Shown: positions 1-64,000 of the stretch, piece after piece
How the letters are laid out: each line of letters starts with the position of its first letter
Position numbering within the stretch: the stretch's first letter is position 1
Source: Actinomycetes bacterium
GTDB taxonomy: Bacteria > Actinomycetota > Acidimicrobiia > Acidimicrobiales > Palsa-688
NCBI GenBank assembly: GCA_021809105.1
Contig: JAKBAM010000002.1
Coordinates: 201,025-265,024, forward strand
DNA: 64,000 nucleotides
Direction: 5' to 3'
Translations under genes and position numbers: made by a program
Notes under the pieces: generated by a model
Told to the model about the DNA's origin: nothing
The model's input: only the letters and a program-made list of their open reading frames with translations
Database searches by the model: none

Positions 1-3000
1 TCGTCGCATGCGGCGACGACCCGGCCGCCAAGTCGTCGACGCTGGCCTGCGACAGCCAGTACACCTTCGAGGATGCCTGCGTGCCGGTCCTGTACCCAGG
101 CGACCAGCAGGAGGTGCTCGACCTGGGGGTGCACGCCTTTTACATGTCCCGATTCGCCGGGTGCTGGGTCGGTATCAAGATGGTGACTGCCGTCGCCGAC
201 GGCATGGGCACCACCGACCTCGGGGCCGACCGCCATCAGCCGTCGGCCCCTCTCGGTGTGCACGTGGACGGGGAGCCCTGGACCCACCGGCCGCTGACGA
301 CCGTTGGGACCCACGCCGTTCCCGGTCAGGAGATGCTGGTCGCCCACAGCCGGCTGGAGGCGGCCAAGGCCTATGCGCGCCACAACGGGATCGATCGGGT
401 CCTCGGCGCGGCTGCGGGCGCCCGCCTGGGGGTCGTCTGCGCGGGCAAGACCTACTTCGACGTCGTGCAGGCCTTCGCCGACCTGGGTGTGGGACTGGGC
501 GACCTCGAAGGGATCGGGATACGGGTGATGAAGCTCGGCATGACCTGGCCCTTGGTCGAGCAGACCGCCATCGAGTTCGCCTCGTCGGTCGAGGAGATCC
601 TCGTCGTGGAGGAGAAGCGCCCGTTCGTGGAATCGCAGCTGCGGGCGGTGCTCCACGAAGCCGGTTTGCGCACTCCTGTCTCCGGCAAGCGTGACGGCAG
701 CGGGAGCCCGCTGGTGTCGCTTGCCGGCGAGCTCGACCCGTCCGCCGTGCAGAAGGCCATTGTCCGGCTGGTGCCTGAGCTGCAGGCGCCGCCCACCGCC
801 ACCAGGAAGACCATCCCGCTCGTACCGCTGCCTGGCCGGCCGCCCGGCTTCTGCAGCGGGTGTCCTCACAACCGGTCCACCGTCTTCCCCGACGGCGCCC
901 TGGTGGGGGGCGGCGTGGGATGCCACGGAATCATGTACTTCGAGGCCCGGCACCTGGGAATGCGGAGCATGCCGCCGACCCCGATGGGAGCGGAGGGCGT
1001 GCCCTGGATCGGCTTGGCTCCCTTCGTAGAGGAGCCCCATCTGATCCAGAACCTCGGTGACGGCACGCTCAGCCACTCGGGCACGCTGGCTATCAGATCC
1101 AGCGTCGCTGCGGGGGTCGACATCACGTTCAAGATCCTCTACAACACCGCCGTCGCCATGACCGGCGGCCAGGAGGTCACCGGCTTGATGGACGTCCCAT
1201 CGATGACGCGAGCCCTGCAGGCCGAGGGTGTAAGGCGCATCGTGGTCTGCGCAGAGGACCCCGGCCACTACGGCCGTGGAGCCAGTTGGGCAACGGGAGT
1301 CGAAGTCGTGGGGCGGGAGCGGCTGGCGAAAAAGCAGGAGGAGCTACGCCAGGTCCCAGGCGTCACGGTGCTGATCTACGACCAGCGCTGTGCGGCCGAG
1401 GCCCGACGGCTGCGTAAGCGGGGCCTCCTGCCCGAACCTCCGCAACGGGTGGTGATCAACGACGCCGTGTGCGAGGGATGCGGCGACTGCAGTACCAAGA
1501 GCAACTGCCTGTCGGTCCTCCCGTTGGCAACTGAGTTCGGCGAGAAGCGGCAGATCCACGACTCCTCCTGCAACCGCGACTACAGCTGCCTCGAGGGGGA
1601 CTGCCCGTCCTTCGTCACCATCACCCCGATCAAGAAGCAGGAAGGCCGCAAGCCGGCGGGAACCTGGAGGCCGCTGCCGGCCGGGGACCTCCCACTGCCC
1701 CAGGTGCCAGAGGTCGAGTCGCCCTACGGCATCTATTTCACCGGCATCGGCGGGACCGGAGTCGTGACCGCCAACCGCATCCTGGCCAGTGCAGCTCGCG
1801 CCGCCGGTTTCCACGTCGGCGGCCTGGACCAGACCGGACTATCGCAGAAGGCCGGGGCGGTGGTCTCGAATCTGCACCTGGCTCGCCACCGGGAGCAGCT
1901 GGGTTCGGCGACGATCGGTTCCGGCGGCGCCGACCTCTACCTGTCCGGCGACATCCTCCAGGCGGCCGGCGAGAAGCATTTGGACAAGATCGGCGCAGGT
2001 CGGACGGTAGCGGTGGTGGATCGTGACGTCACCCCGACGGCCGCCATGCTGCAAACAGCTTCGGTAGCTCCCGACGTCAACGACCTCGAAGCAGTCATCG
2101 CCGATCGGACAGGCCCCGACCGCGTCGCCTTCGTCGACTCGAAGGTCATGGCGGAGGCCCTCTTCGGCAACCACCTGCTGGCCAACGTCATCCTGGTGGG
2201 CGCCGCTTTCCAGATGGGAGGTCTCCCGTTTGCGCTCGATGACCTGGACCTGGCGATAGGTGAGGTGTCGCCCGGTGGTGCGGAGCAGACCCGGGCGGCC
2301 TTCGCATGGGGTCGCTGGGCCGCCCACGACCCGGCCACCGTCGCCGGGGCAGTCGTCTCGGCGGCCGGCGCCGTTGATGGCGCGGTGCCTGGGGTCCACG
2401 ACCCCACTCCGGCGGCTATGTCGGCGGCGGAATCGCTGGTCGCTTCCCGCGACCTGCCCGACGGGGTCAGGGACCTCGCCACCCGCCGGACGGCGCAGGT
2501 CATCGACTACCAAGACACCCGGCGTGGCGTCCGCTACCTCGAGCTGGTGGCGAAGGCGGCCGCGGTCGACTCGGCCGCCCGGATGTGGGCCCTCACCGGG
2601 GCCGTCGCAGACGCCTGGTTCAAGCTCCTCACCTACAAGGACGAGTACGAGGTGGCCCGCCTGCATCTGGCGTCGGATTACCCCCAGCTTGCCCGACAGC
2701 TCGGTATCGACGGTCCCGTCGAGGTTCGCTACCACCTGCACCCGCCAGCGCTGAGGCGCCTCGGCCTGTCACACAAGCTGGCGATGGGGCGGCCGTACGA
2801 GATGTCGTTCCGGGCGCTGAGGGCGATGAAGCGGCTGCGGGAGACGCCACTCGATCCTTTCGGTCGCGACCCCGATCGTAGGGTAGAGCGGGCTCTGATC
2901 CGGGAGTACGAGCGTCTCTTCGCCTCTCTGGGGGGAGTCGACTACGAGACCGCTGTCCGCCTGGCCCGCTCCCCGATGGCGATCCGCGGATACGGGCCGG

Positions 3001-3089
3001 TCAAGCAGGCAGCGGTGGAGCGATGGCAGCGTGACGTGACCGAGCTGACTGGGGGACACTTCGTGCCTCGCCTGGCCAGATCCCGATGA
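1..3089 (+). CDS. indolepyruvate ferredoxin oxidoreductase family protein (fused IorA/IorB type), 5'-partial; runs off the window start
   Basis: The frame is open from nt 3. GDDPAAKSSTL and DSQYTFEDA match the thiamine-PP/POR family. CEGCGDCSTKSNC is a 4Fe-4S ferredoxin motif. About 150 aa of the usual N-terminus are missing. Confidence 0.85.
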   Translation, partial: VACGDDPAAKSSTLACDSQYTFEDACVPVLYPGDQQEVLDLGVHAFYMSRFAGCWVGIKMVTAVADGMGTTDLGADRHQPSAPLGVHVDGEPWTHRPLTTVGTHAVPGQEMLVAHSRLEAAKAYARHNGIDRVLGAAAGARLGVVCAGKTYFDVVQAFADLGVGLGDLEGIGIRVMKLGMTWPLVEQTAIEFASSVEEILVVEEKRPFVESQLRAVLHEAGLRTPVSGKRDGSGSPLVSLAGELDPSAVQKAIVRLVPELQAPPTATRKTIPLVPLPGRPPGFCSGCPHNRSTVFPDGALVGGGVGCHGIMYFEARHLGMRSMPPTPMGAEGVPWIGLAPFVEEPHLIQNLGDGTLSHSGTLAIRSSVAAGVDITFKILYNTAVAMTGGQEVTGLMDVPSMTRALQAEGVRRIVVCAEDPGHYGRGASWATGVEVVGRERLAKKQEELRQVPGVTVLIYDQRCAAEARRLRKRGLLPEPPQRVVINDAVCEGCGDCSTKSNCLSVLPLATEFGEKRQIHDSSCNRDYSCLEGDCPSFVTITPIKKQEGRKPAGTWRPLPAGDLPLPQVPEVESPYGIYFTGIGGTGVVTANRILASAARAAGFHVGGLDQTGLSQKAGAVVSNLHLARHREQLGSATIGSGGADLYLSGDILQAAGEKHLDKIGAGRTVAVVDRDVTPTAAMLQTASVAPDVNDLEAVIADRTGPDRVAFVDSKVMAEALFGNHLLANVILVGAAFQMGGLPFALDDLDLAIGEVSPGGAEQTRAAFAWGRWAAHDPATVAGAVVSAAGAVDGAVPGVHDPTPAAMSAAESLVASRDLPDGVRDLATRRTAQVIDYQDTRRGVRYLELVAKAAAVDSAARMWALTGAVADAWFKLLTYKDEYEVARLHLASDYPQLARQLGIDGPVEVRYHLHPPALRRLGLSHKLAMGRPYEMSFRALRAMKRLRETPLDPFGRDPDRRVERALIREYERLFASLGGVDYETAVRLARSPMAIRGYGPVKQAAVERWQRDVTELTGGHFVPRLARSR

Positions 3090-3769
3090 TCAAGCGCATC
3101 CGATTCGCCCGGCTCCGGCCGGGCGCCACCCCGGAGGACTGGCGCGACACAATGCGGCGCGAAGCGGAGGGTGGTGTCGGGGCGGCTCCTCTTCGGGTGG
3201 TCGTCTGCGAGGTGCTGAGCGGGGACAGTCCGGACGCGCTCCACGACGGTGTGGGCATCGAATGGTTCACGGATGCAGACCACCTCGCTCGGTGCGACGA
3301 GTGGGCGGCCGGCCGGCGCGACGAGGTGCTCGACGGCGCGAGGAGCCCGTTCCTCCTGGCCGAGGAGTCGGTGATGAGGGGTGCTGACTGGCTGGCCCGG
3401 CGCTGGCGGTCGTCAACCGACGTGCTCAAGCACATGGCTCTCGCCCGCCGGGCGGCCGGCCTGACCTCCGAGGAGTTCTCGGCCAGGTGGCGTAGCCGGG
3501 CGGGCACGCTCGGGTCGGCTGCCGGCCCCGTACTGGTCATACCGGAGAGGGCCAAGGGTCAGGCGTACATACAGAACCACGTCCTTCCCGTCCCTCCCGG
3601 CGGATGGCCCTACGACGCCGTCAACGAGGTGTACTTCGATGACATCGAGTCCCTCCGCTACCGGTTGAGCTGGTTCACCGAGAACATGAGCGCTGGCGCC
3701 GAGAACGATCTCGTGAGCACCGCCACCTTCCTCGCATTACGGGAGAGCCTGGTTCTGCCCTTGCGGTAA
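3086..3769 (+). CDS. EthD-like / hypothetical protein
   Basis: ATGA overlap with the upstream IOR stop. 227 aa with two weak EthD-like halves. No strong motif. Confidence 0.4.
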   Translation: MIKRIRFARLRPGATPEDWRDTMRREAEGGVGAAPLRVVVCEVLSGDSPDALHDGVGIEWFTDADHLARCDEWAAGRRDEVLDGARSPFLLAEESVMRGADWLARRWRSSTDVLKHMALARRAAGLTSEEFSARWRSRAGTLGSAAGPVLVIPERAKGQAYIQNHVLPVPPGGWPYDAVNEVYFDDIESLRYRLSWFTENMSAGAENDLVSTATFLALRESLVLPLR

Positions 3770-3832
3770 TGAGCACTCACTCTTAAGCTCTACGGCGGGA
3801 CCGGCGCCGCCGGCCCATGACGGAGGTGTGAG

Positions 3833-5050
3833 ATGGCTCTTGGGGACCTGGGCGGCGACCGAGGCCTCGGTTACCGTCTCATCGACGCGGACCATCATTA
3901 CTACGAGCCGTACGACGCGTTCAGCCGCTTCATCGAGCCGGACTTCGTGGACCGGGCGATCAACGTCCGGGTCGACGAAAATGGCCTCGGCAAGCTGTAC
4001 TTCGGGGACCGGCAGTTTCGGTTCATGCGGGTGACCCAGACGGACTACATCGGCGCGCCGGGCTCCCTGCGCCGGATGCTCGACGACCCCGACAGCGAAG
4101 ACGGCTTCGTCCACCGCCAGATCATCCGGGGATGGGACTACCCCGACATGATGCAACGGGAGCCCCGAGTGGCCAAGATGGACGAGATGGGCGTCGAGTC
4201 GGGCCTGATGCTCGGGACGATGATGCTGCAGGCGGAGAATGAGCTGCACGACGACGTCCCGGCCCTCTACGCCAACATCCGGGCTTACAACCGCTGGCTG
4301 GACGCCGAGTGGGGTTTCGACCGCGACGGCCGCATCATCACGGCGGCGATGATCTCGTTGGTGGACCCGGATCTGGCCATCGCTGAACTGGCCCGTGTCA
4401 TCGACGTGGGAGCCCGAGCCGTGGTCATGAAGCCGGGTCCCCTTTGGGGGCGGTCCCCGCTGGACCCGGCCTACGACGGGTTCTGGGGACGCCTGCAAGA
4501 TGCGGACGTCAAGCTGGTGTTCCACAGCACCGACCCCCGCTATCTTGCCACCCTGGGAGCTGAGTTCGGTGATCCTCCAACGCCTGCGATGCAGGGCCAG
4601 ACCCCGTTCCAGTGGTACCTGATCTCGGGTAAGCCGGTGGCCGACACGCTGGCTTGCTACGTGTTGAACAACCTTTTCGGTCGGTTCCCCCGGCTCACCG
4701 TGGTAGCACTCGAGTGCGGTATCAACTGGGTGGTGCCGCTCCTCCACGACATCGATCACGCCGCCCACATGGGTCGCGCGGGCCGCTGGCCGGGAGGCAA
4801 GGTCGAGGGCCGCCCGAGCGAGGTTCTCATGCAGCACCTTTACGTCTCTCCTTTCTACGAGGAGGACGTCGTAGGCCTCGTCCGCAGCATCGGCGCCGCC
4901 CGGGTGCTCATGGGATCGGACTACCCTCACCCCGAGGGGGTGGCCGATCCCATCGACTGGCTGCGCAAGCTGGAAGGGCTGAGCGACGCCGAGATCCGGA
5001 TGATCATGCGTGACAACGCCGCCCGCCTGCTCGGCATCGACGCGCGCTGA
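3833..5050 (+). CDS. amidohydrolase family protein (amidohydrolase_2 / ACMSD-LigW-like metal-dependent hydrolase)
   Basis: N-terminal IDADHHYYEP and C-terminal GSDYPHPEG are typical of PF04909. RBS gaggtgtgag upstream. Confidence 0.75.
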   Translation: MALGDLGGDRGLGYRLIDADHHYYEPYDAFSRFIEPDFVDRAINVRVDENGLGKLYFGDRQFRFMRVTQTDYIGAPGSLRRMLDDPDSEDGFVHRQIIRGWDYPDMMQREPRVAKMDEMGVESGLMLGTMMLQAENELHDDVPALYANIRAYNRWLDAEWGFDRDGRIITAAMISLVDPDLAIAELARVIDVGARAVVMKPGPLWGRSPLDPAYDGFWGRLQDADVKLVFHSTDPRYLATLGAEFGDPPTPAMQGQTPFQWYLISGKPVADTLACYVLNNLFGRFPRLTVVALECGINWVVPLLHDIDHAAHMGRAGRWPGGKVEGRPSEVLMQHLYVSPFYEEDVVGLVRSIGAARVLMGSDYPHPEGVADPIDWLRKLEGLSDAEIRMIMRDNAARLLGIDAR

Positions 5051-5102
5051 GCGGACCAGCCGCCACGACAGGCACCGAAGACAGGGACTGAGGAGAGAGA
5101 CC

Positions 5103-6287
5103 GTGGACAAAGAAGCCCTCGATCGCAGCATCGCCCGGCGGCTCATCGATCACATCGAACACAAGACCACCGACATGGTCGACAGTGTTCTCGAGCTACC
5201 GGCTGACATCTACAGCTCCGACGCGCACTACCGGCACGAGGTGCACGTGCTCTTCAGGCAGCGCCCGCTCGTGTTCTGCCTGTCGGGGGCCCTGCCCGGC
5301 CCGAACAGCTACATCACCATCGACGTGCTCGGGGTGCCCCTGTTGATCACGCGCGACGGCGACGCCAAGCTTCACGCCTTCGCCAATGTCTGTCGGCATC
5401 GGGGCGTGAGAATCGTCGACGGCCACGGCGAGAGCCGTCGCTTCACCTGTCCCTTTCATGCGTGGGTCTACGACACGGCCGGCAAGCTGGTCGGCGTCCC
5501 CGTCCCCGAAGGTTTCGAGGGCATGTGCCGGGAGCGTAAAGGCCTGCTGGAGCTGCCGGTGGCCGAGGGGTACGGGCTAGTGCTGGGACGGCTGGAGCCC
5601 GGGCCGGAGGTTGACGTGGATCGCTACCTCGGGCCCGGTCTGGTCGAGGAGCTTTCCCTCCTGGACTTCGCCGATTGGCAGCTGATCGGTGAGCCGCACA
5701 TCCATCCCGTCGAAGCCAACTGGAAGACGACTCTCGACACGTTCCGGGAGAATTACCATTTCAACTACCTGCACCGCACAACGCTGGCCGAGTACGCCTA
5801 CGGCGGGGTGCTGACCTTCGATGCCTTCGGGGACCACGTCCGCAACGCATCCGCCATCCGTAGCATCGACGAGCTGAGGGGTGTACCCGAGGAGGAGTGG
5901 ACGGACCCCTCCCGCCACTTCAGCTATCAGTACGCCCTCTTTCCCAATGTGTGCCTCGCCTTCGACGCCCGCCATGTCGAGTTCTGGCAGATCGTCCCCG
6001 CAGGCCCCCGCCGCTGCGAGGTGCTCCACATGGCTTACGTGCGCACGGGGATCCCTGATGGAGAGGTCAAGACGCTCACCGACATGGCGCCCTGGATCTG
6101 CCGGGCCGTGGTCGACGGCGAGGACTTCTGGGTGGCAGGGCGCACCGAGCCCGGCTTGTCCGCCGGCCTCCTCGACAAGGTTGTGTTCGGTCGCAACGAG
6201 CCGGCCCCCCAGCACCTGCACCGGGGCTTCCTGGCTGCCCTGGAGCAATCGGACGGACCCTCGGCTTCAGCCCCGTCGGGCTTTTGA
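5103..6287 (+). CDS. Rieske (2Fe-2S) aromatic-ring-hydroxylating oxygenase alpha subunit
   Basis: CRHRG...CPFHAW Rieske motif. GTG start at 5103 preceded by gaggagagag. No beta subunit adjacent. Confidence 0.8.
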   Translation: MDKEALDRSIARRLIDHIEHKTTDMVDSVLELPADIYSSDAHYRHEVHVLFRQRPLVFCLSGALPGPNSYITIDVLGVPLLITRDGDAKLHAFANVCRHRGVRIVDGHGESRRFTCPFHAWVYDTAGKLVGVPVPEGFEGMCRERKGLLELPVAEGYGLVLGRLEPGPEVDVDRYLGPGLVEELSLLDFADWQLIGEPHIHPVEANWKTTLDTFRENYHFNYLHRTTLAEYAYGGVLTFDAFGDHVRNASAIRSIDELRGVPEEEWTDPSRHFSYQYALFPNVCLAFDARHVEFWQIVPAGPRRCEVLHMAYVRTGIPDGEVKTLTDMAPWICRAVVDGEDFWVAGRTEPGLSAGLLDKVVFGRNEPAPQHLHRGFLAALEQSDGPSASAPSGF

Positions 6288-6968
6288 CGGTGTGATGGGC
6301 GGGAAGAAGCCCCGGCAGGTCCCCTCGGCGGCCAGGGCCACCGCCCGGTCTCGGTCGAACTTCCGATTGTGATGGCTCTCGAGGGCCAGGACGAGGGCTG
6401 TCCCCAGGACGGCCCTGGCCGAGATGTCCGGCGACTCGAAGTTGAAGCCGTACCTGTCCTCCACCTGCCGCCACGCGTCGGCGAGGCGATCCATGGCCAC
6501 GGAGAGATGCTGCTTGTAGAACCGCCTGGCGACCTGAGGGTCACCGAAGAGCACCAGGCCCAGGAGCGGGAGGACCTCCGTCAAGGTGGCCATGAGCTGC
6601 CGGTACAACCCGTTCATGGTCTCGAGCTGGCGATCGGGCGTGAGCGGCTGGTCCCGGTCGACGACCTCCGAGGCTGCGACCAGCGCATCGACCGCCTCGC
6701 GCAACGGCTCGACAACCGCTTCGTAGAAGAGTTGCTCCTTGCTCTCGAAGTGCCGGTAGATCACCCCCTCGCTGATCTTGCCGTACTCCGCGATGACCTT
6801 GATGGTGGTGCCGTTCACGTCGCCTGTCTCGCTGAACGCGCGACGGGCTGCCTGGAGGATCGAGCTCCTTCGCTCGTCCGCGGTGAGCCGGCGGGCGCGT
6901 GGGGCCTGCTTGGAAGCGACCGGGTTGGACGCGGATCTAGCCACGGGGCCTGACAGGTGCGCTGGCAT
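6267..6968 (-). CDS. TetR/AcrR family transcriptional regulator
   Basis: HTH region SSILQAARRAFSETGDVNGTTIKVIAEYGKISEGVIYRHF. ATG at 6968 chosen; the ORF extends to 7166 but the extension is low-complexity. Confidence 0.7.
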   Translation of the reverse strand: MPAHLSGPVARSASNPVASKQAPRARRLTADERRSSILQAARRAFSETGDVNGTTIKVIAEYGKISEGVIYRHFESKEQLFYEAVVEPLREAVDALVAASEVVDRDQPLTPDRQLETMNGLYRQLMATLTEVLPLLGLVLFGDPQVARRFYKQHLSVAMDRLADAWRQVEDRYGFNFESPDISARAVLGTALVLALESHHNRKFDRDRAVALAAEGTCRGFFPPITPSKARRG

Positions 6969-7061
6969 GGGTATGGGCACGCGGCGACATGCGGTGATCC
7001 TAGGCGAGGCGACTTCGGCGGAATTGACCTCCGGGATGCCGCCCGCGGGACTGGATCCGGC

Positions 7062-7090
7062 TGTCAAGTGAGTGTTTACTGACATTGCCC
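7062..7090. promoter_or_regulatory. AT-rich inverted repeat TGTCA-N14-TGACA in the TetR/ACAD divergent intergenic region; candidate operator/promoter
   Basis: ctgtcaagtgagtgtttactgacattg is AT-rich within about 70% GC DNA. It lies between divergent genes 6968(-) and 7165(+). Confidence 0.3.
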
Positions 7091-7164
7091 GGGTCGGGCG
7101 TGTGGAGCTACGGTTTGACCGACCCGGTCGAGGGGTCTGGACTCGTTGCCGAGGGTGAGGGTGC

Positions 7165-8313
7165 ATGGACTTCGAGATGGGGGTAGAGGTCGAGGCGCTG
7201 CGTCGGGAACTGCGGGACCTCGTCGCGCATCACGTTCCTTCCGATTATCTGGGTGCGTTCACCGACGACCCGGCCGACCTCGAGATGGCGCAGGGGTTCT
7301 GTCGGCTACTGGCGGACCGGGGCCTCTTGTGCCCGGCGTGGCCGGGGGAGTGGGGCGGGCGGGACGCGTCACCTTGGGAGCAGGCTGCGGTCCGCGAGGA
7401 GATGTGGGCGCACCACGAACCGCGAGGTGCGCAGTACATGGGGGTCAACTGGGTGGGCCCGACCATCATGCGTCACGGCACTCGTGAGCAGCAGGGCCTG
7501 CACCTCCCGCCGATCGCTCGAGGGGAGGTCATCTGGTGCCAGGGTTTCAGCGAACCGAACGCCGGCTCGGATCTCGCCTCATTGCAGACGATGGCCCGGC
7601 GTGACGGGGATGGCTGGCGGGTGTCGGGACAGAAGATCTGGACCTCCTATGCCACGATGGCGCAGTGGTGCTTCCTGCTAGCGCGCACCTCGCGCGAGGA
7701 GCGCAAACAACAGGGTCTGACCATCTTCCTCCTCCCGATGGCGGCCGCGGGCATCGACGTCCGCCCCATCGCCACCATGATCGGGCCTCACCACCTGAAC
7801 GAGGTGTTCTTCGATGGGGTCTGGGTCACCGATGCGGACGTGCTCGGTGCGGTGGGAGACGGCTGGAGGGTCGTACAGGAAGTCCTGTCGTTCGAGCGGG
7901 TGGGTATCGCCCGATACGCCCGATGCGAGCGCCTTCTCATCTGGGCTCCGGCCGCCCTCGGGGCCGAGTGGGACGACCTGCCGGAGGACCTGCACGGCCG
8001 TTGGGCGCGGATGGTGATGCATGCCCGGCGCGCCCGGCTGCTCGCATACCGCGTGGTGGACCTGCAGTCGCGCGGTCAGGTCCGGCCCGGGGACGCCGCG
8101 GCGTACCGGATCGCCGTGACCAGGCTGGATCAGGAGAGCGCGCAGGTACTGATGGACATCATCGGGTTCGCTGCGCTGGGCGAGGGTGAGGGCCTCCGGT
8201 TCCGGCGCGCTGTGGAGGATCACTGGCGGTACTCGATCTCCGCGACCGTCGCGTCGGGCAGTATCGAGATGCAGCGGATCCTGCTGGCCAGGGCGCTCAT
8301 GGCGGCGTCGTGA
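7165..8313 (+). CDS. acyl-CoA dehydrogenase family protein (alpha-type subunit)
   Basis: ACAD fold across the N, middle and C domains. 382 aa. Confidence 0.85.
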   Translation: MDFEMGVEVEALRRELRDLVAHHVPSDYLGAFTDDPADLEMAQGFCRLLADRGLLCPAWPGEWGGRDASPWEQAAVREEMWAHHEPRGAQYMGVNWVGPTIMRHGTREQQGLHLPPIARGEVIWCQGFSEPNAGSDLASLQTMARRDGDGWRVSGQKIWTSYATMAQWCFLLARTSREERKQQGLTIFLLPMAAAGIDVRPIATMIGPHHLNEVFFDGVWVTDADVLGAVGDGWRVVQEVLSFERVGIARYARCERLLIWAPAALGAEWDDLPEDLHGRWARMVMHARRARLLAYRVVDLQSRGQVRPGDAAAYRIAVTRLDQESAQVLMDIIGFAALGEGEGLRFRRAVEDHWRYSISATVASGSIEMQRILLARALMAAS

Positions 8314-9290
8314 ACATAGAGCTGTCCGACGAGGCGGAGGAGTACGGACGCCAAGCCCGCCGAGCCCTCGGGTCTGCCGGTGGCGACCGGCTCGCACAAC
8401 AGGCTGAGGCCGATCCCCATGCGCGGGGCGCTCTGGTCGATCCCGTTTTCGAGGCCCTCGGTGCCTGGGAGCTCGATCCGAGAGCAGGATCGGAGGAGCT
8501 CGAGGCGGGGGCGGCTCTGTGCCGCAGCGCGGGCTGGTGGGCCCTGGCCTACCCGGTGGCGGAACGGCTTTGCCGGCCGCGGGACCTAGATGTCGACGGG
8601 CTGGTGGTGATTGGTCCCGGACCGCCCGCTGCGCCGGTCGGCGGTCTTCGGATGGCGTGGGCCGCGGTGTCCCTCGACGGTTGGCGCGCCGTGTGCGCCG
8701 CGAGTCCGCTTCGTGGCCCGGTTCGCAAGTCTGGGTATGTCGTCGGGCTCGAGGTCGGCTCGTTCGAGCGGGGAGGCCAGGGCGATGTCGCGCTCGGGCT
8801 CGTGCTGCCGTGCTGGACGCTGCTCGGCATGCTCGACCGGGCGATGTCGCTCACCCGGGCGCACATCGCGGCCCGCGAGCAGTTCGGCCAGCCTCTCGCC
8901 GCTTTCCAAGGCGTGCAGTTCCAGCTGACAGACGCGGAGGTGGAGCGGCTGGGCTTCGAGGCGTTGGCCACCCACGCACTGTGGAGCATCGAAGCCGGTC
9001 GCGCGGATGCCGTGGACGATGCTCTTGCGCTGCGGCTGGCCGCCATCGAGGCGGCCGACACGGTGTTTCGCGTCTGCCACCAGTTGCACGGAGCGATCGG
9101 GTTCTGTGACGAGACGACTCTCTCATGGGTGTCACGGGCCAGTGTGCCGCTGCGCCGGCTGCCTCTCAACCTGGCGGGCACGGGCGCGGCGCTAACGCGC
9201 CGCCTCGGCCGGCGCGGCCTGTCGGGGCTGTTCGGACCGAATGACGAGCCGTCACCGACTTTGCCGGCCCTGCGCCCGGAGAGGCGCTGA
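8310..9290 (+). CDS. acyl-CoA dehydrogenase family protein (short, beta-type partner)
   Basis: GTGA overlap with the upstream ACAD. 326 aa with ACAD C-terminal-like helices. The pair arrangement matches heteromeric ChsE/FadE enzymes. Confidence 0.7.
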   Translation: MNIELSDEAEEYGRQARRALGSAGGDRLAQQAEADPHARGALVDPVFEALGAWELDPRAGSEELEAGAALCRSAGWWALAYPVAERLCRPRDLDVDGLVVIGPGPPAAPVGGLRMAWAAVSLDGWRAVCAASPLRGPVRKSGYVVGLEVGSFERGGQGDVALGLVLPCWTLLGMLDRAMSLTRAHIAAREQFGQPLAAFQGVQFQLTDAEVERLGFEALATHALWSIEAGRADAVDDALALRLAAIEAADTVFRVCHQLHGAIGFCDETTLSWVSRASVPLRRLPLNLAGTGAALTRRLGRRGLSGLFGPNDEPSPTLPALRPERR

Positions 9291-9291
9291 G

Positions 9292-10494
9292 GTGGCGGTT
9301 CCGGACCGGGATCTGGCCGAGTTCCGCTCCACCGTCGGGGACTGGTGCAGGGCGAACGTGCCGAAGGACTGGCGCCGCGCGCAAGCGGGCGCTCCCGAGG
9401 AACAGTTTGTGGCGTTCCAGAAGGCGTGGTTCCAGGAGCTTCGCCAGGTCGGGTGGGCGGTGCCGCACTGGCCGGCGGAGTGGGGCGGCGGGATGTCGGT
9501 CGCCGAACAGATCGTCCTATACCAGGAGCTTGCCGCAAATGACGCTCCCCGGCTGGTGCTGGCCTTCGTCGCCATCCACCATGCCGCCTCCACCCTGCTC
9601 GTGGCTGGTACCGACGAGCAGCGCCGCTGCCATCTCCCGGCCATCCTGGACGGGGAGCTGTGGGTGCAGGGTTTCTCCGAGCCCGATGCCGGCTCCGATC
9701 TGGCCAGCCTCCGCACGACCGGGCGGCGTGAGGGCGATGTGTTCGTCGTCAACGGCCAGAAGCTGTGGTCGAGCGGCGCCGCACACGCCGATTGGTGCCT
9801 CCTGCTGGTCCGTACCGACCCGGGCGCGCCGAAGCGGGAGGGGATCTCCTACTTCCTCATGGACATGCGCACGCCCGGCATCGATGTGCGCCCGATCAGG
9901 AACGCCAACGGCGAGTCGCACTTCTGTGAGATGTTCCTCGACGATGTGGTGATCCCGGTGTCGGGTCTGGTCGGGCCCGAGCACGGTGGCTGGCGTGTAG
10001 CGCAGGAGACGCTCTCCGCGGAGCGGGGGATGACGATGCTCGAGCTATCAGAACGCCTCGGTAGAGCCGGCTTCACCTGGCTCCTGGAAGCCTGCCGCGT
10101 TCGGGGGCCCTCCGGGGATCGATTGCTCGACGACCCGGTTGTAGCGGACCGGCTCGCGGCGTTCGAGATCGAGGTCGCCGGGCTGCGCTCCCTCTGCCGT
10201 CGCGTGGTGGAGCGCCACGAGGCCGGCGCCTCCGCCCCCGCCGAAGCCTCGATCGCCAAGCTGCTCTACAGCGAGTTGCTGCAGCGGGTGATGGATTTCG
10301 CCACCGAGGTGGTGGGGCTCGAGGCTCACACCCAGCTGACCAAGCCCCTCTCGAGCGGCTGGGAGTCAGGGGCTTGGATGCTCGACTACATCGGCTCCTA
10401 CGAGTGGACGATCCCCGGAGGCACCAGCGAGATACAGCGGACCATCATCGGTGAGCGGGGGCTCGGGTTACCCCGAGAACCCGCGGCGCGCTGA
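9292..10494 (+). CDS. acyl-CoA dehydrogenase family protein (alpha-type subunit)
   Basis: GTG start 1 nt after the previous TGA. The WVQGFSEPDAGSDLASL motif is shared with the gene at 7165 (CQGFSEPNAGSDLASL). Confidence 0.8.
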   Translation: MAVPDRDLAEFRSTVGDWCRANVPKDWRRAQAGAPEEQFVAFQKAWFQELRQVGWAVPHWPAEWGGGMSVAEQIVLYQELAANDAPRLVLAFVAIHHAASTLLVAGTDEQRRCHLPAILDGELWVQGFSEPDAGSDLASLRTTGRREGDVFVVNGQKLWSSGAAHADWCLLLVRTDPGAPKREGISYFLMDMRTPGIDVRPIRNANGESHFCEMFLDDVVIPVSGLVGPEHGGWRVAQETLSAERGMTMLELSERLGRAGFTWLLEACRVRGPSGDRLLDDPVVADRLAAFEIEVAGLRSLCRRVVERHEAGASAPAEASIAKLLYSELLQRVMDFATEVVGLEAHTQLTKPLSSGWESGAWMLDYIGSYEWTIPGGTSEIQRTIIGERGLGLPREPAAR

Positions 10495-11609
10495 TGGATT
10501 CAGACTTTGGCGCGGTGCACGACGAGTTGCGCGGTGTGGCCAGGATGATGCTTGCCAATCACAGCCCGCTCACCACCGCGGGAAGGTCGTTTAAGCCGCT
10601 GGACTGGCAGCTGCTGGCGTCCTCGGGCTGGCTGGGCCTCGAGGTGCCGGCGGCCCAGGGGGGAGCCGGGGCAGGTTTCGCCGAGCTGGCCGTGCTCCTG
10701 ACCGAGTTTGGCCGGGTAGCGGCGGCGGCGCCTTACCTGGGCTCGGTCGTCCTCGGCACCGCCGCCCTGAGCCTGCTCGAGGCAAATACCGGGCGTGACC
10801 ACAGGCTCCAGGAGCTGGCGGCGGGTACCAGGCGCGTCGCTGTCGCACTACCGACCGACCGTCCCGAGGTCGGACAGCCCACCGCCCCCTTCCGGATCCG
10901 GCGAGCTGGCTCGGTGCTCGAGGTATCCGGGCGGGCCGGGTTCGTCCCCGACGTCGTCGGCGCCGATGAGATTCTCCTCCTGGCGGCCGACGATCATCGC
11001 CCGGTCCTCGTCGCCGTCGCACCCTCCGCGCCCGGTCTGCAGATCGACGCCCAGCCCGTCGTCGACGAGACGAGGCACCTGGCGGCGGTCATCGCGGACG
11101 GCGTGGAGATCGACCCGGACTCGCTCTGGAGCTTCACCGGCTCACCGGAGGCGGGCGCCGCCAGGCTCGCTGAGCGGGCGATGCTAGCGGTGGCCTGCGA
11201 CAGTTTGGGCCTTGCCACGATGATGATGGAGGCGACGGTCGCATATGTGACAGACCGCTACCAGTTCGGGCGACCGATCGGGTCCTACCAGGCTGTCAAG
11301 CACGCCTGTGCCGACATGCTCGTCGGGATCAGCATCTGCTCGGAGCTGGTGGGTACCGCGGTCGAGGCTCTGAGCAGTGACGAGCCCGGGTCCTGGGTAC
11401 CGGTCTCCATGGCCAAGGCTCACGTGTCGAGCGTGGCGGTGGAGATCGCCGGCAAGGCGATCCAGCTGCACGGTGGCGTCGGGTACACGTGGGAGCGCGG
11501 GCTGCATGCGTACCTGAAGCGCGCGGCCCTCAACCGTTCGCTCTTCGGGTCGCCGATCGCGCACAGGCGGCGGCTCGCGGCACGCTACGCCGGTGAGGGC
11601 AATTCGTGA
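10494..11609 (+). CDS. acyl-CoA dehydrogenase family protein (beta-type partner)
   Basis: ATGA-type overlap with the upstream gene. 371 aa. ACAD C-terminal domain QFGRPIGSYQAVKH. Confidence 0.8.
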   Translation: MDSDFGAVHDELRGVARMMLANHSPLTTAGRSFKPLDWQLLASSGWLGLEVPAAQGGAGAGFAELAVLLTEFGRVAAAAPYLGSVVLGTAALSLLEANTGRDHRLQELAAGTRRVAVALPTDRPEVGQPTAPFRIRRAGSVLEVSGRAGFVPDVVGADEILLLAADDHRPVLVAVAPSAPGLQIDAQPVVDETRHLAAVIADGVEIDPDSLWSFTGSPEAGAARLAERAMLAVACDSLGLATMMMEATVAYVTDRYQFGRPIGSYQAVKHACADMLVGISICSELVGTAVEALSSDEPGSWVPVSMAKAHVSSVAVEIAGKAIQLHGGVGYTWERGLHAYLKRAALNRSLFGSPIAHRRRLAARYAGEGNS

Positions 11610-11667
11610 TGAGTGACTGCTCACCTTGTTATAGTGGTGGGACATCGAGTCGTCGGTCGGGGGTCAC

Positions 11668-12909
11668 ATGGGACGAACGGATGCAGCAGCTGAAGCCAGC
11701 GAAGCACCGCAGCAGGAATTGGACGACGAGTGGTGCCGCCACCACTTCGACCACCTCTCGCCGGCGCTAGCTGCCGATCTGACGGGGACGCTGGCGCGCA
11801 TGCGGTCCATGTGCCCCGTCGCCCACAGCGACCAGTACGACGGTTTCTGGGTCGCCACCGGCTATGAGGACGTGCTGAAGGTGGCGCAGGACTGGGGCAC
11901 CTACAGCTCCGCACACGGCCTGACCGTGCCGCGGGCGCCGATCGCAGTACGCAACCTCCCGGTGGAGGTCGACCCTCCCCTCCACCGGGAGTACAAGCGC
12001 CTCATCAATGCCTATTTCACGCCAGCCGCCGTCGCCCCTTGGGAGGAGCGCACCCGCCGGCTCGTAACGAGCCTCATCGACGCCTTCATCGGGCGGGGTT
12101 CGTGTGACTTCATGGCTGACTTCGCCAGGCCCTACCCTGCCTTGTCCTTTTTCGATGTGGCGCTGAACGCCCCACCCGATGACGTCGAGAAGGTCGCTTA
12201 CATGGCGTCGAAGTCGTCGATCCCGAACGACCCGGAGGCGGCGGCCTGCTGGACGGGGCTATCCGAGTGGATTCGCAGCTTTGTCGCCGAGCGCAGGGCC
12301 GGGCCGCCGAAGGGCGACGTGGTGGATGGAGTCGTCAACGCGCAGGTCGAGGGGCGTCCGATCACCGAGGACGAGATCATCGGCATCCTCCAGCTACTCA
12401 TCTTGGGAGGTCTCGAGACCACCGCCGGGGCGCTCGGGATGATGATGATCCGTCTTTGCGAGCATCCGGAGGTGGTCGCCCTGCTGCGGGATCAGCCCGA
12501 GCGGATTCCCGAGGCGGTCGAGGAGTTGCTCCGGCTCGATCCGCCGTTCATCGCCATCACCCGCACTGCCATGCACGAGGCAGACCTCGGTGGTCAGCGG
12601 ATCGCAGCTGGGGAGAAGGTGATCGTCTCCTGGGCATCGGCCAATCGCGATGAGGCGCAGTTCGAGGCTGCCGACGCGTTCGACCCCGCCCGAAAGGCGA
12701 ATCGCCATCTGGCGTTCGGTGCGGGTCCACATCGCTGTGCCGGCTCCAACCTGGCCAGGATGAACCTTCGAATCGCCCTATCCGAGTTGGTCACGCGCCT
12801 CGGCGACCTGAGGCTTCAGCCTGGCGCCGACGTTCGCTACCACACCACGTTCACTCGCGCCCCGCTGACGGTGCCGATCACCTTTGCTGCCGGGGCAACG
12901 GCGGGTTGA
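11668..12909 (+). CDS. cytochrome P450
   Basis: Heme-binding loop FGAGPHRCAGSNLAR and ExxR motif EELLRLDPP. Confidence 0.9.
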   Translation: MGRTDAAAEASEAPQQELDDEWCRHHFDHLSPALAADLTGTLARMRSMCPVAHSDQYDGFWVATGYEDVLKVAQDWGTYSSAHGLTVPRAPIAVRNLPVEVDPPLHREYKRLINAYFTPAAVAPWEERTRRLVTSLIDAFIGRGSCDFMADFARPYPALSFFDVALNAPPDDVEKVAYMASKSSIPNDPEAAACWTGLSEWIRSFVAERRAGPPKGDVVDGVVNAQVEGRPITEDEIIGILQLLILGGLETTAGALGMMMIRLCEHPEVVALLRDQPERIPEAVEELLRLDPPFIAITRTAMHEADLGGQRIAAGEKVIVSWASANRDEAQFEAADAFDPARKANRHLAFGAGPHRCAGSNLARMNLRIALSELVTRLGDLRLQPGADVRYHTTFTRAPLTVPITFAAGATAG

Positions 12910-12966
12910 GGTGTCGTCAGAGCCTGCTCCGCCGACCGGTCACGACCCGAACACGAGGATGAGGAA

Positions 12967-13212
12967 ATGAGCGTTCCCGAACCGATGATTGCCGGCGCGT
13001 CGACCGATGCGGCGGCGGGCCCGCTACGGGTCGCGGTCGACCCCGACATCTGCCAGGGGCACGCTCGCTGCTGGCAGGTCTGTCCCGAGATCTTCGGTCT
13101 CGACGAGGAGGGGCACGCTGTGGTCGCCGCGACCGAGGTTCCTCCCGAGTTGGCAGAAAAGGTGCAGGAGGCCATGGACAACTGCCCCGAGCGGGCGATC
13201 ACGCTGAACTAG
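12967..13212 (+). CDS. ferredoxin (single-cluster 3Fe-4S/4Fe-4S type, likely P450 redox partner)
   Basis: VAVDPDICQGHARCWQVCPEIF...NCPERAI. Lies immediately downstream of the P450. Confidence 0.8.
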   Translation: MSVPEPMIAGASTDAAAGPLRVAVDPDICQGHARCWQVCPEIFGLDEEGHAVVAATEVPPELAEKVQEAMDNCPERAITLN

Positions 13213-13337
13213 GGGCTGCGAGGGCCTGAAGTGAGCGTTCATGCAATAGGCGGGGCGGCAGCAGCTAAGGTGGTGCTACGTCGGCGGCTTGAGGGCCGTC
13301 CCGACGGCGAGATGTCGATCGACGAGGGGTTCACACG

Positions 13338-14513
13338 ATGCCGCAGCTAGCTGAAGGTTTGCGAGTGGTAGATGCTGACTCGCACATGACGGAACGCCAC
13401 GATCTCTTCACCGCTCGAGCGCCGAAGGGGTACGAGGACAAGGTGCCCCATGTCGAGACCATCGACGGCGAGGAGATGTGGGTCATCGAAGGTAAGACCT
13501 TCGGCCGCGCCGGCTCAGGAGGGACGATCGACCACGCCGGCAAGAAGCACCCCTTCCGAGACTCTCAGGCCGGCTCCTGGGGGATCGACGACGTGCATCC
13601 GGCGGCGTGGGATGCCGGGTCGCGCCTGCGGCTGATGGACGAGAACGGCATCGACGTCCAGGTGCTCTATCCGAACTCCATCGGGCTGGGTGGCCACAAC
13701 CTGGTCAACTCCGTCAAGAACCCGGAGCTTCTCCGGTTGTGCGTCGAGATCTACAACGATGCATTGGCCGAGGTGCAGGAGCAGTCCGGCAATCGCCTGT
13801 TGCCGATGCCGATCATGCCTGCCTGGGATATCGAGGAGTGTGTCCGCGAGGCGCAGCGATGTGCCGAGCTCGGCTATCGGGGTGTCAACATGACGGCCGA
13901 TCCGCAGGACTCCGGCTCGCCCGATCTGGGCCACCGGGCGTGGGATCCGTTCTGGGAGGTCTGCGCCGGGCTCGACCTGCCTGTGCACTTCCACATCGGC
14001 GCCAGCCAGACGGCGCTTGCGTACTTCGGCACGACCTACTGGCCCAGCCAGGACGATTATGTGAAGCCGGCGATCGGGGGCGCGTCACTCTTCCAGAACA
14101 ACTCTCGTGTGCTGCTCAACAGCGCGTACTCAGGGATGTTCGACCGCCACCCCAACCTCAAGATGGTGTCGGTCGAGAGCGGCATCGGGTGGATCCCGTT
14201 CATGCTCGAAGCTATGGATTACGAGCTCGAAGAGAATGCGCCAGAGCATTTTCAAAAGCTTCAAAAACTGCCGTCGGAATATTTCCGCGATAACTGGTAT
14301 GCCACTCTCTGGTTCGAGACCGGCCGCGGTGACCTGCAGCACCTCATCGACTCGGTCGGCGAGGACAAAGTCATGTTCGAGACTGACTTCCCGCACCCGA
14401 CCTGCCTGCATCCCAAGCCGGTCGAAATGGTGAGCGAAAAGATCTCTGAGCTGCGCCCGGAGACGCAGCGTAAGGTGATGGGGGGCAATGCAGTCGCCCT
14501 CTACCGCCTCTAG
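13338..14513 (+). CDS. amidohydrolase family protein (amidohydrolase_2)
   Basis: VVDADSHMTE N-terminus and FETDFPHP C-terminal motif. Paralogous to the gene at 3833. Confidence 0.8.
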   Translation: MPQLAEGLRVVDADSHMTERHDLFTARAPKGYEDKVPHVETIDGEEMWVIEGKTFGRAGSGGTIDHAGKKHPFRDSQAGSWGIDDVHPAAWDAGSRLRLMDENGIDVQVLYPNSIGLGGHNLVNSVKNPELLRLCVEIYNDALAEVQEQSGNRLLPMPIMPAWDIEECVREAQRCAELGYRGVNMTADPQDSGSPDLGHRAWDPFWEVCAGLDLPVHFHIGASQTALAYFGTTYWPSQDDYVKPAIGGASLFQNNSRVLLNSAYSGMFDRHPNLKMVSVESGIGWIPFMLEAMDYELEENAPEHFQKLQKLPSEYFRDNWYATLWFETGRGDLQHLIDSVGEDKVMFETDFPHPTCLHPKPVEMVSEKISELRPETQRKVMGGNAVALYRL

Positions 14514-14523
14514 CGGTCACCTT

Positions 14524-15075
14524 ATGGCTACGACTCCCGAGGTCACCGACGGTGTGAAGATCTACCGGGCCTCGGCGGCCCCCCCGCTGGAGGAGAGCGG
14601 AGCAGTCAGAAGCGACTTCGGCGACAACACGGAGCTGCGGGACGTGGCTGTGAGGTTGGCCAGCTCCGAGTGCTCGCAGGCCCGGCTGCTCGTGCACCAA
14701 TCGAGCGACGAAGGCGGGATGTCGATCGTGTACCTCTTCTTCAAGCCCAACTTTCCATTGTTCCGTCATGCCCACGACGTCAACAGCCTCTACGTAGTGG
14801 TCTCGGGAACGGTTGTGGGGTTGATGGGCGAGAAGACGCTGCGTCCGGGGGACTGCTTCGCGGTGAAGGCGGGGACGCCTTACTATTATACGGCGGGGCC
14901 GGAGGGGGTCGAGGTGCTTGAGATGTTCCGCGATGCCGACACCGCCACCGTGATCTACACCGACGAGAATGACGGGCGGCTCGAAGAGGCGCAGGACGCG
15001 GTCCGAAGCAATGCAGAGGCATGGAGGCAGATCACCTCGGGTCCTCTCTACCGCGCCAATGCCGGGACATCATGA
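14524..15075 (+). CDS. cupin domain protein
   Basis: Beta-barrel pattern HAHDVNSLYVVVSGTVVG...GDCFAVKAGTPYYY. Start chosen at the second ATG just after the upstream stop; the first ATG is at 14488. Confidence 0.5.
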   Translation: MATTPEVTDGVKIYRASAAPPLEESGAVRSDFGDNTELRDVAVRLASSECSQARLLVHQSSDEGGMSIVYLFFKPNFPLFRHAHDVNSLYVVVSGTVVGLMGEKTLRPGDCFAVKAGTPYYYTAGPEGVEVLEMFRDADTATVIYTDENDGRLEEAQDAVRSNAEAWRQITSGPLYRANAGTS

Positions 15076-15158
15076 TGGTCGTAGCGGGACCGATGCATTG
15101 GCGGCGGACCTGCTATAACAATTGAGATCAGGCGTATCATAAGGCAGGGGGGCCACAC

Positions 15159-16406
15159 ATGACCGGACGCAAGAGCACGCGGCTGGCCGCGACCGCAGCC
15201 GTCGCTACATTGGTAGCAGCGGGGTGCGGCAGCGGCGCGAAGTCGTCGACGAGCAACGGCGGGACTGCGGGTGGCCCGACTTATACCGTGGGTGTCCTCA
15301 CCGACCTCACCGGTCCCGGTTCCAACACGGCAGGGTCGTTCCCTGTAGGCGTAAAGGCGGGGATTGGCGTGGCCGCGAAGGCCGGCTACAACATCAAGTA
15401 TGTGGTGGCCGACACCGGCACGTCGCCGTCGGGGGCTCTGACTGCGGCGCAGAGACTCGTGGACCAGGACCACGTGTTCGCGGTCTTCATGACCTCCGTC
15501 GTGGGCTTCGGGGCAGCGAGCTACCTGACATCCAAGGGGATCCCGGTGGTGGGCGCAGCCGTAGACGGGCCCGAATGGATCACCAGCCCCAACATGTTCT
15601 CGGTCCTCGGCACTCAGGACTACACCAAGGTCGAGAGCACATGGGGGGATTTCTGGAAGCAGCACGGCGTGACAACGCTCGGCTCGGTGGGCTACAGCGT
15701 CGAGCCCAGCTCGGCGGAGGTGGCCAAGGGATACGCGGCTTCAGCGCAGCGGGTGGGCATAAAGGTCGGCTACCTCAATGCCAACTTCCCCCTCGGCAGC
15801 ACCAACGTGACGCCGATCGCCCTCGCCATGAAGGCGGCCGGTGTGGACGGCCTGGGTACGGGCATCCTCACCAACAGCACCTTTGCCATCATCGACGACC
15901 TGCGCCAGGAAGGTGTCAACCTGAAGGCTGCGCTCATCCCGGTCGGCTACGGCGGTGATCTGGCACAGGGCGGCCCGGGTGCCCAGCAGAGTGCGCAGGG
16001 CCTGTACTTCCTCGACGGGTACGAGCCGATCGAGATGCACACCGCGGCGACCGCCCGCCTGCAGAGCGCCATGCAGACCTATGCCGGCGTCAGCGGGGAT
16101 CCGACTTTCAGCGAATACCAGGGCTACACCACGGTCGACGCCTTCACCAAGGGCCTGAAGGCGGCCGGTCGGCAGCCGACCCAGGCCTCCTTCATCAAGG
16201 CCATGCTGGGGATCACGAATTACAACGCCGCCGGACTGTACGGGAGCCATTCGGTGAGCTTCGCCATGAAGGACCGGGGTCTAGTGTCGGGGGCTGACAA
16301 CTGTGTCTGGATAACGCGGTACTCCGGCACCACGTTCCACCTGGTCACCGGCGAGGACCCCATCTGCGGTACGACCATCCCGGGACTCAAGGTCTCCGCG
16401 TCTTGA
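15159..16406 (+). CDS. ABC transporter substrate-binding lipoprotein, branched-chain amino acid (Leu/Ile/Val)-binding family
   Basis: Signal peptide with lipobox LVAAGCGSG. Periplasmic-binding-protein type I fold pattern. No cognate permease or ATPase nearby. Confidence 0.8.
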   Translation: MTGRKSTRLAATAAVATLVAAGCGSGAKSSTSNGGTAGGPTYTVGVLTDLTGPGSNTAGSFPVGVKAGIGVAAKAGYNIKYVVADTGTSPSGALTAAQRLVDQDHVFAVFMTSVVGFGAASYLTSKGIPVVGAAVDGPEWITSPNMFSVLGTQDYTKVESTWGDFWKQHGVTTLGSVGYSVEPSSAEVAKGYAASAQRVGIKVGYLNANFPLGSTNVTPIALAMKAAGVDGLGTGILTNSTFAIIDDLRQEGVNLKAALIPVGYGGDLAQGGPGAQQSAQGLYFLDGYEPIEMHTAATARLQSAMQTYAGVSGDPTFSEYQGYTTVDAFTKGLKAAGRQPTQASFIKAMLGITNYNAAGLYGSHSVSFAMKDRGLVSGADNCVWITRYSGTTFHLVTGEDPICGTTIPGLKVSAS

Positions 16407-16415
16407 GATTCTCGA

Positions 16416-16438
16416 GGCGGCGCGACATACTCGCCGCC
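16416..16438 (+). terminator. GC hairpin GGCGGCG-N9-CGCCGCC downstream of the SBP gene
   Basis: Perfect 7-bp stem 10 nt after the stop at 16406. No U-tract, as is common in actinobacteria. Confidence 0.3.
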
Positions 16439-16478
16439 AGCCTGGCGGCCGGATACCACCGAGCGAACGGAGGACGCC

Positions 16479-17381
16479 GTGCTAGACGGCGAGAAGATCC
16501 TGATCACGGGGGCCAGCGGGAAAATCGCTTTCCCCATCGCCCGTGCCCTGGCGGGGAGCAACGAGGTCTGGGGGGCGGCGCGCCTCACCAGCGCGGCCAG
16601 TCGGGACAAGCTGGCGGCGGCCGGCATCCGGCCTGTGCCCCTCGACGTCTCCCGGGCCGACTTCTCCGCGCTCCCCGACGACTTCACCTACGTCTTCCAT
16701 GCGGCCACGGCCGAGGGGGTCGAGGGTTGGCGCTACACCATCGAAACCAACGCACAGGCGTCGGGCCAGCTACTGCACCACTGCCGTAAGGCCAAGGGTT
16801 TCGTCTACTGCTCCACGGGTTCGATCTACGCCTACCAAGGGCAGCGACCGCTGACCGAGGATGACCCGCCGGGCGTACCCCTCAGGGCTGAATACAGCTT
16901 CTCCAAGGTGGCGGCCGAAGCGGTCTGCACCTGGGTGTCCAGGCAGTTCGGCGTGCCGGTCACGATCATCCGGATCTGCTCGACCTACGGTCCCGAGGGG
17001 GGCGCCCCCGCTGCTCGCCTGGAGAGGATGCTGGAGGGCAAGCCGGTGCTCCTTCACCCAGACAAGCCGAACAACTACAACCCCATCTACGAGGACGACT
17101 ACGTCGAGTTGGGCATACGCGCCCTCGAGGTAGCGTCCACTCCTCCGCTAGTGGTCAACTGGGCGGGCAGCGAGACGGTGAGCGCCGAGGACTACTGCAC
17201 CTATATGGGCGGGCTGGTGGGCGTGGAACCGGTGTTCGAGTACACCTCCGCTGCCCACACACCTCTCTGGCCCGATGTCACCTTGATGCACAAGGTGCTG
17301 GGGGAGACGAAGGTGCATTGGCGCGACGGCTTCCGAAGGATGCTCGAGGCCCGCTACCCGCATACGCTGAGGAAGCAGTAG
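16479..17381 (+). CDS. NAD-dependent epimerase/dehydratase family protein
   Basis: N-terminal Rossmann ILITGASGKIAFPIARAL. GGAGG RBS before the GTG start. Confidence 0.8.
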   Translation: MLDGEKILITGASGKIAFPIARALAGSNEVWGAARLTSAASRDKLAAAGIRPVPLDVSRADFSALPDDFTYVFHAATAEGVEGWRYTIETNAQASGQLLHHCRKAKGFVYCSTGSIYAYQGQRPLTEDDPPGVPLRAEYSFSKVAAEAVCTWVSRQFGVPVTIIRICSTYGPEGGAPAARLERMLEGKPVLLHPDKPNNYNPIYEDDYVELGIRALEVASTPPLVVNWAGSETVSAEDYCTYMGGLVGVEPVFEYTSAAHTPLWPDVTLMHKVLGETKVHWRDGFRRMLEARYPHTLRKQ

Positions 17382-17481
17382 GGCAGCCGCAGCCCGTCGG
17401 CGGGCGCCCGCGCCGTGGCGGAGTGGCTACGCTCCGGGGGACGGTGGTTGGCGCACGCGCGCCGTGGGAGGCATTCGAGCT

Positions 17482-18231
17482 ATGACATGGAGCAAGATCT
17501 TCAAGCGGGCCAACAGCTACGCACAGGCCAGCGCCCAGGCGGCGTTCGACGAACATGCTGATCCGCGGATCCAGCTGGAGCAGGCCATGAGCAGCATGCA
17601 AGCCCACCATCGCGACCTGGAGGCCGCGGCCAGCCAGGTCATCGCCCAGGAGAAGACCGCCAAGATGCGCCTGGCGGACCTCTCGACGCAGGAGGCCCGG
17701 TACACCAAGTCGGCTCTGGCCGCCAAGCAGCAGGGGCAACTGGACGCGGCCCGCACCTTCGCCACCAAGATCGCCGGTTTGCGCGAGCAGCTCCAGTCGC
17801 TGTCGGGCCAGATCCCAGAACTCGAGCAGGCGGCGGCTGACGCCCGAGAGGCGGTGCAGGAGTCGGCTGACCAGCTGCAGCAGAAGTTCAACGAGCGCAG
17901 CACGATCCTGGCCCAGGCCGACCAGGCCCGGATGCAGAAAGAGGTGGCGGCGAGCCTCCAGCAGGTCAGCGATCTGACCCGGAGTGGCGACGTCCCCTCG
18001 TTCGACGAGATCAAGCAGAAGGTCGCCGGGCAGTTCGCGATCGCGCAGGCCTCCACTGAGCTGTCGAGCGAAAGTCCCGAGGTGCAGGAGATGCACGCCC
18101 ATCATGCGGAGCTGACCAGTGAGGCGGACGCCATCCTGGCCGAGCTCGACAGCGGTACTGCCGGCCCGGCCGCGCTCAGCCCCGGGTCCCCGCAGCCTGC
18201 GTCTGCCGTCGAGGGTCAGGCGGCCCGCTGA
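17482..18231 (+). CDS. pspA: PspA/IM30 family protein (phage-shock protein A / Vipp1-like)
   Basis: Coiled-coil PspA N-terminus MTWSKIFKRANSYAQASAQAAFDE...LEQAM. GGGAGG RBS. Confidence 0.85.
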   Translation: MTWSKIFKRANSYAQASAQAAFDEHADPRIQLEQAMSSMQAHHRDLEAAASQVIAQEKTAKMRLADLSTQEARYTKSALAAKQQGQLDAARTFATKIAGLREQLQSLSGQIPELEQAAADAREAVQESADQLQQKFNERSTILAQADQARMQKEVAASLQQVSDLTRSGDVPSFDEIKQKVAGQFAIAQASTELSSESPEVQEMHAHHAELTSEADAILAELDSGTAGPAALSPGSPQPASAVEGQAAR

Positions 18232-19048
18232 GGCTGGCCCCTCTCTGTCCCCGCCCGGGCCCGAAGTACGCGGTGATGACGACGGCCAGGTAGCCGCCGT
18301 ACACGATCAGTTGGAGGATCGTCGGATGGTCGGAGTATCCGAAGAAGCTGTGGACGATGTCACCTGCGGTGCTGCTCTGCTGTAGCAGCCGAGAGGTGCT
18401 CCAGAGCCGGTCGGCGAGCCAGGGCACCCATCCCAGTTCCTGAAGGTTCTGTACCGCATCGACGAGGATGCCGGCCGCGAAGATCATGAGCAGGGCGCCC
18501 ACCACCTTGAAGAAAGCACCGATGTTGAGGCGCCTCCCGAGGTGGTAGATGGCGAAGGCGATCGCCAGCGACACGACGAGGCCGGCGGCGCCCCCGGTGA
18601 GGACACCCTTGGAAGACGACGCGAACACGATGGCCAGCGTGAACACCATGGTCTCAAGCCCCTCCCGACCGACCGCTTGGAAACCGAGGAGTGCCAAACC
18701 CCAGCGGGCGCGGCCGTCGAGCGCGGCATCGGTCCTGGCGCGGAGGTCTTCTGAGAGGGTGCGGGAGTGGTCGCGCATCCAGAACGTCATGTAGGTCAGC
18801 ACGACGGCAGCGAGCAGGTAGGTGCCCGTCTCGAAGATCGTCTGGGTGCGGGAGCCGGCATAGGTCTTGAGCGTCAGGTACGCCGTGACCCCACCAGCCA
18901 GGATCAAGATCATCGCTGCGCCCACGCCGAGGAACACGTCGCGGAAGTGGGCCCGCCGGCCGGTCTGCCTCAGGTAGGCAAGGAGGATGGCGACGATCAT
19001 GCTGGCCTCGATGCCCTCCCGCAGGAAGATGACGAAAGTCGCTACCAC
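18176..19048 (-). CDS. FTR1-family high-affinity iron permease (EfeU-like)
   Basis: Two REXXE motifs (REGIEAS and REGLETM) and 7 predicted TM segments. Confidence 0.8.
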   Translation of the reverse strand: MVATFVIFLREGIEASMIVAILLAYLRQTGRRAHFRDVFLGVGAAMILILAGGVTAYLTLKTYAGSRTQTIFETGTYLLAAVVLTYMTFWMRDHSRTLSEDLRARTDAALDGRARWGLALLGFQAVGREGLETMVFTLAIVFASSSKGVLTGGAAGLVVSLAIAFAIYHLGRRLNIGAFFKVVGALLMIFAAGILVDAVQNLQELGWVPWLADRLWSTSRLLQQSSTAGDIVHSFFGYSDHPTILQLIVYGGYLAVVITAYFGPGRGQRGASLSGPPDPRRQTQAAGTRG

Positions 19049-19051
19049 ACC

Positions 19052-19065
19052 TTAGGTATACCTAA
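19052..19065. promoter_or_regulatory. perfect 14-bp AT-rich palindrome TTAGGTATACCTAA 3 bp upstream of the FTR1 start; candidate metalloregulator (IdeR/DtxR-like) operator
   Basis: The half-sites TTAGGT/ACCTAA resemble the iron-box consensus TTAGGTTAGGCTAACCTAA. It is the only strongly AT-rich spot in the 53-bp intergenic region. Confidence 0.4.
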
Positions 19066-19101
19066 TATCAAGCTGCTGGTCAACCTCTGAGAGTGGGGCG
19101 C

Positions 19102-20067
19102 TCAAAACAAGCCGTCGCCGTCCCCACCGAACCCTCCGCCACCGAACCCTCCACCGCCGAAGCCGCCACCTCCTCCCCAGCCGCCACCCCCTCCACCGAA
19201 TATCTCGTCTGCGATCGCTCCGCCGAGGAGGCCTCCGAGCAGGCCACCACCGATGCCGGAGAACAGCCCACCCCGCCGGCCTTGCCCGATCTGAGGATAG
19301 GACTTGATCATCGAATCGAGGAACGAGGGAGGACGCCCCTGGTCGGGCTCTGTGGCCCGGGAGCGGTGTGGGGCGTCGGCCAAGCTCGGCATGGCGATTA
19401 CCTGGCCTACGTAGAAGTAGGACTCGATGGCGTGCTTCAGGCTCGCCTCGACGGCCTCGTGCAGCTTGGCTGGCGGTGCCCCCTCCCCGGGCCACAGGCC
19501 ATTGGCGTAATCCGCCGCCGAGTTGGCCTCCGCGAACCCCTGCGCTACGACTTCGGTGGCGTGGCGCTGCGTCGGGCCGGGGTCGAACCCCGCCATGACG
19601 GCCTCGGCCTGCTCTCGCAGCCGAGCTGCGGCCTGCCTGAAGGCCAGGAGGTGGGCCTGCGGGCAGGGCTCCACTTCCACCCACTCGGGCATGATCTCCG
19701 GCACGGGAACGTCGAGGCGGTACGAAGGGTTGGCTCTGGCTGCTTGGGCGCGCCCCATCCACGACTGCACCGGCTCGTAGAAGGCCATGGCCTGTTCGGC
19801 TGTGACCCGGGGGAGGTAGTGGGCGGTCGAAGGGTCGATGGCCGCATCGGTGTCGAGCATCTCGTCACCGAGCACCTGCAGGGCGAAGGCCACCCAGCCG
19901 GCGAGCAACGCCGCCTGGATGTTCGGACGGGACGCTTCCGACCTCATCTCGTCCAGCTCCAGGATGTAGCTGTAGACGCCACGGCCGGCCGCTCGGTAGG
20001 GGTCGATGCCCTCGCGCGAGACCTCCCCGTGTGTCGACGCCTTGAGCTTCTCACGCCAGTTGGACAT
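19102..20067 (-). CDS. hypothetical protein with C-terminal glycine-rich tail ([10 protein letters not shown] repeats)
   Basis: GGAGG RBS 7 nt before the ATG at 20067. The tail reads ...GGLFSGIGGGLLGGLLGG...GGGGWGGGGGFGGGGFGGGGFGGDGDGLF and is encoded by tandem nucleotide repeats near 19111-19215. Same strand as FTR1, directly upstream of it. Confidence 0.55.
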   Translation of the reverse strand: MSNWREKLKASTHGEVSREGIDPYRAAGRGVYSYILELDEMRSEASRPNIQAALLAGWVAFALQVLGDEMLDTDAAIDPSTAHYLPRVTAEQAMAFYEPVQSWMGRAQAARANPSYRLDVPVPEIMPEWVEVEPCPQAHLLAFRQAAARLREQAEAVMAGFDPGPTQRHATEVVAQGFAEANSAADYANGLWPGEGAPPAKLHEAVEASLKHAIESYFYVGQVIAMPSLADAPHRSRATEPDQGRPPSFLDSMIKSYPQIGQGRRGGLFSGIGGGLLGGLLGGAIADEIFGGGGGGWGGGGGFGGGGFGGGGFGGDGDGLF

Positions 20068-20138
20068 CAAAGACCTCCGAGCAATGTCATTTGCAGCCAG
20101 GCTACTTCGCATGCGCGCTGGCTAGTGTCGGGTCGGTG

Positions 20139-20522
20139 AAGGACGTTGCGGTACACGCAGACCTCGCAGTGCGCTGGTTGGTGGCTCGCGCCGCCCAGCT
20201 CGTGGACGATCGGGACTTCGACGCGGCGCTGCACCTGTTCGCCGACGACGGCTTGGTGATCCAGGGCGGCGAGCGCCACGCGGGCCGCCAGGCGATCAGG
20301 TCGTGGCTGGAGGCCCGGCCGTCGCCGGCACTGCACCAGGTGACCAACCTGGTCGTCAGCAATGGCTCGCACGATGGAGTGCTGCACGCCGTCAGCGACT
20401 TCGTCGTGCTACGGCCGGCCGATGGTGAGTGGCGAGTGTCCGGGGTGGGCCGCTATCACGACACCCTCGCCGGGATAGGTCGCGAGGTGCATTTCACTCA
20501 ACGGATCGTCACGCTGCGCTGA
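20139..20522 (+). CDS. NTF2-like / SnoaL-like domain protein
   Basis: The small alpha+beta pattern LVDDRDFDAALHLFADDGLV is typical of SnoaL_2/DUF4440. Start uncertain (GTG 20139 chosen; ORF begins at 20091). Confidence 0.45.
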   Translation, partial: KDVAVHADLAVRWLVARAAQLVDDRDFDAALHLFADDGLVIQGGERHAGRQAIRSWLEARPSPALHQVTNLVVSNGSHDGVLHAVSDFVVLRPADGEWRVSGVGRYHDTLAGIGREVHFTQRIVTLR

Positions 20523-20535
20523 GCGCTCGGCTCCT

Positions 20536-21388
20536 CTAAAACTGCTCACGGTGCCGTTGTCGCCGTGAGCGACCGTCGGGGTCGTAGACGGTTCCATACA
20601 GTGCTCGGGCCCAGAGCGGGTCCCTGTGGCCTGCCGCCGGAGGGGGCATGATGCGCAGGCGCCCCGCCGGCCGGGGTCGCATCCGCACCGCCTGGTTGCG
20701 GCCGACCGCGTTGAGGGGAAGCGACAGCACCCCGTCTCGGTCCGGGTGCAGCGGGAGCACAGCGACGAGTAAGAGCCCGGGACGTGACCGCAATGCGTCG
20801 CAGAAGGTCGCCTCTATGTCGCCGACCGCGGGCCCGCGGACTGCCAGCTGAAGGTCGTGCCAGGGCGGTCGGCGGCCGTATACCGTCGCCATCGGTTGGG
20901 ACTGTGGATCGCCATCGTGGTCCCGGTCGTCGCGCCTGCTGTGGCACAGGTCGATGCCCCCGAGGAAGGCCACATCCAACCAGGGGCGTTGCGGGTGGCG
21001 CAGCACGACGAACTTCTGGTGGTGAGAACCACCCGGCCGGACGCGCATGTCGAGCAGGCAGACGCCGCCCGCGGCTTCGATCTCCTCGCCGAGATGGCGG
21101 TTCTCCCGATCCGAGAAGCGCAGCCGGTCCATGTGAGACCGCCAGATCAAACCCCGGACGATCACCCCGCTCCCCCGCTCGGCACAACAGGCCGCCGACG
21201 GTGTCGTCCCCCGCGGCCAGGCGCTCGTCGGGGTCACCGCGCCAGTCCGTGAAGAGGAGGACGTCACCGTCGACTTGTGCCTCGACGGCCTCGGCCAGCG
21301 CTGCGAAGTAAGCGCTCCCATGCACCAGCGGCCGGACGTCGTTCCCAGCCGTCCATCCCGGATCTCCCCGCCGGCGCCGGCCGAGCAT
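20536..21388 (-). pseudogene. phospholipase D-like (HKD) protein, frameshifted
   Basis: The N-terminal PLD-like segment (NDVRPLVHGSAYFAALAEAVE...VLLFTDW) is in one frame. The HKD motif (GGSHHQKFVVL...GGIDL) is in a second frame. The frames switch at a G-run near 21165-21185. Only one HKD is present, and the usual second HKD is absent. Confidence 0.6.
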
Positions 21389-21452
21389 GGTGGCCCCGTT
21401 GGCGCGTTCGCTGGCACTCAGGAACCAGGCAGCGGCCGCCGTCGCCTCCTGC

Positions 21453-22352
21453 TTACCTAAACTTCGCCGGATCCCTTTGGGCGTCCATTCGCTCCGCAAC
21501 CCGCTTGAATCGACCGATGCGGGCGACGGCGCGATCTCGGGCGGACTCGCCCTCGGCGCCCAACCCCTCGACGGTCTCGATGCGCCAATGGTTGATCACC
21601 ACCGGCAAGAGCACCTGCTCGTAATGGACTCCGAAGTCGTACACGCCGGCGGCGGCAATCGCAGCGGCGTGCTGGGCGAAGCCGTCAATGCCGCTCCCCG
21701 GCATCTCGAAGGCGCTGACCTGGCGGTCGATGGCCATCACGGCGTCGTCGGGATCGAGAGCCAGCGCAGCGCTCACCATGTCCCGGTAGAAGAGGAAGTG
21801 GAGGTTCTCGTCGGCTGCGACCCGGCGCAGCACCGCTTGTCCGGTCGGCTCGAGCAACTCACCGGTGTTCCAGTGGGAGATCCTGGTGGCGAGCTCCTGG
21901 AGGGTCAGGTAGACCAAGCCGTCGGTGACGGTGTGGGCCTTCTGCCCTGGGCGGAAGCCGGAACAGAGCTGGCGCATCCGGGCTCGTTCCAGCGCCATCA
22001 AGTCGAGCGTCCGGGTCACACACACCCAGTCTCGGATGACCGTGGCGTGCCGTTGTTCCTCGGCCGCCCACCGCCGGCTCCATTCGCCCATGGCCGAATC
22101 GGGGGGAAAGGCCGTAGCTATGACGTGGAAGTAGTGGGGCAGGTTGTCCTCGGTGAGCAGCCCTACCCACAGGGCGCTAGCAGCTCCTGGCGGTAGCTGC
22201 CCGGCCTCGTCGCCGAGGTCGCTCGGGCTGAAGTCACGCCCGGCTCCCCACGGCACCAGCTGATGGGGGAACCACTCCTTGGCCCGTACGAGGTGTCGCT
22301 CGAGCAGGCCACGAGCGGTGTCCTCGAGCACCTCTGGCAGAGACATGGTCAC
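21453..22352 (-). CDS. acyl-ACP desaturase (DesA-type soluble di-iron desaturase)
   Basis: EEQRH di-iron ligand motif (EENRH-like) and ferritin-like fold signature. Confidence 0.85.
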   Translation of the reverse strand: MTMSLPEVLEDTARGLLERHLVRAKEWFPHQLVPWGAGRDFSPSDLGDEAGQLPPGAASALWVGLLTEDNLPHYFHVIATAFPPDSAMGEWSRRWAAEEQRHATVIRDWVCVTRTLDLMALERARMRQLCSGFRPGQKAHTVTDGLVYLTLQELATRISHWNTGELLEPTGQAVLRRVAADENLHFLFYRDMVSAALALDPDDAVMAIDRQVSAFEMPGSGIDGFAQHAAAIAAAGVYDFGVHYEQVLLPVVINHWRIETVEGLGAEGESARDRAVARIGRFKRVAERMDAQRDPAKFR

Positions 22353-22365
22353 CGGGCGTCGTTCT

Positions 22366-23280
22366 TCATGCGCCGGCCGGGGCAGAACCGTCGACGAGTG
22401 CGTCGGGGCGGCGCTCGAAGCCGAACCTGTACAGCGTGCAGATGCGGCGGTCGAACATCGCCCTCGAAACTCGGAGGTAGCGAAGGTAGCGCCGGTAGGT
22501 ATCGCGGCCGACCATCTCCGTGGCTTCGTCGGCGCTGGCCTCGAGCCGGCGTTGCCACAGCTTCAGGGTTTGCGAATACTGTGCCCCGTCGCTGCGGTAG
22601 GCAACGAGGCGAAAGCGCGTCTCGGCCGCGCTGATGATCTGCCCCAGACGTGGCAGAGACGACTCCGGGAAGATTTCTTCGGTGAAGAACGACGAGACCG
22701 CGCCGGCGGAAGGATCGAAGTCCTCGTAGGCGATGGTTTGCAGTGACATGCCGCCGCCGGGCACCAGCCATCGGGCACACAGGTCGAAAAAATGGGCGTA
22801 GACGCCGGAGCGCGCGGCGTCGTCGAGGTCCTGTCGCGCAAAGTGCTCGAAGGCACCTATCGAGATGATGGCGTCGTACGGACCGTCCGGGCGATGGTCG
22901 CGCCAGTCCTCGAGCCGGATTGCCGTCGTCTCGGCCGGCGCCACCGATGCCGCCTGGTCGGAGCTCAAGGTGAGCCCGGTGACGTGGGCGGCGCGGCGTT
23001 GCTCGGTCAGGTAGCGCAGGTTGGCGCCCCAGCCACATCCGACGTCGAGCACCTTCGTGCCTGCACCTACGCCTGCCGCGCTGGCATGCCAGGCCAGCTT
23101 CGCCTGCTGAGCCGCCTCCAGGTCATCGTCGAGCGGACCGTCCCACAAACCACACGAGTAGACCATGGCTGTGTCGAGCCAGAGGCGGTAGAAGTCGGCG
23201 CCCACGTCGTAGTGATGCTCGATCGCCACTTGAGTGGCTCCGGTAGAAGTCGCCGAGCGGTCGACGCGGGGGCGGGCCAC
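22366..23280 (-). CDS. cyclopropane-fatty-acyl-phospholipid synthase family SAM-dependent methyltransferase
   Basis: HYDVGADFYRLWLDTAMVYSCGLW plus the SAM motif VLDVGCGWGA. Lies 13 bp upstream of the desaturase. Confidence 0.8.
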   Translation of the reverse strand: MARPRVDRSATSTGATQVAIEHHYDVGADFYRLWLDTAMVYSCGLWDGPLDDDLEAAQQAKLAWHASAAGVGAGTKVLDVGCGWGANLRYLTEQRRAAHVTGLTLSSDQAASVAPAETTAIRLEDWRDHRPDGPYDAIISIGAFEHFARQDLDDAARSGVYAHFFDLCARWLVPGGGMSLQTIAYEDFDPSAGAVSSFFTEEIFPESSLPRLGQIISAAETRFRLVAYRSDGAQYSQTLKLWQRRLEASADEATEMVGRDTYRRYLRYLRVSRAMFDRRICTLYRFGFERRPDALVDGSAPAGA

Positions 23281-23359
23281 GCTCGGAACCTAGCGCGATT
23301 GCCTCTCTAGTAGAGTCCGCCCTCCCGGGAAGCGGTTCGGGTTCGGTAGCCGGGAGAGC

Positions 23360-24586
23360 ATGGTGACAGGTGGCGAGGCGACGGTGAAGGGATTGCTCTC
23401 AGAGGCGCGCCTGGCGCCCCCCCACGAGCTGCCCGGCATCCTGAGCCGCCACCTGGCGGCGGTTGGCTGCGCGGAGGCCTTGGCCTACCTCGCCGACCTC
23501 CAACAGAACGTCTTGATCCCCTTTGTGGACCCGGATGAAGTCGAGGGTCAGGCGACGCCGCTAGCAGTGGACTCGACCTTGGCCGGTTGGGTCTTCCAGC
23601 GGATGGAGGTGCAGGTCCAGGAGCTTCCGGGTGGGGCGGCGCGGGTGTGGTTGCCGATCGTCGACGGCGCTGAGCGGCTCGGCGTGCTGGCTGTCAGGGT
23701 GGACGACAGGGCGGTCGTGGCCGGAGAATCCGAACCGCTCCTGGACGAGTTGCACAGCGTGGCATTGCTGCTGGCGGAGTTGATCGTGACCAAGACGCTG
23801 TATGGGGACACGATCGTGCGCCTGAGACGCCAGGCCGACATGGGTTTGGCAGCGGAGATCCAGTGGTCCTTGCTGCCACCGTTGACTTTCGCCAGCACGA
23901 ACCTGGCGATCGCAGCCACCCTCGAGCCTGCCTACGAGGTCGCCGGCGATACGGTGGACTACGCGATCAACTCCGATCGGGCGCACGCCGCCGTGTTCGA
24001 CGCGATGGGACACGGGATGCAAGCCGCACAACTCGCGGTGCTCGCCGTGGCTGCCTACCGGCACGCCCGCCGCCGAGGACGCCCGCTGGCAGAGACGGCC
24101 ACAGCCATCGACGGAGCTGTCAGCGCGGCCTTCGGCGGGGACGCCTTTGCGACCGGCGTCCTGGTCGAGCTGGACACTGCGACCGGCGCCATGCGCTGGC
24201 TCAGCGCTGGTCATCCGGAACCACTTCTCCTGAGGGAGGGCGCGCTCGTCAAGACGCTCCACGTGGAGCCGGTGCTGCCATTCGGGTTGAGCTCGCTGGC
24301 GCCCGGCGTCGGCCCTTCCGTGGGGACCGAGTCCCTCGAACCCGGCGACCGGGTGGTCTTCTACACCGATGGCGCGGTCGAGGCACGTTCGCCGGCGGGG
24401 GAGTTCTTCGGCATCGCGCGACTTACCGATTTGATACTGCGCCACCTGGCCAGCGGCCTGGCCGCTCCGGAGACCATGCGCCGCGTCACCCGAGCCCTCC
24501 TCGAGCACCAGCAGGGCCAGCTCGATGACGATGCGACGCTCCTGCTGGTGGAGTGGCGCTGCGACGAGGGCATGTTCACCTTCTGA
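23360..24586 (+). CDS. GAF domain-containing PP2C-family (SpoIIE/RsbU-like) serine phosphatase
   Basis: C-terminal PP2C motifs AGDTVDY...DAMGHG...VFYTDG. The N-terminal region looks like a GAF. Confidence 0.75.
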   Translation: MVTGGEATVKGLLSEARLAPPHELPGILSRHLAAVGCAEALAYLADLQQNVLIPFVDPDEVEGQATPLAVDSTLAGWVFQRMEVQVQELPGGAARVWLPIVDGAERLGVLAVRVDDRAVVAGESEPLLDELHSVALLLAELIVTKTLYGDTIVRLRRQADMGLAAEIQWSLLPPLTFASTNLAIAATLEPAYEVAGDTVDYAINSDRAHAAVFDAMGHGMQAAQLAVLAVAAYRHARRRGRPLAETATAIDGAVSAAFGGDAFATGVLVELDTATGAMRWLSAGHPEPLLLREGALVKTLHVEPVLPFGLSSLAPGVGPSVGTESLEPGDRVVFYTDGAVEARSPAGEFFGIARLTDLILRHLASGLAAPETMRRVTRALLEHQQGQLDDDATLLLVEWRCDEGMFTF

Positions 24587-24592
24587 ACGGCC

Positions 24593-27460
24593 TCACGTCG
24601 GCAGGTGCTCAGCCAGAAGCTCGGCGAGGTGCTTGGAGCTGCGCCCGGCGAGGTGCTCGAGCTGCGTACGGCACGAGAAGCCGTCGGCGAGGATGGTGCA
24701 GTCGCGACCAGCGGCGGCGACTGCCGGGAGGAGCGCCGTGTTGGCCACCGCGACCGAGACGTCGTAGTGGCCCCGTTCGGCGCCGAAGTTGCCGGCCAAT
24801 CCGCAGCATCCTCCGACAGGGGTGATGCTCGCCCCGCTATCCGCGAGGAGTTGGGCGTCGGGACGCCAGCTCATCACAGCGTTTTGATGGCAGTGTGGCT
24901 GCGCCACGCCGGATGTGGCATCCATGCGGGGCGGCGTCCAACCTTCGGTATCGGTGAGCAGCTCGGCGAGCGTACGGACCCCTTCACGGGCCTTGTGGGC
25001 GCGGGCATCGCCGGGCAGCAGCCGGCTGGCGTCGTGGCGGAGCAATGCAGTGCAGGACGGCTCCAGGCCCACGACCGGGATGCCCCGAGCCAGCGGTGCC
25101 TCGAGGCTGTCGAGGCTCGCCCGGAGGTGGCGCCGAGCGGTGCCGAGCTGCCCGGTGGAGACCCAGGTGAGGCCGCAGCACACCCGCCCCCCGGGGATCG
25201 ATACCCGGTAGCCGGCGTCCTCCAGGACCGCGACGGCGGCTTGTCCGATCCGGGGGGAGAAGTGGTCGGTGAACGTGTCGACCCACAGGACGACGGGACG
25301 CCCGCCGCCAGGCCCCACGTGATCGGCGAACCAACGCCTGAACGTCGTTGGCGCCAGTTGCGGGAGAGGGCGGCGCTGGTCGATGCCACCGAGTCGGGTG
25401 GCGATTGCGCTGAGGCGAGGGGCGCCCGCCAAGGCGTTCGACAGGCGCGGCGCCAAGGCTCCGAGCCGGAGCCAAAGGGGTAACCAGCCTAGGGAGTAGT
25501 GCGCCGGGGGCCGCACTCGGCCCTTGTAGCGCTGGTAAAGAGCTTCCGCCTTGTAGGTCGCCATGTCCACCCCCGCGGGGCAGTCCCGAGCGCACCCTTT
25601 GCATCCCAGGCACAAGTCGAGCGATTCGGCGACAGCGTCGGACCTGAATCCCTCGACCAGGGAGCCGTTGGCCAGGTCCTGCAGCACCCGAGCCCGGGCT
25701 CGGGTCGAATCCTTCTCGTCCCGGGTGGCCAGGTAGGAAGGGCACATGACCCCGCCTGACCCGGTCAGGTCGGACCGGCACTTGCCCACCCCGACGCAGC
25801 GGTGCACCGCCGTCGAGAGATCGTCGGAGTCGTCGGGATAGGCAAATCCCAAACCGGCGGTGAGCGGACGCGTCGCGGGCACCCGCAGGCTGGCGTCGAC
25901 GGGGGCAGGGTCGACCACGACGCCCGGGTTGAGGGACCGGTCCGGATCGAACACGCCTTTGACAGCCGCCATGGCAGCGATGGCGTCGGGCGAGTACATG
26001 AGCGGCAGCAGCGCGCTGCGCGTCCGCCCGTCTCCGTGCTCCCCCGACAATGAGCCGCCGTAGGAGGCGACCAGCCGGGCCGCGTCGGTGACGAAGCCGG
26101 TGTAGGTCGTAGGCTCGGTGGCGAAGGGAAAGTCGATGCGGATGTGGACGCAACCGTCACCGAAGTGGCCATATGTGAGGCCGCTCAGCAGGTATTGATC
26201 CATCAGGCTGCGGAAGTCCCGGAGGTAGTCCGCCAGGCGGTCGGGGGGCACTGCGGCGTCCTCCCAGCCCGGCCACGCCGGGCGGTTGTCGAGGGTCCTG
26301 CCGGCCAGACCTGCTCCGTCTTCCCGTACCCGCCACAAGGCAGCGGCCGCCGGTCCGCTCAGGATCGCACTGCCGAGACCGCCGGCATCAGCTGCGAGCT
26401 TGTCGCCGGCGGAGCGAGCTTCGGCCAAGTCGTCGCCGCCGACCGCGACGAACAACCAGCACCCGCCGGTGGGCATCGGCGGAAGGGCAGCCGAGCCTCG
26501 CCGACGAACGACCTCGACGAGGCTCGCGTCGATGGCCTCGAGGGCGACGGGACGGTGGGGGAGGATCCCCGGCACCGCCTCTGCTGCGGCCGGCAGGTCG
26601 GCGTACCCGACGACCACCAGGGCCTCCACCGCGGGCTGTTCGGTCAAACGCACCGTGGCGCCCACCGTCGTCGCCAGGGTCCCCTCGGTACCGACGAGGA
26701 AGCGGGCCAGGTGGCAGGGATCGCTGGAGAGCAGGTGCTCCAGGGCGTAGCCCGAACCTTGGCGGCTGAAGCGCCCGAACTCCCGCCCGATGACGTCGCG
26801 GTGAGCGTCGATCAGAGCGCGCAGCGGGGCACCGACGGCCTCGGGCGCGGCGGCGAGAGTGGAGGCGGCGAAGCGCACGCCGTCGCCTGTGACCACGTCG
26901 AGCTCCACGACGTTGTCGCTACAGCGGCCGTAGCGCAACGCACGCGACCCGCACGCGTTGTTGCCGAGCGAGCCACCGATTGTCGCTCGAGAATGAGTCG
27001 AGGGGTCGGGACCGAAGCGAAGGCCGTGCGGTGTCGCCGCGGCGGTGACGGCATCCAGGATGGCGCCCGGTTCGACCACCGCCTCCCGCCGATCCGGATC
27101 CACCGACAGCACCCGGTTGAGGTGCCGGGAGAAGTCGATCACGATGCCCGTGCCGACCGCGTTCCCGGCGATGGACGTGCCGGCGCCGCGGGAGGTGACC
27201 GGGACCTCGTGCTCGTGGGCAACGGCGAGGATCGCCATGACGTCGTCGGCGTGGCTGGGGAAGGCCACCACGGCGGGCACGACCCGGTAGTTGGAGGCGT
27301 CCGATGAGTACTCCACCCGCCGGCGGAGACTGGCGTCGGACCCGGCGACCCCGGCTGTTCGCAGCGCCGATGCCAACTCCGTGCTGGTGGCGTGCCTCAC
27401 TGCTCGGTGTCCTTGTCGGTCGGGAAAGGGAGCCATACCGTAGTCGAGGTTCGCCGGCAT
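24593..27460 (-). CDS. FAD-binding (PCMH/GlcD-like) and Fe-S (CCG, GlcF-like) fusion oxidoreductase
   Basis: N-terminal FAD-binding type 4 domain, then 4Fe-4S CxxCxxCxxxCP (CLGCKGCARDCP), then two CCG cysteine-rich domains. 955 aa. Confidence 0.85.
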   Translation of the reverse strand: MPANLDYGMAPFPDRQGHRAVRHATSTELASALRTAGVAGSDASLRRRVEYSSDASNYRVVPAVVAFPSHADDVMAILAVAHEHEVPVTSRGAGTSIAGNAVGTGIVIDFSRHLNRVLSVDPDRREAVVEPGAILDAVTAAATPHGLRFGPDPSTHSRATIGGSLGNNACGSRALRYGRCSDNVVELDVVTGDGVRFAASTLAAAPEAVGAPLRALIDAHRDVIGREFGRFSRQGSGYALEHLLSSDPCHLARFLVGTEGTLATTVGATVRLTEQPAVEALVVVGYADLPAAAEAVPGILPHRPVALEAIDASLVEVVRRRGSAALPPMPTGGCWLFVAVGGDDLAEARSAGDKLAADAGGLGSAILSGPAAAALWRVREDGAGLAGRTLDNRPAWPGWEDAAVPPDRLADYLRDFRSLMDQYLLSGLTYGHFGDGCVHIRIDFPFATEPTTYTGFVTDAARLVASYGGSLSGEHGDGRTRSALLPLMYSPDAIAAMAAVKGVFDPDRSLNPGVVVDPAPVDASLRVPATRPLTAGLGFAYPDDSDDLSTAVHRCVGVGKCRSDLTGSGGVMCPSYLATRDEKDSTRARARVLQDLANGSLVEGFRSDAVAESLDLCLGCKGCARDCPAGVDMATYKAEALYQRYKGRVRPPAHYSLGWLPLWLRLGALAPRLSNALAGAPRLSAIATRLGGIDQRRPLPQLAPTTFRRWFADHVGPGGGRPVVLWVDTFTDHFSPRIGQAAVAVLEDAGYRVSIPGGRVCCGLTWVSTGQLGTARRHLRASLDSLEAPLARGIPVVGLEPSCTALLRHDASRLLPGDARAHKAREGVRTLAELLTDTEGWTPPRMDATSGVAQPHCHQNAVMSWRPDAQLLADSGASITPVGGCCGLAGNFGAERGHYDVSVAVANTALLPAVAAAGRDCTILADGFSCRTQLEHLAGRSSKHLAELLAEHLPT

Positions 27461-27548
27461 CCCTGAGAGGCCCGTTCATCCGGCAACCGACAGGAGTCGG
27501 GCCCCGCGACCGTCGCATCCTGGCTGCCCGAAGGGGTAGGTGGAAGGT

Positions 27549-27656
27549 ATGGCCACCACAACCCGCGTCATCCAAGCACCGGCAGAGGCGGTCTGGGCGA
27601 CGCTGGCTGACCTTTACCTCTGCGCCGGCGGCGTGGTCGCCGCCGAGTCGAGGTGA
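27549..27656 (+). CDS. 35-codon ORF resembling the N-terminus of an SRPBCC (START/Bet v1-like) protein; probable gene remnant or leader ORF
   Basis: Strong RBS GGTGGAAGG before the ATG. The product MATTTRVIQAPAEAVWATLADLYL matches the SRPBCC consensus. Its TGA overlaps the GTG of the downstream oxidoreductase (GGTGA). Confidence 0.25.
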   Translation: MATTTRVIQAPAEAVWATLADLYLCAGGVVAAESR

Positions 27657-29260
27657 GCGCTCGCCTCTCCGGCGCCGATGCCGTCGTGATCGGCGCCGGT
27701 CCCAACGGCCTGGTGGCAGCCAACGTCCTGGCCGACGCCGGCTGGGACGTCACCGTGCTCGAGGCACAGCCCGAGCCCGGCGGAGCGGTCCGCAGCGCTG
27801 AGCTGACGCTGCCCGGGTACACCCACGACATGTTCTCGGCCTTCTACCCCCTGGGAGCGGCGTCGCCCGCGATCGGTGATCTGGGCCTCGAGGAGCACGG
27901 GCTCATCTGGAAGCGGGCGCCGCTCACACTGGCCCACCCAACGCCCGACGGGAACTGCGCGGTGATCGGCGCGGACCGGGAACGGACAGCGGAGAGCCTG
28001 GAGAGCTTCGCCCCAGGCGACGGCGAGGGGTGGGCGTCTCTCATGGCGCCCTTCGACCACCACGGGAAGGACTTCCTGGACGTCCTGCTTCGCCCCTTCC
28101 CGCCGGTGCGCGCCGGCCTACGCCTGGCGACCAAGCTCAAGGTTCGCGGCGGACTCGACATGGCGCGCCTGGCGCTGATCCCGGCTCGCCGCCTCGGAGA
28201 GGAGACCTTTCGCGGCGAGGGCGGTCGGCTGCTGCTCGCCGGGAACGCCTTGCACACCGACCTGGCCCCCGAGGCCGCCGCTTCCGGGCTGTTCGGATGG
28301 CTGATGTGCTGCCTGGCCCAGGGCGTCGGGTTTCCGGTGCCCGAGGGTGGCGCAGGCTCGCTCACCTCGGCGCTGGTCCGGCGGCTCGAGAGGGCCGGGG
28401 GCCAGGTCCACTGCGGCCAGAGCGTCACCGAGATAGTGGTGTCGGCGGGACGGGCGGTCGCGGTGCGAACCGCCGGAGGCACAGAGGTGGCGGCTCGGAG
28501 GGCGGTCCTGGCGGACGTCGTCGCCCCCCATCTCTACCGCCGACTCTTGTCCGGCACGCGGCTGCCGTCCCGCCTGGCCGCCGAGCTTGCCCGCTTCCAA
28601 TGGGATGCTGGCACGGTCAAGATCGACTGGGCTCTCTCCGCCCCCATCCCATGGTCGGCGCCCGACGCCCGGCGGGCCGGAACCGTCCACGTGGCCGACA
28701 GCGTCGACGACCTCACCCGGTGGTCGGCCGACCTGGCGACGGGCACTGTCCCGGCCCGCCCCTTCCTCCTCGTCGGGCAGCAGAGCATGACGGACCCGAC
28801 GCGGATGCCGCCGGGCGCGGAGACGGCGTGGGCCTACACCCACGTGCCGCGCGAGGTGAAACGCGATGCCGGTGAAGGCGTCGCCGGGCGGTGGGACTCC
28901 GACGACGGGCAAGCGATGGCGGAGCGGATCGAGCAGCGGATCGAGGATCTGGCTCCCGGCTTCCGCAATCTGATCCTCAAACGCCACGCACTGACGCCGC
29001 GGGGTCTGTCGGAAGCTGATAGCAACCTGGACGGCGGGGCCATCAACGGGGGGACCTCGCAATTGCATCAGCAATTGTTCTTCCGCCCTTTGCCCGGATC
29101 GGGGCGCCCGGGCACTTTCGTCGACGGCTTGTACCTGGCATCGTCGTCAGCCCACCCTGGGGGCGGGGTGCACGGGGCTTGCGGCGCCAACGCTGCACGA
29201 GCGGCGCTGGCTGCCGCCAGGGCCGGCCGTCTCAGGGCGCGCCGGCCAGCCGGCGGGTGA
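27653..29260 (+). CDS. NAD(P)/FAD-dependent oxidoreductase, phytoene desaturase (CrtI-like) family
   Basis: Dinucleotide-binding VVIGAGPNGLVAANVLADAGWDVTVLE. 535 aa amine-oxidase-type fold. Confidence 0.8.
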   Translation: MSARLSGADAVVIGAGPNGLVAANVLADAGWDVTVLEAQPEPGGAVRSAELTLPGYTHDMFSAFYPLGAASPAIGDLGLEEHGLIWKRAPLTLAHPTPDGNCAVIGADRERTAESLESFAPGDGEGWASLMAPFDHHGKDFLDVLLRPFPPVRAGLRLATKLKVRGGLDMARLALIPARRLGEETFRGEGGRLLLAGNALHTDLAPEAAASGLFGWLMCCLAQGVGFPVPEGGAGSLTSALVRRLERAGGQVHCGQSVTEIVVSAGRAVAVRTAGGTEVAARRAVLADVVAPHLYRRLLSGTRLPSRLAAELARFQWDAGTVKIDWALSAPIPWSAPDARRAGTVHVADSVDDLTRWSADLATGTVPARPFLLVGQQSMTDPTRMPPGAETAWAYTHVPREVKRDAGEGVAGRWDSDDGQAMAERIEQRIEDLAPGFRNLILKRHALTPRGLSEADSNLDGGAINGGTSQLHQQLFFRPLPGSGRPGTFVDGLYLASSSAHPGGGVHGACGANAARAALAAARAGRLRARRPAGG

Positions 29261-29266
29261 AGGGTC

Positions 29267-29869
29267 TTGTCCCCGGAGGAGGCCAGGCCATCCATTACCC
29301 CACAGCCGGTGGAGCGCTGCGGCGAGCGGACGCCCGGCGTTCCCGACATCCTCGGCCCCCAACTCGACGTCCTGTTTTGCGGCATCAACCCGGGAGCGCT
29401 CTCGGGGGCGACGGGCCATCATTTCGCCCGTCCCGGCAACCGGTTCTGGAGCGCGCTGCACGGAGCGGGTTTCACCGACCGCCGCCTGGCGCCCGGCGAA
29501 CAGTACGAGCTCCTGGCTGCGGGGGTGGGTATCACCAATCTGGTCGCCCGTACCACCGCGACGGCGGCCGAGGTCGAGCCGGCCGAGCTGCGTGCAGGCG
29601 CTCAGCGCGTAGCGGCGGTGGCCCTACGCTGGCGCCCTCGCGCGGTGGCCATCCTCGGGATCCAAGCCTACCGTCAGGCCTTCGGGCGCCCTCACGCCAC
29701 CATCGGGCGACAGCCCGAGCCCATCGGCCCTTCCGAACTCTGGGTGCTACCCAACCCGAGCGGCCTGCAAGCTCGTTACCAGCTCCCTGACCTCATCGAG
29801 ATGTTGTCCGCCCTGCGCGCATCGGTGCGCCCGGAAGGCGGCGCCCGGCGGCCACCCCCGCCAGCGTGA
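29267..29869 (+). CDS. mug: G/U mismatch-specific uracil-DNA glycosylase (family 2 UDG, Mug)
   Basis: GINPGALSGATGHHFARPGNRFW and VLPNPSG motifs. TTG start is uncertain (alternative GTG at 29309). Confidence 0.8.
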   Translation: MSPEEARPSITPQPVERCGERTPGVPDILGPQLDVLFCGINPGALSGATGHHFARPGNRFWSALHGAGFTDRRLAPGEQYELLAAGVGITNLVARTTATAAEVEPAELRAGAQRVAAVALRWRPRAVAILGIQAYRQAFGRPHATIGRQPEPIGPSELWVLPNPSGLQARYQLPDLIEMLSALRASVRPEGGARRPPPPA

Positions 29870-31076
29870 CCGTGCACGCCACCGTCGCGCCGAGGAGCAG
29901 GGCGGTGGTGTCGGCTAGGGGAGCGAGGCTGGAGATGACCACGGGTGCAGCGAAGCCGACATAGGTCAGGGCGTAGAACACCGCAGTCACTCGAGCCAAC
30001 GCCTCTGGGTGACTTGCCCGCTGGACCTCGAGTAGGCCCGAGACCAAACACGTCCCGTACCCCGCTCCGAGCAGCATCGCCGCGACGAGCACAAGCGCTG
30101 GCTGGGCGGTGGAAGCGGCGCCGGCCCCCACCGCCATCCCGATGGTCACCAATGCCAGCCCCACCTGGACGCCGCGTGCCTCGGAGCGAGCATCGAGTCG
30201 GCGCGCCCACGGCTGCACCAGGACGCCGACGAGCAACGTGAGCCCGGCGACCACGGCGGCGAAGAGGACCTCGTAGTGCCCGGTGTGGCTGGTCACCTGG
30301 GCCGGGAGGACGGCGAAAGCCACCGACGCGGCTGCGAACACCCAGGGAGCCATGGGGGCGGCCGCGAGCCAGAACCTACGGTCGATCCCGTGCCGGGGCG
30401 AAAGAGGTCTTCTGCGGTGCCCGACCGTCGGGCCCACCGCGGCCGTGGTGTGACGGCCGACGGTTTCCGGCGTGCGCAGGACCCACGGGCAGACGGCCGC
30501 CACCACCATCAGGTGGGCGATGTAGGGCACTACGGTGGGATCGGGAAGCCACTGGGCGAGGAGGCCTGCGACGAGCGGGCCAGCGCCGAAACCGGCAGTC
30601 AGCGCGACTGCGGCGCGCCGGGCACCGAGCTGAGCGTCGCCCACGGCACCCCAGGGTGGCGATGAGAGCTCCTTGACCCATGCCGTGCCGGGGGCGAAGG
30701 CCAGTCCCGACGCGATCCCGGCCAGGAACCGGCCGGCGTAGAGAGCGCCGAGCCCGGTAACGCCCCCGAGCATGAGGATGGACGTCGCCACCGCCGACAG
30801 GCCGACTACCGGGACGACGAGGCGCCGACCGTGCCGGTCGGATAGGCGGCCACCGATCAGCAGTGCCGGGATGAGCCCGACTGCGTATACCCCGAAGAGA
30901 GCGTCGGCCGTCGTCGCACTGAGGTGGGATTGGTGGCGGTAGGCGAGTAGCAGGGAGCTGAACTGGTTTGCGCCCCAACCGACCGCGAAGAGGGCGGCGG
31001 CAGCCCCCAGCCAGGGCTGCGGCGCCCTCTGGCCGCCCGCGGCGGCATGGGCGGCGGCGGCTGGCGCTTGCACCAC
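29793..31076 (-). CDS. MFS transporter
   Basis: 12 predicted TM segments with MFS loop motifs. The 3' end overlaps the mug 3' end by 77 bp (convergent). Confidence 0.75.
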   Translation of the reverse strand: MVQAPAAAAHAAAGGQRAPQPWLGAAAALFAVGWGANQFSSLLLAYRHQSHLSATTADALFGVYAVGLIPALLIGGRLSDRHGRRLVVPVVGLSAVATSILMLGGVTGLGALYAGRFLAGIASGLAFAPGTAWVKELSSPPWGAVGDAQLGARRAAVALTAGFGAGPLVAGLLAQWLPDPTVVPYIAHLMVVAAVCPWVLRTPETVGRHTTAAVGPTVGHRRRPLSPRHGIDRRFWLAAAPMAPWVFAAASVAFAVLPAQVTSHTGHYEVLFAAVVAGLTLLVGVLVQPWARRLDARSEARGVQVGLALVTIGMAVGAGAASTAQPALVLVAAMLLGAGYGTCLVSGLLEVQRASHPEALARVTAVFYALTYVGFAAPVVISSLAPLADTTALLLGATVACTVTLAGVAAGRRLPGAPMRAGRTTSR

Positions 31077-31116
31077 AGAAGTTTACGGAGCACCGGCGGC
31101 TAGGGCAGCTGGCACC

Positions 31117-31365
31117 ATGGAGGCGATGGACATGAGCGATGAAGACGTGACCGGCCGGTCCGGGACGGTGACGACGCGGATCCGGGGAGGGGACCTCCCG
31201 GGCGAGGTCCAAGTGGCGATCCGCGGCGGCACGGAAACCTTCATCGCTTATGCAGAGCAAGAGATCGAGCGTCGCGAGACCGTGCTCGTCTACCGGAGTC
31301 GCGGAGCGCGAGCCGTCGATGTCATTCCTTTTCCCGAAGGTCGCCTGCTTGCCGACGGTCTCTGA
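31117..31365 (+). CDS. NfeD-like OB-fold mini-protein (no membrane anchor)
   Basis: 82 aa. The beta-barrel pattern GRSGTVTTRIRGGDLPGEVQVAIRGGTETFIAY...ETVLVYRSRGARAVDVIPF resembles the NfeD C-terminal domain. Immediately upstream of flotillin. Confidence 0.45.
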   Translation: MEAMDMSDEDVTGRSGTVTTRIRGGDLPGEVQVAIRGGTETFIAYAEQEIERRETVLVYRSRGARAVDVIPFPEGRLLADGL

Positions 31366-31415
31366 CAAGATCGGGGTGTGCCTGCGTTGAACGACGCGGC
31401 GCGTTAGGAGTGACC

Positions 31416-32585
31416 ATGTTCGGCTATCGCATCCCGGATCCGGATGAGGCGATGATCATAAGCGGAGCTAAGTCTCGCGGGGACGAGGGCACGCCGTTTC
31501 GGATCGTGACGGGTCATGGCACGTTCGTCAACCCGATCCGTTCGAAAGTGTCGTTCCTGTCCCTGTCGATGCAGGAGGCAGAGGTGCAGGAGCCGTGCGT
31601 GACGCAGCAGGGGATCACCTTGACGGTGAAGGCGGTGATTGCCTTCAAGGTCGGTGACGACAAGTCCTCCATTGTCAACGCGGCGCGGCGGTTCCTTGCC
31701 GACGAGGACCAGATGCCTCGCCTCACCGGCCGGATCTTCGCCGGGCACCTGCGGTCGATCGTCGGCTCCATGACCGTCGAAGACCTCATCCGTGAGCGTC
31801 AGAAGCTGGCCGAGGAGATCCTCGACGCCTCGAAGCCGGAGATGGCCAAGCTGGGCCTGGTCGTAGATTCCCTTCAGATCGAGAGCATCGACGACCAAGG
31901 GTCAGGTTACATCTTGGCGCTCTCGCAGCCGCACGTCGCTGCTGTCAACCAGGCCGCCCAGATCGCCCAGGCGCAGGCTGAGCAGGCCGCAGCCGAAGCG
32001 CGCCAGGAGAGCGAACGCAACCAGGCGGACTACGTCCGACAGACCTCGATCGCACAGGCCAGATACAAGGCCGAGGTCGATCAAGCTCAGGCGAAGTCGG
32101 GCCAGGCGGGCCCACTGGCGGCCGCTCAGGCCCAGCAGGAGGTCCTCGCCGAGCAAGCGAAGGTGGCGGCGAAGAACGCTGAGCTGCGCAAGCAGCAGCT
32201 GGTAGCCGAGGTCGGAGCCCCGGCCGAGGCTGAAGCAGAGCGCATCCGTACCATCGCCAGGGCCAACGCCGACTCCACCACCTTCGCGGCGGAGGCCGCC
32301 GCTGCCAATGGGCGCGTGGCGCTCGACCAGCAGTTGATCGCCATGCTCCCCCAGATCAGCCAGAACCTTGCCACGGGGCTCGCCAACGCCAACGTCACCA
32401 TCCTCGACGGCGCCTCCGGGTACAACCATGTGGTGGCCGAGCTGGGTGCCCAGGCAGCGGCCATCCTGGGCGCTGTTCGCGGCGCGGCCAATGCCGCTGG
32501 CTCGCCGGCCGGCGGCGGCAACTCCCCCCGAACCGGTAACTCGATCAACGGCGTGCCCGGATCGGCGGTCGAGCAGGCCCGTTGA
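31416..32585 (+). CDS. SPFH/band-7 flotillin-like protein (FloA/YqiK-type)
   Basis: SPFH domain followed by a long A/Q/E-rich coiled-coil. AGGAG RBS 6 nt before the ATG. Confidence 0.85.
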   Translation: MFGYRIPDPDEAMIISGAKSRGDEGTPFRIVTGHGTFVNPIRSKVSFLSLSMQEAEVQEPCVTQQGITLTVKAVIAFKVGDDKSSIVNAARRFLADEDQMPRLTGRIFAGHLRSIVGSMTVEDLIRERQKLAEEILDASKPEMAKLGLVVDSLQIESIDDQGSGYILALSQPHVAAVNQAAQIAQAQAEQAAAEARQESERNQADYVRQTSIAQARYKAEVDQAQAKSGQAGPLAAAQAQQEVLAEQAKVAAKNAELRKQQLVAEVGAPAEAEAERIRTIARANADSTTFAAEAAAANGRVALDQQLIAMLPQISQNLATGLANANVTILDGASGYNHVVAELGAQAAAILGAVRGAANAAGSPAGGGNSPRTGNSINGVPGSAVEQAR

Positions 32586-32646
32586 GGGGTAGACAGGCAA
32601 GTGGCGGCCCGGAGGTCGCCCAACCGACGCCAAGGAGCCTCACCTC

Positions 32647-33418
32647 ATGGAGTACGTAAACCTCCCTGGCTGAGTACGCCAACCGTGACGAGGTGGTCCT
32701 GGCCACCAAGGTTCACGGCGCGACGCGCAAGGGGCCCAATGGCGCTGGTCTGTCACGCAAAGCCGTCCTGAGCGAGATCGACCACAGCCTGCGCCGCCTC
32801 GGTGTCGACTACGTCGACCTGTACCAGATCCACCGCTGGGATCCCCACACTCCCATCGAGGAGACTCTCGAGGCCCTCGACGACGTAGTCCGAGCAGGGA
32901 AGGCCCGATACATCGGCGCCTCGTCGATGTGGGCCTGGCAGTTCGCCAAGGCGCTCCACGCTTCTGCCGCCCACGGATGGGCGCGCTTCGTCACCATGCA
33001 GGACCACTACAACCTGCTCTACCGGGAGGAGGAGCGGGAGATGCTGCCGCTTTGTCGCGACGAGGGTATCGGCGTGATCCCGTGGAGCCCGCTGGCCCGA
33101 GGGCGCCTCACTCGGCCATGGAACTCCACCAGCGCCCGGAGCGAGGCCGATGAGTTCGGCCAGAGCCTGTATAAGGAAGAGGACCGCAGGGTGGTCGAGG
33201 CTGTCGCCCGAGTTGCCGAGGCGCGCGGAGTCCCTGCTGCCGAGGTGGCGCTGGCGTGGATGCTCTCGAAGCCGGGTATCGCCGCCCCGATCGTCGGCGC
33301 GACCAAGATGGCGCACCTCGACGACGCCATTGCTGCCGTCGACCTGAGGCTCACCGACGAGGAGGTGGGGCACTTGGAAGGCCCCTACCTTCCCCACGGG
33401 GTGGCTGGCCACCGCTGA
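32647..33418 (+). pseudogene. aldo/keto reductase with internal 5' deletion (remnant)
   Basis: AAGGAG RBS, then ATG GAG TAC ... TGA (MEYVNLPG-stop), the typical AKR start MEY. The remainder (EYANRDEVVLATKV...) resumes in another frame 25 nt later. About 70 codons carrying the catalytic Asp/Tyr are missing. Confidence 0.5.
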
Positions 33419-33469
33419 GGGTCCCCTTGGATGGCGGAGGGCGTCGAGCGATCAACCTCTCTGGCTCAC

Positions 33470-34264
33470 TCAACCTCTCTGGCCCGGCCGTAGCAAGTGT
33501 TCTTGCACCAGGACCGCGCCGATGGCGCCCTCCCGGTTCCGGAGGGTCCCCGAGTACAAGGACCTCCCTCCCTGGGCCAACCACGCCGAGAGGTCGAGGA
33601 ACACCCAGTCGTCTGCGTCGATGGGCTCGTGGAACCACAACGCATGGTCCAGCGAGGGGCCGCCCCATCCCTCCTTGGCGTACTTGGGGTCGGGGAAAGA
33701 TGCCCCGAAGTCCGACAGGTAGGCCAGCGCACATGCCTGCCGGATCGGGTCGGGGCCAACGGGCTCACGGACCTTCACCCACAGCCGACCGGCCAGATCC
33801 TCGGCTTCGCCCAGCGAGCGGTGCTCGAACAGGCCCCCAGAGCCCCAGTCCTTGGTCGCGGGGGCTAGCCCCTCGGGGTCGGGGGGCGCGTCCAACGGCT
33901 GGCCATCGAAGAGCACCCCGTCCTGCTGGAGCTGGAACGACGCCGACATCGTGAAGATGACCTCGCCGTGCTGCACGGCCTCCACATGGCGGGCCGAGAA
34001 GCTCCGACCATCCCGATCCCGATCGACCCGGATGATGACGGGCCAATCCGGCTTGCCGGCGCGTAGAAAGTAGCCGTGTAGGGAATGGGGACGGCGATCG
34101 GCGGCCACCGTCAGGAACGCAGCCATCAGGCACTGAGCCGCCACCTGCCCTCCGTAAAGCCGGCCTTGCCCACGGTCCGGTTGGTTGCAGCCGCGGTAGA
34201 GGTCGCGGTCGAGGAGCTCCAAGTCGAGTAGCTCGGAAAGGGTGTGAGCCGTGCGCATCGTCAC
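33470..34264 (-). CDS. acyl-CoA thioesterase II (TesB family)
   Basis: Double hot-dog pattern LYGGQVAAQCLMAA...RDGRSFSARHVEAVQHGEVIF. Confidence 0.8.
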   Translation of the reverse strand: MTMRTAHTLSELLDLELLDRDLYRGCNQPDRGQGRLYGGQVAAQCLMAAFLTVAADRRPHSLHGYFLRAGKPDWPVIIRVDRDRDGRSFSARHVEAVQHGEVIFTMSASFQLQQDGVLFDGQPLDAPPDPEGLAPATKDWGSGGLFEHRSLGEAEDLAGRLWVKVREPVGPDPIRQACALAYLSDFGASFPDPKYAKEGWGGPSLDHALWFHEPIDADDWVFLDLSAWLAQGGRSLYSGTLRNREGAIGAVLVQEHLLRPGQRG

Positions 34265-34333
34265 AGTTTGGCCAGCAGGAAGGCCGATGCGGCCGAACGT
34301 GGCCGCCGAGAGCGTTCGCTACCATTGTCTCCC

Positions 34334-35185
34334 ATGGCGGGAAGCGTGCGATGGCGCAGCGTGTTGTTCACACCGGCCACCCGGCCGGACCGTGCGGCCC
34401 GGCTGGCGGCCACGGCTTCGGACGTGACGGTCTTGGACCTCGAGGATGCCGTACCTGTCGAAGGGAAGGACACGGCGCGCGACCAGCTGAAGGGTTTCGC
34501 CGCAGCCGTCCGCGCAGCTGCCCCCCGCCTGGTGGTGCTCGCCCGGGTCAACCCGATCGGAAGCCCTTGGTTCGCCGCTGATGTCGCCGCCGCGGCCGCC
34601 GCCGGGGTGGCTGGTGTGGTGCTTCCCAAGGTGGCCAGCGCCGCAGACGCGGCGACTGTAGGCGAGGCATGGAACGCTGCCGGGGGACATCCTCACCCGG
34701 CGATGATGGCTGGTCTGGAAACCGCGGCGGGGATCCACGCAGCGCCGGATATTCTGCGGCCGGGGCACTTTGCGGCCGCCTATTTCGGGGCTGAAGACTA
34801 CATCGCTGATCTCGGCGGCCGGCGCACCCAGTCCTCTGCCGAGGTGCTCTATGCCCGGTCACGGGTGGCCATGGCTGCCGCTCTCGGGCGGATCGACGCA
34901 GTCGACCAGGTGGTGGTGAGCTATGGCGATGCCAATGCCTTTCGCGCCGACGCTGCGGTCGCGCGCGACCTCGGCTACCGGGGCAAGCTCTGCATCCACC
35001 CCGATCAAGTGGCCCTGGCCCACGCGGCGTTCACCCCGTCGGGCACCGAGGTCACCCGGGCCCGGGCCCTCCTGGATGCGTTGGCCGCAGCCGGCGGTGG
35101 GGTGGCCAGCTTCGAGGGTCAGATGATCGACGCCCCGGCCGTCCTTGCGGCCAACAAGGTCGTGGAGTTGGCCGAGCCCGGCTGA
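34334..35185 (+). CDS. HpcH/HpaI aldolase / citrate-lyase beta-like (CitE-family) acyl-CoA lyase
   Basis: SVLFTPATRPDR...LDLEDAV N-terminus typical of CitE/citramalyl-CoA lyase. Internal ATG chosen; the ORF extends to 34244. Confidence 0.8.
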   Translation: MAGSVRWRSVLFTPATRPDRAARLAATASDVTVLDLEDAVPVEGKDTARDQLKGFAAAVRAAAPRLVVLARVNPIGSPWFAADVAAAAAAGVAGVVLPKVASAADAATVGEAWNAAGGHPHPAMMAGLETAAGIHAAPDILRPGHFAAAYFGAEDYIADLGGRRTQSSAEVLYARSRVAMAAALGRIDAVDQVVVSYGDANAFRADAAVARDLGYRGKLCIHPDQVALAHAAFTPSGTEVTRARALLDALAAAGGGVASFEGQMIDAPAVLAANKVVELAEPG

Positions 35186-35217
35186 GGCTGTCCAAGTGCT
35201 TCGCATGGCGGCCTGGG

Positions 35218-35703
35218 TCAGCTCTCGGGGGTTGCGCGCATGAGAGCTTTACGGTCGGCGACGACAACCTCCTCTCCTCGCTGGTTGTACCCGACGTGGC
35301 GGAAGGTCACGATCCCCTGCGATGGCCTCGAAGACGACGGACGGGAGGCCAGCACCTCGCTCTCCGCCCGGATGGTGTCTCCATGGAAGACGGGGTGGGG
35401 GAAGTCGATCTTCGTGAAGCCGAGGTTGGCCACCGTGGTGCCAAGCGTCAGATCCGCGACGCTCAGTCCGACGACGAGAGCCAGCGTGAAGAGGCTGTTG
35501 ACCAGGCGCTGGCCGAACTCGCTGTTGGAAGCAAACTCCTCGTCGAGGTGCAGGGGCTGAGGGTTCATCGAGAGGCAGGTGAACATGACGTTGTCGGACT
35601 CGGTGACGGTCCGGGCGATCGCGTGGCGGATCCGGTAGCCCACGGGGAGCTCGTCGAGCCACCGGCCCCGCATGGGCGAAGGTTGTGCCATGGCGTTTTC
35701 CAT
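35218..35703 (-). CDS. MaoC-like (R)-specific enoyl-CoA hydratase/dehydratase
   Basis: Hot-dog fold pattern [24 protein letters not shown]...[16 protein letters not shown]. Confidence 0.75.
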
Positions 35704-35756
35704 ACGGGTGTTTCTACCGTGCACACCCGACCCGGGCCAGTACCGCGCCTTCCCTG

Positions 35757-37016
35757 CTATCCGAAGCCTCCGGCCGCGGCCAGTCGGTCCCGCCATCCCG
35801 GTGCAGCTACCGCCACCATCGCGTCGGCTCGCTCCTGGAGGCTGGCTCCTCGCAGCCAGGCCACACCGTGCTCGGTCACCACGGCATCGACGGCGTGGCG
35901 AGGCAGCGAGACGGGAGTCCCGGGGGCCAGGCGCGCCACGATCTTGCTGGCTGCACCGCGGGCATCTGTGGAGCGCAGAGCGACGACGCGCAAGCCTCCG
36001 GTCGACCGGTGGGCCCCCTCGAAGAAGTCCGCCGCCCCACCTATGCCTGAGAGCACCCGGCCACCCGCCGCCTCCAAAGCCACCTGCCCGGTGAGGTCCA
36101 CCTCCAGCGCGGAGTTGATCGACACGAACCGGTTGATCTCACCGATCCATCTCGGGTTGTGCACGTGCTCCGACGACACCACTTCGACGTCGGGGTTGCG
36201 GTCCACGAACGCCATCAGCCGCTCGGTCCCCATCACCTCCACGGCGACCACCGGCGGTGTGTGGGCGCCCCTGCGGAGAGCACCCGTGTCGAGCAGTCGC
36301 ATCACGCCGTCGCCGGCCATACCGACAAGGCGGGCGCCCCCCTCGACGCTGCCCAGCGAATCGGTGACGGCTTCGGGCACCGCTCCGATACCAAGCTGTA
36401 CTGTAGGGGCTCGGGGTAGCAAGCCGAGAACCGCCTCCGCGATGCGGTCGTGGATCTCGGTCCGAATCGCGGGTTGGTGAAGACAGGTCGGAGTGTCGGC
36501 TTCGACCAAAGCGGTGCAGTCGTCGACCGACAAGAGCGTGTCGCCGGTGGTGCGGGGAAGGGCAGCATCTATCTCGGCCAGCACCACCCCACCGGCCGCC
36601 CGCACCGCCCGCAGTCCTGCCAGGGTGTAGCTGCCCGACGGCCCGATGCTGCACAAGCCGGCGGCGTCGGGGGGTGATACCCGCACAACGAGGCTATCTA
36701 CGGTGCCGGGGAGAGATGCCGGGACGTCACCCAACCGGTAGGGAACGTAATCCACGACGCCCGTGTCGGCCAGCCGGCGACCCTCTCCGCTCGGGTGCCA
36801 AGTACGTAGCGACAAGGTGCCGGCGGCGACGGCGTCGAGCCAGGGCAGCGACCCCAGCAGCATTCCTGCGACGACGCCCATGCCGGGCCGCTCGCAGGCC
36901 AGGCGACCCACCGCCGCCAGCAAGGTGGTCGGGGTGGAACAGGAGGGCGACGACAGGATCCGCGCGCCCTCGGGCAGCAGCCGGACGGCGGTGTCGGGGC
37001 GGAGGAGCTTCGTCAT
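35757..37016 (-). CDS. acetyl-CoA hydrolase/transferase family protein (CoA-transferase)
   Basis: 419 aa with two-domain CoA-transferase family architecture. Upstream of MaoC on the same strand. Confidence 0.7.
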
Positions 37017-37025
37017 GCCCGGCGG

Positions 37026-38642
37026 TCAGGCGCCTTCGTGACCGGCAGCCTCTTGGGCCGCGGCGGCGGTCGCAACATCCCGGGGATAGGTGCGCATGGC
37101 CTTCAGCAGCAGGACGCCGTTGGCGGCGAGGGGCAGCAGCATGACCAGGAAGGTGAGCTCGAGGCCAGACCGGCCACCACCGAATACATGGTCGGAGACC
37201 ACCCCGAACAGCAGCGGCGCCAGCGCCTGGGCGCCGGTCCGCAACCCGGTCCTGATGCCTTCGGCTCGCCCCCACAGCGATGACGGGACGATGTCGAGGC
37301 GGGCGGCGTCGATGGGGGGGTTCTGTGCGGATAGGAACAGCGCGGCCAGGACCAGGTAGAAGAGGGCGACGGAGACGGATCGGGTCAGCAGCGCAGGGAC
37401 GAAGAGGCCGGCGGTGGCCAGGGCAGCGATACCCGTGATCAGGATGCGGGCGTTGAGGAAGCCGCGGTGGAGCAGGCCGTCGGAGAGGCGCCCGGCCACC
37501 AGTACCCCCAGGATCGCGCCGGCGCCGAGCACGAGCAGCAGGGCATTGGCGAAGGCCTGGTTTATCCGATACTGCTGCTTGGCGAACTCGACGGCGAATG
37601 TCTCCACCCCAGATAGATAGAAGTAGCCACAGGAGCTGGCCACGATCAGGGTGACGTTGGTCGGGATGCTGATCACGTAGCGAAACGCGGCGACGAAGCC
37701 GAGGCGATCCAGGCGCGGCCCGATGATCAGAGCCTCGTTGGTGATCAGGCCCCGTTGGCGCGCCAGGCGCTGCGCCGCGGTCTCTGCGGCCGGCTCGAAG
37801 GCGCTGGCACCGGAGGCGTACGGAGCGGATGTGCTCGGCTGTGGGGACGCAGCCGGAGACACCGGCTGGCCGGTTGGGCCCGACGCCGGCTTGGTGGACG
37901 GGAGGAGTGGGGCTACGCCCCCCCGCGCCGGCTCGGGCAGGCGCAGCACCTCCCGGGCCAATATGAAGGCCGGGATAGCCAGAACGAGGAAGGCCGCGCG
38001 CCACGAGAGGGCCGCGACGTCGCCAGTGACGGCGAAGCCGATCCCTGCCCCGAGAAGCTCGCCGGTGAGCAGGTAGCCGTAGATCTTCCCCCGCTCTCCG
38101 CTCGGGAAGTAGTCGCCGATCAGTGATGCCACGATCGGCCCTGCCGCTGCGGTGACGATCCCGAGTAGCAGCCGTGTCAGCAGCAGCCGGCCGAAGCTGC
38201 TCGCGGCGGCGCTCAGCGCCATCGCCACGCCCCAGAGGATGATGGCCAGCCCTAGCGTGCGCGTCCGGTTGAAGCGGTCGGCCACCGCGCCGAACGGCAT
38301 GCTCGCCACTGCCGCCACCACCGAGCTGACGGCCACCAGCAGGCCGATGTCGGTGTTGGAGATGTGCAGGGCGCTGCGGAGCTGGGTCGCCGCTGCTCCG
38401 ACGGTCGCGGCGTCCGCCGAGCTCAGGGCCAGCACCGCCCCGAGCAGCACGACCACCCTCGTCCGGTCCGGACCGCCGAGGGTGTGCTCGACGCGCCGGG
38501 CGGTCCAGCGAGCAAAGCGCCGGCTGCCTCTGCGGACTGGCCCCGGTCTTGGCTGCGTCGAGGTGATCTGTTGACCGCTCAGCGCCAAGGGCGGGGATGC
38601 GCCGCCGCCGTCGGTTGGTGGTCCAGCCCCGCATCTACGCAC
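37026..38642 (-). CDS. MFS transporter
   Basis: 12-14 predicted TM segments and MFS signature loops. Start uncertain (low-complexity N-terminus). Confidence 0.7.
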   Translation of the reverse strand: MRRCGAGPPTDGGGASPPLALSGQQITSTQPRPGPVRRGSRRFARWTARRVEHTLGGPDRTRVVVLLGAVLALSSADAATVGAAATQLRSALHISNTDIGLLVAVSSVVAAVASMPFGAVADRFNRTRTLGLAIILWGVAMALSAAASSFGRLLLTRLLLGIVTAAAGPIVASLIGDYFPSGERGKIYGYLLTGELLGAGIGFAVTGDVAALSWRAAFLVLAIPAFILAREVLRLPEPARGGVAPLLPSTKPASGPTGQPVSPAASPQPSTSAPYASGASAFEPAAETAAQRLARQRGLITNEALIIGPRLDRLGFVAAFRYVISIPTNVTLIVASSCGYFYLSGVETFAVEFAKQQYRINQAFANALLLVLGAGAILGVLVAGRLSDGLLHRGFLNARILITGIAALATAGLFVPALLTRSVSVALFYLVLAALFLSAQNPPIDAARLDIVPSSLWGRAEGIRTGLRTGAQALAPLLFGVVSDHVFGGGRSGLELTFLVMLLPLAANGVLLLKAMRTYPRDVATAAAAQEAAGHEGA

Positions 38643-38683
38643 ATGCTGGCGACCCTACTGTGCAGTGAGGGCACACGAGTCGG

Positions 38684-41260
38684 CTAAAGATCCGCACCAT
38701 GGCGCACCTCGGTCGCCGACATCACCGGCTCACCCGCCTCGTCGGAGGCTGTCACGTCTATGTCGAACACCAACGCCCAGTCGTGGTCGCCGGCGGGATC
38801 CTCGAGGACCTGGTGGACCTGCCAGTGGGGGCCTTCGAGACGCCCGGGCGGACCGGCCAGCGGTTCGCGCTCAACCTTCCACCATGTCGCTGAGCGTGCC
38901 TCTGATCCGATCCCGATCGACGGGTGCTGGGCGTGGTAGGGCAGCATCGCTGTGGCCCATGTGGCGCTGTCCCAGCCCCCCGGACCTTCCAAGGCGGCCA
39001 AGGCGGCGTAGTCGCGCCGAGCGGCCAGCTCTACTCGCCGGAAGCAGGCGTTGCGCAGCATGATCGAAAAGGCCCGCTCGTTGGCGCTGAGAGGCGCCAC
39101 CGCGACCTCGCCAGCAGAGGGCGGCCGTAGCTCCACGCCCGCCGCCTGACGGCCGCCGCGCAAGGCCTCCCACTCGTCGAGCAGGCTGGAGTCCACCTGG
39201 CGTACCAGCTCGCCCAGCCAAGCCGTGACGTCGTCGAGACTGTCGGTCTTCAAATCTTCCGGGACGCTTCGTCGCAACGCCTTGTAGACGTCGCTCAGGT
39301 AGCGCAGCACCAGCCCTTCGGAGCGGGTCAATCCGTAGTGGGCGACGTACTCGCTGAAGGTCATGCCTCGCTCGTAGAGATCACGAACCACCGACTTCGG
39401 TCGCACGTTGTGGTCAGCGGCCCAAGCGTGGCGTACGCGGTAATTGTCGAAGAGGTCGTACAAGGGGCCAGCGAGGGGTTTCGGGTGCTCCAGCGTGTCG
39501 AGCACGGCCATCCGGTCTTCGTACTCGACCCCCTCGGACTTCAGCCGGGTCACCGTCTCGCCTCGTAGCTTGTCGAGCTGTGCGGCCAGGATCGGCCCAG
39601 GATCGTCGAGCGTCGCCTCGACCACGCTCAGGACGTCGAGGGTCCACGACGGAAGATCCGCGTCGAGCCGATCTAGAGCCTCGAGCACGAAAGGCCCGAG
39701 CGGTGCATCGAGAGCGAAGTTGCTCTGCAGGTCGGTGGTGACCCGGATGCGCCGTCCCCGCTCGTCGGGACTATCGAGGACCTCCAAGGCGCCGGCCCCG
39801 AGCAGTGACCGGTACATGGCGATGGCGGTGCGGATGTGGCGGCGCTTCGCGGAGCGGGGTTCGTCGTTGTCGAGGAGCAGCCGGCGCAGGCCGGCACATC
39901 CATCGCCGGGGCGGTCCAGCACGTTGAGAAGCATGGAGTGGGAGACGCTGAAGCTCGATCCGAGTGGCTCGGGAGGCGCGGACTGGAGCCGGGTGAAGGT
40001 GTCTTCGGTCCAAGGCACGTAGCCTCGTGGCGGCTTGGCCTTTACCAGCTTCCTCGACTTTTTCGGATCGCCGGCCGCCTTGGCCGCGGCCCGCTCGTTG
40101 TCGATCACGTGCTCGGGGGCCTGGATCACTGCCAGTCCGGCGCTGTCGTAGCCCGCCCGCCCGGCCCGCCCGGCGATCTGATGGAATTCCCGGGCGCTCA
40201 GCAGCCTGGTGGTGGTGCCGTCGTACTTGGCCAGGCCCGTCAGCACCACCGTGCGCAGGGGCAGGTTGACCCCGACACCGAGCGAATCGGTACCGGTCAC
40301 CACCCTCAGCAGATTGGCCTGCGCCAGGCGTTCCACCAGCCGCCGGTACCGGGGGAGCATCCCGCCGTGGTGCACCCCGATGGCGTGGCGAAGCAGGCGG
40401 GAGAGCGTGCGACCGAACCCGGGGGCGAACCGGAAGCCGGCGATGGCTTCGGCTACTGCGTCACGTTGCGCACGGGTGGCGATCTGTGCGCTGGTCAGCG
40501 CCTGGGCGTGTGCTACGGCCGCGGCCTGGGTGAAGTGGACCACGTACACCGGGGCGAGGTCGGCGGCCACCAGCGACTCGATTGTCTCGTGCAGCGGTGT
40601 TCGGCGGTACTCGTAGGCGAGCGGGACCGGTCGGGTGCCCGACGAGATGACCGCGACCTCGCGCGACGTGCGGCGGCGCAGGTCGGCCACGAAGCGACGA
40701 GTGTCTCCCAGGGTGGCCGACAGCAGGATGAACTGGGCGCTGATCATCTCGATGAGGGGCACCTGCCACGCCCAACCCCGCGCAGGGTCGGCATAGAAGT
40801 GGAACTCATCCATGACCACTTGGTCGACATTGATCGCCGCACCGTGGCGCAGCGCCATGTTGGCCAGGACCTCGGCGGTGGCGCAGACGACGGGTGCATC
40901 GGGGTTGATCGCACCGTCACCGGTCAGCATCCCGACTCGCGAAGGGCCCAGGGCACCGCAGAGGTCGAAGAACTTCTCCGACACAAGCGCCTTGATAGGG
41001 GCGGTGTAGAAGCTCCGGCGGCCGCCGGCGAGCGCAGCCACGTGCGCGCCGAGCGCGATCAAGCTCTTCCCCGACCCCGTCGGTGTGGTGACCACAGCGT
41101 GATTGCCCGAGAAGATCTCGAGCAACGCTTCCTCCTGCGCCGGGTACAGCTGCAGCCCCCGCTCGGCGACCCAGCTGCCGAAGGCGTCGAGCGCTTCGTC
41201 GGGCGCGGCCCTGACGGCGCCCAGGGGCATGGGCCCGGGCGGCTGTTCGGGGTCGGTCAC
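38684..41260 (-). CDS. DEAD/DEAH-box helicase with DUF3516-type C-terminal region
   Basis: Walker A TTPTGSGKSL, DEAH-like box VVMDEFH and helicase C motifs. 858 aa. Confidence 0.8.
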   Translation of the reverse strand: MTDPEQPPGPMPLGAVRAAPDEALDAFGSWVAERGLQLYPAQEEALLEIFSGNHAVVTTPTGSGKSLIALGAHVAALAGGRRSFYTAPIKALVSEKFFDLCGALGPSRVGMLTGDGAINPDAPVVCATAEVLANMALRHGAAINVDQVVMDEFHFYADPARGWAWQVPLIEMISAQFILLSATLGDTRRFVADLRRRTSREVAVISSGTRPVPLAYEYRRTPLHETIESLVAADLAPVYVVHFTQAAAVAHAQALTSAQIATRAQRDAVAEAIAGFRFAPGFGRTLSRLLRHAIGVHHGGMLPRYRRLVERLAQANLLRVVTGTDSLGVGVNLPLRTVVLTGLAKYDGTTTRLLSAREFHQIAGRAGRAGYDSAGLAVIQAPEHVIDNERAAAKAAGDPKKSRKLVKAKPPRGYVPWTEDTFTRLQSAPPEPLGSSFSVSHSMLLNVLDRPGDGCAGLRRLLLDNDEPRSAKRRHIRTAIAMYRSLLGAGALEVLDSPDERGRRIRVTTDLQSNFALDAPLGPFVLEALDRLDADLPSWTLDVLSVVEATLDDPGPILAAQLDKLRGETVTRLKSEGVEYEDRMAVLDTLEHPKPLAGPLYDLFDNYRVRHAWAADHNVRPKSVVRDLYERGMTFSEYVAHYGLTRSEGLVLRYLSDVYKALRRSVPEDLKTDSLDDVTAWLGELVRQVDSSLLDEWEALRGGRQAAGVELRPPSAGEVAVAPLSANERAFSIMLRNACFRRVELAARRDYAALAALEGPGGWDSATWATAMLPYHAQHPSIGIGSEARSATWWKVEREPLAGPPGRLEGPHWQVHQVLEDPAGDHDWALVFDIDVTASDEAGEPVMSATEVRHGADL

Positions 41261-41271
41261 GGGGCTCCTAT

Positions 41272-41322
41272 GCTACGGACACAGCGAGGCTACGGACACG
41301 GCGAGGCTACGGAGACACGAGG
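41272..41322. repeat. three tandem copies of a 17-bp direct repeat (GCTACGGACACAGCGAG-like) in the helicase/hydrolase divergent intergenic region
   Basis: The copies are gctacggacacagcgag, gctacggacacggcgag and gctacggagacacgagg. A CCCGGGACCCGGGCC palindromic stretch follows. Confidence 0.7.
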
Positions 41323-41353
41323 CGCCCGGGACCCGGGCCGGGGAGGCGGGCAC

Positions 41354-42193
41354 ATGGCCGGGATCTTCGACATGGAGCTCGAGGAGCGCGACGGTACCTT
41401 TGCCGACGGCCGACTCTTCTACCGGCACTGGCCGGCGCCGGATCCCCTGGCCATCGCCGTGGTTTTGCACGGGTTCGCCGAGCACAGCGGGCGCTACCAC
41501 CATGTGGCGGCCGCCCTGGTCGGCGTTGGCGTCGACGTGTGGGCACCCGATCTCCGCGGCCACGGCAGGTCCAAGGGCGAGCGGGCCAACATCGAGTCCG
41601 TGCTTGCCGCCGTAGAAGACGCGGACCTCTTCATTGATCTGGTGCTCTCCGGACGCACGGGCGATCGGTCATTGCCCCTCTACCTCGTCGGCCATTCCAT
41701 GGGTGGCCTTGTCGCCACCGCCTACGCGGAGGAGCACCAGCCACGGCTGGCTGGCCTGGCGCTCTCTGGCCCCCTGCTCCATGCACCGCCGGAGTTGCTA
41801 GCCCTCGCCGATGCTCCGGAGATACCCGACCTGGGGCTGGCCGACGCGGTCTCGAGCGATCCCGCTGTCGTTGCGGACTACAAGGCCGACCCTCTGAACC
41901 ACCTCGGACCGCCACCGAGGGGCTTCCTGCGGGCGGCAGGTGACCTCGAGGAGGTACGGGGCCGACTCGGGGTCCTCACTCTTCCGCTCCTGGTCATGCA
42001 GGGCTCGGCCGACTTACTGGTAAGCCCCCAAGCTTTACGCGACCTGGTGGGCGCAGTTGCGTCGGAGGATCTCACCGCACGCCTGTGGCCCGGATTGTGG
42101 CACGAGATATTCAACGAGCCTCGGCGACACGAAGTGCTCCGCATGCTCTGTGACTGGATCCTCGAGCGCTCGCCGTCCTCCTCCTCCTCCTGA
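41354..42193 (+). CDS. alpha/beta hydrolase (lysophospholipase / monoacylglycerol-lipase-like)
   Basis: HGFAEHSGRY, nucleophile elbow GHSMGG and catalytic histidine region WHEIFNE. The upstream part of the 785-aa ORF is an artefact. Confidence 0.8.
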   Translation: MAGIFDMELEERDGTFADGRLFYRHWPAPDPLAIAVVLHGFAEHSGRYHHVAAALVGVGVDVWAPDLRGHGRSKGERANIESVLAAVEDADLFIDLVLSGRTGDRSLPLYLVGHSMGGLVATAYAEEHQPRLAGLALSGPLLHAPPELLALADAPEIPDLGLADAVSSDPAVVADYKADPLNHLGPPPRGFLRAAGDLEEVRGRLGVLTLPLLVMQGSADLLVSPQALRDLVGAVASEDLTARLWPGLWHEIFNEPRRHEVLRMLCDWILERSPSSSSS

Positions 42194-42314
42194 AGAGGCG
42201 CCACTTCTTCGTTGCTTTCGCCCCGGGGCCAGAAAGGTTTTGGCGTGCTCCCGGTCAGGGAACAGGTAGATCGGCAGGGTAAAGACCCAGGCCATACTGA
42301 GGGAGCAACTCACG

Positions 42315-42560
42315 ATGGGTGTTGGTACCAGCATCTTCTTGATCGCAGTCGGTGCCGTGCTCGACTTTGCCGTCAAGGTGCACAACAGCAACTTCAACAT
42401 CAATACGATCGGCTTGATCTTGATGATCGTCGGCGCGATAGGACTACTCTTGTCCCTGATGTTCTGGGGCTCTTGGGGTGGATTCGGCAACTACCGCCGG
42501 ACGCAGCGGGTCGTGCGCGACGGCAACCAGACCGTCGTCGACGAGCGCGGTCGCTACTAA
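42315..42560 (+). CDS. small membrane protein (2 TM)
   Basis: 81 aa with two hydrophobic helices, IFLIAVGAVLDFAV and IGLILMIVGAIGLLLSLMF. Confidence 0.45.
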   Translation: MGVGTSIFLIAVGAVLDFAVKVHNSNFNINTIGLILMIVGAIGLLLSLMFWGSWGGFGNYRRTQRVVRDGNQTVVDERGRY

Positions 42561-42574
42561 GAGAGGGGCTGACC

Positions 42575-43066
42575 TCAGCGCTGGCTGGCGCGCTCCAACA
42601 GCCGCTCGCGGCACTGTTCCACGGCTGCTTCGGCCTCCTCGCGGGAGCGCCAGCCGACTATCTCGACGTTCTTGTCCGGCTCCAAGGCCTTGTAGATCTC
42701 GAAGAAGTGGGCGATCTCGTCCAGCTCGTGGACGGGCACGTCCTCCAACTCCAATATCTCAGCGCTGCGGGGATCGCTGGCGGCCACGCAGAGGATCTTG
42801 GCGTCGGTGCCCTCCTCGTCGCTCATGAGGAACATGCCCACCGGGCGCGCCCTTATGTGGCAGCCGGGAAAAGTCTTCTCCCTGAGGACGACCATAGCGT
42901 CGAGGGGATCGCCATCGGCGGCCAGCGTGTGGGGCACGTACCCGTAGTCCTCGGGATACTGCGTCGAGGTGAACAGGGTCCGGTCGAGCCAGATGACCCC
43001 CGCTTCGTCTGCCTCGTACTTGTTGCGAGTGCCCTTCGGGATCTCGACTACGACCTCCATCTCCAT
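42575..43066 (-). CDS. ppa: inorganic pyrophosphatase
   Basis: EIPKGTRNKYE and DGDPLDAMVV family I PPase signatures. Confidence 0.9.
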   Translation of the reverse strand: MEMEVVVEIPKGTRNKYEADEAGVIWLDRTLFTSTQYPEDYGYVPHTLAADGDPLDAMVVLREKTFPGCHIRARPVGMFLMSDEEGTDAKILCVAASDPRSAEILELEDVPVHELDEIAHFFEIYKALEPDKNVEIVGWRSREEAEAAVEQCRERLLERASQR

Positions 43067-43141
43067 GACTCGATTGGTACCACGGCATGGCGCTCGGCGC
43101 ACCCCAGCCTTGGACCGACTCGCGCCGGCTGGGGCCTGCAG

Positions 43142-43408
43142 CTAGCGGCGGGCGCTCAGCTGGCGCCGGCTGCGGTCCGTGGCGGACCGGTGGCCGGCCC
43201 GGCGGGCGACGGCCAGGACGGCGAAGAGCACGACGGCGACCGTCACCACGGTGCGGGTGCGCCAGCCGGCCATGGCACCGAGCGCCTCGACGGCGCCGCC
43301 GACAGCGAGCGGGAGGCCCCACCAGTGGTGCCTACGGCCTCGGAACCCGATCACTGCCACGATCACCCCGGCCAGCGCGAAGACGAGGGGCCCGAGTCCT
43401 AGCGCCAT
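43142..43408 (-). CDS. putative small membrane protein (2 TM)
   Basis: 88 aa starting at an ATG. Hydrophobic segments LGLGPLVFALAGVIVAVIGF and TVVTVAVVLFAVLAV. Weak support only. Confidence 0.3.
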   Translation of the reverse strand: MALGLGPLVFALAGVIVAVIGFRGRRHHWWGLPLAVGGAVEALGAMAGWRTRTVVTVAVVLFAVLAVARRAGHRSATDRSRRQLSARR

Positions 43409-43549
43409 GGCGCAGAACAACGAGACGACGCCACTTAGGATGTAGAAGATCACGATGCGCAGGTCCGGTCCGGGAGGGCAGCTGGCTGCACAGACGATAC
43501 CCCTCGGTGGTGGCCTCCGAGGGGACCCGGAGCCGGAGGAGCAAACATA

Positions 43550-44938
43550 GTGCCGCTGCACCGTCCTGCGAAGTCGAGCTCGGATGTCGTCGCCCTGCAC
43601 CCGCTCTACAGCGGGCGAGCTGGCACGACGACCATACCGGCCTATCGGATGCCCGACGGCGAGATGGAACCCGACGCCGCGGACCGCCTGATCCGCGACG
43701 AGTTGCTCCTCGACGGCAGCTCCCGTCTCAACCTGGCCACGTTCGTCACCACATGGATGGAGCCGACGGCTGCCGCCCTGATGGCCGACTGTGCCGACAA
43801 GAACATGATCGACCGCGACGAGTATCCCCAAACGGCCGAGCTCGAGAGCCGATGCATCCACATGATCGCCAGGCTCTGGCACGTGCCGAGCCATCAGGCC
43901 GTGGGATGCTCCACGACTGGATCCTCGGAGGCGGCGATGCTTGCGGGCCTAGCCCTCAAGTGGAGGTGGAGGTCGCGGCGGGCGGCGGTCGGGGCCGACA
44001 CCACCAGGCCCAATATGGTGATGGGCACCAACGTTCAGGTGTGCTGGGAAAAGTTCTGCCGCTACTGGGACGTCGAGCCCCGTTACGTCCCCATGGCGCC
44101 GGGGCGTCTCCATCTCACCTCTGAGGAGGCGGTGAAGCGCTGCGATGACAACACGATCGGCGTCGTGGCGATCCTCGGCTCTACACAGGACGGAAGCTAC
44201 GAGCCCGTCGCCGAGATCGCCGCTGCGCTGGACCGGCTGGCCGACGGGGGAGGGCCAGACGTGCCCGTCCACGTGGACGCGGCCTCCGGCGGGTTCGTGG
44301 CGCCCTTCATCGACCAGGACCTGGTCTGGGACTTCCGGCTGCCGCGGGTAGCGTCGATCAACTCCTCGGGGCACAAGTACGGGCTGGTATACCCGGGTGT
44401 GGGTTGGGTGCTCTGGAGAGACGCGGAAGCCTTGCCCGACGACCTGATTTTCCGGGTCAACTACCTGGGCGGCAGCATGCCGACCTTCGCCCTCAACTTC
44501 TCGCGTCCGGGGGCCGAGGTCGTGGCGCAGTACTACCAGTTCATCCGCTTGGGTTTCGACGGGTACCGGCGGGTGCAGCTGGCGTGCCGGTCGGTGGCCC
44601 ACCACCTGGCGCACGAGATCGCGCAGATCGGACCCTTCGATCTGTTGAGCGATGGTGGCGAGCTCCCAGTCGTCGCCTTCACCCTCCACGACGGCGCGGG
44701 GCATTACACCGTGTTCGATGTCTCCGACGGGCTGCGCCGGCGGGGGTGGCAGGTCCCGGCCTACACTCTGCCCGCGGACCTGACGCACGTGGCAGTGCTG
44801 AGAATCGTGGTGCGTAACGGGTTCAGCCGAGACATGGCCGATCGGCTCCTGTCGGACCTGCGGGCCGTGGTGCGGCGGCTCGGCAAGCTGACCGCCGCCC
44901 TACCGGAGGAGGAGGGCCAGGAGAGCTTCCACCACTAG
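43550..44938 (+). CDS. gadB: glutamate decarboxylase (PLP-dependent)
   Basis: Family motifs LNLATFVTTWMEP and SINSSGHKYGLVYPGVGW (PLP-lysine). GGAGGA RBS. Confidence 0.85.
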   Translation: MPLHRPAKSSSDVVALHPLYSGRAGTTTIPAYRMPDGEMEPDAADRLIRDELLLDGSSRLNLATFVTTWMEPTAAALMADCADKNMIDRDEYPQTAELESRCIHMIARLWHVPSHQAVGCSTTGSSEAAMLAGLALKWRWRSRRAAVGADTTRPNMVMGTNVQVCWEKFCRYWDVEPRYVPMAPGRLHLTSEEAVKRCDDNTIGVVAILGSTQDGSYEPVAEIAAALDRLADGGGPDVPVHVDAASGGFVAPFIDQDLVWDFRLPRVASINSSGHKYGLVYPGVGWVLWRDAEALPDDLIFRVNYLGGSMPTFALNFSRPGAEVVAQYYQFIRLGFDGYRRVQLACRSVAHHLAHEIAQIGPFDLLSDGGELPVVAFTLHDGAGHYTVFDVSDGLRRRGWQVPAYTLPADLTHVAVLRIVVRNGFSRDMADRLLSDLRAVVRRLGKLTAALPEEEGQESFHH

Positions 44939-44962
44939 AGCCGCCGCTCGCAGGCCGCTTTG

Positions 44963-46525
44963 TCACCGGGACGGGTAGAGGGAGTAGTCGGGGAAGTTGC
45001 CGTTGAGCCGCTCGGCGGCGCCTTCTGGTCCGTAGGTGACCGCATCAACCAGTAGGTCGCCACCCACGAAAGCTCCCTTCCAAGAAGCTCCGAGGCCGCC
45101 GAACACCTCTTCGCGGTCGCCCCGGCTGCGGGGCTTGTTGACCCCGACCTTGAACGACTGAAGCTGCTCGCTGACCCGGGCGGCGAATGCCTCGTCGTCG
45201 GTGGCGAGGGAGCCGACCAGCGATCCGTTCGAGGCGTTCATGGCGGCGAGGAGCTCCGCCTCGGTATCGACGACCACCACCGAGTCGAGTGGCCCGAACG
45301 GCTCGGCGTGGTGCAGCGACCAGTTGGCCGGCGGCGAGAGGACGCACGCCGGTGCCGTGTAGGCCGAGGTGTCCATGGCGTCGAGGAAGGTGCCCTCCCC
45401 GACGGAGCGCCGAGCCAAGGGGATGCCGCCGCCACGAACAGCCTCATCCAGCGCCGCCGACAGCTCGGCGGCCTTGGTGGCGTGGATCACCGGCCCGAAG
45501 TCGAGGTCGGGGAAAGGTGCATCGGCGGCCTCCACCGCCAGCGGGTGACCGAAGCGGATGCCCGCGACCACGGGTAGGTACATTGCCAGGAACGCCGGGA
45601 ACAGCCGGCGCTGGACGACATAGCGGGGGTAGGCGGTGCAGCGCTGCTTGGCGTATTCGAACCCCTTCCGCAGGTGCTGGGCGAGCAGTGCCCACTGGGA
45701 GAAGTCCCAGATCCCCCAACAGTTGAGGCCCTCTTGCTCGAGCATGTGGCGGCGTCCCGTGTCCGCCAGGGAGATCGCCACCTGCCGGCCATTGGCCCGC
45801 CCACCGACAAAGGCAAGGGCCCCGAGGCCATCTGAGCGCACCAGCACGTCGCCGAGCTGGCTGCCAACGCCGGAGATCAATGTGACGGGAAGACCGGTGC
45901 GGCGCATGAGGGCGTGGGCCAGGGTCAGGCAGTGGAAGCCGCCCTGGGAGGGGGTCTTGGCCACGACGGCATTGCCTGCCAGTAGCTGGACGAGCTCGCC
46001 GTGGACCTGCACGCTCATCGGGTAGTTCCAGGATGCGATGTTGGAGACCGGCCCCGGCAGCGGCCTGCGCTCGGTGTCCGTGCCGATCCGCAGCTGGCGC
46101 TCGATCTGCCCGACGTACCAGCGAGCACCGTCCAAGCAACGGTCGACGTCGGCCATCGCCAGGCGCCACGGCTTCCCGATCTCCCAGACGAGGAGCAGGG
46201 CCAGGAGGTCGCGGTGCTCGGTCAAGGCGTCCACTGCGTCGGTCACCCGGCTGCGGCGCTCGTCGAGATCGACCTGAGCCCACTCTCCGTGCTCCTTCAA
46301 TGCGAACGCCACCGCCTCCTCCGCCTGGGCATACGACAACCGGGGCGGTCCCGGGATCGGGCTCCCATCCACCGGCGTCACATGGTCCCCCGGGATGCCG
46401 GTGCGCTGCCACTCGCCCCCCGCCAGGTTCCGCAACCGATCCGAGTCGAACGCCTCGGGGGCGGCAGCAACGCAACGGCCGTACGTCTCCCACCAAGACG
46501 TTCCCGGCTTCAGCAGTCTTGCCAT
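44963..46525 (-). CDS. aldehyde dehydrogenase family protein
   Basis: Catalytic Cys region AKQRCTA and ALDH fold. 520 aa. Convergent with the GAD gene. Confidence 0.85.
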   Translation of the reverse strand: MARLLKPGTSWWETYGRCVAAAPEAFDSDRLRNLAGGEWQRTGIPGDHVTPVDGSPIPGPPRLSYAQAEEAVAFALKEHGEWAQVDLDERRSRVTDAVDALTEHRDLLALLLVWEIGKPWRLAMADVDRCLDGARWYVGQIERQLRIGTDTERRPLPGPVSNIASWNYPMSVQVHGELVQLLAGNAVVAKTPSQGGFHCLTLAHALMRRTGLPVTLISGVGSQLGDVLVRSDGLGALAFVGGRANGRQVAISLADTGRRHMLEQEGLNCWGIWDFSQWALLAQHLRKGFEYAKQRCTAYPRYVVQRRLFPAFLAMYLPVVAGIRFGHPLAVEAADAPFPDLDFGPVIHATKAAELSAALDEAVRGGGIPLARRSVGEGTFLDAMDTSAYTAPACVLSPPANWSLHHAEPFGPLDSVVVVDTEAELLAAMNASNGSLVGSLATDDEAFAARVSEQLQSFKVGVNKPRSRGDREEVFGGLGASWKGAFVGGDLLVDAVTYGPEGAAERLNGNFPDYSLYPSR

Positions 46526-46770
46526 CTTGATCTCCTCACCATTTTTCGATCACAGGTTGTCACAGCTCGCAGGCCCAGGCCGTGATTGCCCCGTGGCTGA
46601 GCAAAACGCCCCCTGGCGACAGTGCGCCAATGTTGCGGTCTCACTGCGCTACCCTGAAGGAGTCGCCACCGCTACGCAGCAGTGTGGGAATGGATCGGGG
46701 CGACGAGCGGTTGGCGCATAGGGGAGCAAAGGCGCCCCAATAGGCGCCCGAGCGGGATGCCATCGCCCCG

Positions 46771-49700
46771 ATGGCGGTCCCGAATGCTCGACGCCGGCTG
46801 CGGTCCGCCGCCGGTATGCAGACGAAGTGGAGCAGAGCACTGGACCGGATCACCCTGGAGGCAGCGGCCGTCGCAGAGGCGACCGGCTATGCCTCGACCG
46901 ACGAGAGAGCCGCCCTGGAGGCGTCACCGCTGGCATGGGTCGGCGCGTTACGGCGCCTCATCTTCGAGACAGATGAGGCACTTAGCAGCGCGGCCCGCCT
47001 GCTTGGCGAGGAACGCGCCCAGGTCCTCGCCGACCTCAGCGCGGAGCGGCGGGCCCTGGCGACAGCCCTCGAGCGTCTGACCGGCGAAGTCCCCGCCGGT
47101 ACCGATGTTCGCAGGCCCCCTGCGCTCGAGCCCGAAGTCGAGCTGCCGGCCCCGCCACGCCTCCAAGCCTCCTGGGCCGACGGCCGAGTCGTGGTATGGG
47201 CGGCGGGGAGGGGCAGCTCGCCCCTCCCCGCCGACGAGCTCGACTCGATGCTCAAAGCGGCGGACGCCGGCGGGATCGACTGGGAGCACCACGCCTCGGT
47301 TGCTCTGCCGACGGGCCAGCGCGCCGATGCCCGCTCTGCGGCGATCGCGCAAACGCTCGGATGGTTGGTCGGCGTGGGAGCAGGCCAGGTCGGCAGCCGC
47401 GCGACTCTAGGGGCCAGCCTGGCGTGGATGGGCGAGATCGCGGTGTGGGGGGCGGAGCTTGTCGCGTCGGGCCGGATGGTCCCGGTCCTGCGAGGAAGCA
47501 CCGGGACCGGCGGTCCCCGCTCCGGGACCGCCCGGCACCGTATCCGGTGGGTTCCCGCGCTGCTGGCCCGGGACCGGCTGACCGACCTGGTCGACCGCAT
47601 GCCCGGCGCGGTGGTGGCTCTGCAGACCTCACCCCAACCCGAGGGCGTCTGCCGCTCGGTCCTTAGCGCGGTCGTCGATGCGGTGTCGCGCGCCGGAGCC
47701 GACCGCCTGGTCACGCCGGCCACCGTGCCCCAGGCCTCAAGCCGGGTCGAGATCTCCGAGGCGGTCCTCTCAGGCCTCGACGGCCGACCTTTCAGCGCCG
47801 AGGCCGAGCCGGCAGCCCGGCTCGCCGAGGATCTGAAGCGCTGGGCTGCTCCTGTGACCGTCGGCACCAAGATCGGATTGACGGTCCGGTTGGATCCGCC
47901 CGTCGATGACGGCGGGTGGTTGCTACGGGTGGAGGCCACGGGGGTCGACAAGGGGCCACTACCCGTGGAGCATGCCTTGGTCGTCGCGTCCGGCTCGAAG
48001 TCTCAACAAGTCGAGACCCAGCTGAGGCGCCTGGAGCGCCTCCTGCCGGTGCTGCGCCGGCCGAGCACCCGCCGAGGACAAGTCATCCTCGACGCGGAGG
48101 AGGCCGGCGAGCTGATGTTCAACCTCGGGTCGATCGTTGCGGCCGCTGGCTTCGAAGTGCTGCTACCAGTGGTATCCCGTAGGCGTCCGTCGCCACAGCT
48201 GAGGCTCTTCGCCGAGGCCATGGGCGGCCAGTCCCAGGTCGGCGTGGCACAGCTTTCCAACGTCCGCTGGTCCGTTCTCTTCGACGATCTCGAGCTCGAT
48301 GCCGCGGGCATCGCCAAGCTGGCCAGCGAAGCCCGGCCCTTGGTCCAGGTCAAGGGCCGCTGGGTCCGTATCGACCGGGCCGATCTGGCCGCCGCGGCCG
48401 CCGCGTTGGCCGAACGAGCTTCGATCACCCAGCTCGCCGGCGCCGCGCTGCTGCGGCACGCTGTAGGGCTCGAAGGCAACGCCCTCGGTGGTGCGGTGCG
48501 AGTCGAGGGCCACGGCTGGGCTGTGGACCTGGTGCAGGGTGCGACGACCCATCCCCCCGAACCACTCCAGGCGCCTTCGGGGTTCGAGGGTCACCTGCGC
48601 CACTACCAGGCGGAGGCGGCGGGGTGGCTCGGCTTCCTCGACCGAGCAAGACTTGGTGGCTGCCTGGCCATGGACATGGGCCTCGGCAAGACGCCCACCC
48701 TCCTCGCCCACCTCCTGGCCACGAGGGGCGACGGGCCGGCTCTGATCGTCTGCCCGCCCGCAGTGCTGAGCAACTGGGCCCGTGAAGCCGCCCGCTTCAC
48801 GCCGGGACTATCGGTGGCCCTGCACCACGGTCCGCGACGCGCGGATGCTGAGGGCTTGGTCCGCCTGTCGGCGAGCCACGATGTGGTGCTCACTACCTAC
48901 GCCACCGCCGTCCGAGACATCGATGCGCTGGCCCGGATCGATTGGCGTCGACTGGCGATAGACGAGGCCCAGGCCATCAAGAACCACACCAGCGACACCG
49001 CCCAGGCCCTCCGGCGGGTCCCCGCTCAGAGTCGCCTCGCCTTGACCGGGACTCCGGTCGAGAACGGCCTCGGGGACCTGTGGGCGATCTTGGACTTCAC
49101 CAACCCAGGACTGGTCGGGGGCCGGACTTCTTTCATCGAGCACTTGTCGCGCAACGGCGAAGGGCGCGCCGGCACGGAGGAAGGCGCCTTGCGGGCCCTG
49201 AACGGCCTCCTGGTCTTCCGCCGCACGAAGACCGAACCCGAGATCGCCGCCGAGCTGCCCGACAAGGTCGACAAGCTCGACTCGTGCGGGATGACCGCTG
49301 AGCAGGTCGGCTTGTACCAAGCCGTCGTCGACCGGTTGCTGGCCGAGGATCTCGATCAGGACAGCACCAAGCGCAAGGGTCAAGTGCTCGCCGCTATCAC
49401 TGCCCTCAAGCAGATCTGCGATCATCCGGCGGCCTACCTGGGTGATCACGACGCGGGAGCCGCCCTCGACGGACGCTCGGGCAAGTTGACCCGCCTCGAC
49501 GAGATCGTCGACGACGTGTTCGCGGCCGGGGAGCGTGTCCTCATCTTCACGCACTTCGCCCGCTGGGGCGAGAAGCTGGCTCGGTACCTGAGCGCCCGCA
49601 CGGGGACCGATGTCGGCTGCTATCACGGCGGCCTGTCCCGGACGGTGCGTGATGATCTCGTCGCCGAGTTCCAGCACGGCAAGGGCCCCGGCGCCCTCGT

Positions 49701-50052
49701 GCTGTCGATCAAGGCTGGTGGGTCGGGGCTCAACCTGACCGCCGCCCGCCATGTGGTCCTGTACGACCGGTGGTGGAACCCTGCGGTCGAGGATCAGGCC
49801 AGGGACCGTGCGTGGCGGATAGGCCAGACCAGCACCGTGCTGTCACACCGGTTGGTCTGCCCGGGGACGGTAGACGAACGGGTAGAGGAGATAGTCGCCG
49901 GCAAGCGGGAGGTGGCCGGCATGGTGCTACCCGCCCGCAGCTCTCTGGGAGACCTCGACGCAGCCCAGCTGCGTGCCGCGCTGGGCCTGGCGGTGGACGA
50001 GATCATCGAGGAGGAGTCGCCCCCCGCTGACAGCGAGGAGGAAGCCGCATGA
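46771..50052 (+). CDS. SNF2-family helicase (HelZ-like) with long N-terminal non-helicase region
   Basis: SNF2_N motif I LAMDMGLGKT, DEAQ box IDEAQAIKN and C-terminal helicase domain. Alternative start at 46816. Confidence 0.85.
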   Translation: MAVPNARRRLRSAAGMQTKWSRALDRITLEAAAVAEATGYASTDERAALEASPLAWVGALRRLIFETDEALSSAARLLGEERAQVLADLSAERRALATALERLTGEVPAGTDVRRPPALEPEVELPAPPRLQASWADGRVVVWAAGRGSSPLPADELDSMLKAADAGGIDWEHHASVALPTGQRADARSAAIAQTLGWLVGVGAGQVGSRATLGASLAWMGEIAVWGAELVASGRMVPVLRGSTGTGGPRSGTARHRIRWVPALLARDRLTDLVDRMPGAVVALQTSPQPEGVCRSVLSAVVDAVSRAGADRLVTPATVPQASSRVEISEAVLSGLDGRPFSAEAEPAARLAEDLKRWAAPVTVGTKIGLTVRLDPPVDDGGWLLRVEATGVDKGPLPVEHALVVASGSKSQQVETQLRRLERLLPVLRRPSTRRGQVILDAEEAGELMFNLGSIVAAAGFEVLLPVVSRRRPSPQLRLFAEAMGGQSQVGVAQLSNVRWSVLFDDLELDAAGIAKLASEARPLVQVKGRWVRIDRADLAAAAAALAERASITQLAGAALLRHAVGLEGNALGGAVRVEGHGWAVDLVQGATTHPPEPLQAPSGFEGHLRHYQAEAAGWLGFLDRARLGGCLAMDMGLGKTPTLLAHLLATRGDGPALIVCPPAVLSNWAREAARFTPGLSVALHHGPRRADAEGLVRLSASHDVVLTTYATAVRDIDALARIDWRRLAIDEAQAIKNHTSDTAQALRRVPAQSRLALTGTPVENGLGDLWAILDFTNPGLVGGRTSFIEHLSRNGEGRAGTEEGALRALNGLLVFRRTKTEPEIAAELPDKVDKLDSCGMTAEQVGLYQAVVDRLLAEDLDQDSTKRKGQVLAAITALKQICDHPAAYLGDHDAGAALDGRSGKLTRLDEIVDDVFAAGERVLIFTHFARWGEKLARYLSARTGTDVGCYHGGLSRTVRDDLVAEFQHGKGPGALVLSIKAGGSGLNLTAARHVVLYDRWWNPAVEDQARDRAWRIGQTSTVLSHRLVCPGTVDERVEEIVAGKREVAGMVLPARSSLGDLDAAQLRAALGLAVDEIIEEESPPADSEEEAA

Positions 50053-50065
50053 AAGGGATCTCGAC

Positions 50066-50326
50066 GTGAGCAAGAGAAGGCGACCCACCGCCAGTAAGCG
50101 CGTGGTGGACGCGAAGTTCTGGGGGCCCGATGAGGTGCCAGAGATCGTGCCGCCCCTGCTCGAGCCGACACCGGATCCTGCCGCGGTCGTTCGTTCCCTC
50201 GGGGCGCCCCCCTTGGCGGTGGACGCCTCTGTCGCAGAGCGGCACCTCACCGCCGTCTACGAGGAGGCGGTGCGGGCGGCCACCGCATTGGCTGCTGCCA
50301 ACGGGCTGCTCGCCCCTACCGACTGA
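50066..50326 (+). CDS. hypothetical small protein downstream of the SNF2 helicase
   Basis: GTG start 14 nt after the helicase stop with AAGGGA upstream. 86 aa, no recognisable domain. Confidence 0.35.
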   Translation: MSKRRRPTASKRVVDAKFWGPDEVPEIVPPLLEPTPDPAAVVRSLGAPPLAVDASVAERHLTAVYEEAVRAATALAAANGLLAPTD

Positions 50327-50399
50327 CTGTTCCTTCAGCGACGGGAACGTCACTCCGCCGGTACCGCGACGCGCCATGCGGGCCACCGCGAGGTGCGGC

Positions 50400-50624
50400 C
50401 TACTTGTACCGGTAGGTGATCCGACCGCGGGTCAGGTCATAGGGGCTGATCTCGACTTGCACCTTGTCGCCGGGCAGCACCCGGATACGGTTCATGCGCA
50501 TCTTGCCGGAGTTGTGGGCTAGCACTTCGTGTCCGTTGGCCAGCTCGACTTTGAACATGGCGTTCTTCAGCGCCTCGCTCACCGTGCCCTCCAGCACGAT
50601 TGCGTCTTCCTTCCCTTGGGGCAG
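50400..50624 (-). CDS. infA: translation initiation factor IF-1
   Basis: [55 protein letters not shown]. No in-frame AUG is close to the conserved N-terminus; probable CTG/non-AUG start 5 nt after GAGAGGAG. Confidence 0.8.
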
Positions 50625-50807
50625 GACTGCTCCTCTCGTTCGTGCCGACGCCGCGCCGGCCGCCCTCAGTCTGGCGCATAGGAGGCCTCTAGCGCCACGG
50701 TTCCAGACAGCGACGGGTGGCTCTTGGTCCGCGAGGCGCCGGCCCGGGGATGCCACGCCGTAGGCTCATCGGGGTGGAAACCGGACGGGGGTCGGGGAGG
50801 TAGGACA

Positions 50808-51698
50808 ATGACTGTCGTCCTCGCCCTCCTGTCCGCCGCCTTGTTCGGCTCTGGTGTAGGCCTCCAGCAGCGCCCGGCGCGTGACGTCCCCGACACCTAC
50901 GCGGCCAGGCCAGGTCTCCTCGCGAAGGTGGCCCTCCGACCGCTTTGGCTGGCTGGGATCGTCGCCGAGATCGCCGGCTTCGCCCTGCAGGTCGTCGCCC
51001 TCCGCGACGGATCCCTGGTGGTCGTGCAGCCCCTCATCACCACCTCACTCCTCTTCACCCTCGCCCTTTCTGGGATGTGGTCGGGTGATTCGATCACCGC
51101 CCGGGAGTGGGTCGGGGTGGTTGCGGTGATCGCCGGTCTCTCGGCGTTCATGGTGCTGGCGGCGCCGAGCGAGCACAGCAGCGGCGTCGCCAGCCAGTCC
51201 GACTGGATCATCCTCGGAGCCACGATGGCCGGCGGGGTCGGCGCCTTGATGGTCAGCGGCTTTCGCCTGGGTGGCCGCAGTCGAGCCGCGCTCTTCGGCC
51301 TGGCGGCCGGCCTTGGCGACGCCGTGATGGCTGTGCTGACCAAGGCGCTGGCCCACTCGCTCGGTGGCGGGGTGGGGCACGCGGTGCACACGTGGTCTCC
51401 CTACGCCCTGTGCGTAGCTGGCATCGGTTCGCTCTTGCTCAGCCAAACCGCCTATCAGACCGGGCGCCCCACCGTGTCACTGCCCCTGATCACCGTCACC
51501 GACCCGATCATCAGCTCGGTCATCGGGATCGCACTCTTCGGCGAGGTGCTACGCCTAGACGGCCTGAGGGCGCCGGCTGTCGTCCTCGCCGCGGCAGTGA
51601 TGATCGTCGGTCTCGTCGCCCTCACGAGATCCACTGCGGTGATCGAGCGCCACGCCGAGGCGACCGCCGTCGACGAGCCGGCGTCTGATCCGGCATGA
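50808..51698 (+). CDS. DMT-superfamily (EamA-like) membrane transporter
   Basis: About 10 TM helices with duplicated 4-5 TM halves. First gene of a four-gene overlapping operon. Confidence 0.6.
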   Translation: MTVVLALLSAALFGSGVGLQQRPARDVPDTYAARPGLLAKVALRPLWLAGIVAEIAGFALQVVALRDGSLVVVQPLITTSLLFTLALSGMWSGDSITAREWVGVVAVIAGLSAFMVLAAPSEHSSGVASQSDWIILGATMAGGVGALMVSGFRLGGRSRAALFGLAAGLGDAVMAVLTKALAHSLGGGVGHAVHTWSPYALCVAGIGSLLLSQTAYQTGRPTVSLPLITVTDPIISSVIGIALFGEVLRLDGLRAPAVVLAAAVMIVGLVALTRSTAVIERHAEATAVDEPASDPA

Positions 51699-52834
51699 GC
51701 GAGCCGAGGGACCTGCGCGTCCCGCCCGCGCGGGTGGTGTTCAGCGCCGAGGACCGGGTCCGGGTCCTGGACCTGATCGACCAGTCGCTGCGGACCGGCT
51801 CCCTCACCCTCGGTCCGGTAGGGGCCGCCTTCGAGGAGGCGTTTGCTGCCAGCCATCGAGCCCCCCACGCCATCGCTACCTCTTCGGGCACCAGCGCCCT
51901 CGAGATCGCGCTGCGCTCCCTCGGCGTCACCGGCGAAGTGATCGTGCCCGCCAATACCTTCTTCGCTACAGCCGCCGCCGTCATCCATGCAGGCGCCCGA
52001 CCCCGCTTCGCGGACGTCGAGCGTGCCACGTTGTCGCTGTCGGCCGCCACGATCGAGGCGGCGCTGACCCCTGCGAGCACCGCGGTGGTCGCGGTCCACA
52101 TCGGCGGCCTGATCAGCTCCGAGATGGACTCAATCGCCCAGCTGTGCGCGGCGAAAGGTTTGGTGCTGATCGAGGATGCCGCTCACGCCCACGGCTCGAC
52201 CCTCGGGGGGCGCCACGCCGGCTCGTGGGGAAGGGCTGCGACCTTCTCGTTCTATCCGACCAAGGTCGTGGCCGGTGCAGAGGGCGGCATGATCCTCACT
52301 GGCGAGGCTGAGCTGGCAGCGGAAGCTCGAATATTTCGTGACCAGGGAAAGGCCGGGTTCCATGGTGGTGCCCACGTGCGGCTGGGATCCGCTTGGCGGA
52401 TGAGCGAGGTTCACGCGGCGGTCGGCTTGGTGCACCACGGGCGGCTCGACGCAGCCGTCGCCACCCGCCGGCGTGTCGCGGCTTTTTACCACTCGGAGCT
52501 GGCCGATCTGGACGGCATTACCGGCCAGGCCGAGCCGTCCGGCGCCAGGAGCTGCCACTACAAGTACGTCGCCTTCCTGGAGGTGGGCGTGGACCGGGAG
52601 CGATTGCGGACCGTGCTCCGGGAAGATCACGGCGTGGCGCTGTCGGGCGAGGTGTATCCCCGCCCTCTCCATCACGAGCCGGTTTTCGCAGATGTCCTCC
52701 ACGGCGGCCTCCCCGAGACAGAAGACGTCTGCGCCCGCCACGTCTGCCTACCTGTGTACTCCGATATGACCGACGAAGAAGCTGGCATCGTCGTGTCAGC
52801 CCTTCGCTCGGCGCTCCCACGGGCCCGGCAATGA
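51695..52834 (+). CDS. DegT/DnrJ/EryC1/StrS-family PLP-dependent aminotransferase
   Basis: ATGA overlap with the DMT gene. Family fold with the conserved region GTSALEIALRSLG...VIVPANTFFAT. 379 aa. Confidence 0.85.
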   Translation: MSEPRDLRVPPARVVFSAEDRVRVLDLIDQSLRTGSLTLGPVGAAFEEAFAASHRAPHAIATSSGTSALEIALRSLGVTGEVIVPANTFFATAAAVIHAGARPRFADVERATLSLSAATIEAALTPASTAVVAVHIGGLISSEMDSIAQLCAAKGLVLIEDAAHAHGSTLGGRHAGSWGRAATFSFYPTKVVAGAEGGMILTGEAELAAEARIFRDQGKAGFHGGAHVRLGSAWRMSEVHAAVGLVHHGRLDAAVATRRRVAAFYHSELADLDGITGQAEPSGARSCHYKYVAFLEVGVDRERLRTVLREDHGVALSGEVYPRPLHHEPVFADVLHGGLPETEDVCARHVCLPVYSDMTDEEAGIVVSALRSALPRARQ

Positions 52835-53571
52835 CCGGGAGCGCATCCCGTCGCCTCGGCGCTGCGAGTGCGGGTTTCGCCGGCATGTTCGCCGCCATCC
52901 AGTGGGTGCCGAGCGTCGTCAGCCTCGGTCAATGGCTGCCTGTTCGGTCGCTCCCATCGGGATGGTGCAGTTGGCGTGGGCGCCCTGGCACCACAGTGGC
53001 GCTCACCTTCGACGACGGTCCCGACCCCGCGACCACCCCCCGCATCCTCGACGCCCTCGATCGGCTGGGCCTGGTAGCCACCTTCTTCTGCACCGGCGCG
53101 CACGTCGAACGCCACCCTGGCTTGGCCTGCGAGCTACGAGACCGGGGGCACGCAGTCGGATCTCACGGCTATGCCCACGAGCACCACCTCTTACATGGCC
53201 CCGGCTGGATTGCCCGGGATCTCGACGCGGCCCTGAGGGTGTCGGCAGCGGCGGGGCTCAGCCCCCGGTGGTACCGGCCTCCTTACGGGCAGTGCAGCGG
53301 CCCGACCCTCTTCGCGGCGCGCCGGAGGGGCCTGAGTACGGTCCTGTGGTCGGCATGGGGACGGGAGTGGGCTGCACCCGACGCCGGAGCGGTGGCCGCT
53401 CGCGTCGGTGCGGCGCTGGCGCCCGGAGCGGTCGTGCTACTCCATGACAGCGACGCCTTCTCGCCACCCGGGTCGGTCGAGCGCACCCTGGTTGCGCTCG
53501 AGTCTGTTGCCGCTGACCTGGCCGACCGCGGTCTGCGCGCCGCCACCCTCGACGAGGTAATGGCGGAGTGA
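52831..53571 (+). CDS. polysaccharide deacetylase (NodB-homology, CE4) family protein
   Basis: ATGA overlap. NodB motifs TFDDGP and HGYAHEH. Hydrophobic N-terminus. Confidence 0.8.
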   Translation: MTGSASRRLGAASAGFAGMFAAIQWVPSVVSLGQWLPVRSLPSGWCSWRGRPGTTVALTFDDGPDPATTPRILDALDRLGLVATFFCTGAHVERHPGLACELRDRGHAVGSHGYAHEHHLLHGPGWIARDLDAALRVSAAAGLSPRWYRPPYGQCSGPTLFAARRRGLSTVLWSAWGREWAAPDAGAVAARVGAALAPGAVVLLHDSDAFSPPGSVERTLVALESVAADLADRGLRAATLDEVMAE

Positions 53572-54716
53572 GACTGCGGCGGGTGATGTTCCTCTCCGGC
53601 TCTTTGGGCAAGGGGCACGATGTGGTCGCCGAGGCCTGCGCCGCAGCCCTGGCGCCCTACAGCGTGGAGTCGACGGTGCTCGATTCGATGCGGCTCCTCG
53701 GTGGCGGCGCGGCCGCTGCCGGCGACTGGGCCTTCAAGCGGCTGCTGTCGGTGACCGCCATCTACGACGCCTTCCATTTCTCCCAGCTGCGTGACGACGG
53801 CCGCCTCGGCCGAGCGGCCGACCGGGCGGCTGTGGACAAGATGCACCGGGCTTTGAGCCGGGAGATCGACCGCTTCGGACCGCAGCTGGTCGTCCCGGTG
53901 TTCGCCACCGGTGCGGGGGCCGCGATCCGGCTCAAGCGGGAAGGTGGCACTTTCTCCACCATGGTCGTCATGACCGACTCCTTTGCTCATCGGATGTGGG
54001 TTCACGAGGGCACCGACGCCTTCCTCGTGACTTCTGCCGCTGCGGCCGAATCCGTGCGCCGGTACTGGCCGGAAGCGCCTGTGTCGGTCGTCGCGGCCCC
54101 GGTGCGGCCCGAGTTCTACGAGGCTCCCCCCCGGGCCGAAGCCCGTTCGCGCCTCGGGGTGCCCCCCGATGTCAGCTGCGTGCTGTTGATGTCGGGCGCG
54201 TGGGGGCTCGGGCCGCTGGACGAGGCGTCTGAAGCGCTGTCAGCCGACGGTACCTGGGTGCTGGCGGTGGCGGGGACGAACACCACCATGGAGCGCTCCC
54301 TCCGCCGCCTTGCGGACCGCCAGCCGAACATCGTGGCCTTCGGCTACACCGACCGGGTGCCTGAGCTCATGTCGGCGTGCGACGTGGTAGTCACCAGCTC
54401 CGGCGACACCTGCAGCGAAGCCCGTACTCTCGGTCGGGGGATCATCCTCATCGACGTCGTGCCGGGTCACGGACGTGAGAACTTGATGCATGAGCTGGAG
54501 TTGGGTGGCGCCACCGCCTGCCTCCCGAACGCGGGGTCGATCGCCAGGGCGGTGCGCAGTTTCCTCGGTGACCCGCAGAGGTCGAAGGTGGCGCCGGCGG
54601 CCGATCCCAGGGCCGCCGAGAAGCAGTTCCTGGATGCCGTGAGGGCGATAGGGTTCGAGCTACCGGAGAACCAGCTGTCAGCCAACCGGATGGGTGGTTC
54701 ACGAAAGACGGTCTGA
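53568..54716 (+). CDS. MGDG-synthase-family (GT28, UgtP-like) glycosyltransferase
   Basis: ATGA overlap. N-terminal LSGSLGKGHDVVAEA matches the MGDG_synth domain. GT28 C-terminal domain. Confidence 0.8.
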   Translation: MRLRRVMFLSGSLGKGHDVVAEACAAALAPYSVESTVLDSMRLLGGGAAAAGDWAFKRLLSVTAIYDAFHFSQLRDDGRLGRAADRAAVDKMHRALSREIDRFGPQLVVPVFATGAGAAIRLKREGGTFSTMVVMTDSFAHRMWVHEGTDAFLVTSAAAAESVRRYWPEAPVSVVAAPVRPEFYEAPPRAEARSRLGVPPDVSCVLLMSGAWGLGPLDEASEALSADGTWVLAVAGTNTTMERSLRRLADRQPNIVAFGYTDRVPELMSACDVVVTSSGDTCSEARTLGRGIILIDVVPGHGRENLMHELELGGATACLPNAGSIARAVRSFLGDPQRSKVAPAADPRAAEKQFLDAVRAIGFELPENQLSANRMGGSRKTV

Positions 54717-55487
54717 GAGCATCCGGTAGGCGTTGGGGAGCACCCGCCGGATCCTCACGGGCAGGCCGAGCCATCCGGGCACGACCCGGTCGGGGCAGCC
54801 GTGCGCAAGGCAGTAGAGGATGGCTTCAGCCACCTCAGAGGCCGGTATGGGGCTCGGCCAGGCCCGCGCATAGGGTTGGTTGCGCCGTCGGAAGAAGTCG
54901 GTGGCGACGACACCGGGGTTGACGACCGACACCTTGACGCCGCGGGGGCGCAGCTCGACTCGCAAGGCTTCGCCCAGCGCCGCCAGGCCCGCCTTCGACG
55001 CGGAGTAAGCGGCCTCGCCGCCCAAGGGGAGCAGCCCGGTGATGGATCCCACCAGAACGATCTGGCCTCCGCCCCCGGCGATCAGGTGGGGGAGAGCAGA
55101 GCGTAGCAGGTGGGCGCCGGCGCGTAGGTTGATGTCGAGCACGGCGTCGAGCTCGCCGGCGGTCATGGTCTGGAAGGGGCCGGCCCAGCCGGCGCCGGCG
55201 TTGGAGATGACGATGTCGAGCCGGCCGAGTGCGGCGACGGCCTGGGCCACTGCCTCCGAAGGACCGGTGGATGTCGCAAGATCGGCCTGAATCGTCACCG
55301 GCCCGGTGAAGTCACGGGCTACGTCTACGAGGGCGGTGAGGTCTCGGCCCACTACAGCGACTCGGATCCCTTCGGCATCGAGCAGCCTGGCCGTCGCCGC
55401 GCCGATCCCGCTCGACGCCCCGGTGACCAAGGCCGTGCGCCCCGGCGGGAGGCGTGCGCGGCGGCGGCCGGGATCAGCTCGGCTCAC
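54699..55487 (-). CDS. classical short-chain dehydrogenase/reductase (SDR), translationally coupled to hpnH
   Basis: TGASSGIG cofactor motif and YSASK catalytic motif. GTG start forms a GTGA overlap with the hpnH stop. Confidence 0.7.
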   Translation of the reverse strand: MSRADPGRRRARLPPGRTALVTGASSGIGAATARLLDAEGIRVAVVGRDLTALVDVARDFTGPVTIQADLATSTGPSEAVAQAVAALGRLDIVISNAGAGWAGPFQTMTAGELDAVLDINLRAGAHLLRSALPHLIAGGGGQIVLVGSITGLLPLGGEAAYSASKAGLAALGEALRVELRPRGVKVSVVNPGVVATDFFRRRNQPYARAWPSPIPASEVAEAILYCLAHGCPDRVVPGWLGLPVRIRRVLPNAYRMLSDRLS

Positions 55488-56488
55488 GACCCTACAGCGG
55501 CTCGCAATGATTGCTTGAGGGACTTCGTCGTCGCCAGCACGGCGCTGGGCTCGTAGCCGCAGTGGGCCATGCAGTTGGCGCAGCGTGGGTCCTTGCCCCG
55601 CCCGTAGCGGTCCCAATCTGTGGTCGCGATCAGCTCCTCGTAGGTCTCGGTGTAGCCATCGGACATCAGGTAGCAGGGCTTCTGCCAGCCGAGCACCGAA
55701 TAGCTCGGGATGCCCCACGGGGTGCAATCGAAGTCGACCTTTCCCTCGAGGAAATCGAGGAAGAGAGGGCTGTGGTTCAGCCGCCATCTCTTGCGCCGGC
55801 CGTCGGCGAAGGCGTCGGCGAAGAGCTTCGTCGAGGACTTAGTGCTGAGGAAGTTGACCTGGTCAGGCGCCTTCTCGTAGGCATAGCCGGGAGAGATCAT
55901 CATCTGGTCGACCTGGAGCTCGTCGTTCAGGTAGTCCAACACCTCCCGCACCGTTCTCACCGAGTCGGTGTTGAAGAACGTCGTGTTGGTGTTGACCGTG
56001 AACCCCCGCTCCTTGGCCTTGCGGATGGCGGCGACTGCCTTGTCGAAGGTGCCGTCCCTGCTCACCGACTCGTCGTGACGATCCCGGAGGCCGTCGATGT
56101 GGACCACCCAGCTGAAGCGGGGGTTCGGCTCGAACTTTTCCAGCTTCCGCTCGAGTAGCAAGGCGTTGGTGCAGAGGTAGACGAATTTCTTGCGGGCGAG
56201 GAGCTCGGCGACGATCTTGTCGATCTCCGGGTGCAGCAGCGGCTCCCCGCCGGCGATGGACACCATCGGGGCCCGGCTCTCCTCGATTGCGCCCACCGCC
56301 TGCTCGACGGTGAGGCGCCTGCGCAGGATGTCGGTGGGATACTGGATCTTGCCGCATCCGTTGCACGACAAGTTGCAGGCGAAGAGGGGCTCGAGCTCGA
56401 CGATCAGGGGGAACTTGTCGCGCCCGGCCAGCTTTTGCTTGGCCATGTAGGTGCCGACCTGGACACTTTGACGGAGGGGTACACCCAT
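55484..56488 (-). CDS. hpnH: adenosylhopane synthase, hopanoid-associated radical SAM protein HpnH
   Basis: CNLSCNGC radical-SAM cysteine triad. N-terminus ...FPLIVELEPLFACNLSCNGCGKIQYP closely matches the HpnH family. Confidence 0.9.
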   Translation of the reverse strand: MGVPLRQSVQVGTYMAKQKLAGRDKFPLIVELEPLFACNLSCNGCGKIQYPTDILRRRLTVEQAVGAIEESRAPMVSIAGGEPLLHPEIDKIVAELLARKKFVYLCTNALLLERKLEKFEPNPRFSWVVHIDGLRDRHDESVSRDGTFDKAVAAIRKAKERGFTVNTNTTFFNTDSVRTVREVLDYLNDELQVDQMMISPGYAYEKAPDQVNFLSTKSSTKLFADAFADGRRKRWRLNHSPLFLDFLEGKVDFDCTPWGIPSYSVLGWQKPCYLMSDGYTETYEELIATTDWDRYGRGKDPRCANCMAHCGYEPSAVLATTKSLKQSLRAAVGS

Positions 56489-56491
56489 GAT

Positions 56492-58030
56492 CTATCGGAC
56501 CTCCGGAGGTAGGGAGAAGGAGACATTTTCGGTGTGGACCGTTCGCTCGGAGACCTTCACCGGTCCCAGGCCTCGGAGCGCGTCGACCACCCGCGCCACG
56601 ACGGACTCCGGCGTAGACGCTGCTGCGGTGAGGCCGATATTGCCCACACCTGTCAACCATGCCAGGTCGAGGGCTTCCGGGTCGTCGACCAGCTCCGCCG
56701 CGGCACCTGCACTCCGGGCGGCTTCGACCAGCCTGGCTGCGTTGGACGAGTTGGACGAGCCGACGACCAGCACCAGGTCGGTGTCGGCCGCGACGGCCCG
56801 CACGGCATCCTGGCGGTTGTGGGTGGCGTAGCAGATGTCCCCCGCGTGGGGACCGATCAGGGTCGGGTAGCGGCGGCGCAGCGCCTCCACCACCGAGGAG
56901 GTCTCGTCGGGCGAGAGGGTGGTCTGAGTGACGTAGGCGACGCGGGCCCCGTCGACGGTTTCCAGGGCGTCCACCTGTTCGGGAGTGGAGACCAGGTGCA
57001 TTGCCGGAGCCTCGCCCATGGATCCCTCCACCTCGTCGTGGCCGGCGTGGCCGACGAGCACCACTTCGTAGCCCCGCTCGTTGAAGCGGCGGATCTCGGT
57101 GTGGACCTTGGCGACCAGGGGGCAGGTGGCATCGACGACTGTTATACGCCGGGCGGCGGCATCCGCCCTCACCGACGGCGCGACTCCGTGGGCGGAGAAC
57201 ACGACCGTGGCCCCGTCGGGGACCTCTTCGAGCTCCTGGACGAACACCGCCCCCCGACCTTCGAGCTCGGTGACCACGTGGGAGTTGTGGACGATCTGGC
57301 GCCGCACGTAGACCGGTGCACCATATCGGCCGATGGCACGCTCGACGGTCTCGATAGCTCGCGATACGCCGGCACAGAACGAACGTGGGCCGGCCATCAA
57401 CACGCGGCGTGGCTCTGTCGCTGCGGCCCACGCAACCAGGACCGGGGCGGCAGCCCTGAGCGCTCGCAGGGCGGCGATGCCTCCGCTGACGGTGCTCAAC
57501 GAGATGAGGTCCCGACCGGGGGTGTCGGCGATAGCACGCACCACGGCAACGGGTCGCTCCCAAGGATGGCGCAGGATCGCCGCCGACTCCATATCGACTG
57601 CGGCTGCCCCGAGAGCGGCCAACGCGTCCCGTGCGGGCCGACCCCGGACCAAGCTGTCGGTGCTGGCGATGGTCCCGGTTCGTGCTTGAAGGCCCGCCCG
57701 GCGCAGGGCGGAGGCCAACAGGGTCGCAGACGGCAGGTCGGTCACGAGCTGCCCATGGTCGTCCACCACTCGATCGGCGACTACGAGGTCGCCTGGGTGC
57801 AGGTCGTTCACCAACGCACCAGCCACGCCCGCCACGACCATGGCCTTCCCGGGCAAGCTCGCCATGCGGGCGGCGGCCGCGGCCGCGCGGGCGGGACCTG
57901 CGCCGGTGCGCTCCACTCGTAGGCCCGACGCGCCTCGGCCCACCGCTCGCGCCTCGACGCGCAGCGGCACCAGTGCCAGCAGCGCGCCGCTGGTCGCAGG
58001 TGCCGGGCGTGGCTCCGCTCGACCTTGCAT
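56492..58030 (-). CDS. fusion protein: HpnG-like nucleoside phosphorylase (PNP/MTAN family) N-terminal domain plus IspH (4-hydroxy-3-methylbut-2-enyl diphosphate reductase) C-terminal domain
   Basis: N-terminal PNP_UDP_1 motifs AAVDMESAAIL and VAVVRAIADTPG. The C-terminus from RVLMAGPRSFCAGVSRAIE to YVTQTTLS is IspH/LytB. No stop codon separates the two domains in the 512-codon ORF. Confidence 0.8.
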   Translation of the reverse strand: MQGRAEPRPAPATSGALLALVPLRVEARAVGRGASGLRVERTGAGPARAAAAAARMASLPGKAMVVAGVAGALVNDLHPGDLVVADRVVDDHGQLVTDLPSATLLASALRRAGLQARTGTIASTDSLVRGRPARDALAALGAAAVDMESAAILRHPWERPVAVVRAIADTPGRDLISLSTVSGGIAALRALRAAAPVLVAWAAATEPRRVLMAGPRSFCAGVSRAIETVERAIGRYGAPVYVRRQIVHNSHVVTELEGRGAVFVQELEEVPDGATVVFSAHGVAPSVRADAAARRITVVDATCPLVAKVHTEIRRFNERGYEVVLVGHAGHDEVEGSMGEAPAMHLVSTPEQVDALETVDGARVAYVTQTTLSPDETSSVVEALRRRYPTLIGPHAGDICYATHNRQDAVRAVAADTDLVLVVGSSNSSNAARLVEAARSAGAAAELVDDPEALDLAWLTGVGNIGLTAAASTPESVVARVVDALRGLGPVKVSERTVHTENVSFSLPPEVR

Positions 58031-60001
58031 TCAGCGATCTCCAGATGCGTAGCGCCCGAGCGCCGTCAGCGGGAAGACCAGTCGGTAGAGGTGGTAGTTG
58101 ATGTTGAAGTCCCACGGGAAGCCGGTGCCCGTGTACTGAGGCTCGTCCCATGTCCCGTCGGGCCGCTGGGTCCCGACGAGGAACGCCACACCCGCCCTGG
58201 TCGCGGCGCTCTCGCGCTCTCCGGCGGCCAGCAGGGCGAGGAGGGCCCAGGCCGTCTGTGACGGTGTCGAATCGCCTCGTCCCCTCCACTGCTCGTCGAC
58301 GTAGGAGCGCATGTCCTCACCCCAGCCCCCGTCGGGGTTCTGGTGTGCCTCCAGCCACGCGACCGCCCGGCGCACCCGCTCGTCGCCTGGCGCCACCCCG
58401 GCGTCGATGAGTGCCGGGATGGCCGCGCCGGTGCCGTAGACGTAGTTGCTGCCCCAGCGACCGAACCAGGAGCCGTCATCCTCCTGCTGGCTGCCGAGCC
58501 AGTCGACGGCGCGAGCTACCGTCTCGTGCGGCACGCCAGGCTCACCCGCGAGCATCTCGATGACATGGGCGGTGACGTCGGCTGACGGGGGGTCGGTCAC
58601 ACGTCCGAAGTCGCAAAACGGCAGGGCCGCACACAGCTCGCTGTCGTTGTCGACGTCGAAGGCGCCCCACCCCCCGTCCCTGCACTGCATGCCGAGGGTC
58701 CAGGCCACCCCCCGCTCTACTGCCGCGCAGCGGGGACCCGTGTCACCTGCGGCCACCCCTGCCCGGCGTAACGCCATGATCACCTCGGCGGTGTCGTCGA
58801 TGTCGGGATAGAGATCGTTGGCGAACTCGAACGCCCAGCCGCCCGGCTCGAGCTCGGGGCGGCGCACCGCCCAGTCGCCCTTGATGCGAACCTCCTCTGC
58901 CACCAGCCAACCGGCGGCCGCCTGCATGGCTGGATCGTCGGGGGCGACCCCTGCATCGGCCAAGGCCACCACCGCCAGGGCGGTGTCCCACACCGGGGAC
59001 TGGCAGGCCTCGACGTGGCGCCCACGGTGGTCATCGAGCACGAAGCCGTCGATGCCGGCGAGCGCTGCCTTCATCACCGGGTGCTCAATGGAGTAGCCCT
59101 GGAGGTGCAAGGCGATCACGGAGTAGACGATCGGCGGCTGGATACCCCCCCAGCAGCCGTCGGCCTCCTGCCGCGAGAGGATCCAGCGTTCTGCCCGGGA
59201 GAGGCAGGCGCGGCGCACCGCGGCCCGGGGCAGGACCCAGCGAGGTAGGCGCTCGTAGCGGTGAAGTAGCCGGTCGAGCGCCTGGAAGGCGAGGGCGGTA
59301 GGGGTGCGGGAAGCTGGCTTGGACGCGGCCGGCGGCGATGCCAGCTCGTCTAGGGCGAAGGGCAGCGGGCGAGCGGGACGGTGGGCCATCACGACGCTCA
59401 GCGCGACGATCGTCTGGCGGGCCCAGCACCCGAAGTCGTAGATGTTGAGCGGTGCCCACTTCGGCAGCAACATGATCTCGGCCGGAAGTACCGGGAGCTC
59501 CTCCCACGGCCAAGCGCCGACCATCGCCATCCAGATCCGGGTGAAGACCCGGGTTCGGGCGAGACCGCCGTGGGATCGGATCCACGTCGCGGCTGCCACC
59601 ATGTGCGCTTCCCGGGCGTCATGGCCCGAGAGGCGCAGCGCCACGTAGGCCTCGACCGTGGTGGAGAGATCTCCTGGGCCGGCGAAGTATGTCGCCCACG
59701 CCCCGTCCTGACGTTGGTGGGAGGCAATCCAGCGCCCGGCGGCGGCCCTCGTGGCATCGTCGAGGATCCCGAGGAAGTGGCGCAACAGGAGGTCCTCGGC
59801 ATCCATGGTGACGTTGGTCTCGAGCTCCCCCTTCCACCATCCACCGGGGTGTTGGAGCTGCAGGAGGTGCTCGCAGGCGCGGTCGCGCGCATCGACTGCT
59901 CCCGCCACATCCTCTGCCCCGACGACCACGAGGCGGTCGGCTTCGTGGGGTGCTGGCGATGTGGGTTCTTCGTCGACGGGCCGCTCGGCGAGCGAGGTCA
60001 C
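58031..60001 (-). CDS. shc: squalene-hopene cyclase
   Basis: Catalytic DIDDTA (DXDDTA) motif and several QW motifs (DGGWG, DGSWFGRWG). GTG start forms a GTGA overlap with the FPP synthase stop. Stop abuts the next gene (TGAATG). Confidence 0.9.
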   Translation of the reverse strand: MTSLAERPVDEEPTSPAPHEADRLVVVGAEDVAGAVDARDRACEHLLQLQHPGGWWKGELETNVTMDAEDLLLRHFLGILDDATRAAAGRWIASHQRQDGAWATYFAGPGDLSTTVEAYVALRLSGHDAREAHMVAAATWIRSHGGLARTRVFTRIWMAMVGAWPWEELPVLPAEIMLLPKWAPLNIYDFGCWARQTIVALSVVMAHRPARPLPFALDELASPPAASKPASRTPTALAFQALDRLLHRYERLPRWVLPRAAVRRACLSRAERWILSRQEADGCWGGIQPPIVYSVIALHLQGYSIEHPVMKAALAGIDGFVLDDHRGRHVEACQSPVWDTALAVVALADAGVAPDDPAMQAAAGWLVAEEVRIKGDWAVRRPELEPGGWAFEFANDLYPDIDDTAEVIMALRRAGVAAGDTGPRCAAVERGVAWTLGMQCRDGGWGAFDVDNDSELCAALPFCDFGRVTDPPSADVTAHVIEMLAGEPGVPHETVARAVDWLGSQQEDDGSWFGRWGSNYVYGTGAAIPALIDAGVAPGDERVRRAVAWLEAHQNPDGGWGEDMRSYVDEQWRGRGDSTPSQTAWALLALLAAGERESAATRAGVAFLVGTQRPDGTWDEPQYTGTGFPWDFNINYHLYRLVFPLTALGRYASGDR

Positions 60002-61041
60002 GATTCCCGATCCACCACGAAGGCAGCGAGGTCGGCGAGCGTACGGTGGGGCACAGGGGAGAGACGCACCCGCTCCAGGGCTCCGAGGGCGCCGTCTAGG
60101 TGCGACTTGGCCCGCGTCCGGGCCCATTCCCTGCCCCCGCACGCTTCGACCAGGTAGGCGGCACGAGTGACTTGCGCCTCATCGAGAACTGGTGCGCCCG
60201 GGGTTCCGACGACCAGCGCTCTCAGCTCGTCGGACTCGTCGCCCCCCGCCGCCAGTGCGGCCACGACCGGCAGCGACTTCTTGCGGCGCCGGAGATCGTT
60301 GCCCGCCGGCTTTCCGGTGCGCGCCGGGTTGCCCCAGATCCCGAGCAGGTCGTCGACGGCCTGGAAGGCGAGCCCCAGGTGTCCCCCGTAGTCGCGGAGG
60401 GCACCGATGGTGGCGGGGGGTGCGCCGGCCAGGACTGCCCCGATCGATGCCGCTGCGCCGAGGAGAGCGCCGGTTTTGGCCGCGCACATGGCGACACAAT
60501 CGTCGACCGACACGGTGGATTGCCTCTCGAACGCGATGTCGTCGGCCTGTCCGGCGATCATCGCGGCAGTGGCGTCCGCCAGCAGCTCAGCCGCCGCGGA
60601 GCCGTGCGCCTCGCACTCGAGGAGCACCTGCTGGGCCGCCACTGCCAGCGCGTCGCCGGCGATTATCGCCGGCCCGATCCCGAAGACGGACCACACCGTG
60701 GGGCGGTGGTGGCGCTCGGTGTCACCGTCGATGATGTCGTCGTGGATCAGGGAGTAGTTGTGGACCAGCTCAACCGCCACCCCACCGGGCACGCCGATCT
60801 CGGGCTCGGCCCATGCCGCCGCGGCGGAGAGGAGGGCCAGGGCGGGGCGCACCAGCTTGCCGCCCGGGGCGTCGAGCGGGCGGCCATCAGTATCGGTCCA
60901 GCCGAGGTGGTAGGAGGCCATCCTGGCTATGTCGGGGTTCATGCGCCTCACGGCGTGTTCCATCGCAGGTTGGATCGCGCTCCGGGTCCGAGCCAGGGCA
61001 TCGGGCAGGCTGCCGCCGTTGGAGGAAGGAAGTTGGGTCAT
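59998..61041 (-). CDS. polyprenyl (farnesyl) diphosphate synthase
   Basis: First DDxxD motif DDIIDGD and second motif FQAVDDLLG. Confidence 0.85.
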   Translation of the reverse strand: MTQLPSSNGGSLPDALARTRSAIQPAMEHAVRRMNPDIARMASYHLGWTDTDGRPLDAPGGKLVRPALALLSAAAAWAEPEIGVPGGVAVELVHNYSLIHDDIIDGDTERHHRPTVWSVFGIGPAIIAGDALAVAAQQVLLECEAHGSAAAELLADATAAMIAGQADDIAFERQSTVSVDDCVAMCAAKTGALLGAAASIGAVLAGAPPATIGALRDYGGHLGLAFQAVDDLLGIWGNPARTGKPAGNDLRRRKKSLPVVAALAAGGDESDELRALVVGTPGAPVLDEAQVTRAAYLVEACGGREWARTRAKSHLDGALGALERVRLSPVPHRTLADLAAFVVDRES

Positions 61042-61063
61042 GCGGTCACTCGCTCGCATTCGG

Positions 61064-62470
61064 TCAGGTCACCTCCTGGGGTAGGTGCCGGGTGACGCCG
61101 GCGCCTACGAGCGCAGCGCGGGCGGCTCGCCGCCCGCTGCGTAAGGCGCCTTCCATCGTCGCCGGCCATCCGGTGTCGGTCCACGCTCCGGCCAGGTACA
61201 GCCCCGGCAAACGGGTCAAGGCGCTCGGCCTCAGGGCGCCGCTGCCGGGGACGGCCCTGAAGGTGGCGTGTCGCTCCTTCGTCACGACGGCATCGAGGAC
61301 CGTAGCGTGGCGCGACGCAGGCAAGATCCGGTGGATCTCTTCGGCCATCGTGGTGGCGAGGGTCTCGGGTCTTGTGCCGAGGTGGTCGTCGGCCGCAGAC
61401 AGGGACAAGGCAAGGTGCTGTGGCTCTCCCGGACCGCCCGGCGCCAGCCCTGAAGAGCTCGTGCGGTCGAACACCCACTGCACCGGAGAGTCCAGCGCCG
61501 CCAGCAGCGGCAGATCGGTGACACGCCGGTCGTAGAGGAGGTGCACGTCGACGATCGGAGACAGGCCCAGCTGACCGATCCGGCTCAAACCAGGCAGCGC
61601 CCAGTCAGGCACCAGCCCAGGCAATTCGGTGTGAGGGAGCGCGACGATGACGGAGTCGGCGTGTAGATCCTTGCCTCCGGCGACGACCCGAAGCGCCGTG
61701 GGTGCATCGGCCCCGCCGTCCACCGCCGTGACGCGAGTCTCGGTCCGCACCTCGACGCGTGCCTTGGCCAGGGCCGACAGCGAACGCTCACCGTGGAGCT
61801 GCGCCAACGGTATCCGGGACCACCCGATGTCTGCGGCCCGCCGATCGGTCAGCAGGCCGGTCTGGAACACTTTTGCGCCCATCGCCAGGGAGGCTTCGCT
61901 GGCTGGAAGGTTGATCGTCGCCACTGTGATCAGGTCCCACAGCGCCGCGATGGTCGACGGCCGCTGGCCGTGGCGGGCCAGCCATGCACCGAAGGTCTCC
62001 CGGTCGAGGCGTGGGTCGTCCAAGTCGATGTGGCGCAGCGGGAGGACGGCGCGCCCGAGGCGCAGGCGGTCGGCGACGGACAGGTGGCGGTACTGGAGGA
62101 GCGCCCGAGCGAGGTGAAGCGGCGCAGGGACGTCGTCGCGGCGAAGGCGCGCGCTGAGCGGGGGCCGACCTCGGCTCGCCGCCCTTATGACAGTGATGTC
62201 GAGGTGGTCCTGGATCTCGACGTCGCCGGCCGAACCGATCCGGTCCAGGAACTCGAGATATGCGTGGCAGCAGCGGAGGAACACGTGCTGGCCGTTGTCG
62301 AGCCAGCGGCCCTGGTGCTCGAAGGACCAGGTGAGGCCACCGAGGCGCCGGCGCCGCTCGAGCAGGGTCACCCGAGCACCCGCGTCTGCGCAGTCGAGCG
62401 CCGCTCCCAACCCGGCGAGCCCTGCGCCCACCACCACGACATGGGGGCGGTCGCGGGCGGCGGGTGTCAT
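61064..62470 (-). CDS. hpnE: hydroxysqualene dehydroxylase (squalene-associated FAD-dependent desaturase HpnE)
   Basis: FAD-binding VVVVGAGLAGLGAALDCADAG. Amine-oxidase/phytoene-desaturase fold. ATG forms an ATGA overlap with the hpnD stop. Confidence 0.85.
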   Translation of the reverse strand: MTPAARDRPHVVVVGAGLAGLGAALDCADAGARVTLLERRRRLGGLTWSFEHQGRWLDNGQHVFLRCCHAYLEFLDRIGSAGDVEIQDHLDITVIRAASRGRPPLSARLRRDDVPAPLHLARALLQYRHLSVADRLRLGRAVLPLRHIDLDDPRLDRETFGAWLARHGQRPSTIAALWDLITVATINLPASEASLAMGAKVFQTGLLTDRRAADIGWSRIPLAQLHGERSLSALAKARVEVRTETRVTAVDGGADAPTALRVVAGGKDLHADSVIVALPHTELPGLVPDWALPGLSRIGQLGLSPIVDVHLLYDRRVTDLPLLAALDSPVQWVFDRTSSSGLAPGGPGEPQHLALSLSAADDHLGTRPETLATTMAEEIHRILPASRHATVLDAVVTKERHATFRAVPGSGALRPSALTRLPGLYLAGAWTDTGWPATMEGALRSGRRAARAALVGAGVTRHLPQEVT

Positions 62471-63339
62471 GCCCGGCCCACCGTAAGGGCTCGCGCCGCA
62501 ACCGCAGCCTTCTCCCAACCCGGCAACGAAAGCCGGCCTCGCGTGACCGCGAGCGGGTCGCGCTGGATCCGGTCGAGCAATCGCCGGTAGATGCCAGCCA
62601 TGGCGGCGGTGCATGCCCGGGAGCGCCGGTCCAGTCTCGGCAGGAGTGCCAGGCCCCGGTCGTACCACTCAGCCGCACGAGATGCCTCGAAGCTCACCAG
62701 GGCGGCGAGAGCGTCATCGCCCCCGCGCACCTCGGAGTCAACGTCGAAGCGGGCCAGGTCATCGGCGGGCAGGTAGACCCGCCCCATGGTTTCGCGATCC
62801 TCGACGATGTCACGCAGGATATTGGTCAGCTGGAGGGCGACCCCCAGGGCGTCGGCCAGGGGATCCGCTCGGGCCCGGTCCGGTGTGCGGTATACCGCCA
62901 GCGACAGCCGACCGACCGTGCCTGCCACCCGCAGGCAGTAGCCGATCAGGTCCTCGATCGTGTTGTAGGTGACCCCCTCCACGTCCATCTCGCAACCCGC
63001 GATGAGCTCGTCGAGCGCCGACAAGGGGAGGTCATAGCGCCGGGCGGTGTCTCCCAGCGCGATCAACACGGGGTCCCCTCCGGCCGCCGCCGGATCGTCG
63101 GCAACGGCCATGACTGCGTGGCGGGTCGCGGCCAGGGCGGCGAGCTTGTCGTCGGATCCGGCCCCGCCATCGCCGATGTCGTCAATCCTCCTGGCTATCG
63201 CATACAGGGCGCTCATAGCGGCTCGCTCCGGTGGTCGCAGCAGCCTTATCCCGTAAGAGAAGTTGCGGGCTTCGCTCCTCGTGATCTCCTCGCAGCGTCG
63301 GTAGGCGTCCTCCAGATCCGTGGCGGCGGGCAAGCTCAC
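62467..63339 (-). CDS. hpnD: presqualene diphosphate synthase (squalene/phytoene synthase family)
   Basis: SQS/PSY family motifs YGIRLL and ARRIDDIGD. GTG start forms a GTGA overlap with the hpnC stop; the exact start is uncertain. Confidence 0.75.
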   Translation of the reverse strand: MSLPAATDLEDAYRRCEEITRSEARNFSYGIRLLRPPERAAMSALYAIARRIDDIGDGGAGSDDKLAALAATRHAVMAVADDPAAAGGDPVLIALGDTARRYDLPLSALDELIAGCEMDVEGVTYNTIEDLIGYCLRVAGTVGRLSLAVYRTPDRARADPLADALGVALQLTNILRDIVEDRETMGRVYLPADDLARFDVDSEVRGGDDALAALVSFEASRAAEWYDRGLALLPRLDRRSRACTAAMAGIYRRLLDRIQRDPLAVTRGRLSLPGWEKAAVAARALTVGRA

Positions 63340-64000
63340 CTCCGTGCTCCGAGGAGACCGATGGTGTGGGAGGCGACCCGAGAGGCTCGAGGCTGTGGTG
63401 TTCGTGTCAGCGGGTCGAAGCCCCCCGCAGCGAGAGCGTCCAGCGCGGCGTGACCACCGGCGACGAATCCAGCGACGGCGAGGCGCGATCGTCCCCCGAG
63501 GCTGTGCACGAGTGGTGCTCCCGACCGCAGCAGGCGCCGGGCCCGCCATGCCTCGAAAGCCATGAGCCCGCGCAACGCCGTCCCCGCCGGCGCGGCTGAG
63601 CGACTCAGGTCGGCACTCGACACCCCGAACCGATCGAGGTCGTCCAGCGGCAGGTAGATCCGGCCGGCGGCGTGGTCCTCAGCCACATCCTGCCAGTGCT
63701 CGGCCAGCTGCAGGGCGGTACAGACCATATCGGACCAGGCCACCCGCTCCGGCGTGGCCGCTCCGAAGGCGGCCAGCACCAGCCTGCCGATCGGGGCCGC
63801 GGACAGGGCGCAGTAGCCGACGAGGTCGTCGAAGCTCTGGTAGCGGGTGACGGCCTGATCCTGCCGGTTGGCTGCCACTAGGTCGCGCATCGGCGCCGGA
63901 TCGGCACCGAGCCGGAGGAGGCAGGCAGCCGCCCGCGACACCAGCGGATCGAGCCCGTCCTGGCTGGGATCTTTCAAAGCCGCGCTGAGCTGCTCGTCGA
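63336..64000 (-). CDS. hpnC: hydroxysqualene synthase (squalene/phytoene synthase family), 5'-partial; continues beyond the window end
   Basis: SQS/PSY C-terminal region YCALSAAPIGRLVL and YLPLDDL. The reading frame is open to nt 64000. Confidence 0.8.
   Translation of the reverse strand, partial: DEQLSAALKDPSQDGLDPLVSRAAACLLRLGADPAPMRDLVAANRQDQAVTRYQSFDDLVGYCALSAAPIGRLVLAAFGAATPERVAWSDMVCTALQLAEHWQDVAEDHAAGRIYLPLDDLDRFGVSSADLSRSAAPAGTALRGLMAFEAWRARRLLRSGAPLVHSLGGRSRLAVAGFVAGGHAALDALAAGGFDPLTRTPQPRASRVASHTIGLLGARR

Follow-up and report, generated by a model that had tools for sequence, protein, structure and literature searches.

Amidohydrolase-related dinuclear oxygenases (AROs) such as DitZ and PtmU3 are recognized by the motifs D-x-H and D-x-P-H-x-(D/E), which occur in no characterized PF04909 decarboxylase or hydratase (PMC13154177). 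Among Rieske oxygenases, a bridging Glu and the residue aligned with Y203 of the carnitine oxygenase CntA are two features delineating group Va (PMC7948474). The only solved acyl-CoA dehydrogenases (ACADs) of the α2β2 type are steroid enzymes. Relatives of all three systems were found together at the beginning of a 64,000-nucleotide stretch of DNA from an Actinomycetes bacterium (hereafter, the window), the positions 1-15075 of which hold the right two-thirds of a cluster that spans 22 kb or more and is conserved across Actinomycetota. The sequence-only reading had described these positions as a catabolic island with a steroid-degradation-like repertoire. The genes it listed within 15 kb are all present and on the stated strand (Pfam, NCBIfam), and the catabolic cluster is real; it does not end at the window start but continues upstream for 6.9 kb or more on the source contig. 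The following features were considered:

Upstream of the window start, over at least 6.9 kb (source contig): genes for a CoA-transferase, a third Amidohydro_2 protein (U2), a solute-binding protein (SBP), a luciferase-like oxidoreductase, an SDR and an Amidohydro_1 protein
1..3089, + strand: indolepyruvate/2-oxoacid:ferredoxin oxidoreductase (IOR) family, fused alpha-beta form (NCBIfam PRK13030; Pfam POR and DUF6537)
3086..3769, + strand: EthD-like protein with two tandem ferredoxin-like (dimeric alpha/beta barrel) domains (Pfam EthD)
3833..5050, + strand: ARO_a, PF04909, motifs D-H-H and D-Y-P-H-P-E (Pfam and motifs)
5103..6287, + strand: CntA-like Rieske non-haem iron oxygenase, alpha subunit only (PF00355 and PF00848)
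6267..6968, - strand: TetR-family regulator, probably of 233 aa (Pfam TetR_N)
7165..8313, + strand: ACAD1, alpha-type subunit (three ACAD domains)
8310..9290, + strand: ACAD2, beta-type subunit (Pfam Acyl-CoA_dh_1, the C-terminal domain, only)
9292..10494, + strand: ACAD3, alpha-type subunit (three ACAD domains)
10494..11609, + strand: ACAD4, beta-type subunit (middle domain undetected)
11668..12909, + strand: cytochrome P450, haem motif FGAGPHRCAG (Pfam p450)
12967..13212, + strand: small single-cluster ferredoxin, CxxHxxC...CP (Pfam Fer4_15 / Fer4_13)
13338..14513, + strand: ARO_b, PF04909, motifs D-S-H and a variant C-terminal D-F-P-H-P-T (Pfam and motifs)
14488..15075, + strand: cupin-like accessory protein (Cupin_2)
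15159..16406, + strand: Peripla_BP_6 solute-binding lipoprotein (Pfam, 213 bits)

Orthologues of the Rieske gene were located in 64 loci of Actinomadura, Frankia, Nocardia, Amycolatopsis and Acidimicrobiales, and genes for the IOR, the EthD-like protein, TetR, the four ACADs, the P450, the ferredoxin and one Amidohydro_2 protein recur within 10 kb of it. When orthologues of 40% identity or more are counted in the 44 full-length genome loci that have the Rieske orthologue at their centre, the IOR is found in 23, the ferredoxin in 19, the EthD-like protein, TetR and the P450 in 17 each, ACAD1-4 in 14-16 and ARO_b in 12, while the cupin (3/44), ARO_a (2/44), the SBP (1/44) and an epimerase (0/44) are not conserved. 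Since the orthologues recur around the Rieske gene, the gene set represents a conserved module and not a chance grouping. A close relative has the same toolkit, in which a thiolase with DUF35, fused CoA-transferases and a Zn-ADH are also present; related ARO-containing loci on Rhodococcus plasmids carry either a P450 together with SDRs, CaiB-type transferases, a MaoC pair, DUF35 and Ltp, or a Rieske oxygenase, a P450, an ADH, an ALDH, a CoA-transferase and an SBP. No mark of a horizontally acquired 'island' was seen: the GC content (0.63-0.70) is near that of the window (about 0.69), no tRNA lies at the region, and no integrase or transposase was seen among the Pfam or precomputed annotations in the window.

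The two window Amidohydro_2 proteins, which had been read as paralogues, are indeed both present and are very distant ones (23.5% identity). D-x-H is found in all three Amidohydro_2 proteins of the cluster and D-x-P-H-x-D/E in two, ARO_b having Thr in place of the last D/E of the motif as published, as do 16/16 of its orthologues. Like the diiron enzymes DitZ and PtmU3, the three proteins have a hydrophilic residue (D, S or H) at gamma1, the central position of D-x-H. ARO_b matches DitZ (5.5e-29) and PtmU3 (9.5e-28) best among solved structures, with decarboxylases behind at 1e-17 or weaker, and U2 likewise scores higher with DitZ and PtmU3 than with decarboxylases; the best solved match of ARO_a is 4DZI (6e-71), an uncharacterized TIM-barrel protein carrying D-N-H and D-W-P-H-G-E, followed by PtmU3 (3.9e-20). 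Identity to DitZ amounts to 33% for U2 and 25% for the window proteins. With these motifs, and with two of the three proteins scoring best against DitZ and PtmU3, the earlier assignment to meta-pathway decarboxylases/hydratases does not hold, and the proteins look like amidohydrolase-related dinuclear, probably diiron, oxygenases.

The IOR gene is cut by the window edge, so that its C-terminal ~1029 codons lie inside; the full gene, beginning 417 nt before the window, encodes 1168 aa. The protein exceeds the PRK13030 cut-off (996 vs 816 bits), and apart from this family no cluster protein reached an NCBIfam equivalog cut-off. Its orthologues are 61-73% identical, and a paralogue lies within an acyl-CoA-type catabolic operon of Rhodococcus DK17. 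The start of the EthD-like gene and the IOR stop codon overlap by 4 nt, and the EthD-like orthologue is accompanied by the IOR in 16 of the 17 loci that bear it. The Pfam EthD match is marginal (24.5 bits vs the cut-off of 22), the homologues being named EthD-domain proteins; the AlphaFold2 model (pLDDT 92.6) displays two beta-alpha-beta-beta-alpha-beta repeats, for which Foldseek returned fold-level matches only (tandem ABM-type monooxygenases, chalcone isomerase, coproheme decarboxylase; TM 0.4-0.5). As to the accessory genes, the cupin, also named in the sequence-only reading, overlaps ARO_b by 26 nt and gives a Cupin_2 match that is weak and falls below the gathering score (24.8 vs 27.2 bits). 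The Peripla_BP_6 lipoprotein is a possible uptake component, though not conserved; another SBP from this family is encoded to the left of the window.

We tentatively favour, at somewhat less than an even chance, a multi-oxygenase pathway, repressed by TetR and dependent on CoA, that would degrade a bulky, poorly functionalized aliphatic or alicyclic carboxylic acid, terpenoid-like and not a steroid. Judged by sequence, the whole cluster encodes five putative O2-dependent oxygenases (the P450, the Rieske protein and three AROs, two of them in the window) and one small ferredoxin. The oxygenases would hydroxylate unactivated C-H positions, and the alcohols formed would pass to the cluster family's SDR, Zn-ADH and luciferase-like oxidoreductases for oxidation. 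Following the chemistry of its family, the IOR would convert a 2-oxoacid by oxidative decarboxylation to an acyl-CoA one carbon shorter with reduction of ferredoxin, an α-oxidation-like bypass of a blocked β-position, and the family III CoA-transferases would serve in CoA activation or exchange. The four ACADs are two translationally coupled alpha/beta pairs of the α2β2 type, the start of ACAD2 overlapping the ACAD1 stop by 4 nt and that of ACAD4 having one base in common with the ACAD3 stop codon; these would desaturate bulky acyl-CoAs for β-oxidation-like shortening. Counting against this reading, neither enoyl-CoA hydratase nor 3-hydroxyacyl-CoA dehydrogenase or thiolase is encoded within the window itself.

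The TetR protein, whose ORF could be extended to 7085 or 7166, has orthologues of 224-237 aa that are 67-79% identical. It is presumed to bind a palindrome with the consensus T(A/G)AGCGAG-NN-CTCGCT(T/C)A, derived from orthologous loci, of which degenerate copies lie in three intergenic gaps of the cluster inside the window and two upstream:

3768..3781, no strand: operator-like half-palindrome AATGAGCACTCACT, a degenerate copy of the consensus, in the gap between the EthD-like gene and ARO_a
7067..7080, no strand: operator-like site AGTGAGTGTTTACT, in the divergent intergenic region between TetR and ACAD1
11612..11625, no strand: operator-like site AGTGACTGCTCACC, in the gap between ACAD4 and the P450

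About 20 orthologous loci carry the palindrome in full, in several cases adjoining the Rieske or TetR gene; the raw count of sites in the window (4 observed vs 1.97 expected) is not significant.

The Rieske protein (CRH...CPFH, H219/H224) is, as had been read, a lone alpha subunit, with no PF00866 (beta subunit) gene adjoining it. It had been taken for a KshA-type enzyme, which it is not: KshA matches it in the Rieske domain alone (E 5.5e-4 and 1.7e-4), KshA was not found in the top 50 structural matches of the AlphaFold2 model (pLDDT 84), and the protein has the bridging Glu and the aromatic residue of CntA instead. It resembles CntA, the structure that its model fits best (TM 0.65-0.76). Across 30 orthologues the bridging Glu, E216, is invariant, and residue 214, aligned with CntA Y203, is F or Y without exception. 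Both active-site hallmarks point to quaternary-ammonium over terpenoid substrates and count against our best explanation. A pathway for quaternary-ammonium compounds or amino-acid betaines is unlikely, but the most probable of the alternatives. The Rieske enzyme would then hydroxylate the trimethylammonium-bearing carbon, yielding trimethylamine together with an aldehyde or, where this is the α-carbon, a 2-oxoacid; the IOR would turn the 2-oxoacid into an acyl-CoA, and CaiB-family transferases and ACADs would, as in carnitine metabolism, handle the CoA esters. GbcA as the best NCBIfam match, the many homologues labelled choline monooxygenase by JGI, the IOR as one of the most frequent Rieske neighbours and the recurrence nearby of genes for CoA_transf_3 proteins, ALDH and methylmalonate-semialdehyde dehydrogenase all agree with such a pathway. 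However, the sequence score with CntA (81 bits) is no better than that with terephthalate dioxygenase (89 bits), the Cys-x-x-Cys pair present in CntA and Stc2 is missing (PMC10952381), no CntB/VanB-type reductase was found within 10 kb in 79 loci, the SBPs are of the LivJ and not of the betaine-binding type, genes for methylamine handling are not recurrent, and five oxygenases with two bulky-substrate ACADs would be superfluous for a small betaine.

No reductase for the five oxygenases is encoded across the whole cluster, and the IOR may drive their electron supply. The ferredoxin, which had been regarded as the P450's own, is not specific to it: in 12 of the 19 ferredoxin-bearing loci the orthologue is found immediately upstream of the Rieske gene, in divergent orientation, often where no P450 is present.

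The loci might also form no single pathway and represent a hotspot gathering independent small operons for different substrates (IOR-AH1-EthD, the ACAD quartet, P450-ferredoxin, the AROs), which we consider improbable. Genomes differ in gene content and carry the genes in shuffled order, the P450 co-occurring with ACAD1 in only 5/44 loci and the IOR with ACAD1 in 7/44. Yet roughly 15 orthologous families at 50-85% identity surround one anchor gene from Actinomycetes to Acidimicrobiia, and the common palindrome is found in several intergenic gaps and beside different modules. The variable gene content, with the rarity of the P450/ACAD1 combination, also counts against our best explanation, and the modules may serve related rather than identical pathways.

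Catabolism of sterols or bile acids by ChsE- or IpdE-type ACADs, a CYP125-like P450 and the Rieske protein as a KshA analogue is very improbable, although part of the steroid-like repertoire was read correctly. The two heteromeric ACAD pairs have their closest solved relatives among steroid α2β2 enzymes: ChsE4 (4X28_A) for ACAD1 (9e-44), ChsE4 (1.3e-46) and Tcur3483 (4e-41) for ACAD3, and Tcur3481 (1.2e-26) and ChsE5 (4X28_D, 3.5e-14) for ACAD4. The pairs have a ChsE4-like catalytic Glu and Pro-loop, the Glu of 'SFER' and a Pro of ACAD1 aligning with E247 and P89 of ChsE4 (PMC11153573). Such best matches are, however, biased, because the solved α2β2 ACADs are all steroid enzymes. Of the family models, pimC_large gives 179 bits with ACAD1, under its cut-off, and 219 bits with ACAD3, ACAD2 matches IpdE2 and pimD_small weakly, and with ACAD4 the IpdE2 equivalog model stays at 136 bits, where the cut-off is 450. 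The CYP125-like character of the P450 was borne out insofar as a reconstructed CYP125 ancestor is its best solved match (3e-60), ahead of CYP143 (4e-55) and P450cin (1e-51), with P450terp and P450cam also among the best; the CYP125 ancestor, P450cin, P450terp and P450cam hydroxylate sterols or terpenes, which also speaks for the favoured terpenoid-like acid, and no natural CYP125, CYP142 or CYP124 structure appears in the best 60 matches. A thiolase with DUF35 in relatives would suit a steroid pathway. Besides the Rieske protein, TetR argues against it, showing no likeness to KstR/KstR2, and genes of the KstD, KshB, Hsa, Ipd, FadD3 or Mce4 type were not found among the window genes surveyed or the recurrent neighbours in the 64 loci. 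No steroid-cluster synteny was detected, which had been named in advance as evidence against the steroid assignment.

Least probable of all is catabolism of aromatic, lignin-derived or indole-3-acetate substrates, with the Amidohydro_2 proteins as meta-pathway decarboxylases/hydratases, the Rieske protein (catalytic domain PF00848; terephthalate, nitrotoluene and biphenyl dioxygenases among its top matches) as a ring-hydroxylating dioxygenase, the IOR, named after indolepyruvate, acting on arylpyruvates, and a cupin in the cluster, given that characterized PF04909 decarboxylases/hydratases all lack the ARO motifs (PMC13154177), that extradiol/intradiol dioxygenase, beta subunit, cis-diol dehydrogenase and meta-pathway hydrolase are all absent, and that the cupin match is weak and the gene is not a conserved part.

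The pathway tentatively proposed here remains one for a bulky terpenoid-like acid. The substrate had been left unassigned in the sequence-only reading, and this stands, none of the cluster enzymes having an orthologue of known substrate. The listed genes belong to a widely conserved, so far uncharacterized breakdown pathway of soil actinobacteria.

Gene calls in the first 15 kb of the window, based on ORF listing, third-position G+C and Pfam/NCBIfam scans, located all the genes which the sequence-only reading had named there; they are listed below.

Genes of the cluster inside the window
1-3089, fused IOR-family 2-oxoacid:ferredoxin oxidoreductase (IOR), cut by the window edge; PRK13030, 996 bits versus a cut-off of 816
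3086-3769, EthD-like protein; marginal Pfam match
3833-5050, PF04909 "Amidohydro_2" protein (ARO_a)
5103-6287, Rieske alpha subunit; PF00355 and PF00848
6267-6968, minus strand, TetR regulator
7165-11609, four acyl-CoA dehydrogenase genes forming two alpha/beta pairs (ACAD1, 7165-8313; ACAD2, 8310-9290; ACAD3, 9292-10494; ACAD4, 10494-11609)
11668-12909, P450; haem motif FGAGPHRCAG
12967-13212, single-cluster ferredoxin of 81 aa; motif CxxHxxC...CP
13338-14513, second PF04909 protein (ARO_b)
14488-15075, weak cupin; 24.8 bits, under the gathering score

In the source contig, a metagenome contig of 340 kb, the cluster extends at least 6.9 kb further left, where genes of a family III CoA-transferase, a third PF04909 protein (U2), a Peripla_BP_6 binding protein, a luciferase-like oxidoreductase, an SDR and an Amidohydro_1 protein precede the start of the IOR gene. 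On its right side, a second binding protein and an epimerase are followed by unrelated genes (PspA, FTR1 and others). As proposed earlier, the Rieske alpha subunit is a lone one, with no beta-subunit gene beside 5103-6287. One candidate for a displaced beta subunit, a SnoaL_4/NTF2-like protein with a faint Ring_hydroxyl_B match encoded at 20091-20522, 14 kb away from the Rieske gene, was rejected, since it has no orthologue in any of the loci around Rieske orthologues; a different SnoaL_2 gene lies directly 3' of the Rieske gene in the Frankia-type loci L035, L042 and L063. Over its whole length of at least 22 kb, the cluster encodes five predicted O2-dependent oxygenases, one ferredoxin, two bulky-substrate-type ACADs, the IOR, a CoA-transferase and a repressor, and no reductase; very probably, it is a catabolic, multi-oxygenase, acyl-CoA cluster. 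A biosynthetic reading was set aside, as the cluster contains neither a PKS or NRPS nor a terpene synthase. The term "island", if taken as horizontal acquisition, is unsupported, because no tRNA was found in the window and no mobility gene is indicated by the annotations seen there; with window G+C of about 69% and no compositional break within 1-15 kb, this origin was rejected.

The rest of the window carries housekeeping genes and a hopanoid biosynthesis cluster. Observed there were an FA_desaturase_2 gene (21453-22352, minus strand) adjoining that of a cyclopropane-mycolate-synthase-type methyltransferase (22366-23280, minus strand), a 955-aa fusion of a GlcD-like FAD-linked oxidase with a 4Fe-4S dicluster domain (24593-27460), an HpcH/citrate-lyase-beta-like gene near an acetyl-CoA hydrolase/transferase gene (34244-37016) and two large helicases, one of the DEAD-box type with DUF3516 (858 aa, 38684-41260), the other of the SNF2 family with DUF3670 (1093 aa, 46771-50052).

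Hopanoid biosynthesis cluster, 51695-63549, mostly minus strand
51695-52834, DegT-type aminotransferase
53568-54716, glycosyltransferase
55484-56488, radical-SAM/DUF3463 gene, HpnH-like
56492-58030, PNP_UDP_1-LytB/IspH fusion
58031-60142, squalene-hopene cyclase
59998-61059, polyprenyl synthase
61064-62668, amine-oxidase-type desaturase
62467-63549, squalene/phytoene synthase

The two Amidohydro_2 enzymes of the window had been read as meta-pathway decarboxylases/hydratases, a reading that was rejected in view of their motifs and of the ranking of their matches. Amidohydrolase-related dinuclear oxygenases (AROs) use a dinuclear Fe/Mn cofactor for O2-dependent hydroxylation. They are defined by DitZ, PtmU3, AibH2 and SfbO and carry an N-terminal D-x-H and a C-terminal D-x-P-H-x-D/E motif, both missing from every characterised PF04909 hydrolase or decarboxylase (PMC13154177). 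The D-x-H motif is present in all three PF04909 proteins of the cluster (D-H-H in ARO_a, D-S-H in ARO_b, D-D-H in U2) and is kept in their orthologues; the C-terminal motif reads DYPHSD in U2, identically to DitZ, and DYPHPE in ARO_a, with Glu as in PtmU3. Among solved structures, U2 is closest to DitZ (6.5e-66; PtmU3 2.6e-31, LigW 5e-13), ARO_b matches DitZ and PtmU3 (5.5e-29 and 9.5e-28) ahead of all decarboxylases (gamma-resorcylate decarboxylase 1.3e-17), and ARO_a matches 4DZI, which itself carries the ARO motifs, and PtmU3 (6e-71 and 3.9e-20; decarboxylase 3e-9). Judged by motifs and match ranking, the predicted membership of all three proteins in the ARO family is solid. In ARO_b the C-terminal motif is DFPHPT, with Thr for the final D/E in 16 of 16 orthologues; the second metal site may differ in this subfamily, and motif-based ARO censuses would miss it because its motif departs from the published one. 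In all three proteins, D-x-H has a hydrophilic residue (D, H or S) at its centre, as in the diiron "high-potential" ARO class, which usually has no Rieske-ferredoxin partner (PMC13154177).

The likeness to DitZ (abietane diterpenoid hydroxylase, 8UYR) and PtmU3 (platensimycin pathway, 6OMP) comprises the PF04909 TIM barrel, both motifs with the hydrophilic middle residue, the lack of a Rieske-ferredoxin partner and the presence of P450s, SDRs and CoA-transferases alongside. The proteins differ in sequence, ARO_b also in the Thr that ends its C-terminal motif: identity to the DitZ fragment is 33% for U2 and 25% for ARO_a and ARO_b, so that DitZ/PtmU3 substrates are not transferable to these AROs; ARO_a and ARO_b are only 23.5% identical to each other. 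The dit cluster combines DitZ with the alpha-beta dioxygenase DitA1A2 and the extradiol dioxygenase DitC, whereas the present cluster has neither a DitA-type alpha-beta dioxygenase nor an extradiol one. ARO loci on Rhodococcus plasmids show a similar gene logic but are not orthologous to the cluster; they were rejected as "dit-like" versions of it, as only ARO (37-46%) and generic P450 (31-34%) matches are common to both. The Rieske protein of these plasmid loci is unrelated to that of the cluster, and neither plasmid ARO is DitZ itself (35-41% identity). U2 (636-1844 of locus L004, about 6.3 kb upstream of the window start) is DitZ-like and unusually conserved: its subfamily, spanning Frankia, Actinomadura, Amycolatopsis and Acidimicrobiales, shows 84-92% identity in all 120 90%-identity clusters among the matches listed, and 7,792 of the 8,000 scored proteins in the U2 search reach E <= 1e-30.

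The KshA-type identity suggested earlier for the Rieske protein could not be upheld, since the KshA chains 2ZYL and 4QDC matched it in the Rieske domain only (E 5.5e-4 and 1.7e-4) and KshA is absent from the Foldseek top 50 of its model. HMMER alignment to CntA, with ...DTFRENYHFNYLH of the window opposite ...DNYMECYH.....H, places Glu at the bridging position (CntA E205) and Phe at that of CntA Y203; among 30 orthologues E216 is invariant, and position 214 is occupied by F (19 proteins) or Y (11). These two features, a bridging Glu and an aromatic residue at the Y203 position, distinguish quaternary-ammonium oxygenases (group Va) from ring-hydroxylating dioxygenases (PMC7948474). The protein further resembles CntA and other group V enzymes (CntAB, GbcAB, Stc2, OxyBAC) in its length of about 390 aa and alpha-only organization; the aromatic residue stands five positions before the first iron-binding His, as in CntA, which also gives the best superposition on the AlphaFold model (pLDDT 84; TM 0.65-0.76 versus 0.62-0.67 for terephthalate dioxygenase). 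The best NCBIfam match is GbcA, at 82.5 bits against a cut-off of 670. Three differences, however, argue against full group V membership. Scores are no better than to aromatic dioxygenases and do not favour CntA (phmmer bits: TPADO 88.8, nitrotoluene dioxygenase 83.5, CntA 81.2, Stc2 45.8). Opposite the CntA Cys206/Cys209 pair the window has E-N-Y-H-F, that is, no Cys-x-x-Cys, a motif found near the iron site in only some group V members (PMC10952381). No FMN/2Fe-2S reductase of the CntB/VanB type is adjacent: by tblastn, no PDR/VanB-type reductase was found in the window, in the upstream DNA or within 10 kb in 79 loci. The usual neighbour of the Rieske gene encodes instead the small CxxHxxC...CP ferredoxin.

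In the window, this ferredoxin follows the P450 and had been considered the P450's own. Of the 19 loci that bear it, 12 have its gene immediately 5' of the Rieske gene and in divergent orientation (at about 9580-9940 in L016, L024, L028, L030, L033, L038, L045, L049, L054, L059, L062 and L066), and a P450 orthologue is absent from 13 of these 19. The ferredoxin is therefore better seen as belonging to the cluster or to the Rieske enzyme, having moved in the window to a position after the P450.

The recognition of two heteromeric-type ACAD pairs was borne out. Enzymes of the alpha2beta2 type are heterotetramers with one FAD for each alpha-beta dimer. In alpha2beta2 ACADs, the genes are adjacent, the alpha subunit has three domains and the catalytic Glu, and the beta subunit is degenerate (PMC11153573). 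In Pfam analysis the N, M and C domains were all present in ACAD1 and ACAD3, while ACAD2 gave the C domain only and the M domain of ACAD4 went undetected; start and stop codons overlap inside each pair. The Glu of "SFER" in ACAD1 aligns with ChsE4 E247, and a Pro with ChsE4 P89, a helix-breaking residue linked to an enlarged cavity (PMC11153573). Comparison with ChsE4-ChsE5 returned known heterotetramers as the closest solved relatives: ChsE4 (4X28_A) at 9e-44 for ACAD1 and 1.3e-46 for ACAD3, Tcur3483 (6WY9_A) at 4e-43 and 4e-41, respectively, and, for ACAD4, Tcur3481 (6WY8_A) at 1.2e-26 and ChsE5 (4X28_D) at 3.5e-14. Adjacent alpha/beta pairs with Glu and Pro at the E247 and P89 positions are thus shared with the cholesterol enzymes ChsE4-ChsE5 and IpdE1-IpdE2, but the scores to ChsE4 are only about 150-160 bits, and the steroid character of the best matches is a sampling bias, because the only solved alpha2beta2 ACADs are steroid enzymes. 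PimCD, the pimeloyl-CoA dehydrogenase of the Rhodopseudomonas palustris pim operon, is a large/small-subunit ACAD acting after alicyclic or aromatic ring opening. Its large-subunit model (pimC_large, TIGR03204) is the best NCBIfam match of the alpha subunits, and pimD_small (TIGR03203) matches the beta subunits, but no other pim genes occur here and the scores lie far under the equivalog cut-offs (pimC_large 219 and 179 versus 624 bits, pimD_small 98 versus 653). Together with the IpdE2 score (136 versus 450 bits), these values rule out IpdE2 or PimCD equivalogs.

For the P450, described earlier as CYP125-like, the best solved match is indeed an ancestral reconstruction of CYP125 (3e-60, 207 bits over about 353 residues), closely followed by CYP143, P450cin, P450terp, CYP101 and P450cam. 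Natural CYP125, CYP142 and CYP124 chains are absent from its best 60 matches, all of at least 161 bits. Assignment to the CYP125 family calls for at least 40% identity to its members.

The TetR protein likely starts at 6968, as its orthologues are 224-237 aa long. Its best solved match is TtgR (1e-9), and KstR2 follows at 2.5e-4, both in the helix-turn-helix (HTH) only; KstR is not listed among the solved TetR matches. By sequence comparison, the regulator has generic HTH similarity only and is not KstR/KstR2-like. About 20 of the orthologous loci contain the palindrome T(A/G)AGCGAG-NN-CTCGCT(T/C)A, which is often located in the gap separating TetR from the divergent gene beside it or a short distance 5' of the Rieske gene; TAAGCGAG-NN-CTCGCTTA is a candidate TetR operator. 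Degenerate copies at 3768-3781, 7067-7080 and 11612-11625 all lie in intergenic gaps of the cluster, and two more are in gaps upstream of the window. Over the whole window, the four operator-like sites observed versus 1.97 expected are not significant; three of the four fall in the approximately 550 bp of cluster intergenic DNA. A shared TetR regulon is likely on this prediction. Separately from the site at 7067-7080, an inverted repeat with arms of 10 bp, CCCGGGTCGG ... CCGACCCGG, set 21 nt apart, is found at 7089-7131 just upstream of ACAD1. Promoter and terminator scans, as well as an inverted-repeat scan of the TetR region, yielded nothing informative.

The Rieske protein has hundreds of orthologues of 62-81% identity. 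Sampling of one genome per species gave 79 loci, of which 64 were actinobacterial orthologues; the carriers include Actinomadura, Actinocorallia, Frankia/Parafrankia/Pseudofrankia, Nocardia aurantia, Amycolatopsis acididurans, Thermomonospora echinospora, Spirillospora, Trebonia and many Acidimicrobiales MAGs. Orthologues of the cluster's proteins were counted by tblastn (at least 40% identity) in those 44 loci whose 10-kb flanks were complete.

Orthologues of cluster proteins among the 44 loci
U2, 24 loci, median identity 84%
IOR, 23 loci
Amidohydro_1, 22 loci
SDR, 19 loci
Ferredoxin, 19 loci
EthD-like protein, 17 loci
TetR, 17 loci
P450, 17 loci
ACAD1-4, 14-16 loci
ARO_b (13338-14513), 12 loci
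Cupin, 3 loci
ARO_a (3833-5050), 2 loci
Binding protein, 1 locus
Epimerase, 0 loci

According to an orthogroup census, recurrent neighbours absent from the window are aldehyde dehydrogenases, a fused double CoA-transferase, a Zn-ADH, a thiolase-like protein, luciferase-like oxidoreductases, D-aminoacylase-like amidohydrolases, methylmalonate-semialdehyde dehydrogenase, a GntR regulator and a SnoaL-like protein. Genes of SBPs, ALDH, methylmalonate-semialdehyde dehydrogenase, CoA-transferases and FadR/TetR regulators recur across the loci, a further reason for setting the biosynthetic reading aside. A 92%-identical relative of U2 is surrounded by the same toolkit, including a thiolase with DUF35. 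Searches of the literature on this combination of genes, and on DitZ outside the ARO papers, brought up no paper on the cluster.

The IOR passed the PRK13030 cut-off even as a truncated protein and contains POR and DUF6537 domains (Pfam). The EthD-like gene is translationally coupled to it, and IOR is present in 16 of the 17 EthD-bearing loci. The match of the EthD-like protein to PF07110 (24.5 bits versus a gathering score of 22) includes no single stretch that passes, and PF07110 is precomputed in about a quarter of the homologues listed; the model (pLDDT 92.6) consists of two tandem ferredoxin-like domains with fold-level matches only. In Rhodococcus ruber, ethRABCD encodes the P450 EthB, the ferredoxin EthC, the reductase EthA and EthD. 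The present cluster likewise encodes an EthD-domain protein with a P450/ferredoxin system, but its Pfam match is marginal and the protein is a tandem two-domain one coupled to the IOR and not to a flavoprotein reductase.

It is conceivable, although rather doubtful, that the IOR takes the place of the reductase which the cluster lacks. Electrons from its oxidation of a 2-oxoacid, which may be an intermediate of the pathway, would travel through the Fe-S domain of the IOR and then the CxxHxxC...CP ferredoxin, and so reach the P450, the Rieske enzyme and the diiron AROs. This is consistent with the lack of a reductase in the cluster and of a PDR/VanB-type one near the Rieske gene in the 79 loci, and with the arrangement of the 14 loci bearing both P450 and IOR: in 12 of them P450 - Amidohydro_1 - IOR - EthD are contiguous and on the same strand, and most of these loci have no ferredoxin gene. 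A precedent is the Sulfolobus CYP119, fed from a 2-oxoacid via an OFOR-family enzyme and ferredoxin without NAD(P)H (Puchkaev et al. 2002, cited in PMC9962201). The route from 2-oxoacid to P450 is the one proposed here, but that system is archaeal, unclustered and reconstituted in vitro, whereas the link suggested here is a genomic one. Against such a role, IOR and ferredoxin show no preferential co-occurrence (both in 8 loci, ferredoxin only in 11, IOR only in 15). Moreover, reductases of actinobacteria are often encoded elsewhere in the genome, and a paralogous IOR of Rhodococcus DK17 lies in an acyl-CoA-type operon without oxygenases, which supports the IOR as a pathway enzyme. If electron supply by the IOR were true, it would represent a pyridine-nucleotide-independent, substrate-powered oxygenase system in aerobic actinobacteria.

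Our leading, still tentative, reading of the cluster is the CoA-dependent breakdown of an aliphatic or alicyclic acid that is bulky and has few functional groups; for the terpenoid-like character of the substrate our confidence is modest. The oxygenases would hydroxylate unactivated carbons, and SDR/ADH-type enzymes would then oxidise the products; the IOR would oxidatively decarboxylate a 2-oxoacid to a shortened acyl-CoA in an alpha-oxidation-like bypass, and the ACADs would start beta-oxidation-like steps. CoA-dependent oxidative catabolism of recalcitrant acids is a known kind of metabolism; unusual is the joint presence of the IOR, three AROs and the CntA-like Rieske protein.

The strongest rival, although an unlikely one, is a quaternary-ammonium or amino-acid-betaine route, in which the CntA-like enzyme releases trimethylamine and a 2-oxoacid, and the IOR turns the latter into an acyl-CoA. 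The frequent Rieske-IOR pairing and the CaiB-family transferases would be explained in this way, but the oxygenase load and the bulky-substrate ACADs would not. Gene order is strongly shuffled from genome to genome, the cluster being a mosaic toolkit and not a fixed operon; that its genes serve no single pathway appears quite improbable. Steroid catabolism, proposed by the sequence-only reading, is very unlikely. The cluster shares with actinobacterial cholesterol genes a P450, a small ferredoxin, a TetR regulator and the CoA-thioester logic. However, it lacks a KshA-type oxygenase, KshB, KstD, the Hsa and Ipd ring genes, Mce4 and a KstR-type regulator, and possesses instead the IOR, three AROs and the CntA-like Rieske protein, none of which are, to our knowledge, parts of steroid pathways. 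No KstD, HsaA-D, IpdAB, FadD3 or Mce4 was found among the window genes surveyed by Pfam and precomputed Pfam labels or among annotated recurrent neighbour families of the 64 loci, and no KshB-type reductase gene in the cluster; no steroid-cluster synteny was detected in either set. In view of the KshA mismatch and the non-KstR TetR, steroid membership was rejected, and alpha2beta2 ACAD pairs together with a P450 should not be read as a steroid signature. Aromatic or IAA catabolism, finally, is hardly credible, and neither a beta subunit nor an extradiol dioxygenase was found among the window's cluster genes or in the upstream stretch.

Taken together, the analysis corrected two annotations, removed the steroid label and provided testable hypotheses. 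If the CoA-dependent route for a bulky acid is true, thousands of "amidohydrolase" genes of soil actinobacteria in this neighbourhood would be misannotated oxygenases, part of an unstudied pathway that is widespread and acts on recalcitrant hydrophobic acids. The cultured carriers (Actinomadura, Amycolatopsis, Nocardia, Frankia and Thermomonospora) offer a handle for the substrate search, and the candidate TetR operator one for finding the inducer, while the cluster itself provides a genomic setting for redox partners of high-potential AROs and of the CntA-like Rieske enzyme, including the possible supply by the IOR.

Follow-up and report, generated by a model that had tools for sequence, protein, structure and literature searches.

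A stand-alone FTR1 permease gene with a predicted iron-box half site, adjacent to a gene for a glycine-tailed protein linked to pspA

In an Acidimicrobiales-like genome, a gene for an FTR1-type permease lies directly downstream of a gene for a protein with a glycine-rich tail (hereafter the Gly-tailed protein), and a perfect palindrome sits between the two. Does this adjacency mark a new partner for the permease, and which gene does the palindrome serve? The original prediction had paired the two products and related the palindrome to the iron box. We examined these proposals in the 64-kb window (the whole stretch of DNA analyzed) and at homologous loci in other genomes.

Layout of the locus and the FTR1 permease

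The 321-aa upstream gene, its Gly-rich tail, the 53-bp spacer and the 14-bp palindrome at 19052-19065 were all confirmed with small corrections (Table 1). A longer ATG start at 20112 for the Gly-tailed protein was unsupported by homologues or public gene calls. The Gly-tailed gene and FTR1 are co-directional on the minus strand, and no terminator-like site was found in the 53-bp spacer, so read-through co-transcription from the Gly-tailed gene into FTR1 is possible. FTR1 is wedged between the Gly-tailed gene and pspA in the source genome, its 3´ end overlapping that of pspA by 56 bp.

Table 1. Features of the FTR1 locus, with positions in the 64-kb window
Feature	Position	Strand	Basis or detail
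Gly-tailed protein gene, stop codon included	19102..20067	-	ORF; 321 aa from MSNWREK; public gene call, 321 aa
N-terminal helical-bundle domain, residues 1-237	19357..20067	-	common to the ~400-aa family
Conserved glycine-zipper-like hydrophobic segment LFSGIGGGLLGGLLGGAIA, residues 268-286	19210..19266	-	hydropathy, orthologue conservation
Variable G4(F/W)/acidic repeat tail, residues 290-321	19105..19200	-	Tandem Repeats Finder, orthologue comparison
53-bp spacer with FTR1 promoter and operator (predicted)	19049..19101	.	sequence
-35-like hexamer TTGACC	19078..19083	-	12 nt upstream of the box, 17 nt from TATACC
Perfect palindrome TTAGGTATACCTAA, predicted one-dimer IdeR/DtxR-type half-site operator	19052..19065	.	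consensus match, conservation
Hexamer TATACC at the -10 position, inside the palindrome	19055..19060	-	-12 to -7 relative to GTG
Solo FTR1/EfeU-type iron permease gene, GTG start, 290 aa	18176..19048	-	Pfam, NCBIfam
pspA/IM30 gene, convergent	17482..18231	+	Pfam PspA_IM30 at 4e-28; public call, 249 aa

The permease matched the Pfam FTR1 model (PF03239) over residues 1-259, scoring 158.2 bits (gathering cut-off, 25.3), and both REXXE motifs are present (REGIE, residue 10; REGLE, residue 128). Since its score with the NCBIfam EfeU model, 227.9 bits, falls below the equivalog cut-off of 255, we refer to it as a member of the FTR1 family and not as a certified EfeU equivalog. With the permeases of the EfeUOB, FTR1-P19 and FtrABCD systems it shares the FTR1 fold signature, both motifs and, probably, regulation by iron. 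It differs from them in standing alone: no gene for EfeO (M75), EfeB (DyP peroxidase), P19 or a cupredoxin was found within 8 kb on either side, and none of these was seen in the contexts of FTR1 orthologues examined, which varied. Judged by motifs and neighbors, this is a stand-alone permease gene with canonical FTR1 features. A recent foreign acquisition of FTR1 was considered and is unsupported, given that the G+C content is uniform and that the best of the thousands of FTR1 homologues belong to the same order.

The Gly-tailed protein and its conserved neighbor pspA

As the original prediction had it, the Gly-tailed protein carries no recognizable domain: searches against Pfam, NCBIfam, PADLOC, PHROGs and PDB sequences gave no family match, a profile search of PDB sequences returned nothing below E = 0.3, and nothing relevant was found with PADLOC, PHROGs or Rfam. 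The name "hypothetical" is given to an identical protein, P0001, and to each of 65 homologues. The N-terminal domain is modeled by AF2 as a confident helical bundle without a solved relative, and it recurs in ~400-aa proteins of Deinococcota, Armatimonadota, Chloroflexota and Actinomycetota, the family being small (272 clusters). By these searches, the protein is assigned to an unclassified family for which Pfam, NCBIfam and PDB offer no relative.

The suggestion that the protein is secreted was not supported, as its N-terminus is hydrophilic: an N-terminal hydrophobic segment is absent, and no 19-residue window within the first 60 aa exceeds a hydropathy of 0.05. The protein would be a cytoplasmic helical-bundle protein. 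A role as a metal-binding component is possible. The wider family is enriched beside metal-homeostasis genes; no strictly conserved Cys/His ligand set was found in a family-wide alignment of 73 sequences. A candidate metal-binding site of C135, H139, H203 and E215, conserved in close homologues, was dropped because only W58 and G221 are invariant in that alignment.

The tail comprises 59 aa, 34 of them Gly (58%), with the sequence GRRGGLFSGIGGGLLGGLLGGAIADEIFGGGGGGWGGGGGFGGGGFGGGGFGGDGDGLF. It had been proposed to be encoded by slippage-prone repeats. Repeats are present in the tail-coding DNA, where Tandem Repeats Finder detected only short imperfect arrays, one of period 15 with 3.1 copies (19124-19170, 87% matches) and one of period 18 with 2.7 copies (19148-19200). 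Orthologues differ in repeat number and have tails of 36-68 aa. Rapid slippage was not borne out: a 2100-bp stretch, repeat number included, is 100% identical in three independent samples from one species. Ahead of the variable repeats, LFSGIGGGLLGGLLGGAIA is conserved in orthologues and gives the protein its Kyte-Doolittle maximum over 19 residues, 1.60, a value that is borderline for a transmembrane segment. Its repeated GGxLLGGxxGG pattern recalls the GxxxG repeats of glycine-zipper membrane segments, and the low-complexity Gly/aromatic repeats that follow it are similar to other Gly-rich C-terminal tails; the zipper likeness is one of resemblance only, as the segment matches no Pfam glycine-zipper model and AF2 confidence is low there. 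Contact of the tail with the membrane is a tentative prediction.

The gene order around orthologues of the Gly-tailed protein points to pspA/IM30. This gene lies directly beside 14 of the 15 assessable orthologues (12/14 genome loci plus L169 and L170); L012 was left out of the count because its contig ends, and no pspA was found near the orthologue in L011. It lies upstream in the same orientation in L003 (with a 4-bp overlap between the coding regions), L006-L010, L013 and L014, and is convergent in L001, L002, L004 and L005. The two genes are also directly convergent in L169 (79% identity) and L170, the two metagenomic relatives that are closest. Among orthologues that are 57-79% identical, pspA is the only conserved neighbor; the rest of the flanking genes vary, and the pairing persists through a change in orientation. 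In addition, a ~400-aa paralogue in Acidiferrimicrobium (L016) follows its own copy of pspA. The adjacency was seen within one order (Acidimicrobiales-like MAGs) and could partly reflect inherited synteny instead of function, and the wider family is not found beside pspA.

Psp/IM30 systems are known to have lineage-specific accessories, including PspBC, LiaI/LiaF, PspM/PspN and PspAA/PspAB (Ravi et al., 2024, PMC11237479). The Gly-tailed gene resembles these systems in that it pairs with pspA as a dyad of two genes, which are often co-directional and closely spaced, and its product may share a membrane-contact element with PspB/C, LiaI and PspM. It differs in that it did not match the Pfam/NCBIfam models of PspB, PspC, LiaI-LiaF-TM, Toastrack, PspM, DUF3046 and others. 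PspAA is set apart by its description, three helices together with a sheet of four strands versus a long helical bundle in the Gly-tailed protein, and PspAB lay outside the comparison. No partner resembling the Gly-tailed protein is described in the Psp-system literature that we compared. Given the gene order, an accessory role with PspA is the most likely single function for the protein, albeit one that we hold with some reserve; it might be a membrane-proximal adaptor or anchor whose tail contacts the membrane.

A metal-stress protein working independently of PspA is the rival reading, in which its adjacency to pspA would be synteny inherited within Acidimicrobiales. Metal-homeostasis genes (P1B-ATPase, RND/CusB pair, multicopper oxidase, Nramp and ArsR) lie within two genes at 22 of the 72 family loci, some as operon-like CusB-CusA-X-ATPase arrays, and a CsoR-family repressor is encoded divergently upstream in L004 and L169. 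These 22 loci keep a metal-related role in play, and such a role would make the FTR1 neighborhood less accidental than we argue here. Weighing against independence from PspA are the persistence of pspA as sole conserved neighbor despite the changes in orientation, the coding overlap in L003, the pairing of the paralogue with a second pspA in L016 and the lack of invariant metal ligands, and we regard this alternative as unlikely.

The palindrome in the FTR1 promoter

The relation of the palindrome to the iron box was upheld, both by an exact match to a published consensus and by conservation upstream of FTR1 orthologues whose genomic surroundings are unrelated. Its arms are two inverted CCTAA repeats 4 bp apart, matching the 14-bp consensus TTAGGNNNNCCTAA at every position, and 3 nt separate its end from the FTR1 GTG. 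The full 19-bp consensus TTAGGTTAGSCTAACCTAA, which accommodates two dimers, is matched at only 13/19 positions in the best register (6 mismatches). A published study shows that one dimer binds the half site and proposes the consensus TTAGGNNNNCCTAA from crystal structures and EMSA, leaving open what such sites do in vivo (Marcos-Torres et al., 2021, PMC8464063). The published half site, in the S. erythraea nuo promoter, likewise has 6 mismatches to the 19-bp consensus (PMC8464063). The two sites share the 14-bp consensus, the distance from the 19-bp box and a location in the promoter of an iron-metabolism gene. The palindrome here differs in that it is predicted from sequence, overlaps the -10/start region of an iron-uptake gene and is conserved across dozens of lineages, alternating with full 19-bp boxes.

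The site is specific to FTR1 promoters. In the 64-kb window, TTAGGTATACCTAA is the sole match even with 3 mismatches allowed (0.03 expected by chance), and TTAGGNNNNCCTAA with at most 1 mismatch likewise occurs once, at the palindrome. We scanned a total of 1.35 Mb of loci sequence for TTAGG-N4-CCTAA and obtained 65 exact matches in 488 kb of FTR1 loci, all just upstream of FTR1, and none in 866 kb of control loci of the partner family. The box is present in 53/68 distinct FTR1 orthologue promoters, and full 19-bp boxes are found upstream of the orthologues in L117, L132 and L095. On these comparisons, the palindrome is assigned to FTR1.

A predicted promoter, TTGACC-17-TATACC, overlaps the palindrome. 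Because the -10 hexamer is without the usual final T, a simple promoter scan misses it, and the call is based on conserved geometry: 31 of the 53 orthologous promoters carry TTGAC at a distance of 11-12 nt upstream of the box, and TAnACC occurs in the same register in L084 and L086. The spacing places the GTG at about +1, implying an mRNA that is leaderless, a prediction that we consider reasonably probable. The palindrome, TTAGG-TATA-CCTAA, would span -17 to -4 and serve as the site for one dimer of a metal-dependent repressor of the IdeR/DtxR family. When iron is sufficient, the metal-loaded dimer on the -10/start region would block RNA polymerase; upon iron limitation the dimer would leave and the permease would be made. 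Repressor binding at the palindrome and a response to iron are very probable in light of the consensus match and its conservation.

The identity of the regulator bears on this prediction. No IdeR/DtxR gene was found in the 64-kb window; Fe_dep_repress/Fe_dep_repr_C regulator genes adjoin FTR1 in L132 (divergent) and L144. A non-iron regulator, whether a MntR/SirR-like DtxR paralogue that senses Mn or some unrelated dimeric repressor, might bind the palindrome instead, with FTR1 answering another metal or signal. FTR1-family permeases are not strictly specific for iron, the full 19-bp box is missing at this one-dimer site, and the likely cognate regulators of L132 and L144 differ from Mtb IdeR in the recognition helix, where Glu replaces Gln43 (Q43 to E); the L132 regulator also is without Cys102. 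These points are outweighed by arms that are exactly the CCTAA repeats recognized by IdeR/DtxR (PMC8464063), by the full 19-bp IdeR-type boxes in orthologous promoters, and by the IdeR-type three-domain layout of the adjacent regulators, including the SH3-like tail, with the H98/C102/E105/H106 signature kept in L144, rendering a non-iron regulator improbable.

Absence of conserved FTR1 linkage and the proposed reading

If the Gly-tailed protein were the functional partner of FTR1, as originally proposed, the two genes might be expected side by side in relatives. The adjacency was missing in all relatives examined, in both directions. FTR1 was near none of the Gly-tailed orthologues (0/16 loci), a set in which the close orthologue loci from GTDB genomes had no FTR1 within 6 kb (0/14), and neither the Gly-tailed protein nor PspA was encoded at any FTR1-orthologue locus (0/85). 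In the cultured Acidiferrimicrobium sp. IK, both genes are present on different contigs. The claim that the Gly-tailed protein is the partner of FTR1 is not supported by these contexts.

Known partners of FTR1 are extracytoplasmic. A new FTR1 accessory replacing EfeO/EfeB or a cupredoxin within one iron-regulated operon, an idea favored by two co-directional genes separated by 53 bp that contain no terminator, by the enrichment of the wider family beside metal transporters and by the other Gly-tailed orthologues near Nramp (L003 and L013) or CsoR and a P1B-ATPase (L004), is highly improbable given the absent adjacency at 16/16 and 85/85 loci, the unlinked genes in Acidiferrimicrobium sp. IK, the lack of a signal peptide as judged by hydropathy, the lack of a family-wide Cys/His ligand set, and the location of the box and promoter between the two genes, where they would serve FTR1 only.

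We favor, as the likely explanation overall, two unrelated units that are chance neighbors in this genome. One would be the stand-alone FTR1 gene with its own promoter and half-site operator. The other would be the Gly-tailed protein with its conserved neighbor pspA/IM30, the gene for a membrane-repair protein of the ESCRT-III superfamily; in this clade, the usual C-terminal domain of the family would have been swapped for the glycine-zipper segment and the Gly/aromatic/acidic tail. FTR1 would have been inserted between the Gly-tailed gene and pspA in the source lineage only. In other phyla, members of the family sit within heavy-metal efflux loci (P1B-ATPase, CusAB-like RND and multicopper oxidase). 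A bolder extension, which we regard as rather doubtful, is that the Gly-tailed protein is the founding case of a new lineage-specific PspA/IM30 accessory from an undescribed helical-bundle family, its glycine-zipper/Gly-aromatic tail connecting ESCRT-III-like membrane repair with metal or envelope stress.

Adjacency alone would misassign this protein to iron uptake, and comparative context moves it to the pspA neighborhood. If the bolder extension is true, the FTR1 clade would also provide the first broad natural evidence for one-dimer IdeR half sites as functional operators. Natural test cases are at hand in about 50 independent promoters that conserve the 14-bp site at an iron-uptake gene. 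The conserved half-site promoters also suggest that regulon searches limited to the 19-bp box miss targets. The Gly-tailed family itself, rare, present in several phyla, structurally confident, unannotated and recurrent in two contexts (pspA and heavy-metal efflux), offers a tractable entry to what may be a new component of the stress response.

FTR1 and the neighbouring Gly-tailed protein gene

The arrangement described in the original prediction, an FTR1 iron permease gene, an adjacent gene for a protein with a Gly-rich tail (the Gly-tailed protein) and a palindrome in the spacer between them, was confirmed in the sequence (see table), with the MSNWREK start of the Gly-tailed protein preferred over a longer ATG at 20112 based on homologues and public gene calls. 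The finding joins two separate things, FTR1 with its box and the Gly-tailed protein. FTR1 encodes a canonical FTR1-family permease (Pfam FTR1 at 158 bits) with both REXXE motifs (REGIE, residue 10; REGLE, residue 128); its NCBIfam EfeU equivalog score is 227.9, under the cut-off of 255.

The Gly-tailed protein had been proposed to be a partner of FTR1, possibly secreted or membrane-tethered; it is not an FTR1 partner. FTR1 was found within 6 kb of the Gly-tailed gene for none of 14 close orthologues (57-75% identity), and was also missing at the two closest metagenomic relatives, L169 (79% identity) and L170. Neither the Gly-tailed protein nor PspA was encoded at any of 85 loci with orthologues of the window FTR1 (55-80% identity), and in the cultured Acidiferrimicrobium sp. 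IK the Gly-tailed gene and FTR1 are both present, on separate contigs. Known FTR1 partners work outside the cytoplasm, whereas the Gly-tailed protein has no N-terminal hydrophobic segment. Among the 80 family loci examined, the only other FTR1 co-occurrence was in a Fimbriimonadaceae genome (L030, 2970-3587), where a ~400-aa homologue of the Gly-tailed protein and a distant FTR1-like gene (26% identity) are two genes apart, with a P1B-ATPase between them.

In the window, FTR1 with its putative promoter is wedged between the Gly-tailed gene and pspA. Because all relatives are without this insert, FTR1 moved into the gap in this lineage; the uniform G+C and the same-order origin of its closest homologues suggest an internal rearrangement rather than the arrival of foreign DNA.

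Features of the FTR1 and Gly-tailed protein region, with iron boxes of FTR1 orthologues
Feature	Coordinates	Strand	Details
pspA/IM30	17482-18231	+	convergent layout
FTR1	18176-19048	-	GTG start, 290 aa
Palindrome TTAGGTATACCTAA	19052-19065		last base 3 nt before FTR1 GTG
Spacer, Gly-tailed gene to FTR1			53 bp
Putative FTR1 promoter in spacer		-	TTGACC (19083-19078), 17 nt, TATACC (19060-19055), 6 nt, GTG (19048)
Gly-tailed protein gene	19102-20067	-	321 aa, start MSNWREK
Acyl-ACP-desaturase-like gene	21453-22352	-	
CMAS-type cyclopropane/methyl-branch fatty-acid synthase	22366-23280	-	
SpoIIE/PP2C phosphatase	23360-24586	+	
Full 19-bp IdeR-type box, L117			TTAGGTAAGCCTAACCTAA
Full 19-bp IdeR-type box, L132			TTAGGGTAGCCTAACCTAA
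Full 19-bp IdeR-type box, L095			TTAGGTTAGCCTTACCTAA

The 3´ ends of FTR1 and pspA share 56 bp (18176-18231), with no terminator-like site; FTR1 transcription in iron starvation would enter pspA antisense, and transcriptional interference is conceivable. The start of the Gly-tailed gene and a divergent SnoaL-like gene (20091-20522, +) are 23 bp apart (20067-20091); both promoters must fall within the adjacent genes, unless the two mRNAs lack leaders. At 20536-21499 (-), two long ORFs of 293 and 317 aa, neither with a Pfam match, overlap in different frames; public gene calls place two genes of 112 aa and 198 aa here, and one frame carries an HHQKFVVL...GGIDL stretch similar to the phospholipase-D HKD motif. 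The region may represent a gene that has decayed or been frameshifted. The membrane-lipid and signalling genes clustered near the pspA pair (21453-24586; desaturase-like, CMAS and SpoIIE) are not kept at orthologous loci.

A probable IdeR half site in FTR1 promoters

The suggested relation of the palindrome to the IdeR/DtxR iron box held up, as the palindrome is an exact instance of the 14-bp TTAGGNNNNCCTAA that has been proposed as a redefined consensus (Marcos-Torres et al., 2021, PMC8464063). In the IdeR-DNA crystal structures of that study every subunit is bound to one of four CCTAA repeats, and for a single IdeR dimer on a half site the apparent KD is ~78 nM; according to the authors, half-site function remains for investigation (PMC8464063). 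Compared with the 19-bp box, the window palindrome has 6 mismatches, as does the published nuo site.

The element is repeated upstream of FTR1 orthologues in unrelated genomic contexts. The FTR1 loci (488 kb) contained 65 exact TTAGG-N4-CCTAA sites, all just upstream of FTR1; the Gly-tailed-family loci (866 kb) had none, and there was one in the window, where no further TTAGGTATACCTAA-like site was found with up to 3 mismatches. The box was present in 53 of 68 distinct FTR1 promoters, with TTGAC 11-12 nt upstream in 31 of the 53; its central 4 bp vary, and the arms are therefore the conserved part. Several orthologues carry a full 19-bp IdeR-type box, as a replacement or in addition. In 19 promoters, as in the window, 3-6 nt separate the end of the box from the start codon, implying a leaderless mRNA; in 23 this distance is 36 nt, implying a leader. 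These two architectures, seen in the 70 nt upstream of FTR1 at L089-L168, have the same -35-to-box spacing.

In the putative window promoter the -35 hexamer lies at -35 to -30 and the box covers -17 to -4 relative to the FTR1 start codon, a hexamer/box register matched at two other FTR1 loci (L084 and L086). Given this spacing, the FTR1 mRNA is probably leaderless, and a ribosome-binding site would not fit. A simple promoter scan misses this promoter because the -10 hexamer is without the usual final T. No terminator was found ahead of the spacer, so some read-through from the Gly-tailed gene is possible. A metal-loaded repressor dimer on the box would occlude the -10/start region, such that FTR1 would be silenced with sufficient iron and transcribed under iron scarcity.

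No ideR gene lies within the 64-kb window. At two FTR1 loci (L132 3239-3976 and L144 1037-1645), FTR1 is adjoined by a DtxR/IdeR-family regulator gene whose product has Pfam Fe_dep_repress and Fe_dep_repr_C domains plus an SH3-like tail and is 46-47% identical to M. tuberculosis IdeR. In both, Glu replaces the DNA-contacting Gln43 of the recognition helix; the L132 regulator additionally lacks the metal ligand Cys102, where Gly is found instead. Because these likely regulators carry Glu for Gln43, their metal specificity is uncertain, and the sequences hint at a divergent IdeR subfamily. FTR1 is a stand-alone iron permease, probably under IdeR repression, and an FTR1 gene with an iron-box half site is of an already known kind. 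These promoters show that one-dimer IdeR sites are widely conserved in nature, a result of modest added value.

Family, fold and gene context of the Gly-tailed protein

The Gly-tailed protein had no match in Pfam, NCBIfam, PADLOC, PHROGs or PDB sequences, and a database search returned only 66 homologues, all named "hypothetical", those with labels coming from Acidimicrobiales or Actinomycetota MAGs. With one genome scanned per species, 80 family loci were recovered. AlphaFold2 predicts residues 1-235 to form a confident all-helical bundle (pLDDT >90) followed by a disordered tail; this domain is rare, with 272 cluster representatives in 1.84 billion proteins. Beyond the Acidimicrobiales clade, most occurrences are in proteins of ~400 aa whose C-terminal domain is of another, conserved alpha/beta type (Deinococcota, Armatimonadota, Abditibacteriota, Chloroflexota, Longimicrobium, Amycolatopsis and Streptosporangium). 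This ~400-aa form had no Pfam match either, and its model, though very confident (pLDDT 92), likewise lacks a specific solved relative. Gaiellaceae members have a third C-terminal type, a region of ~80 aa with WxVxDxxGxxVGxVxRVxGDRxTG (L067, L070-L072, L075, L077, L078 and L080) that looks like a putative PRC-barrel-type domain.

In the window clade, the C-terminal domain is swapped for a basic patch, a conserved glycine-zipper-like segment LFSGIGGGLLGGLLGGAIA (hydropathy 1.60, borderline for a membrane helix) and a variable G4(F/W)/acidic run, the final 59 residues of the window protein being 58% glycine. The tail is encoded by short, imperfect tandem repeats and ranges from 36 to 68 aa among orthologues; repeat number therefore shifts over evolutionary time. 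The suggestion that these repeats are prone to slippage found no support: three samples of the window species were 100% identical over 2100 bp and thus give no evidence for phase-variation-like slippage, and a 15-nt repeat period would preserve the reading frame anyway.

The sole neighbour kept across Gly-tailed orthologues is pspA/IM30, which adjoins the gene at 12 of 14 genome loci as well as at L169 and L170; L012 was left out of this judgement, as its contig ends at the gene, and L011 is the single orthologue locus with no adjoining pspA. The pspA gene is upstream on the same strand at L003 (4-bp overlap), L006-L010, L013 and L014 (gaps there ~60-100 bp), and directly convergent at L001, L002, L004, L005, L169 and L170. 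Acidiferrimicrobium sp. IK encodes both the Gly-tailed (L003 6001-6909) and the ~400-aa form (L016 5956-7158), each directly downstream of a separate pspA copy. Our best guess from gene context, offered tentatively, is that the Gly-tailed protein is a PspA accessory contacting the membrane via its tail; published surveys of Psp partners describe no protein like it.

The main rival, which we consider less likely, is that it acts in metal stress without PspA. In the wider family, a metal-homeostasis gene is at most two genes away at 22 of the 72 loci with a called homologue. These genes encode HMA-domain P1B-type ATPases, RND pumps accompanied by CusB-like adaptors, multicopper oxidases, Nramp and ArsR-family regulators. 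Operon-like CusB-CusA-X-ATPase arrays, where X is the ~400-aa homologue, occur in Armatimonadota and Abditibacteriota (L038, L029, L033 and L056; ~6001-7260), with a CusB-like adaptor, an RND pump and a P1B-type ATPase. Among Gly-tailed orthologue loci, Nramp is downstream at L003 and L013, together with ArsR at L003, and a CsoR/RcnR-family repressor is divergently upstream at L004 (5532-5933), followed by a two-HMA copper-type P1B-ATPase, and at L169 (112-393). The metal-stress connection of the family is a real signal. Only W58 and G221 are invariant in the family-wide alignment; the Cys/His residues conserved among close homologues are not retained, which makes a fixed metal site improbable, and the family would be better explained as a scaffold or adaptor.

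The Gly-tailed protein, whose function we infer from context alone, is the more novel half of the finding; its unclassified helical-bundle family is associated with pspA in this clade and with metal-homeostasis loci elsewhere.

Follow-up and report, generated by a model that had tools for sequence, protein, structure and literature searches.

Positions 50808-54716 on the forward strand of the window, by which we mean the whole 64,000-nucleotide stretch analyzed here, carry four genes in the order DMT permease, DegT aminotransferase, CE4/NodB deacetylase and GT28 glycosyltransferase. The source is an Acidimicrobiia metagenome-assembled genome (MAG). The open reading frames span 50808-51698 (296 aa), 51695-52834 (379 aa), 52831-53571 (246 aa) and 53568-54716 (382 aa), and neighboring genes are joined by 4-nt stop/start overlaps. 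The DMT/DegT junction at 51695 reads ccggcATGAgcg and the DegT/CE4 junction at 52831 reads ggcaATGAccg, both with the overlap ATGA; the CE4/GT junction at 53568 reads ggaGTGAgac, with the overlap GTGA. A Shine-Dalgarno-like GGGGAGG is located 7 nt upstream of the DMT start codon (ATG at 50808). The identical four proteins, together with the 262-aa SDR described below, were also called independently in three public assemblies and in one Logan contig. The four genes form a single, translationally coupled operon, and the enzymes that they encode are intact; the three overlaps bear out the preliminary description of this locus as to the operon.

The families named in that description (DMT, DegT, NodB/CE4 and GT28) are likewise confirmed by profile matches. 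Pfam recovers three of them through PF01041, PF01522 and PF06925; for the DMT protein it gave only weak EamA/NIPA matches, and the family comes from NCBIfam NF038012 (DMT_1, 142 bits, cut-off 50). This DMT-superfamily membrane protein shows about 9-10 hydrophobic segments in its hydropathy profile and matches none of the solved structures. Members of its family go with the glycosyltransferase in Acidimicrobiia, Frankia, Nocardia and Jatrophihabitans, and the protein is a candidate glycolipid flippase or exporter. The second gene encodes a DegT/DnrJ/EryC1-type PLP sugar aminotransferase (PF01041, 331 bits) with the SFYPTK lysine motif. Among solved structures it comes nearest to perosamine synthetase 3bn1 (3e-50) and ArnB 1mdo, and it stays under the cut-off of every NCBIfam equivalog. 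The CE4/NodB-type de-N-acetylase (PF01522, 92.6 bits) has all its catalytic motifs intact as read from the translation (TFDDG, HGYAH, RPPY and LLHD), and its N-terminal extension, PSVVSLGQW.P.R.LP..LCRWRG, is kept in orthologues. Peptidoglycan GlcNAc deacetylases and chitin deacetylases are its nearest solved structures.

The last gene encodes a GT-B lipid glycosyltransferase of the GT28 type, similar to MGD1 and UgtP. It matches PF06925 (MGDG_synth) with 36.9 bits at a gathering threshold of 25, and the invariant motifs are present, including the N-terminal SGSLGKGHD loop and DVVPGHGRENL. Sequence matches in the PDB include a processive diacylglycerol (DAG) beta-glucosyltransferase (9wde, 1.8e-25) and MGD1 (4wyi), and the AlphaFold model (pLDDT 82.6) has MGD1 4x1t as its top fold match (E 2.8e-15, TM 0.76). 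Among NCBIfam models the diglucosyl-DAG synthases score best, yet below threshold.

The operon adjoins, tail-to-tail, a hopanoid operon of the composition hpnCDE-pps-shc-hpnG/ispH-hpnH-SDR. The preliminary description had noted an 18-bp overlap at this junction, and the stop codons confirm it: the GT gene stops at 54716, and the SDR has its stop codon at 54699-54701 on the opposite strand. The overlap is due to a non-conserved, low-confidence C-terminal tail of the glycosyltransferase. Because orthologous GTs end ~17 residues earlier, and ~300 bp separate GT and SDR in the closest relative (L001), we do not regard it as a conserved feature.

On the reverse strand follow a classical SDR of 262 aa (54699-55487; adh_short, 162 bits), the radical SAM adenosylhopane synthase HpnH (55484-56488; TIGR03470, 521 bits, cut-off 225; Radical_SAM and DUF3463 domains), an HpnG-like nucleosidase fused to IspH/LytB (56492-58030; PNP_UDP_1 and LYTB domains) and a squalene-hopene cyclase (SHC, 58031-60001; SQHop_cyclase_N 390 bits, SQHop_cyclase_C 459 bits). 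The GTG start of the SDR overlaps the hpnH stop (GTGA), so that the two genes are start/stop-coupled. The fusion protein scores 83 bits with TIGR03468 (HpnG), under the cut-off, and exceeds the cut-offs of the IspH models; the same fusion, 509-512 aa long, is present in three related loci (L083-L085). SHC likely starts with the GTG at 60001, overlapping the polyprenyl synthase stop. The rest of the operon in the window (59998-63549), assigned by Pfam domains, comprises this polyprenyl synthase (59998-61059), an HpnE-type amine oxidase (61064-62470) and an HpnD-type squalene/phytoene synthase (62467-63549), the latter two with an ATGA overlap at 62467-62470. A second SQS_PSY gene comes next, from 63336 onward. 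Further membrane-lipid genes in the window encode a desaturase and a CMAS-type methyltransferase.

Known hopanoid-tailoring enzymes had been described as missing from the window, and this holds for every large ORF scanned: none has a GT2, YdjC, B12-radical-SAM or Aminotran_3 domain, and a tblastn search of the window with a sister-genome HpnO also found nothing. The HpnI/HpnK(/HpnJ) system of Burkholderia and Rhodopseudomonas resembles the logic proposed here, an N-acetyl-hexosamine being placed on bacteriohopanetetrol before a deacetylase frees the amine, and both gene sets adjoin shc and hpnH. The enzymes differ: the glycosyltransferase here is GT-B/GT28 instead of GT2, the deacetylase is CE4/NodB instead of YdjC, an HpnJ-type radical SAM enzyme is missing, a DegT aminotransferase and a DMT membrane protein are added, and the hopanoid acceptor is putative. 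HpnO, a class-III aminotransferase of the aminobacteriohopanetriol route, also puts an amino group on a hopanoid head group, as proposed for the cassette. DegT proteins form another subfamily of PLP fold-type I, with keto-sugars as the usual substrates, and HpnO is absent from the window. Since DegT and HpnO co-occur in sister genomes, DegT is not simply a replacement for HpnO.

We compared about 165 related loci, with flanks as available. DegT and GT are paired in nearly all of them, and a fuller cassette of 5-6 genes (DegT, a GalE/UXS-like SDR, CE4, GT28 and DMT) is widespread in Acidimicrobiia and Actinomycetes. The window operon is a reduced copy of this actinobacterial cassette. Maintenance of the unit across two classes favors an amino-glycolipid or hopanoid product; loss from the window copy of the extended SDR that usually goes with DegT counts against the hopanoid reading. 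The proposal of a four-gene hopanoid-tailoring module is right as to families and operon structure and gains some support from recurrent hopanoid adjacency, but the four genes are the reduced form of a wider cassette that is mostly unlinked to hopanoid genes.

Several observations connect the cassette with hopanoids. It adjoins hopanoid operons in five different arrangements: GT> <SDR or HpnO <HpnH in the clade of the window (at least 13 genomes), GT> <HpnH in L034, co-directional HpnH> DegT> in L025, DMT> <HpnH in Jatrophihabitans (L073) and GT> CE4< SQS>... in Catenulispora (L075). Its other recurrent neighbors are unrelated housekeeping genes. Within the window clade a block of SNF2, IF1, cassette and hopanoid operon is inherited together, and its roughly 13 genomes therefore count as a single event. 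In this clade, the CE4-bearing genomes have the SDR after HpnH, and in CE4-less sister genomes HpnO takes that slot. The SDR, whose nearest solved structures include clavaldehyde dehydrogenase 2jah, belongs to a distinct subfamily (142-296 bits against its relatives, at most 75 bits against generic SDRs) that lies downstream of HpnH in L001-L005 and L075 and, in the Actinomycetes loci L073 and L079, within the cassette. This SDR connects the two modules; it could act as a ribosylhopane reductase or as the dehydrogenase that partners DegT. In the MAG CAVWQR01, the cassette is on contig 1 (L023) and a hopanoid operon on contig 2 (L082). Known hopanoid producers, namely Frankia, Protofrankia and Pseudofrankia, also have the cassette. 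Speaking against a glycosylated product, the published Frankia hopanoids are, to our knowledge, bacteriohopanetetrol and its phenylacetate ester, not glycosides.

In Nocardia, the GT occurs only in N. africana, N. aobensis, N. cerradoensis, N. kruczakiae, N. violaceofusca (which we presume to belong alongside the N. nova-complex carriers) and two further strains. Species placed in the N. nova complex include N. africana, N. aobensis and N. kruczakiae (PMC6421342), and N. cerradoensis is near N. aobensis by 16S (PMC13616604). A hopene cluster has been reported only in N. transvalensis and Nocardia clade E, which includes the complex member N. elegans (PMC7413640). That the GT is confined to the clade with the reported hopene cluster lends some support to a hopanoid link. 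Furthermore, a 2025 preprint describes some Actinomycetota with HpnH but no known downstream enzyme (PMC12324291).

Against such a link, about 120 of the about 165 loci show no hopanoid gene in their available flanks; most loci lack one within 10 kb. Not one long-flanked metagenome locus of the Actinomycetes type has hopanoid genes, and the Frankia and Nocardia cassette loci are unlinked to them. The complete 5.49-Mb chromosome OY970164.1 (L013), whose cassette proteins are in the protein database, encodes a GT 89% identical to that of the hopanoid-adjacent L025, and the L025 SHC's 120 closest relatives (reaching ~69% identity) include none from this chromosome. This suggests a cassette carrier without a closely related SHC, which comes close to what the preliminary description had named as evidence against a hopanoid role, an equal frequency of the cassette in genomes lacking shc.

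These data also fit an operon that makes and flips a cationic amino-glycosyl (hexosaminyl or diamino-sugar) DAG, hopanoid proximity reflecting loose clustering or co-regulation of membrane-lipid functions, as the desaturase and methyltransferase genes of the region would suggest. UgtP and MGD1, the closest characterized GTs by sequence and fold, glycosylate DAG, and the 89% identity between the L013 and L025 enzymes implies the same acceptor in both. The ypfP(ugtP)-ltaA pair of Staphylococcus and Bacillus follows the same logic of a GT28 enzyme encoded with a membrane permease, a potential glycolipid flippase, and the GT shares family, fold and the N-terminal G-x-G-H loop with YpfP/UgtP and plant MGD1. 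However, sequence identity to UgtP/MGD1 is only about 20%, the GT scores far under the equivalog cut-offs of NCBIfam, the permease is DMT where LtaA is MFS, aminotransferase and deacetylase imply an amino sugar instead of glucose or galactose, and the genomic association is with hopanoid, not teichoic-acid, genes. Five differently arranged hopanoid juxtapositions are also far above the roughly 0.5 expected by chance, an estimate that takes ~100 lineages, each with a ~0.5% probability that the cassette is 10 kb or less away from a single 10-kb operon in a genome of 4-5 Mb. The SDR subfamily common to cassette and hpnH operon and the distribution in Nocardia argue in the same direction, and we know of no hexosaminyl-DAG from cassette-bearing taxa. 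We regard a DAG acceptor as a serious but rather doubtful alternative.

The Arn (PmrHFIJKLM) pathway for lipid A aminoarabinose, in which ArnB is a DegT protein, ArnD a CE4 enzyme acting on a lipid-linked sugar and ArnE/F a DMT-superfamily flippase, also displays a cationic sugar on the membrane's outer face. By analogy, an amino sugar could be built on a polyprenyl-phosphate or Lipid-I/II-type carrier, deacylated, flipped and placed on a cell-wall polymer. The best solved matches of DegT include ArnB, and the fuller cassette's extended SDR is similar both to GalE and to UDP-glucuronate decarboxylases. MurG is also a GT28 enzyme, and its structures appear among the GT fold matches (E about 5e-9). 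We nevertheless consider this unlikely: no locus has a GT2 (ArnC-like), a formyl-/acetyltransferase (as in ArnA) or a GT-C (ArnT-like), and no Arn equivalog is reached (DegT, 169 bits against an ArnB cut-off of 631). The N-terminal domain of the GT is MGDG_synth, its match with MGD1 is far better than that with MurG, the DMT protein is full-length with about 10 transmembrane segments in place of paired small ArnE/F-like subunits, and the hosts are monoderm-lineage Actinomycetota without lipid A.

Even less probable is an ordinary sugar-tailoring or polysaccharide-modification set (exopolysaccharide or secondary metabolite) without a lipid product, for which the hopanoid adjacency would be inherited synteny without meaning. 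The single-event block of the window clade and locus L084, where the cassette is gone while hopanoid operon and flanks are undisturbed, would agree with this, the latter also being a point against hopanoid tailoring, and DegT and CE4 are common in polysaccharide and antibiotic-sugar pathways, with many such structures among the DegT matches. But the GT belongs specifically to the MGD1/UgtP type with lipid acceptors, genes for a polymerase, Wzx/Wzy, PKS/NRPS or an extra GT are found beside the cassette in no lineage, and the compact, self-contained unit keeps its membrane protein across two classes.

We therefore favor, with a probability of about three in four, an uncharacterized amino-glycolipid synthesis and export module. 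At the cytoplasmic membrane face, the GT28 enzyme would use a nucleotide sugar to attach a HexNAc-type or amino sugar to the primary hydroxyl of a membrane lipid, and CE4 would strip the N-acetyl group, exposing a free amine. DegT may supply or add a further amino group via a keto-sugar intermediate. Its partner in most genomes is presumably the GalE/UXS-like extended SDR; in the window lineage, which lost it, this role would have to fall either to the classical SDR coupled to hpnH or to an enzyme encoded elsewhere. The DMT protein would then move the cationic glycolipid to the outer leaflet. Judged from the sequence comparison of the about 165 loci, a hopanoid as the decorated lipid is plausible, with real but incomplete support. 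Somewhat short of even odds, we tentatively propose that the acceptor is the C35 hopanepolyol of the adjoining operon: the hpnH-coupled SDR would reduce ribosylhopane to bacteriohopanetetrol, and the cassette would yield amino-glycosyl bacteriohopanetetrol through enzymes non-orthologous to HpnI (GT2) and HpnK (YdjC).

The plus-strand operon at 50808-54716 consists of four genes encoding a membrane protein of the DMT superfamily, a DegT-type aminotransferase, a CE4/NodB deacetylase and a GT28 glycosyltransferase (GT). At the three junctions between them we read 4-nt stop/start overlaps (ATGA at 51695, ATGA at 52831 and GTGA at 53568), in agreement with the preliminary description of a single translationally coupled operon. 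Public gene calls for the same DNA (MAG GCA_027326245.1 and others) contain identical proteins and match our gene model of the window; in the loci compared with it, ORFs were chosen with homology support. Scans of 49900-56000 for promoters, terminators and inverted repeats gave nothing beyond chance, and neither Rfam (gathering thresholds) nor a tRNA search gave a match anywhere in the window.

Domain searches confirmed the families assigned earlier to GT, DegT and CE4, and the fourth assignment was recovered through NCBIfam: the DMT protein scores 142 bits against NF038012 (cut-off 50), falls just under the Pfam thresholds (EamA 25.9 versus 28.2, NIPA 25.1 versus 26.2) and, with about 9-10 hydrophobic segments, is a member of the DMT superfamily. 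The aminotransferase matches PF01041 with 331 bits over profile positions 8-360 of 360, carries the PLP-binding lysine motif SFYPTK and belongs to the DegT/DnrJ/EryC1/StrS family; perosamine synthetase and ArnB are its closest solved structures. The CE4/NodB deacetylase (PF01522, 92.6 bits) has the catalytic motifs TFDDG, HGYAH, RPPY and LLHD, all kept in its orthologues, and is closest to solved peptidoglycan and chitin deacetylases. In GT, the N-terminal MGDG-synthase domain PF06925 scores 36.9 bits (Pfam gathering threshold 25); the same domain is precomputed for nearly all GT homologues. An N-terminal SGSLGKGHD loop typical of MGD1 and UgtP is accompanied by an invariant DVVPGHGRENL motif, and the nearest solved relatives by sequence are the processive diacylglycerol beta-glucosyltransferase 9wde (1.8e-25) and Arabidopsis MGD1 (4wyi). 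The AlphaFold model (pLDDT 82.6) has MGD1 4x1t as its best PDB fold match (E 2.8e-15, TM 0.76), with MurG and other GT-B enzymes as weaker matches. GT is a GT28 lipid glycosyltransferase with a GT-B two-Rossmann fold nearest MGD1/UgtP.

An NCBIfam scan of GT, DegT and CE4 missed every equivalog cut-off. DegT reached 227 bits for PseC (423 required), 201 for DesI (650) and 169 for ArnB (631); GT reached 89.5 and 49.3 bits for the diglucosyl-diacylglycerol synthases (500 and 557) and is not a UgtP equivalent by this measure. The cassette proteins belong to the GT28, DegT, CE4 and DMT families at the superfamily level only. Because the key motifs of DegT, CE4 and GT are intact, the cassette enzymes look active. 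The CE4 proteins share an N-terminal extension, from Acidimicrobiia to a clade with CE4 and GT only, in which a weakly hydrophobic stretch precedes the motif PSVVSLGQW-P-R-LP--LCRWRG (52831-52990 in the window); it may be a membrane-interface or partner-binding element. The extension is unlike a standard signal peptide, and secretion of CE4, which we considered, appears doubtful, as its N-terminus is only weakly hydrophobic and leads into the conserved motif, not into a cleavage site.

The distribution of the cassette was surveyed with a GT alignment against one genome per species (80 loci) and with an Actinomycetes-type GT alignment against JGI metagenomes (80 loci), and loci were compared by tblastn and ORF clustering. 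The window is from Acidimicrobiia, and its GT shares 81% identity with the Acidiferrimicrobium sp. IK enzyme; a DegT-GT pair is kept in Acidimicrobiia, Frankia, Protofrankia, Pseudofrankia, some Nocardia, Catenulispora and Jatrophihabitans. In its commonest form the cassette encodes DegT, an SDR of the extended type (about 310 aa), CE4, GT and DMT, five genes in all. Present in most copies, the extended SDR lies between DegT and CE4/GT (for example 8314-9243 in locus L025, 8942-9934 in L043 and 3491-4441 in L071), has an Epimerase domain and finds its closest relatives among GalE-type UDP-hexose 4-epimerases and UDP-glucuronate decarboxylases. It is absent from the window and from the whole window clade, where no evident source of a keto-sugar for DegT remains. 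A search of the 64 kb gave no close match to it; the one candidate, an unrelated epimerase of 29% identity at 16479-17381, was discarded. Since the five-gene form is the commonest and the window clade lacks the extended SDR, the window operon is, on gene content, a shortened form of a cassette that is widespread and uncharacterised. One further clade has CE4 and GT only, and the cassettes of some Actinomycetes additionally encode a PhyH-type dioxygenase and a classical SDR. The gene for this Fe(II)/2-oxoglutarate dioxygenase directly precedes that for DegT in the Jatrophihabitans locus L073 (6159-7007) and in L042, L079, L086, L090 and L010, where it hints at an extra hydroxylation step.

Several other genes recur around the cassette. 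A small IF-1 paralogue (eIF-1a domain, 60 aa in public calls) is located at about 50440-50620 on the minus strand, within an ORF at 50400-50756, between an SNF2 helicase and the cassette; it has the same place in the sister genomes L083-L085 and in related loci. An aldehyde dehydrogenase, often of 473 aa, is encoded within a few kb of GT in several clades including the one with CE4 and GT only (44963-46525, minus strand, in the window; also L023, L027, L039, L041, L046, L051, L058 and L064), a grouping from loose clustering that does not imply orthology. Other membrane-related genes of the window encode an acyl-ACP-type fatty-acid desaturase beside a CMAS-type (cyclopropane/mycolate-like) methyltransferase (21453-23280, minus strand), PspA/IM30 (17464-18231, plus strand) and an SPFH/Band-7 protein (31410-32585, plus strand). 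In Frankia loci, a Band-7 gene is found about 2.5 kb downstream of the cassette, as in L043 (13728-14930).

The hopanoid operon, a complete one for C35 hopanoids, converges on the cassette from the minus strand, with the order two SQS_PSY genes, HpnE-type oxidase, polyprenyl synthase, squalene-hopene cyclase (SHC), HpnG-IspH fusion, the adenosylhopane synthase HpnH (TIGR03470, 521 bits) and a classical SDR (54699-55487). It is translationally coupled as well, by ATGA at 62467-62470, GTGA at 59998-60001 and GTGA at 55484-55487, the last placing the GTG start of the SDR over the hpnH stop. GT and this SDR are convergent and overlap by 18 bp, as described before. We ascribe no function to this overlap: it results from a non-conserved C-terminal tail of the window GT and is already absent from the nearest relative. 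The fusion protein (509-512 aa; 56492-58030, minus strand, in the window) consists of an HpnG-like nucleoside phosphorylase domain (PNP_UDP_1) and a complete IspH/LytB, which catalyses the final step of the MEP isoprenoid pathway. It is kept in several hopanoid operons of Acidimicrobiia (L083 11944-13482, L084 12040-13569, L085 11932-13470), and the database protein P0215 combines SHC and LytB domains instead. Hopanoid operons lacking the cassette have an Amidohydro_3 protein of about 540-590 aa after HpnH in the same orientation (L081 15677-17302, L082 13945-15708).

None of the known hopanoid tailoring enzymes was found in the window, and the earlier statement to this effect holds for the ORFs scanned. 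These contain no GT2, YdjC, B12-radical-SAM or class-III aminotransferase (Aminotran_3) domain. There is no NCBIfam match to HpnI (TIGR03472), a GT2 enzyme of GT-A fold, whereas the GT here is GT-B/GT28; nor is there a YdjC protein comparable to HpnK (TIGR03473), the deacetylase here being CE4. A tblastn search of the window for HpnO, an Aminotran_3 protein encoded next to hpnH, gave nothing; HpnO is present in the sister genomes L008, L083, L084 and L085. The cassette thus differs in both enzyme families from HpnI/HpnK, with which it shares the proposed order of glycosylation followed by deacetylation.

We propose, with a probability of roughly three in four, that the operon makes an amino-sugar glycolipid. 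GT would act at the cytoplasmic face with a nucleotide-activated HexNAc or amino sugar as donor, CE4 would expose a free amine, DegT would introduce a further amino group via a keto intermediate, and DMT would translocate the product. The cassette is an uncharacterised combination of known enzyme families, for which a new substrate is plausible. An Arn-like carrier pathway has three families in common with the cassette, but equivalents of ArnA, ArnC and ArnT are absent from it, and we consider such a pathway quite improbable. With a GT of the lipid-glycosyltransferase type, a non-lipid sugar pathway appears very improbable.

For the acceptor of the amino-sugar glycolipid, a hopanepolyol made by the neighbouring operon is a tentative choice, to which we give somewhat less than even odds. 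Acceptance of bacteriohopanetetrol by a GT28 enzyme is chemically reasonable because its terminal CHOH-CH2OH resembles the glycerol end of diacylglycerol. Cassettes linked to shc or hpnH occur in 16 of the 80 species-representative loci. As single-linkage clusters of neighbour families per GT clade collapsed, we based the case on distinct junction architectures and found five: GT> <SDR or HpnO <HpnH in the window clade (at least 13 genomes at species level, with L083 and L085 in addition), GT> <HpnH in L034 (Ilumatobacteraceae), co-directional HpnH> DegT> in L025, DMT> <HpnH in L073, and GT> CE4< and then the entire hopanoid operon in L075 (Catenulispora). With the window clade scored as a single event, five adjacency events are observed versus about 0.5 expected by chance, by our own estimate assuming about 100 lineages, each with about 0.5% probability of falling 10 kb or less from a single operon 10 kb long. 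The other recurrent neighbours (ETF, ABC and MFS transporters, hydrolases) are unrelated.

Co-occurrence was also followed beyond direct linkage. In MAG CAVWQR01, contig 1 bears the cassette (L023) and contig 2 the hopanoid operon (L082). Within Nocardia, GT is found only in N. africana, N. aobensis, N. cerradoensis, N. kruczakiae, N. violaceofusca and two further strains; N. violaceofusca presumably falls in the same group as the others. N. africana, N. aobensis and N. kruczakiae are listed in the N. nova complex (PMC6421342), and by 16S N. cerradoensis is near N. aobensis and N. africana (PMC13616604). A hopene cluster has been reported in this genus only for clade E, including the complex member N. 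elegans, plus N. transvalensis (PMC7413640). N. nova and N. elegans, although of the clade with the reported hopene cluster, are not among the closest homologues of GT. The clade E assignment is drawn from N. elegans (subfamily II, clade E) and published membership of the N. nova complex. Confinement of the cassette to shc-bearing genomes is supported in Nocardia, Frankia and CAVWQR01, and possibly violated by the chromosome OY970164.1.

This complete 5.49-Mb chromosome (locus L013) carries a GT 89% identical to that of the hopanoid-adjacent L025, and its cassette proteins are present in the protein database. Since SHC and GT identities track in other pairs, an SHC orthologue of about 85% identity is expected; none from L013 is present in the list of the 120 sequences nearest to the L025 SHC, which extends to about 69% identity and is informative for close relatives only, as several SHC-bearing contigs, such as those of L053 and L009, are absent from it. 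For L008, the same comparison paired cassette with SHC. The result suggests, indirectly, that L013 is a cassette carrier without a related SHC, and it is the most serious point against a hopanoid acceptor. In addition, hopanoid genes are missing within 10 kb of most loci, including all those of Frankia and Nocardia, and no Actinomycetes-type metagenome cassette with long flanks has one nearby. The hopanoids of Frankia described so far are reportedly bacteriohopanetetrol and its phenylacetate ester, not glycosides. In L084, the flanks are unchanged without the cassette, which is therefore a dispensable insert. This locus is a natural insertion/deletion variant: at 14617-20428, HpnH and HpnO are followed directly by the IF-1-like and SNF2 helicase genes, and exactly the EamA-DMT-DegT-GT block is missing that is present in L083, L085 (14483-21935) and the window (46771-55487).

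The closest homologues of GT point instead to diacylglycerol. The main rival to a hopanoid product is accordingly an amino-glycosyl diacylglycerol, which the same steps would yield in analogy to ypfP-ltaA; against the five hopanoid junctions, we hold it to be possible, at odds clearly below even. Of the route proposed in the preliminary description, to an aminoglycosyl-hopanoid or amino-glycolipid, the amino-glycolipid module is probable and adjacency to hopanoid genes is recurrent, but the unlinked majority of loci, the GT homology and L013 speak against the hopanoid part. For the loci covered, the co-occurrence check suggested there is likewise divided, with the five junction types, Nocardia and CAVWQR01 on one side and the unlinked loci and L013, a probable negative, on the other.

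The classical SDR coupled to hpnH offers a further link to hopanoid chemistry. In the window, it occupies the slot held by HpnO in sister genomes, and within the window clade the two co-vary with CE4: where CE4 is present, the SDR follows HpnH, and where CE4 is absent, HpnO is in the slot. As this concerns two sister subclades, it counts as about one observation. The SDR represents a distinct subfamily (142-296 bits among members versus at most 75 for generic SDRs), found after HpnH in L001-L005 (L001 being the closest relative), beside HpnH in Catenulispora L075, and inside the divergent arm of the cassette in L073 and L079. Clavaldehyde dehydrogenase, an aldehyde-reducing SDR, is among its nearest solved relatives. 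HpnO acts on ribosylhopane, and to our knowledge no gene has been assigned to the conversion of this compound to bacteriohopanetetrol. Because of the shared slot, the aldehyde-reducing relative and this vacant step, the SDR is a concrete candidate for a ribosylhopane reductase making bacteriohopanetetrol. The conversion has been predicted or presumed to be non-enzymatic (2026 review, PMC13459092), and in some Actinomycetota HpnH is found without any of the enzymes known to act after it (2025 preprint, PMC12324291).

Combining these elements, Actinomycetota might have a route to amino-sugar composite hopanoids that is not orthologous to HpnI/HpnK: GT28 would glycosylate bacteriohopanetetrol, CE4 and DegT would provide the sugar with one or two free amines, DMT would flip the product and the SDR would be the missing reductase; this complete scheme we regard as rather unlikely.

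Composite bacteriohopanepolyols serve as biomarkers of taxa and environments, and we know of head-group genes only from Proteobacteria-type pathways (HpnI/J/K/O). Should hopanoids be what the cassette decorates, genes could be assigned to a so far unexplained part of hopanoid chemistry in actinobacteria, new amino-glycosyl hopanoids would be expected in soil Acidimicrobiia, in Frankia and in the Nocardia nova complex, and there would be a testable candidate for the bacteriohopanetetrol-forming reductase. If its product is an amino-glycosyl diacylglycerol, the cassette would still represent a widespread, uncharacterised cationic glycolipid pathway of soil Actinomycetota.
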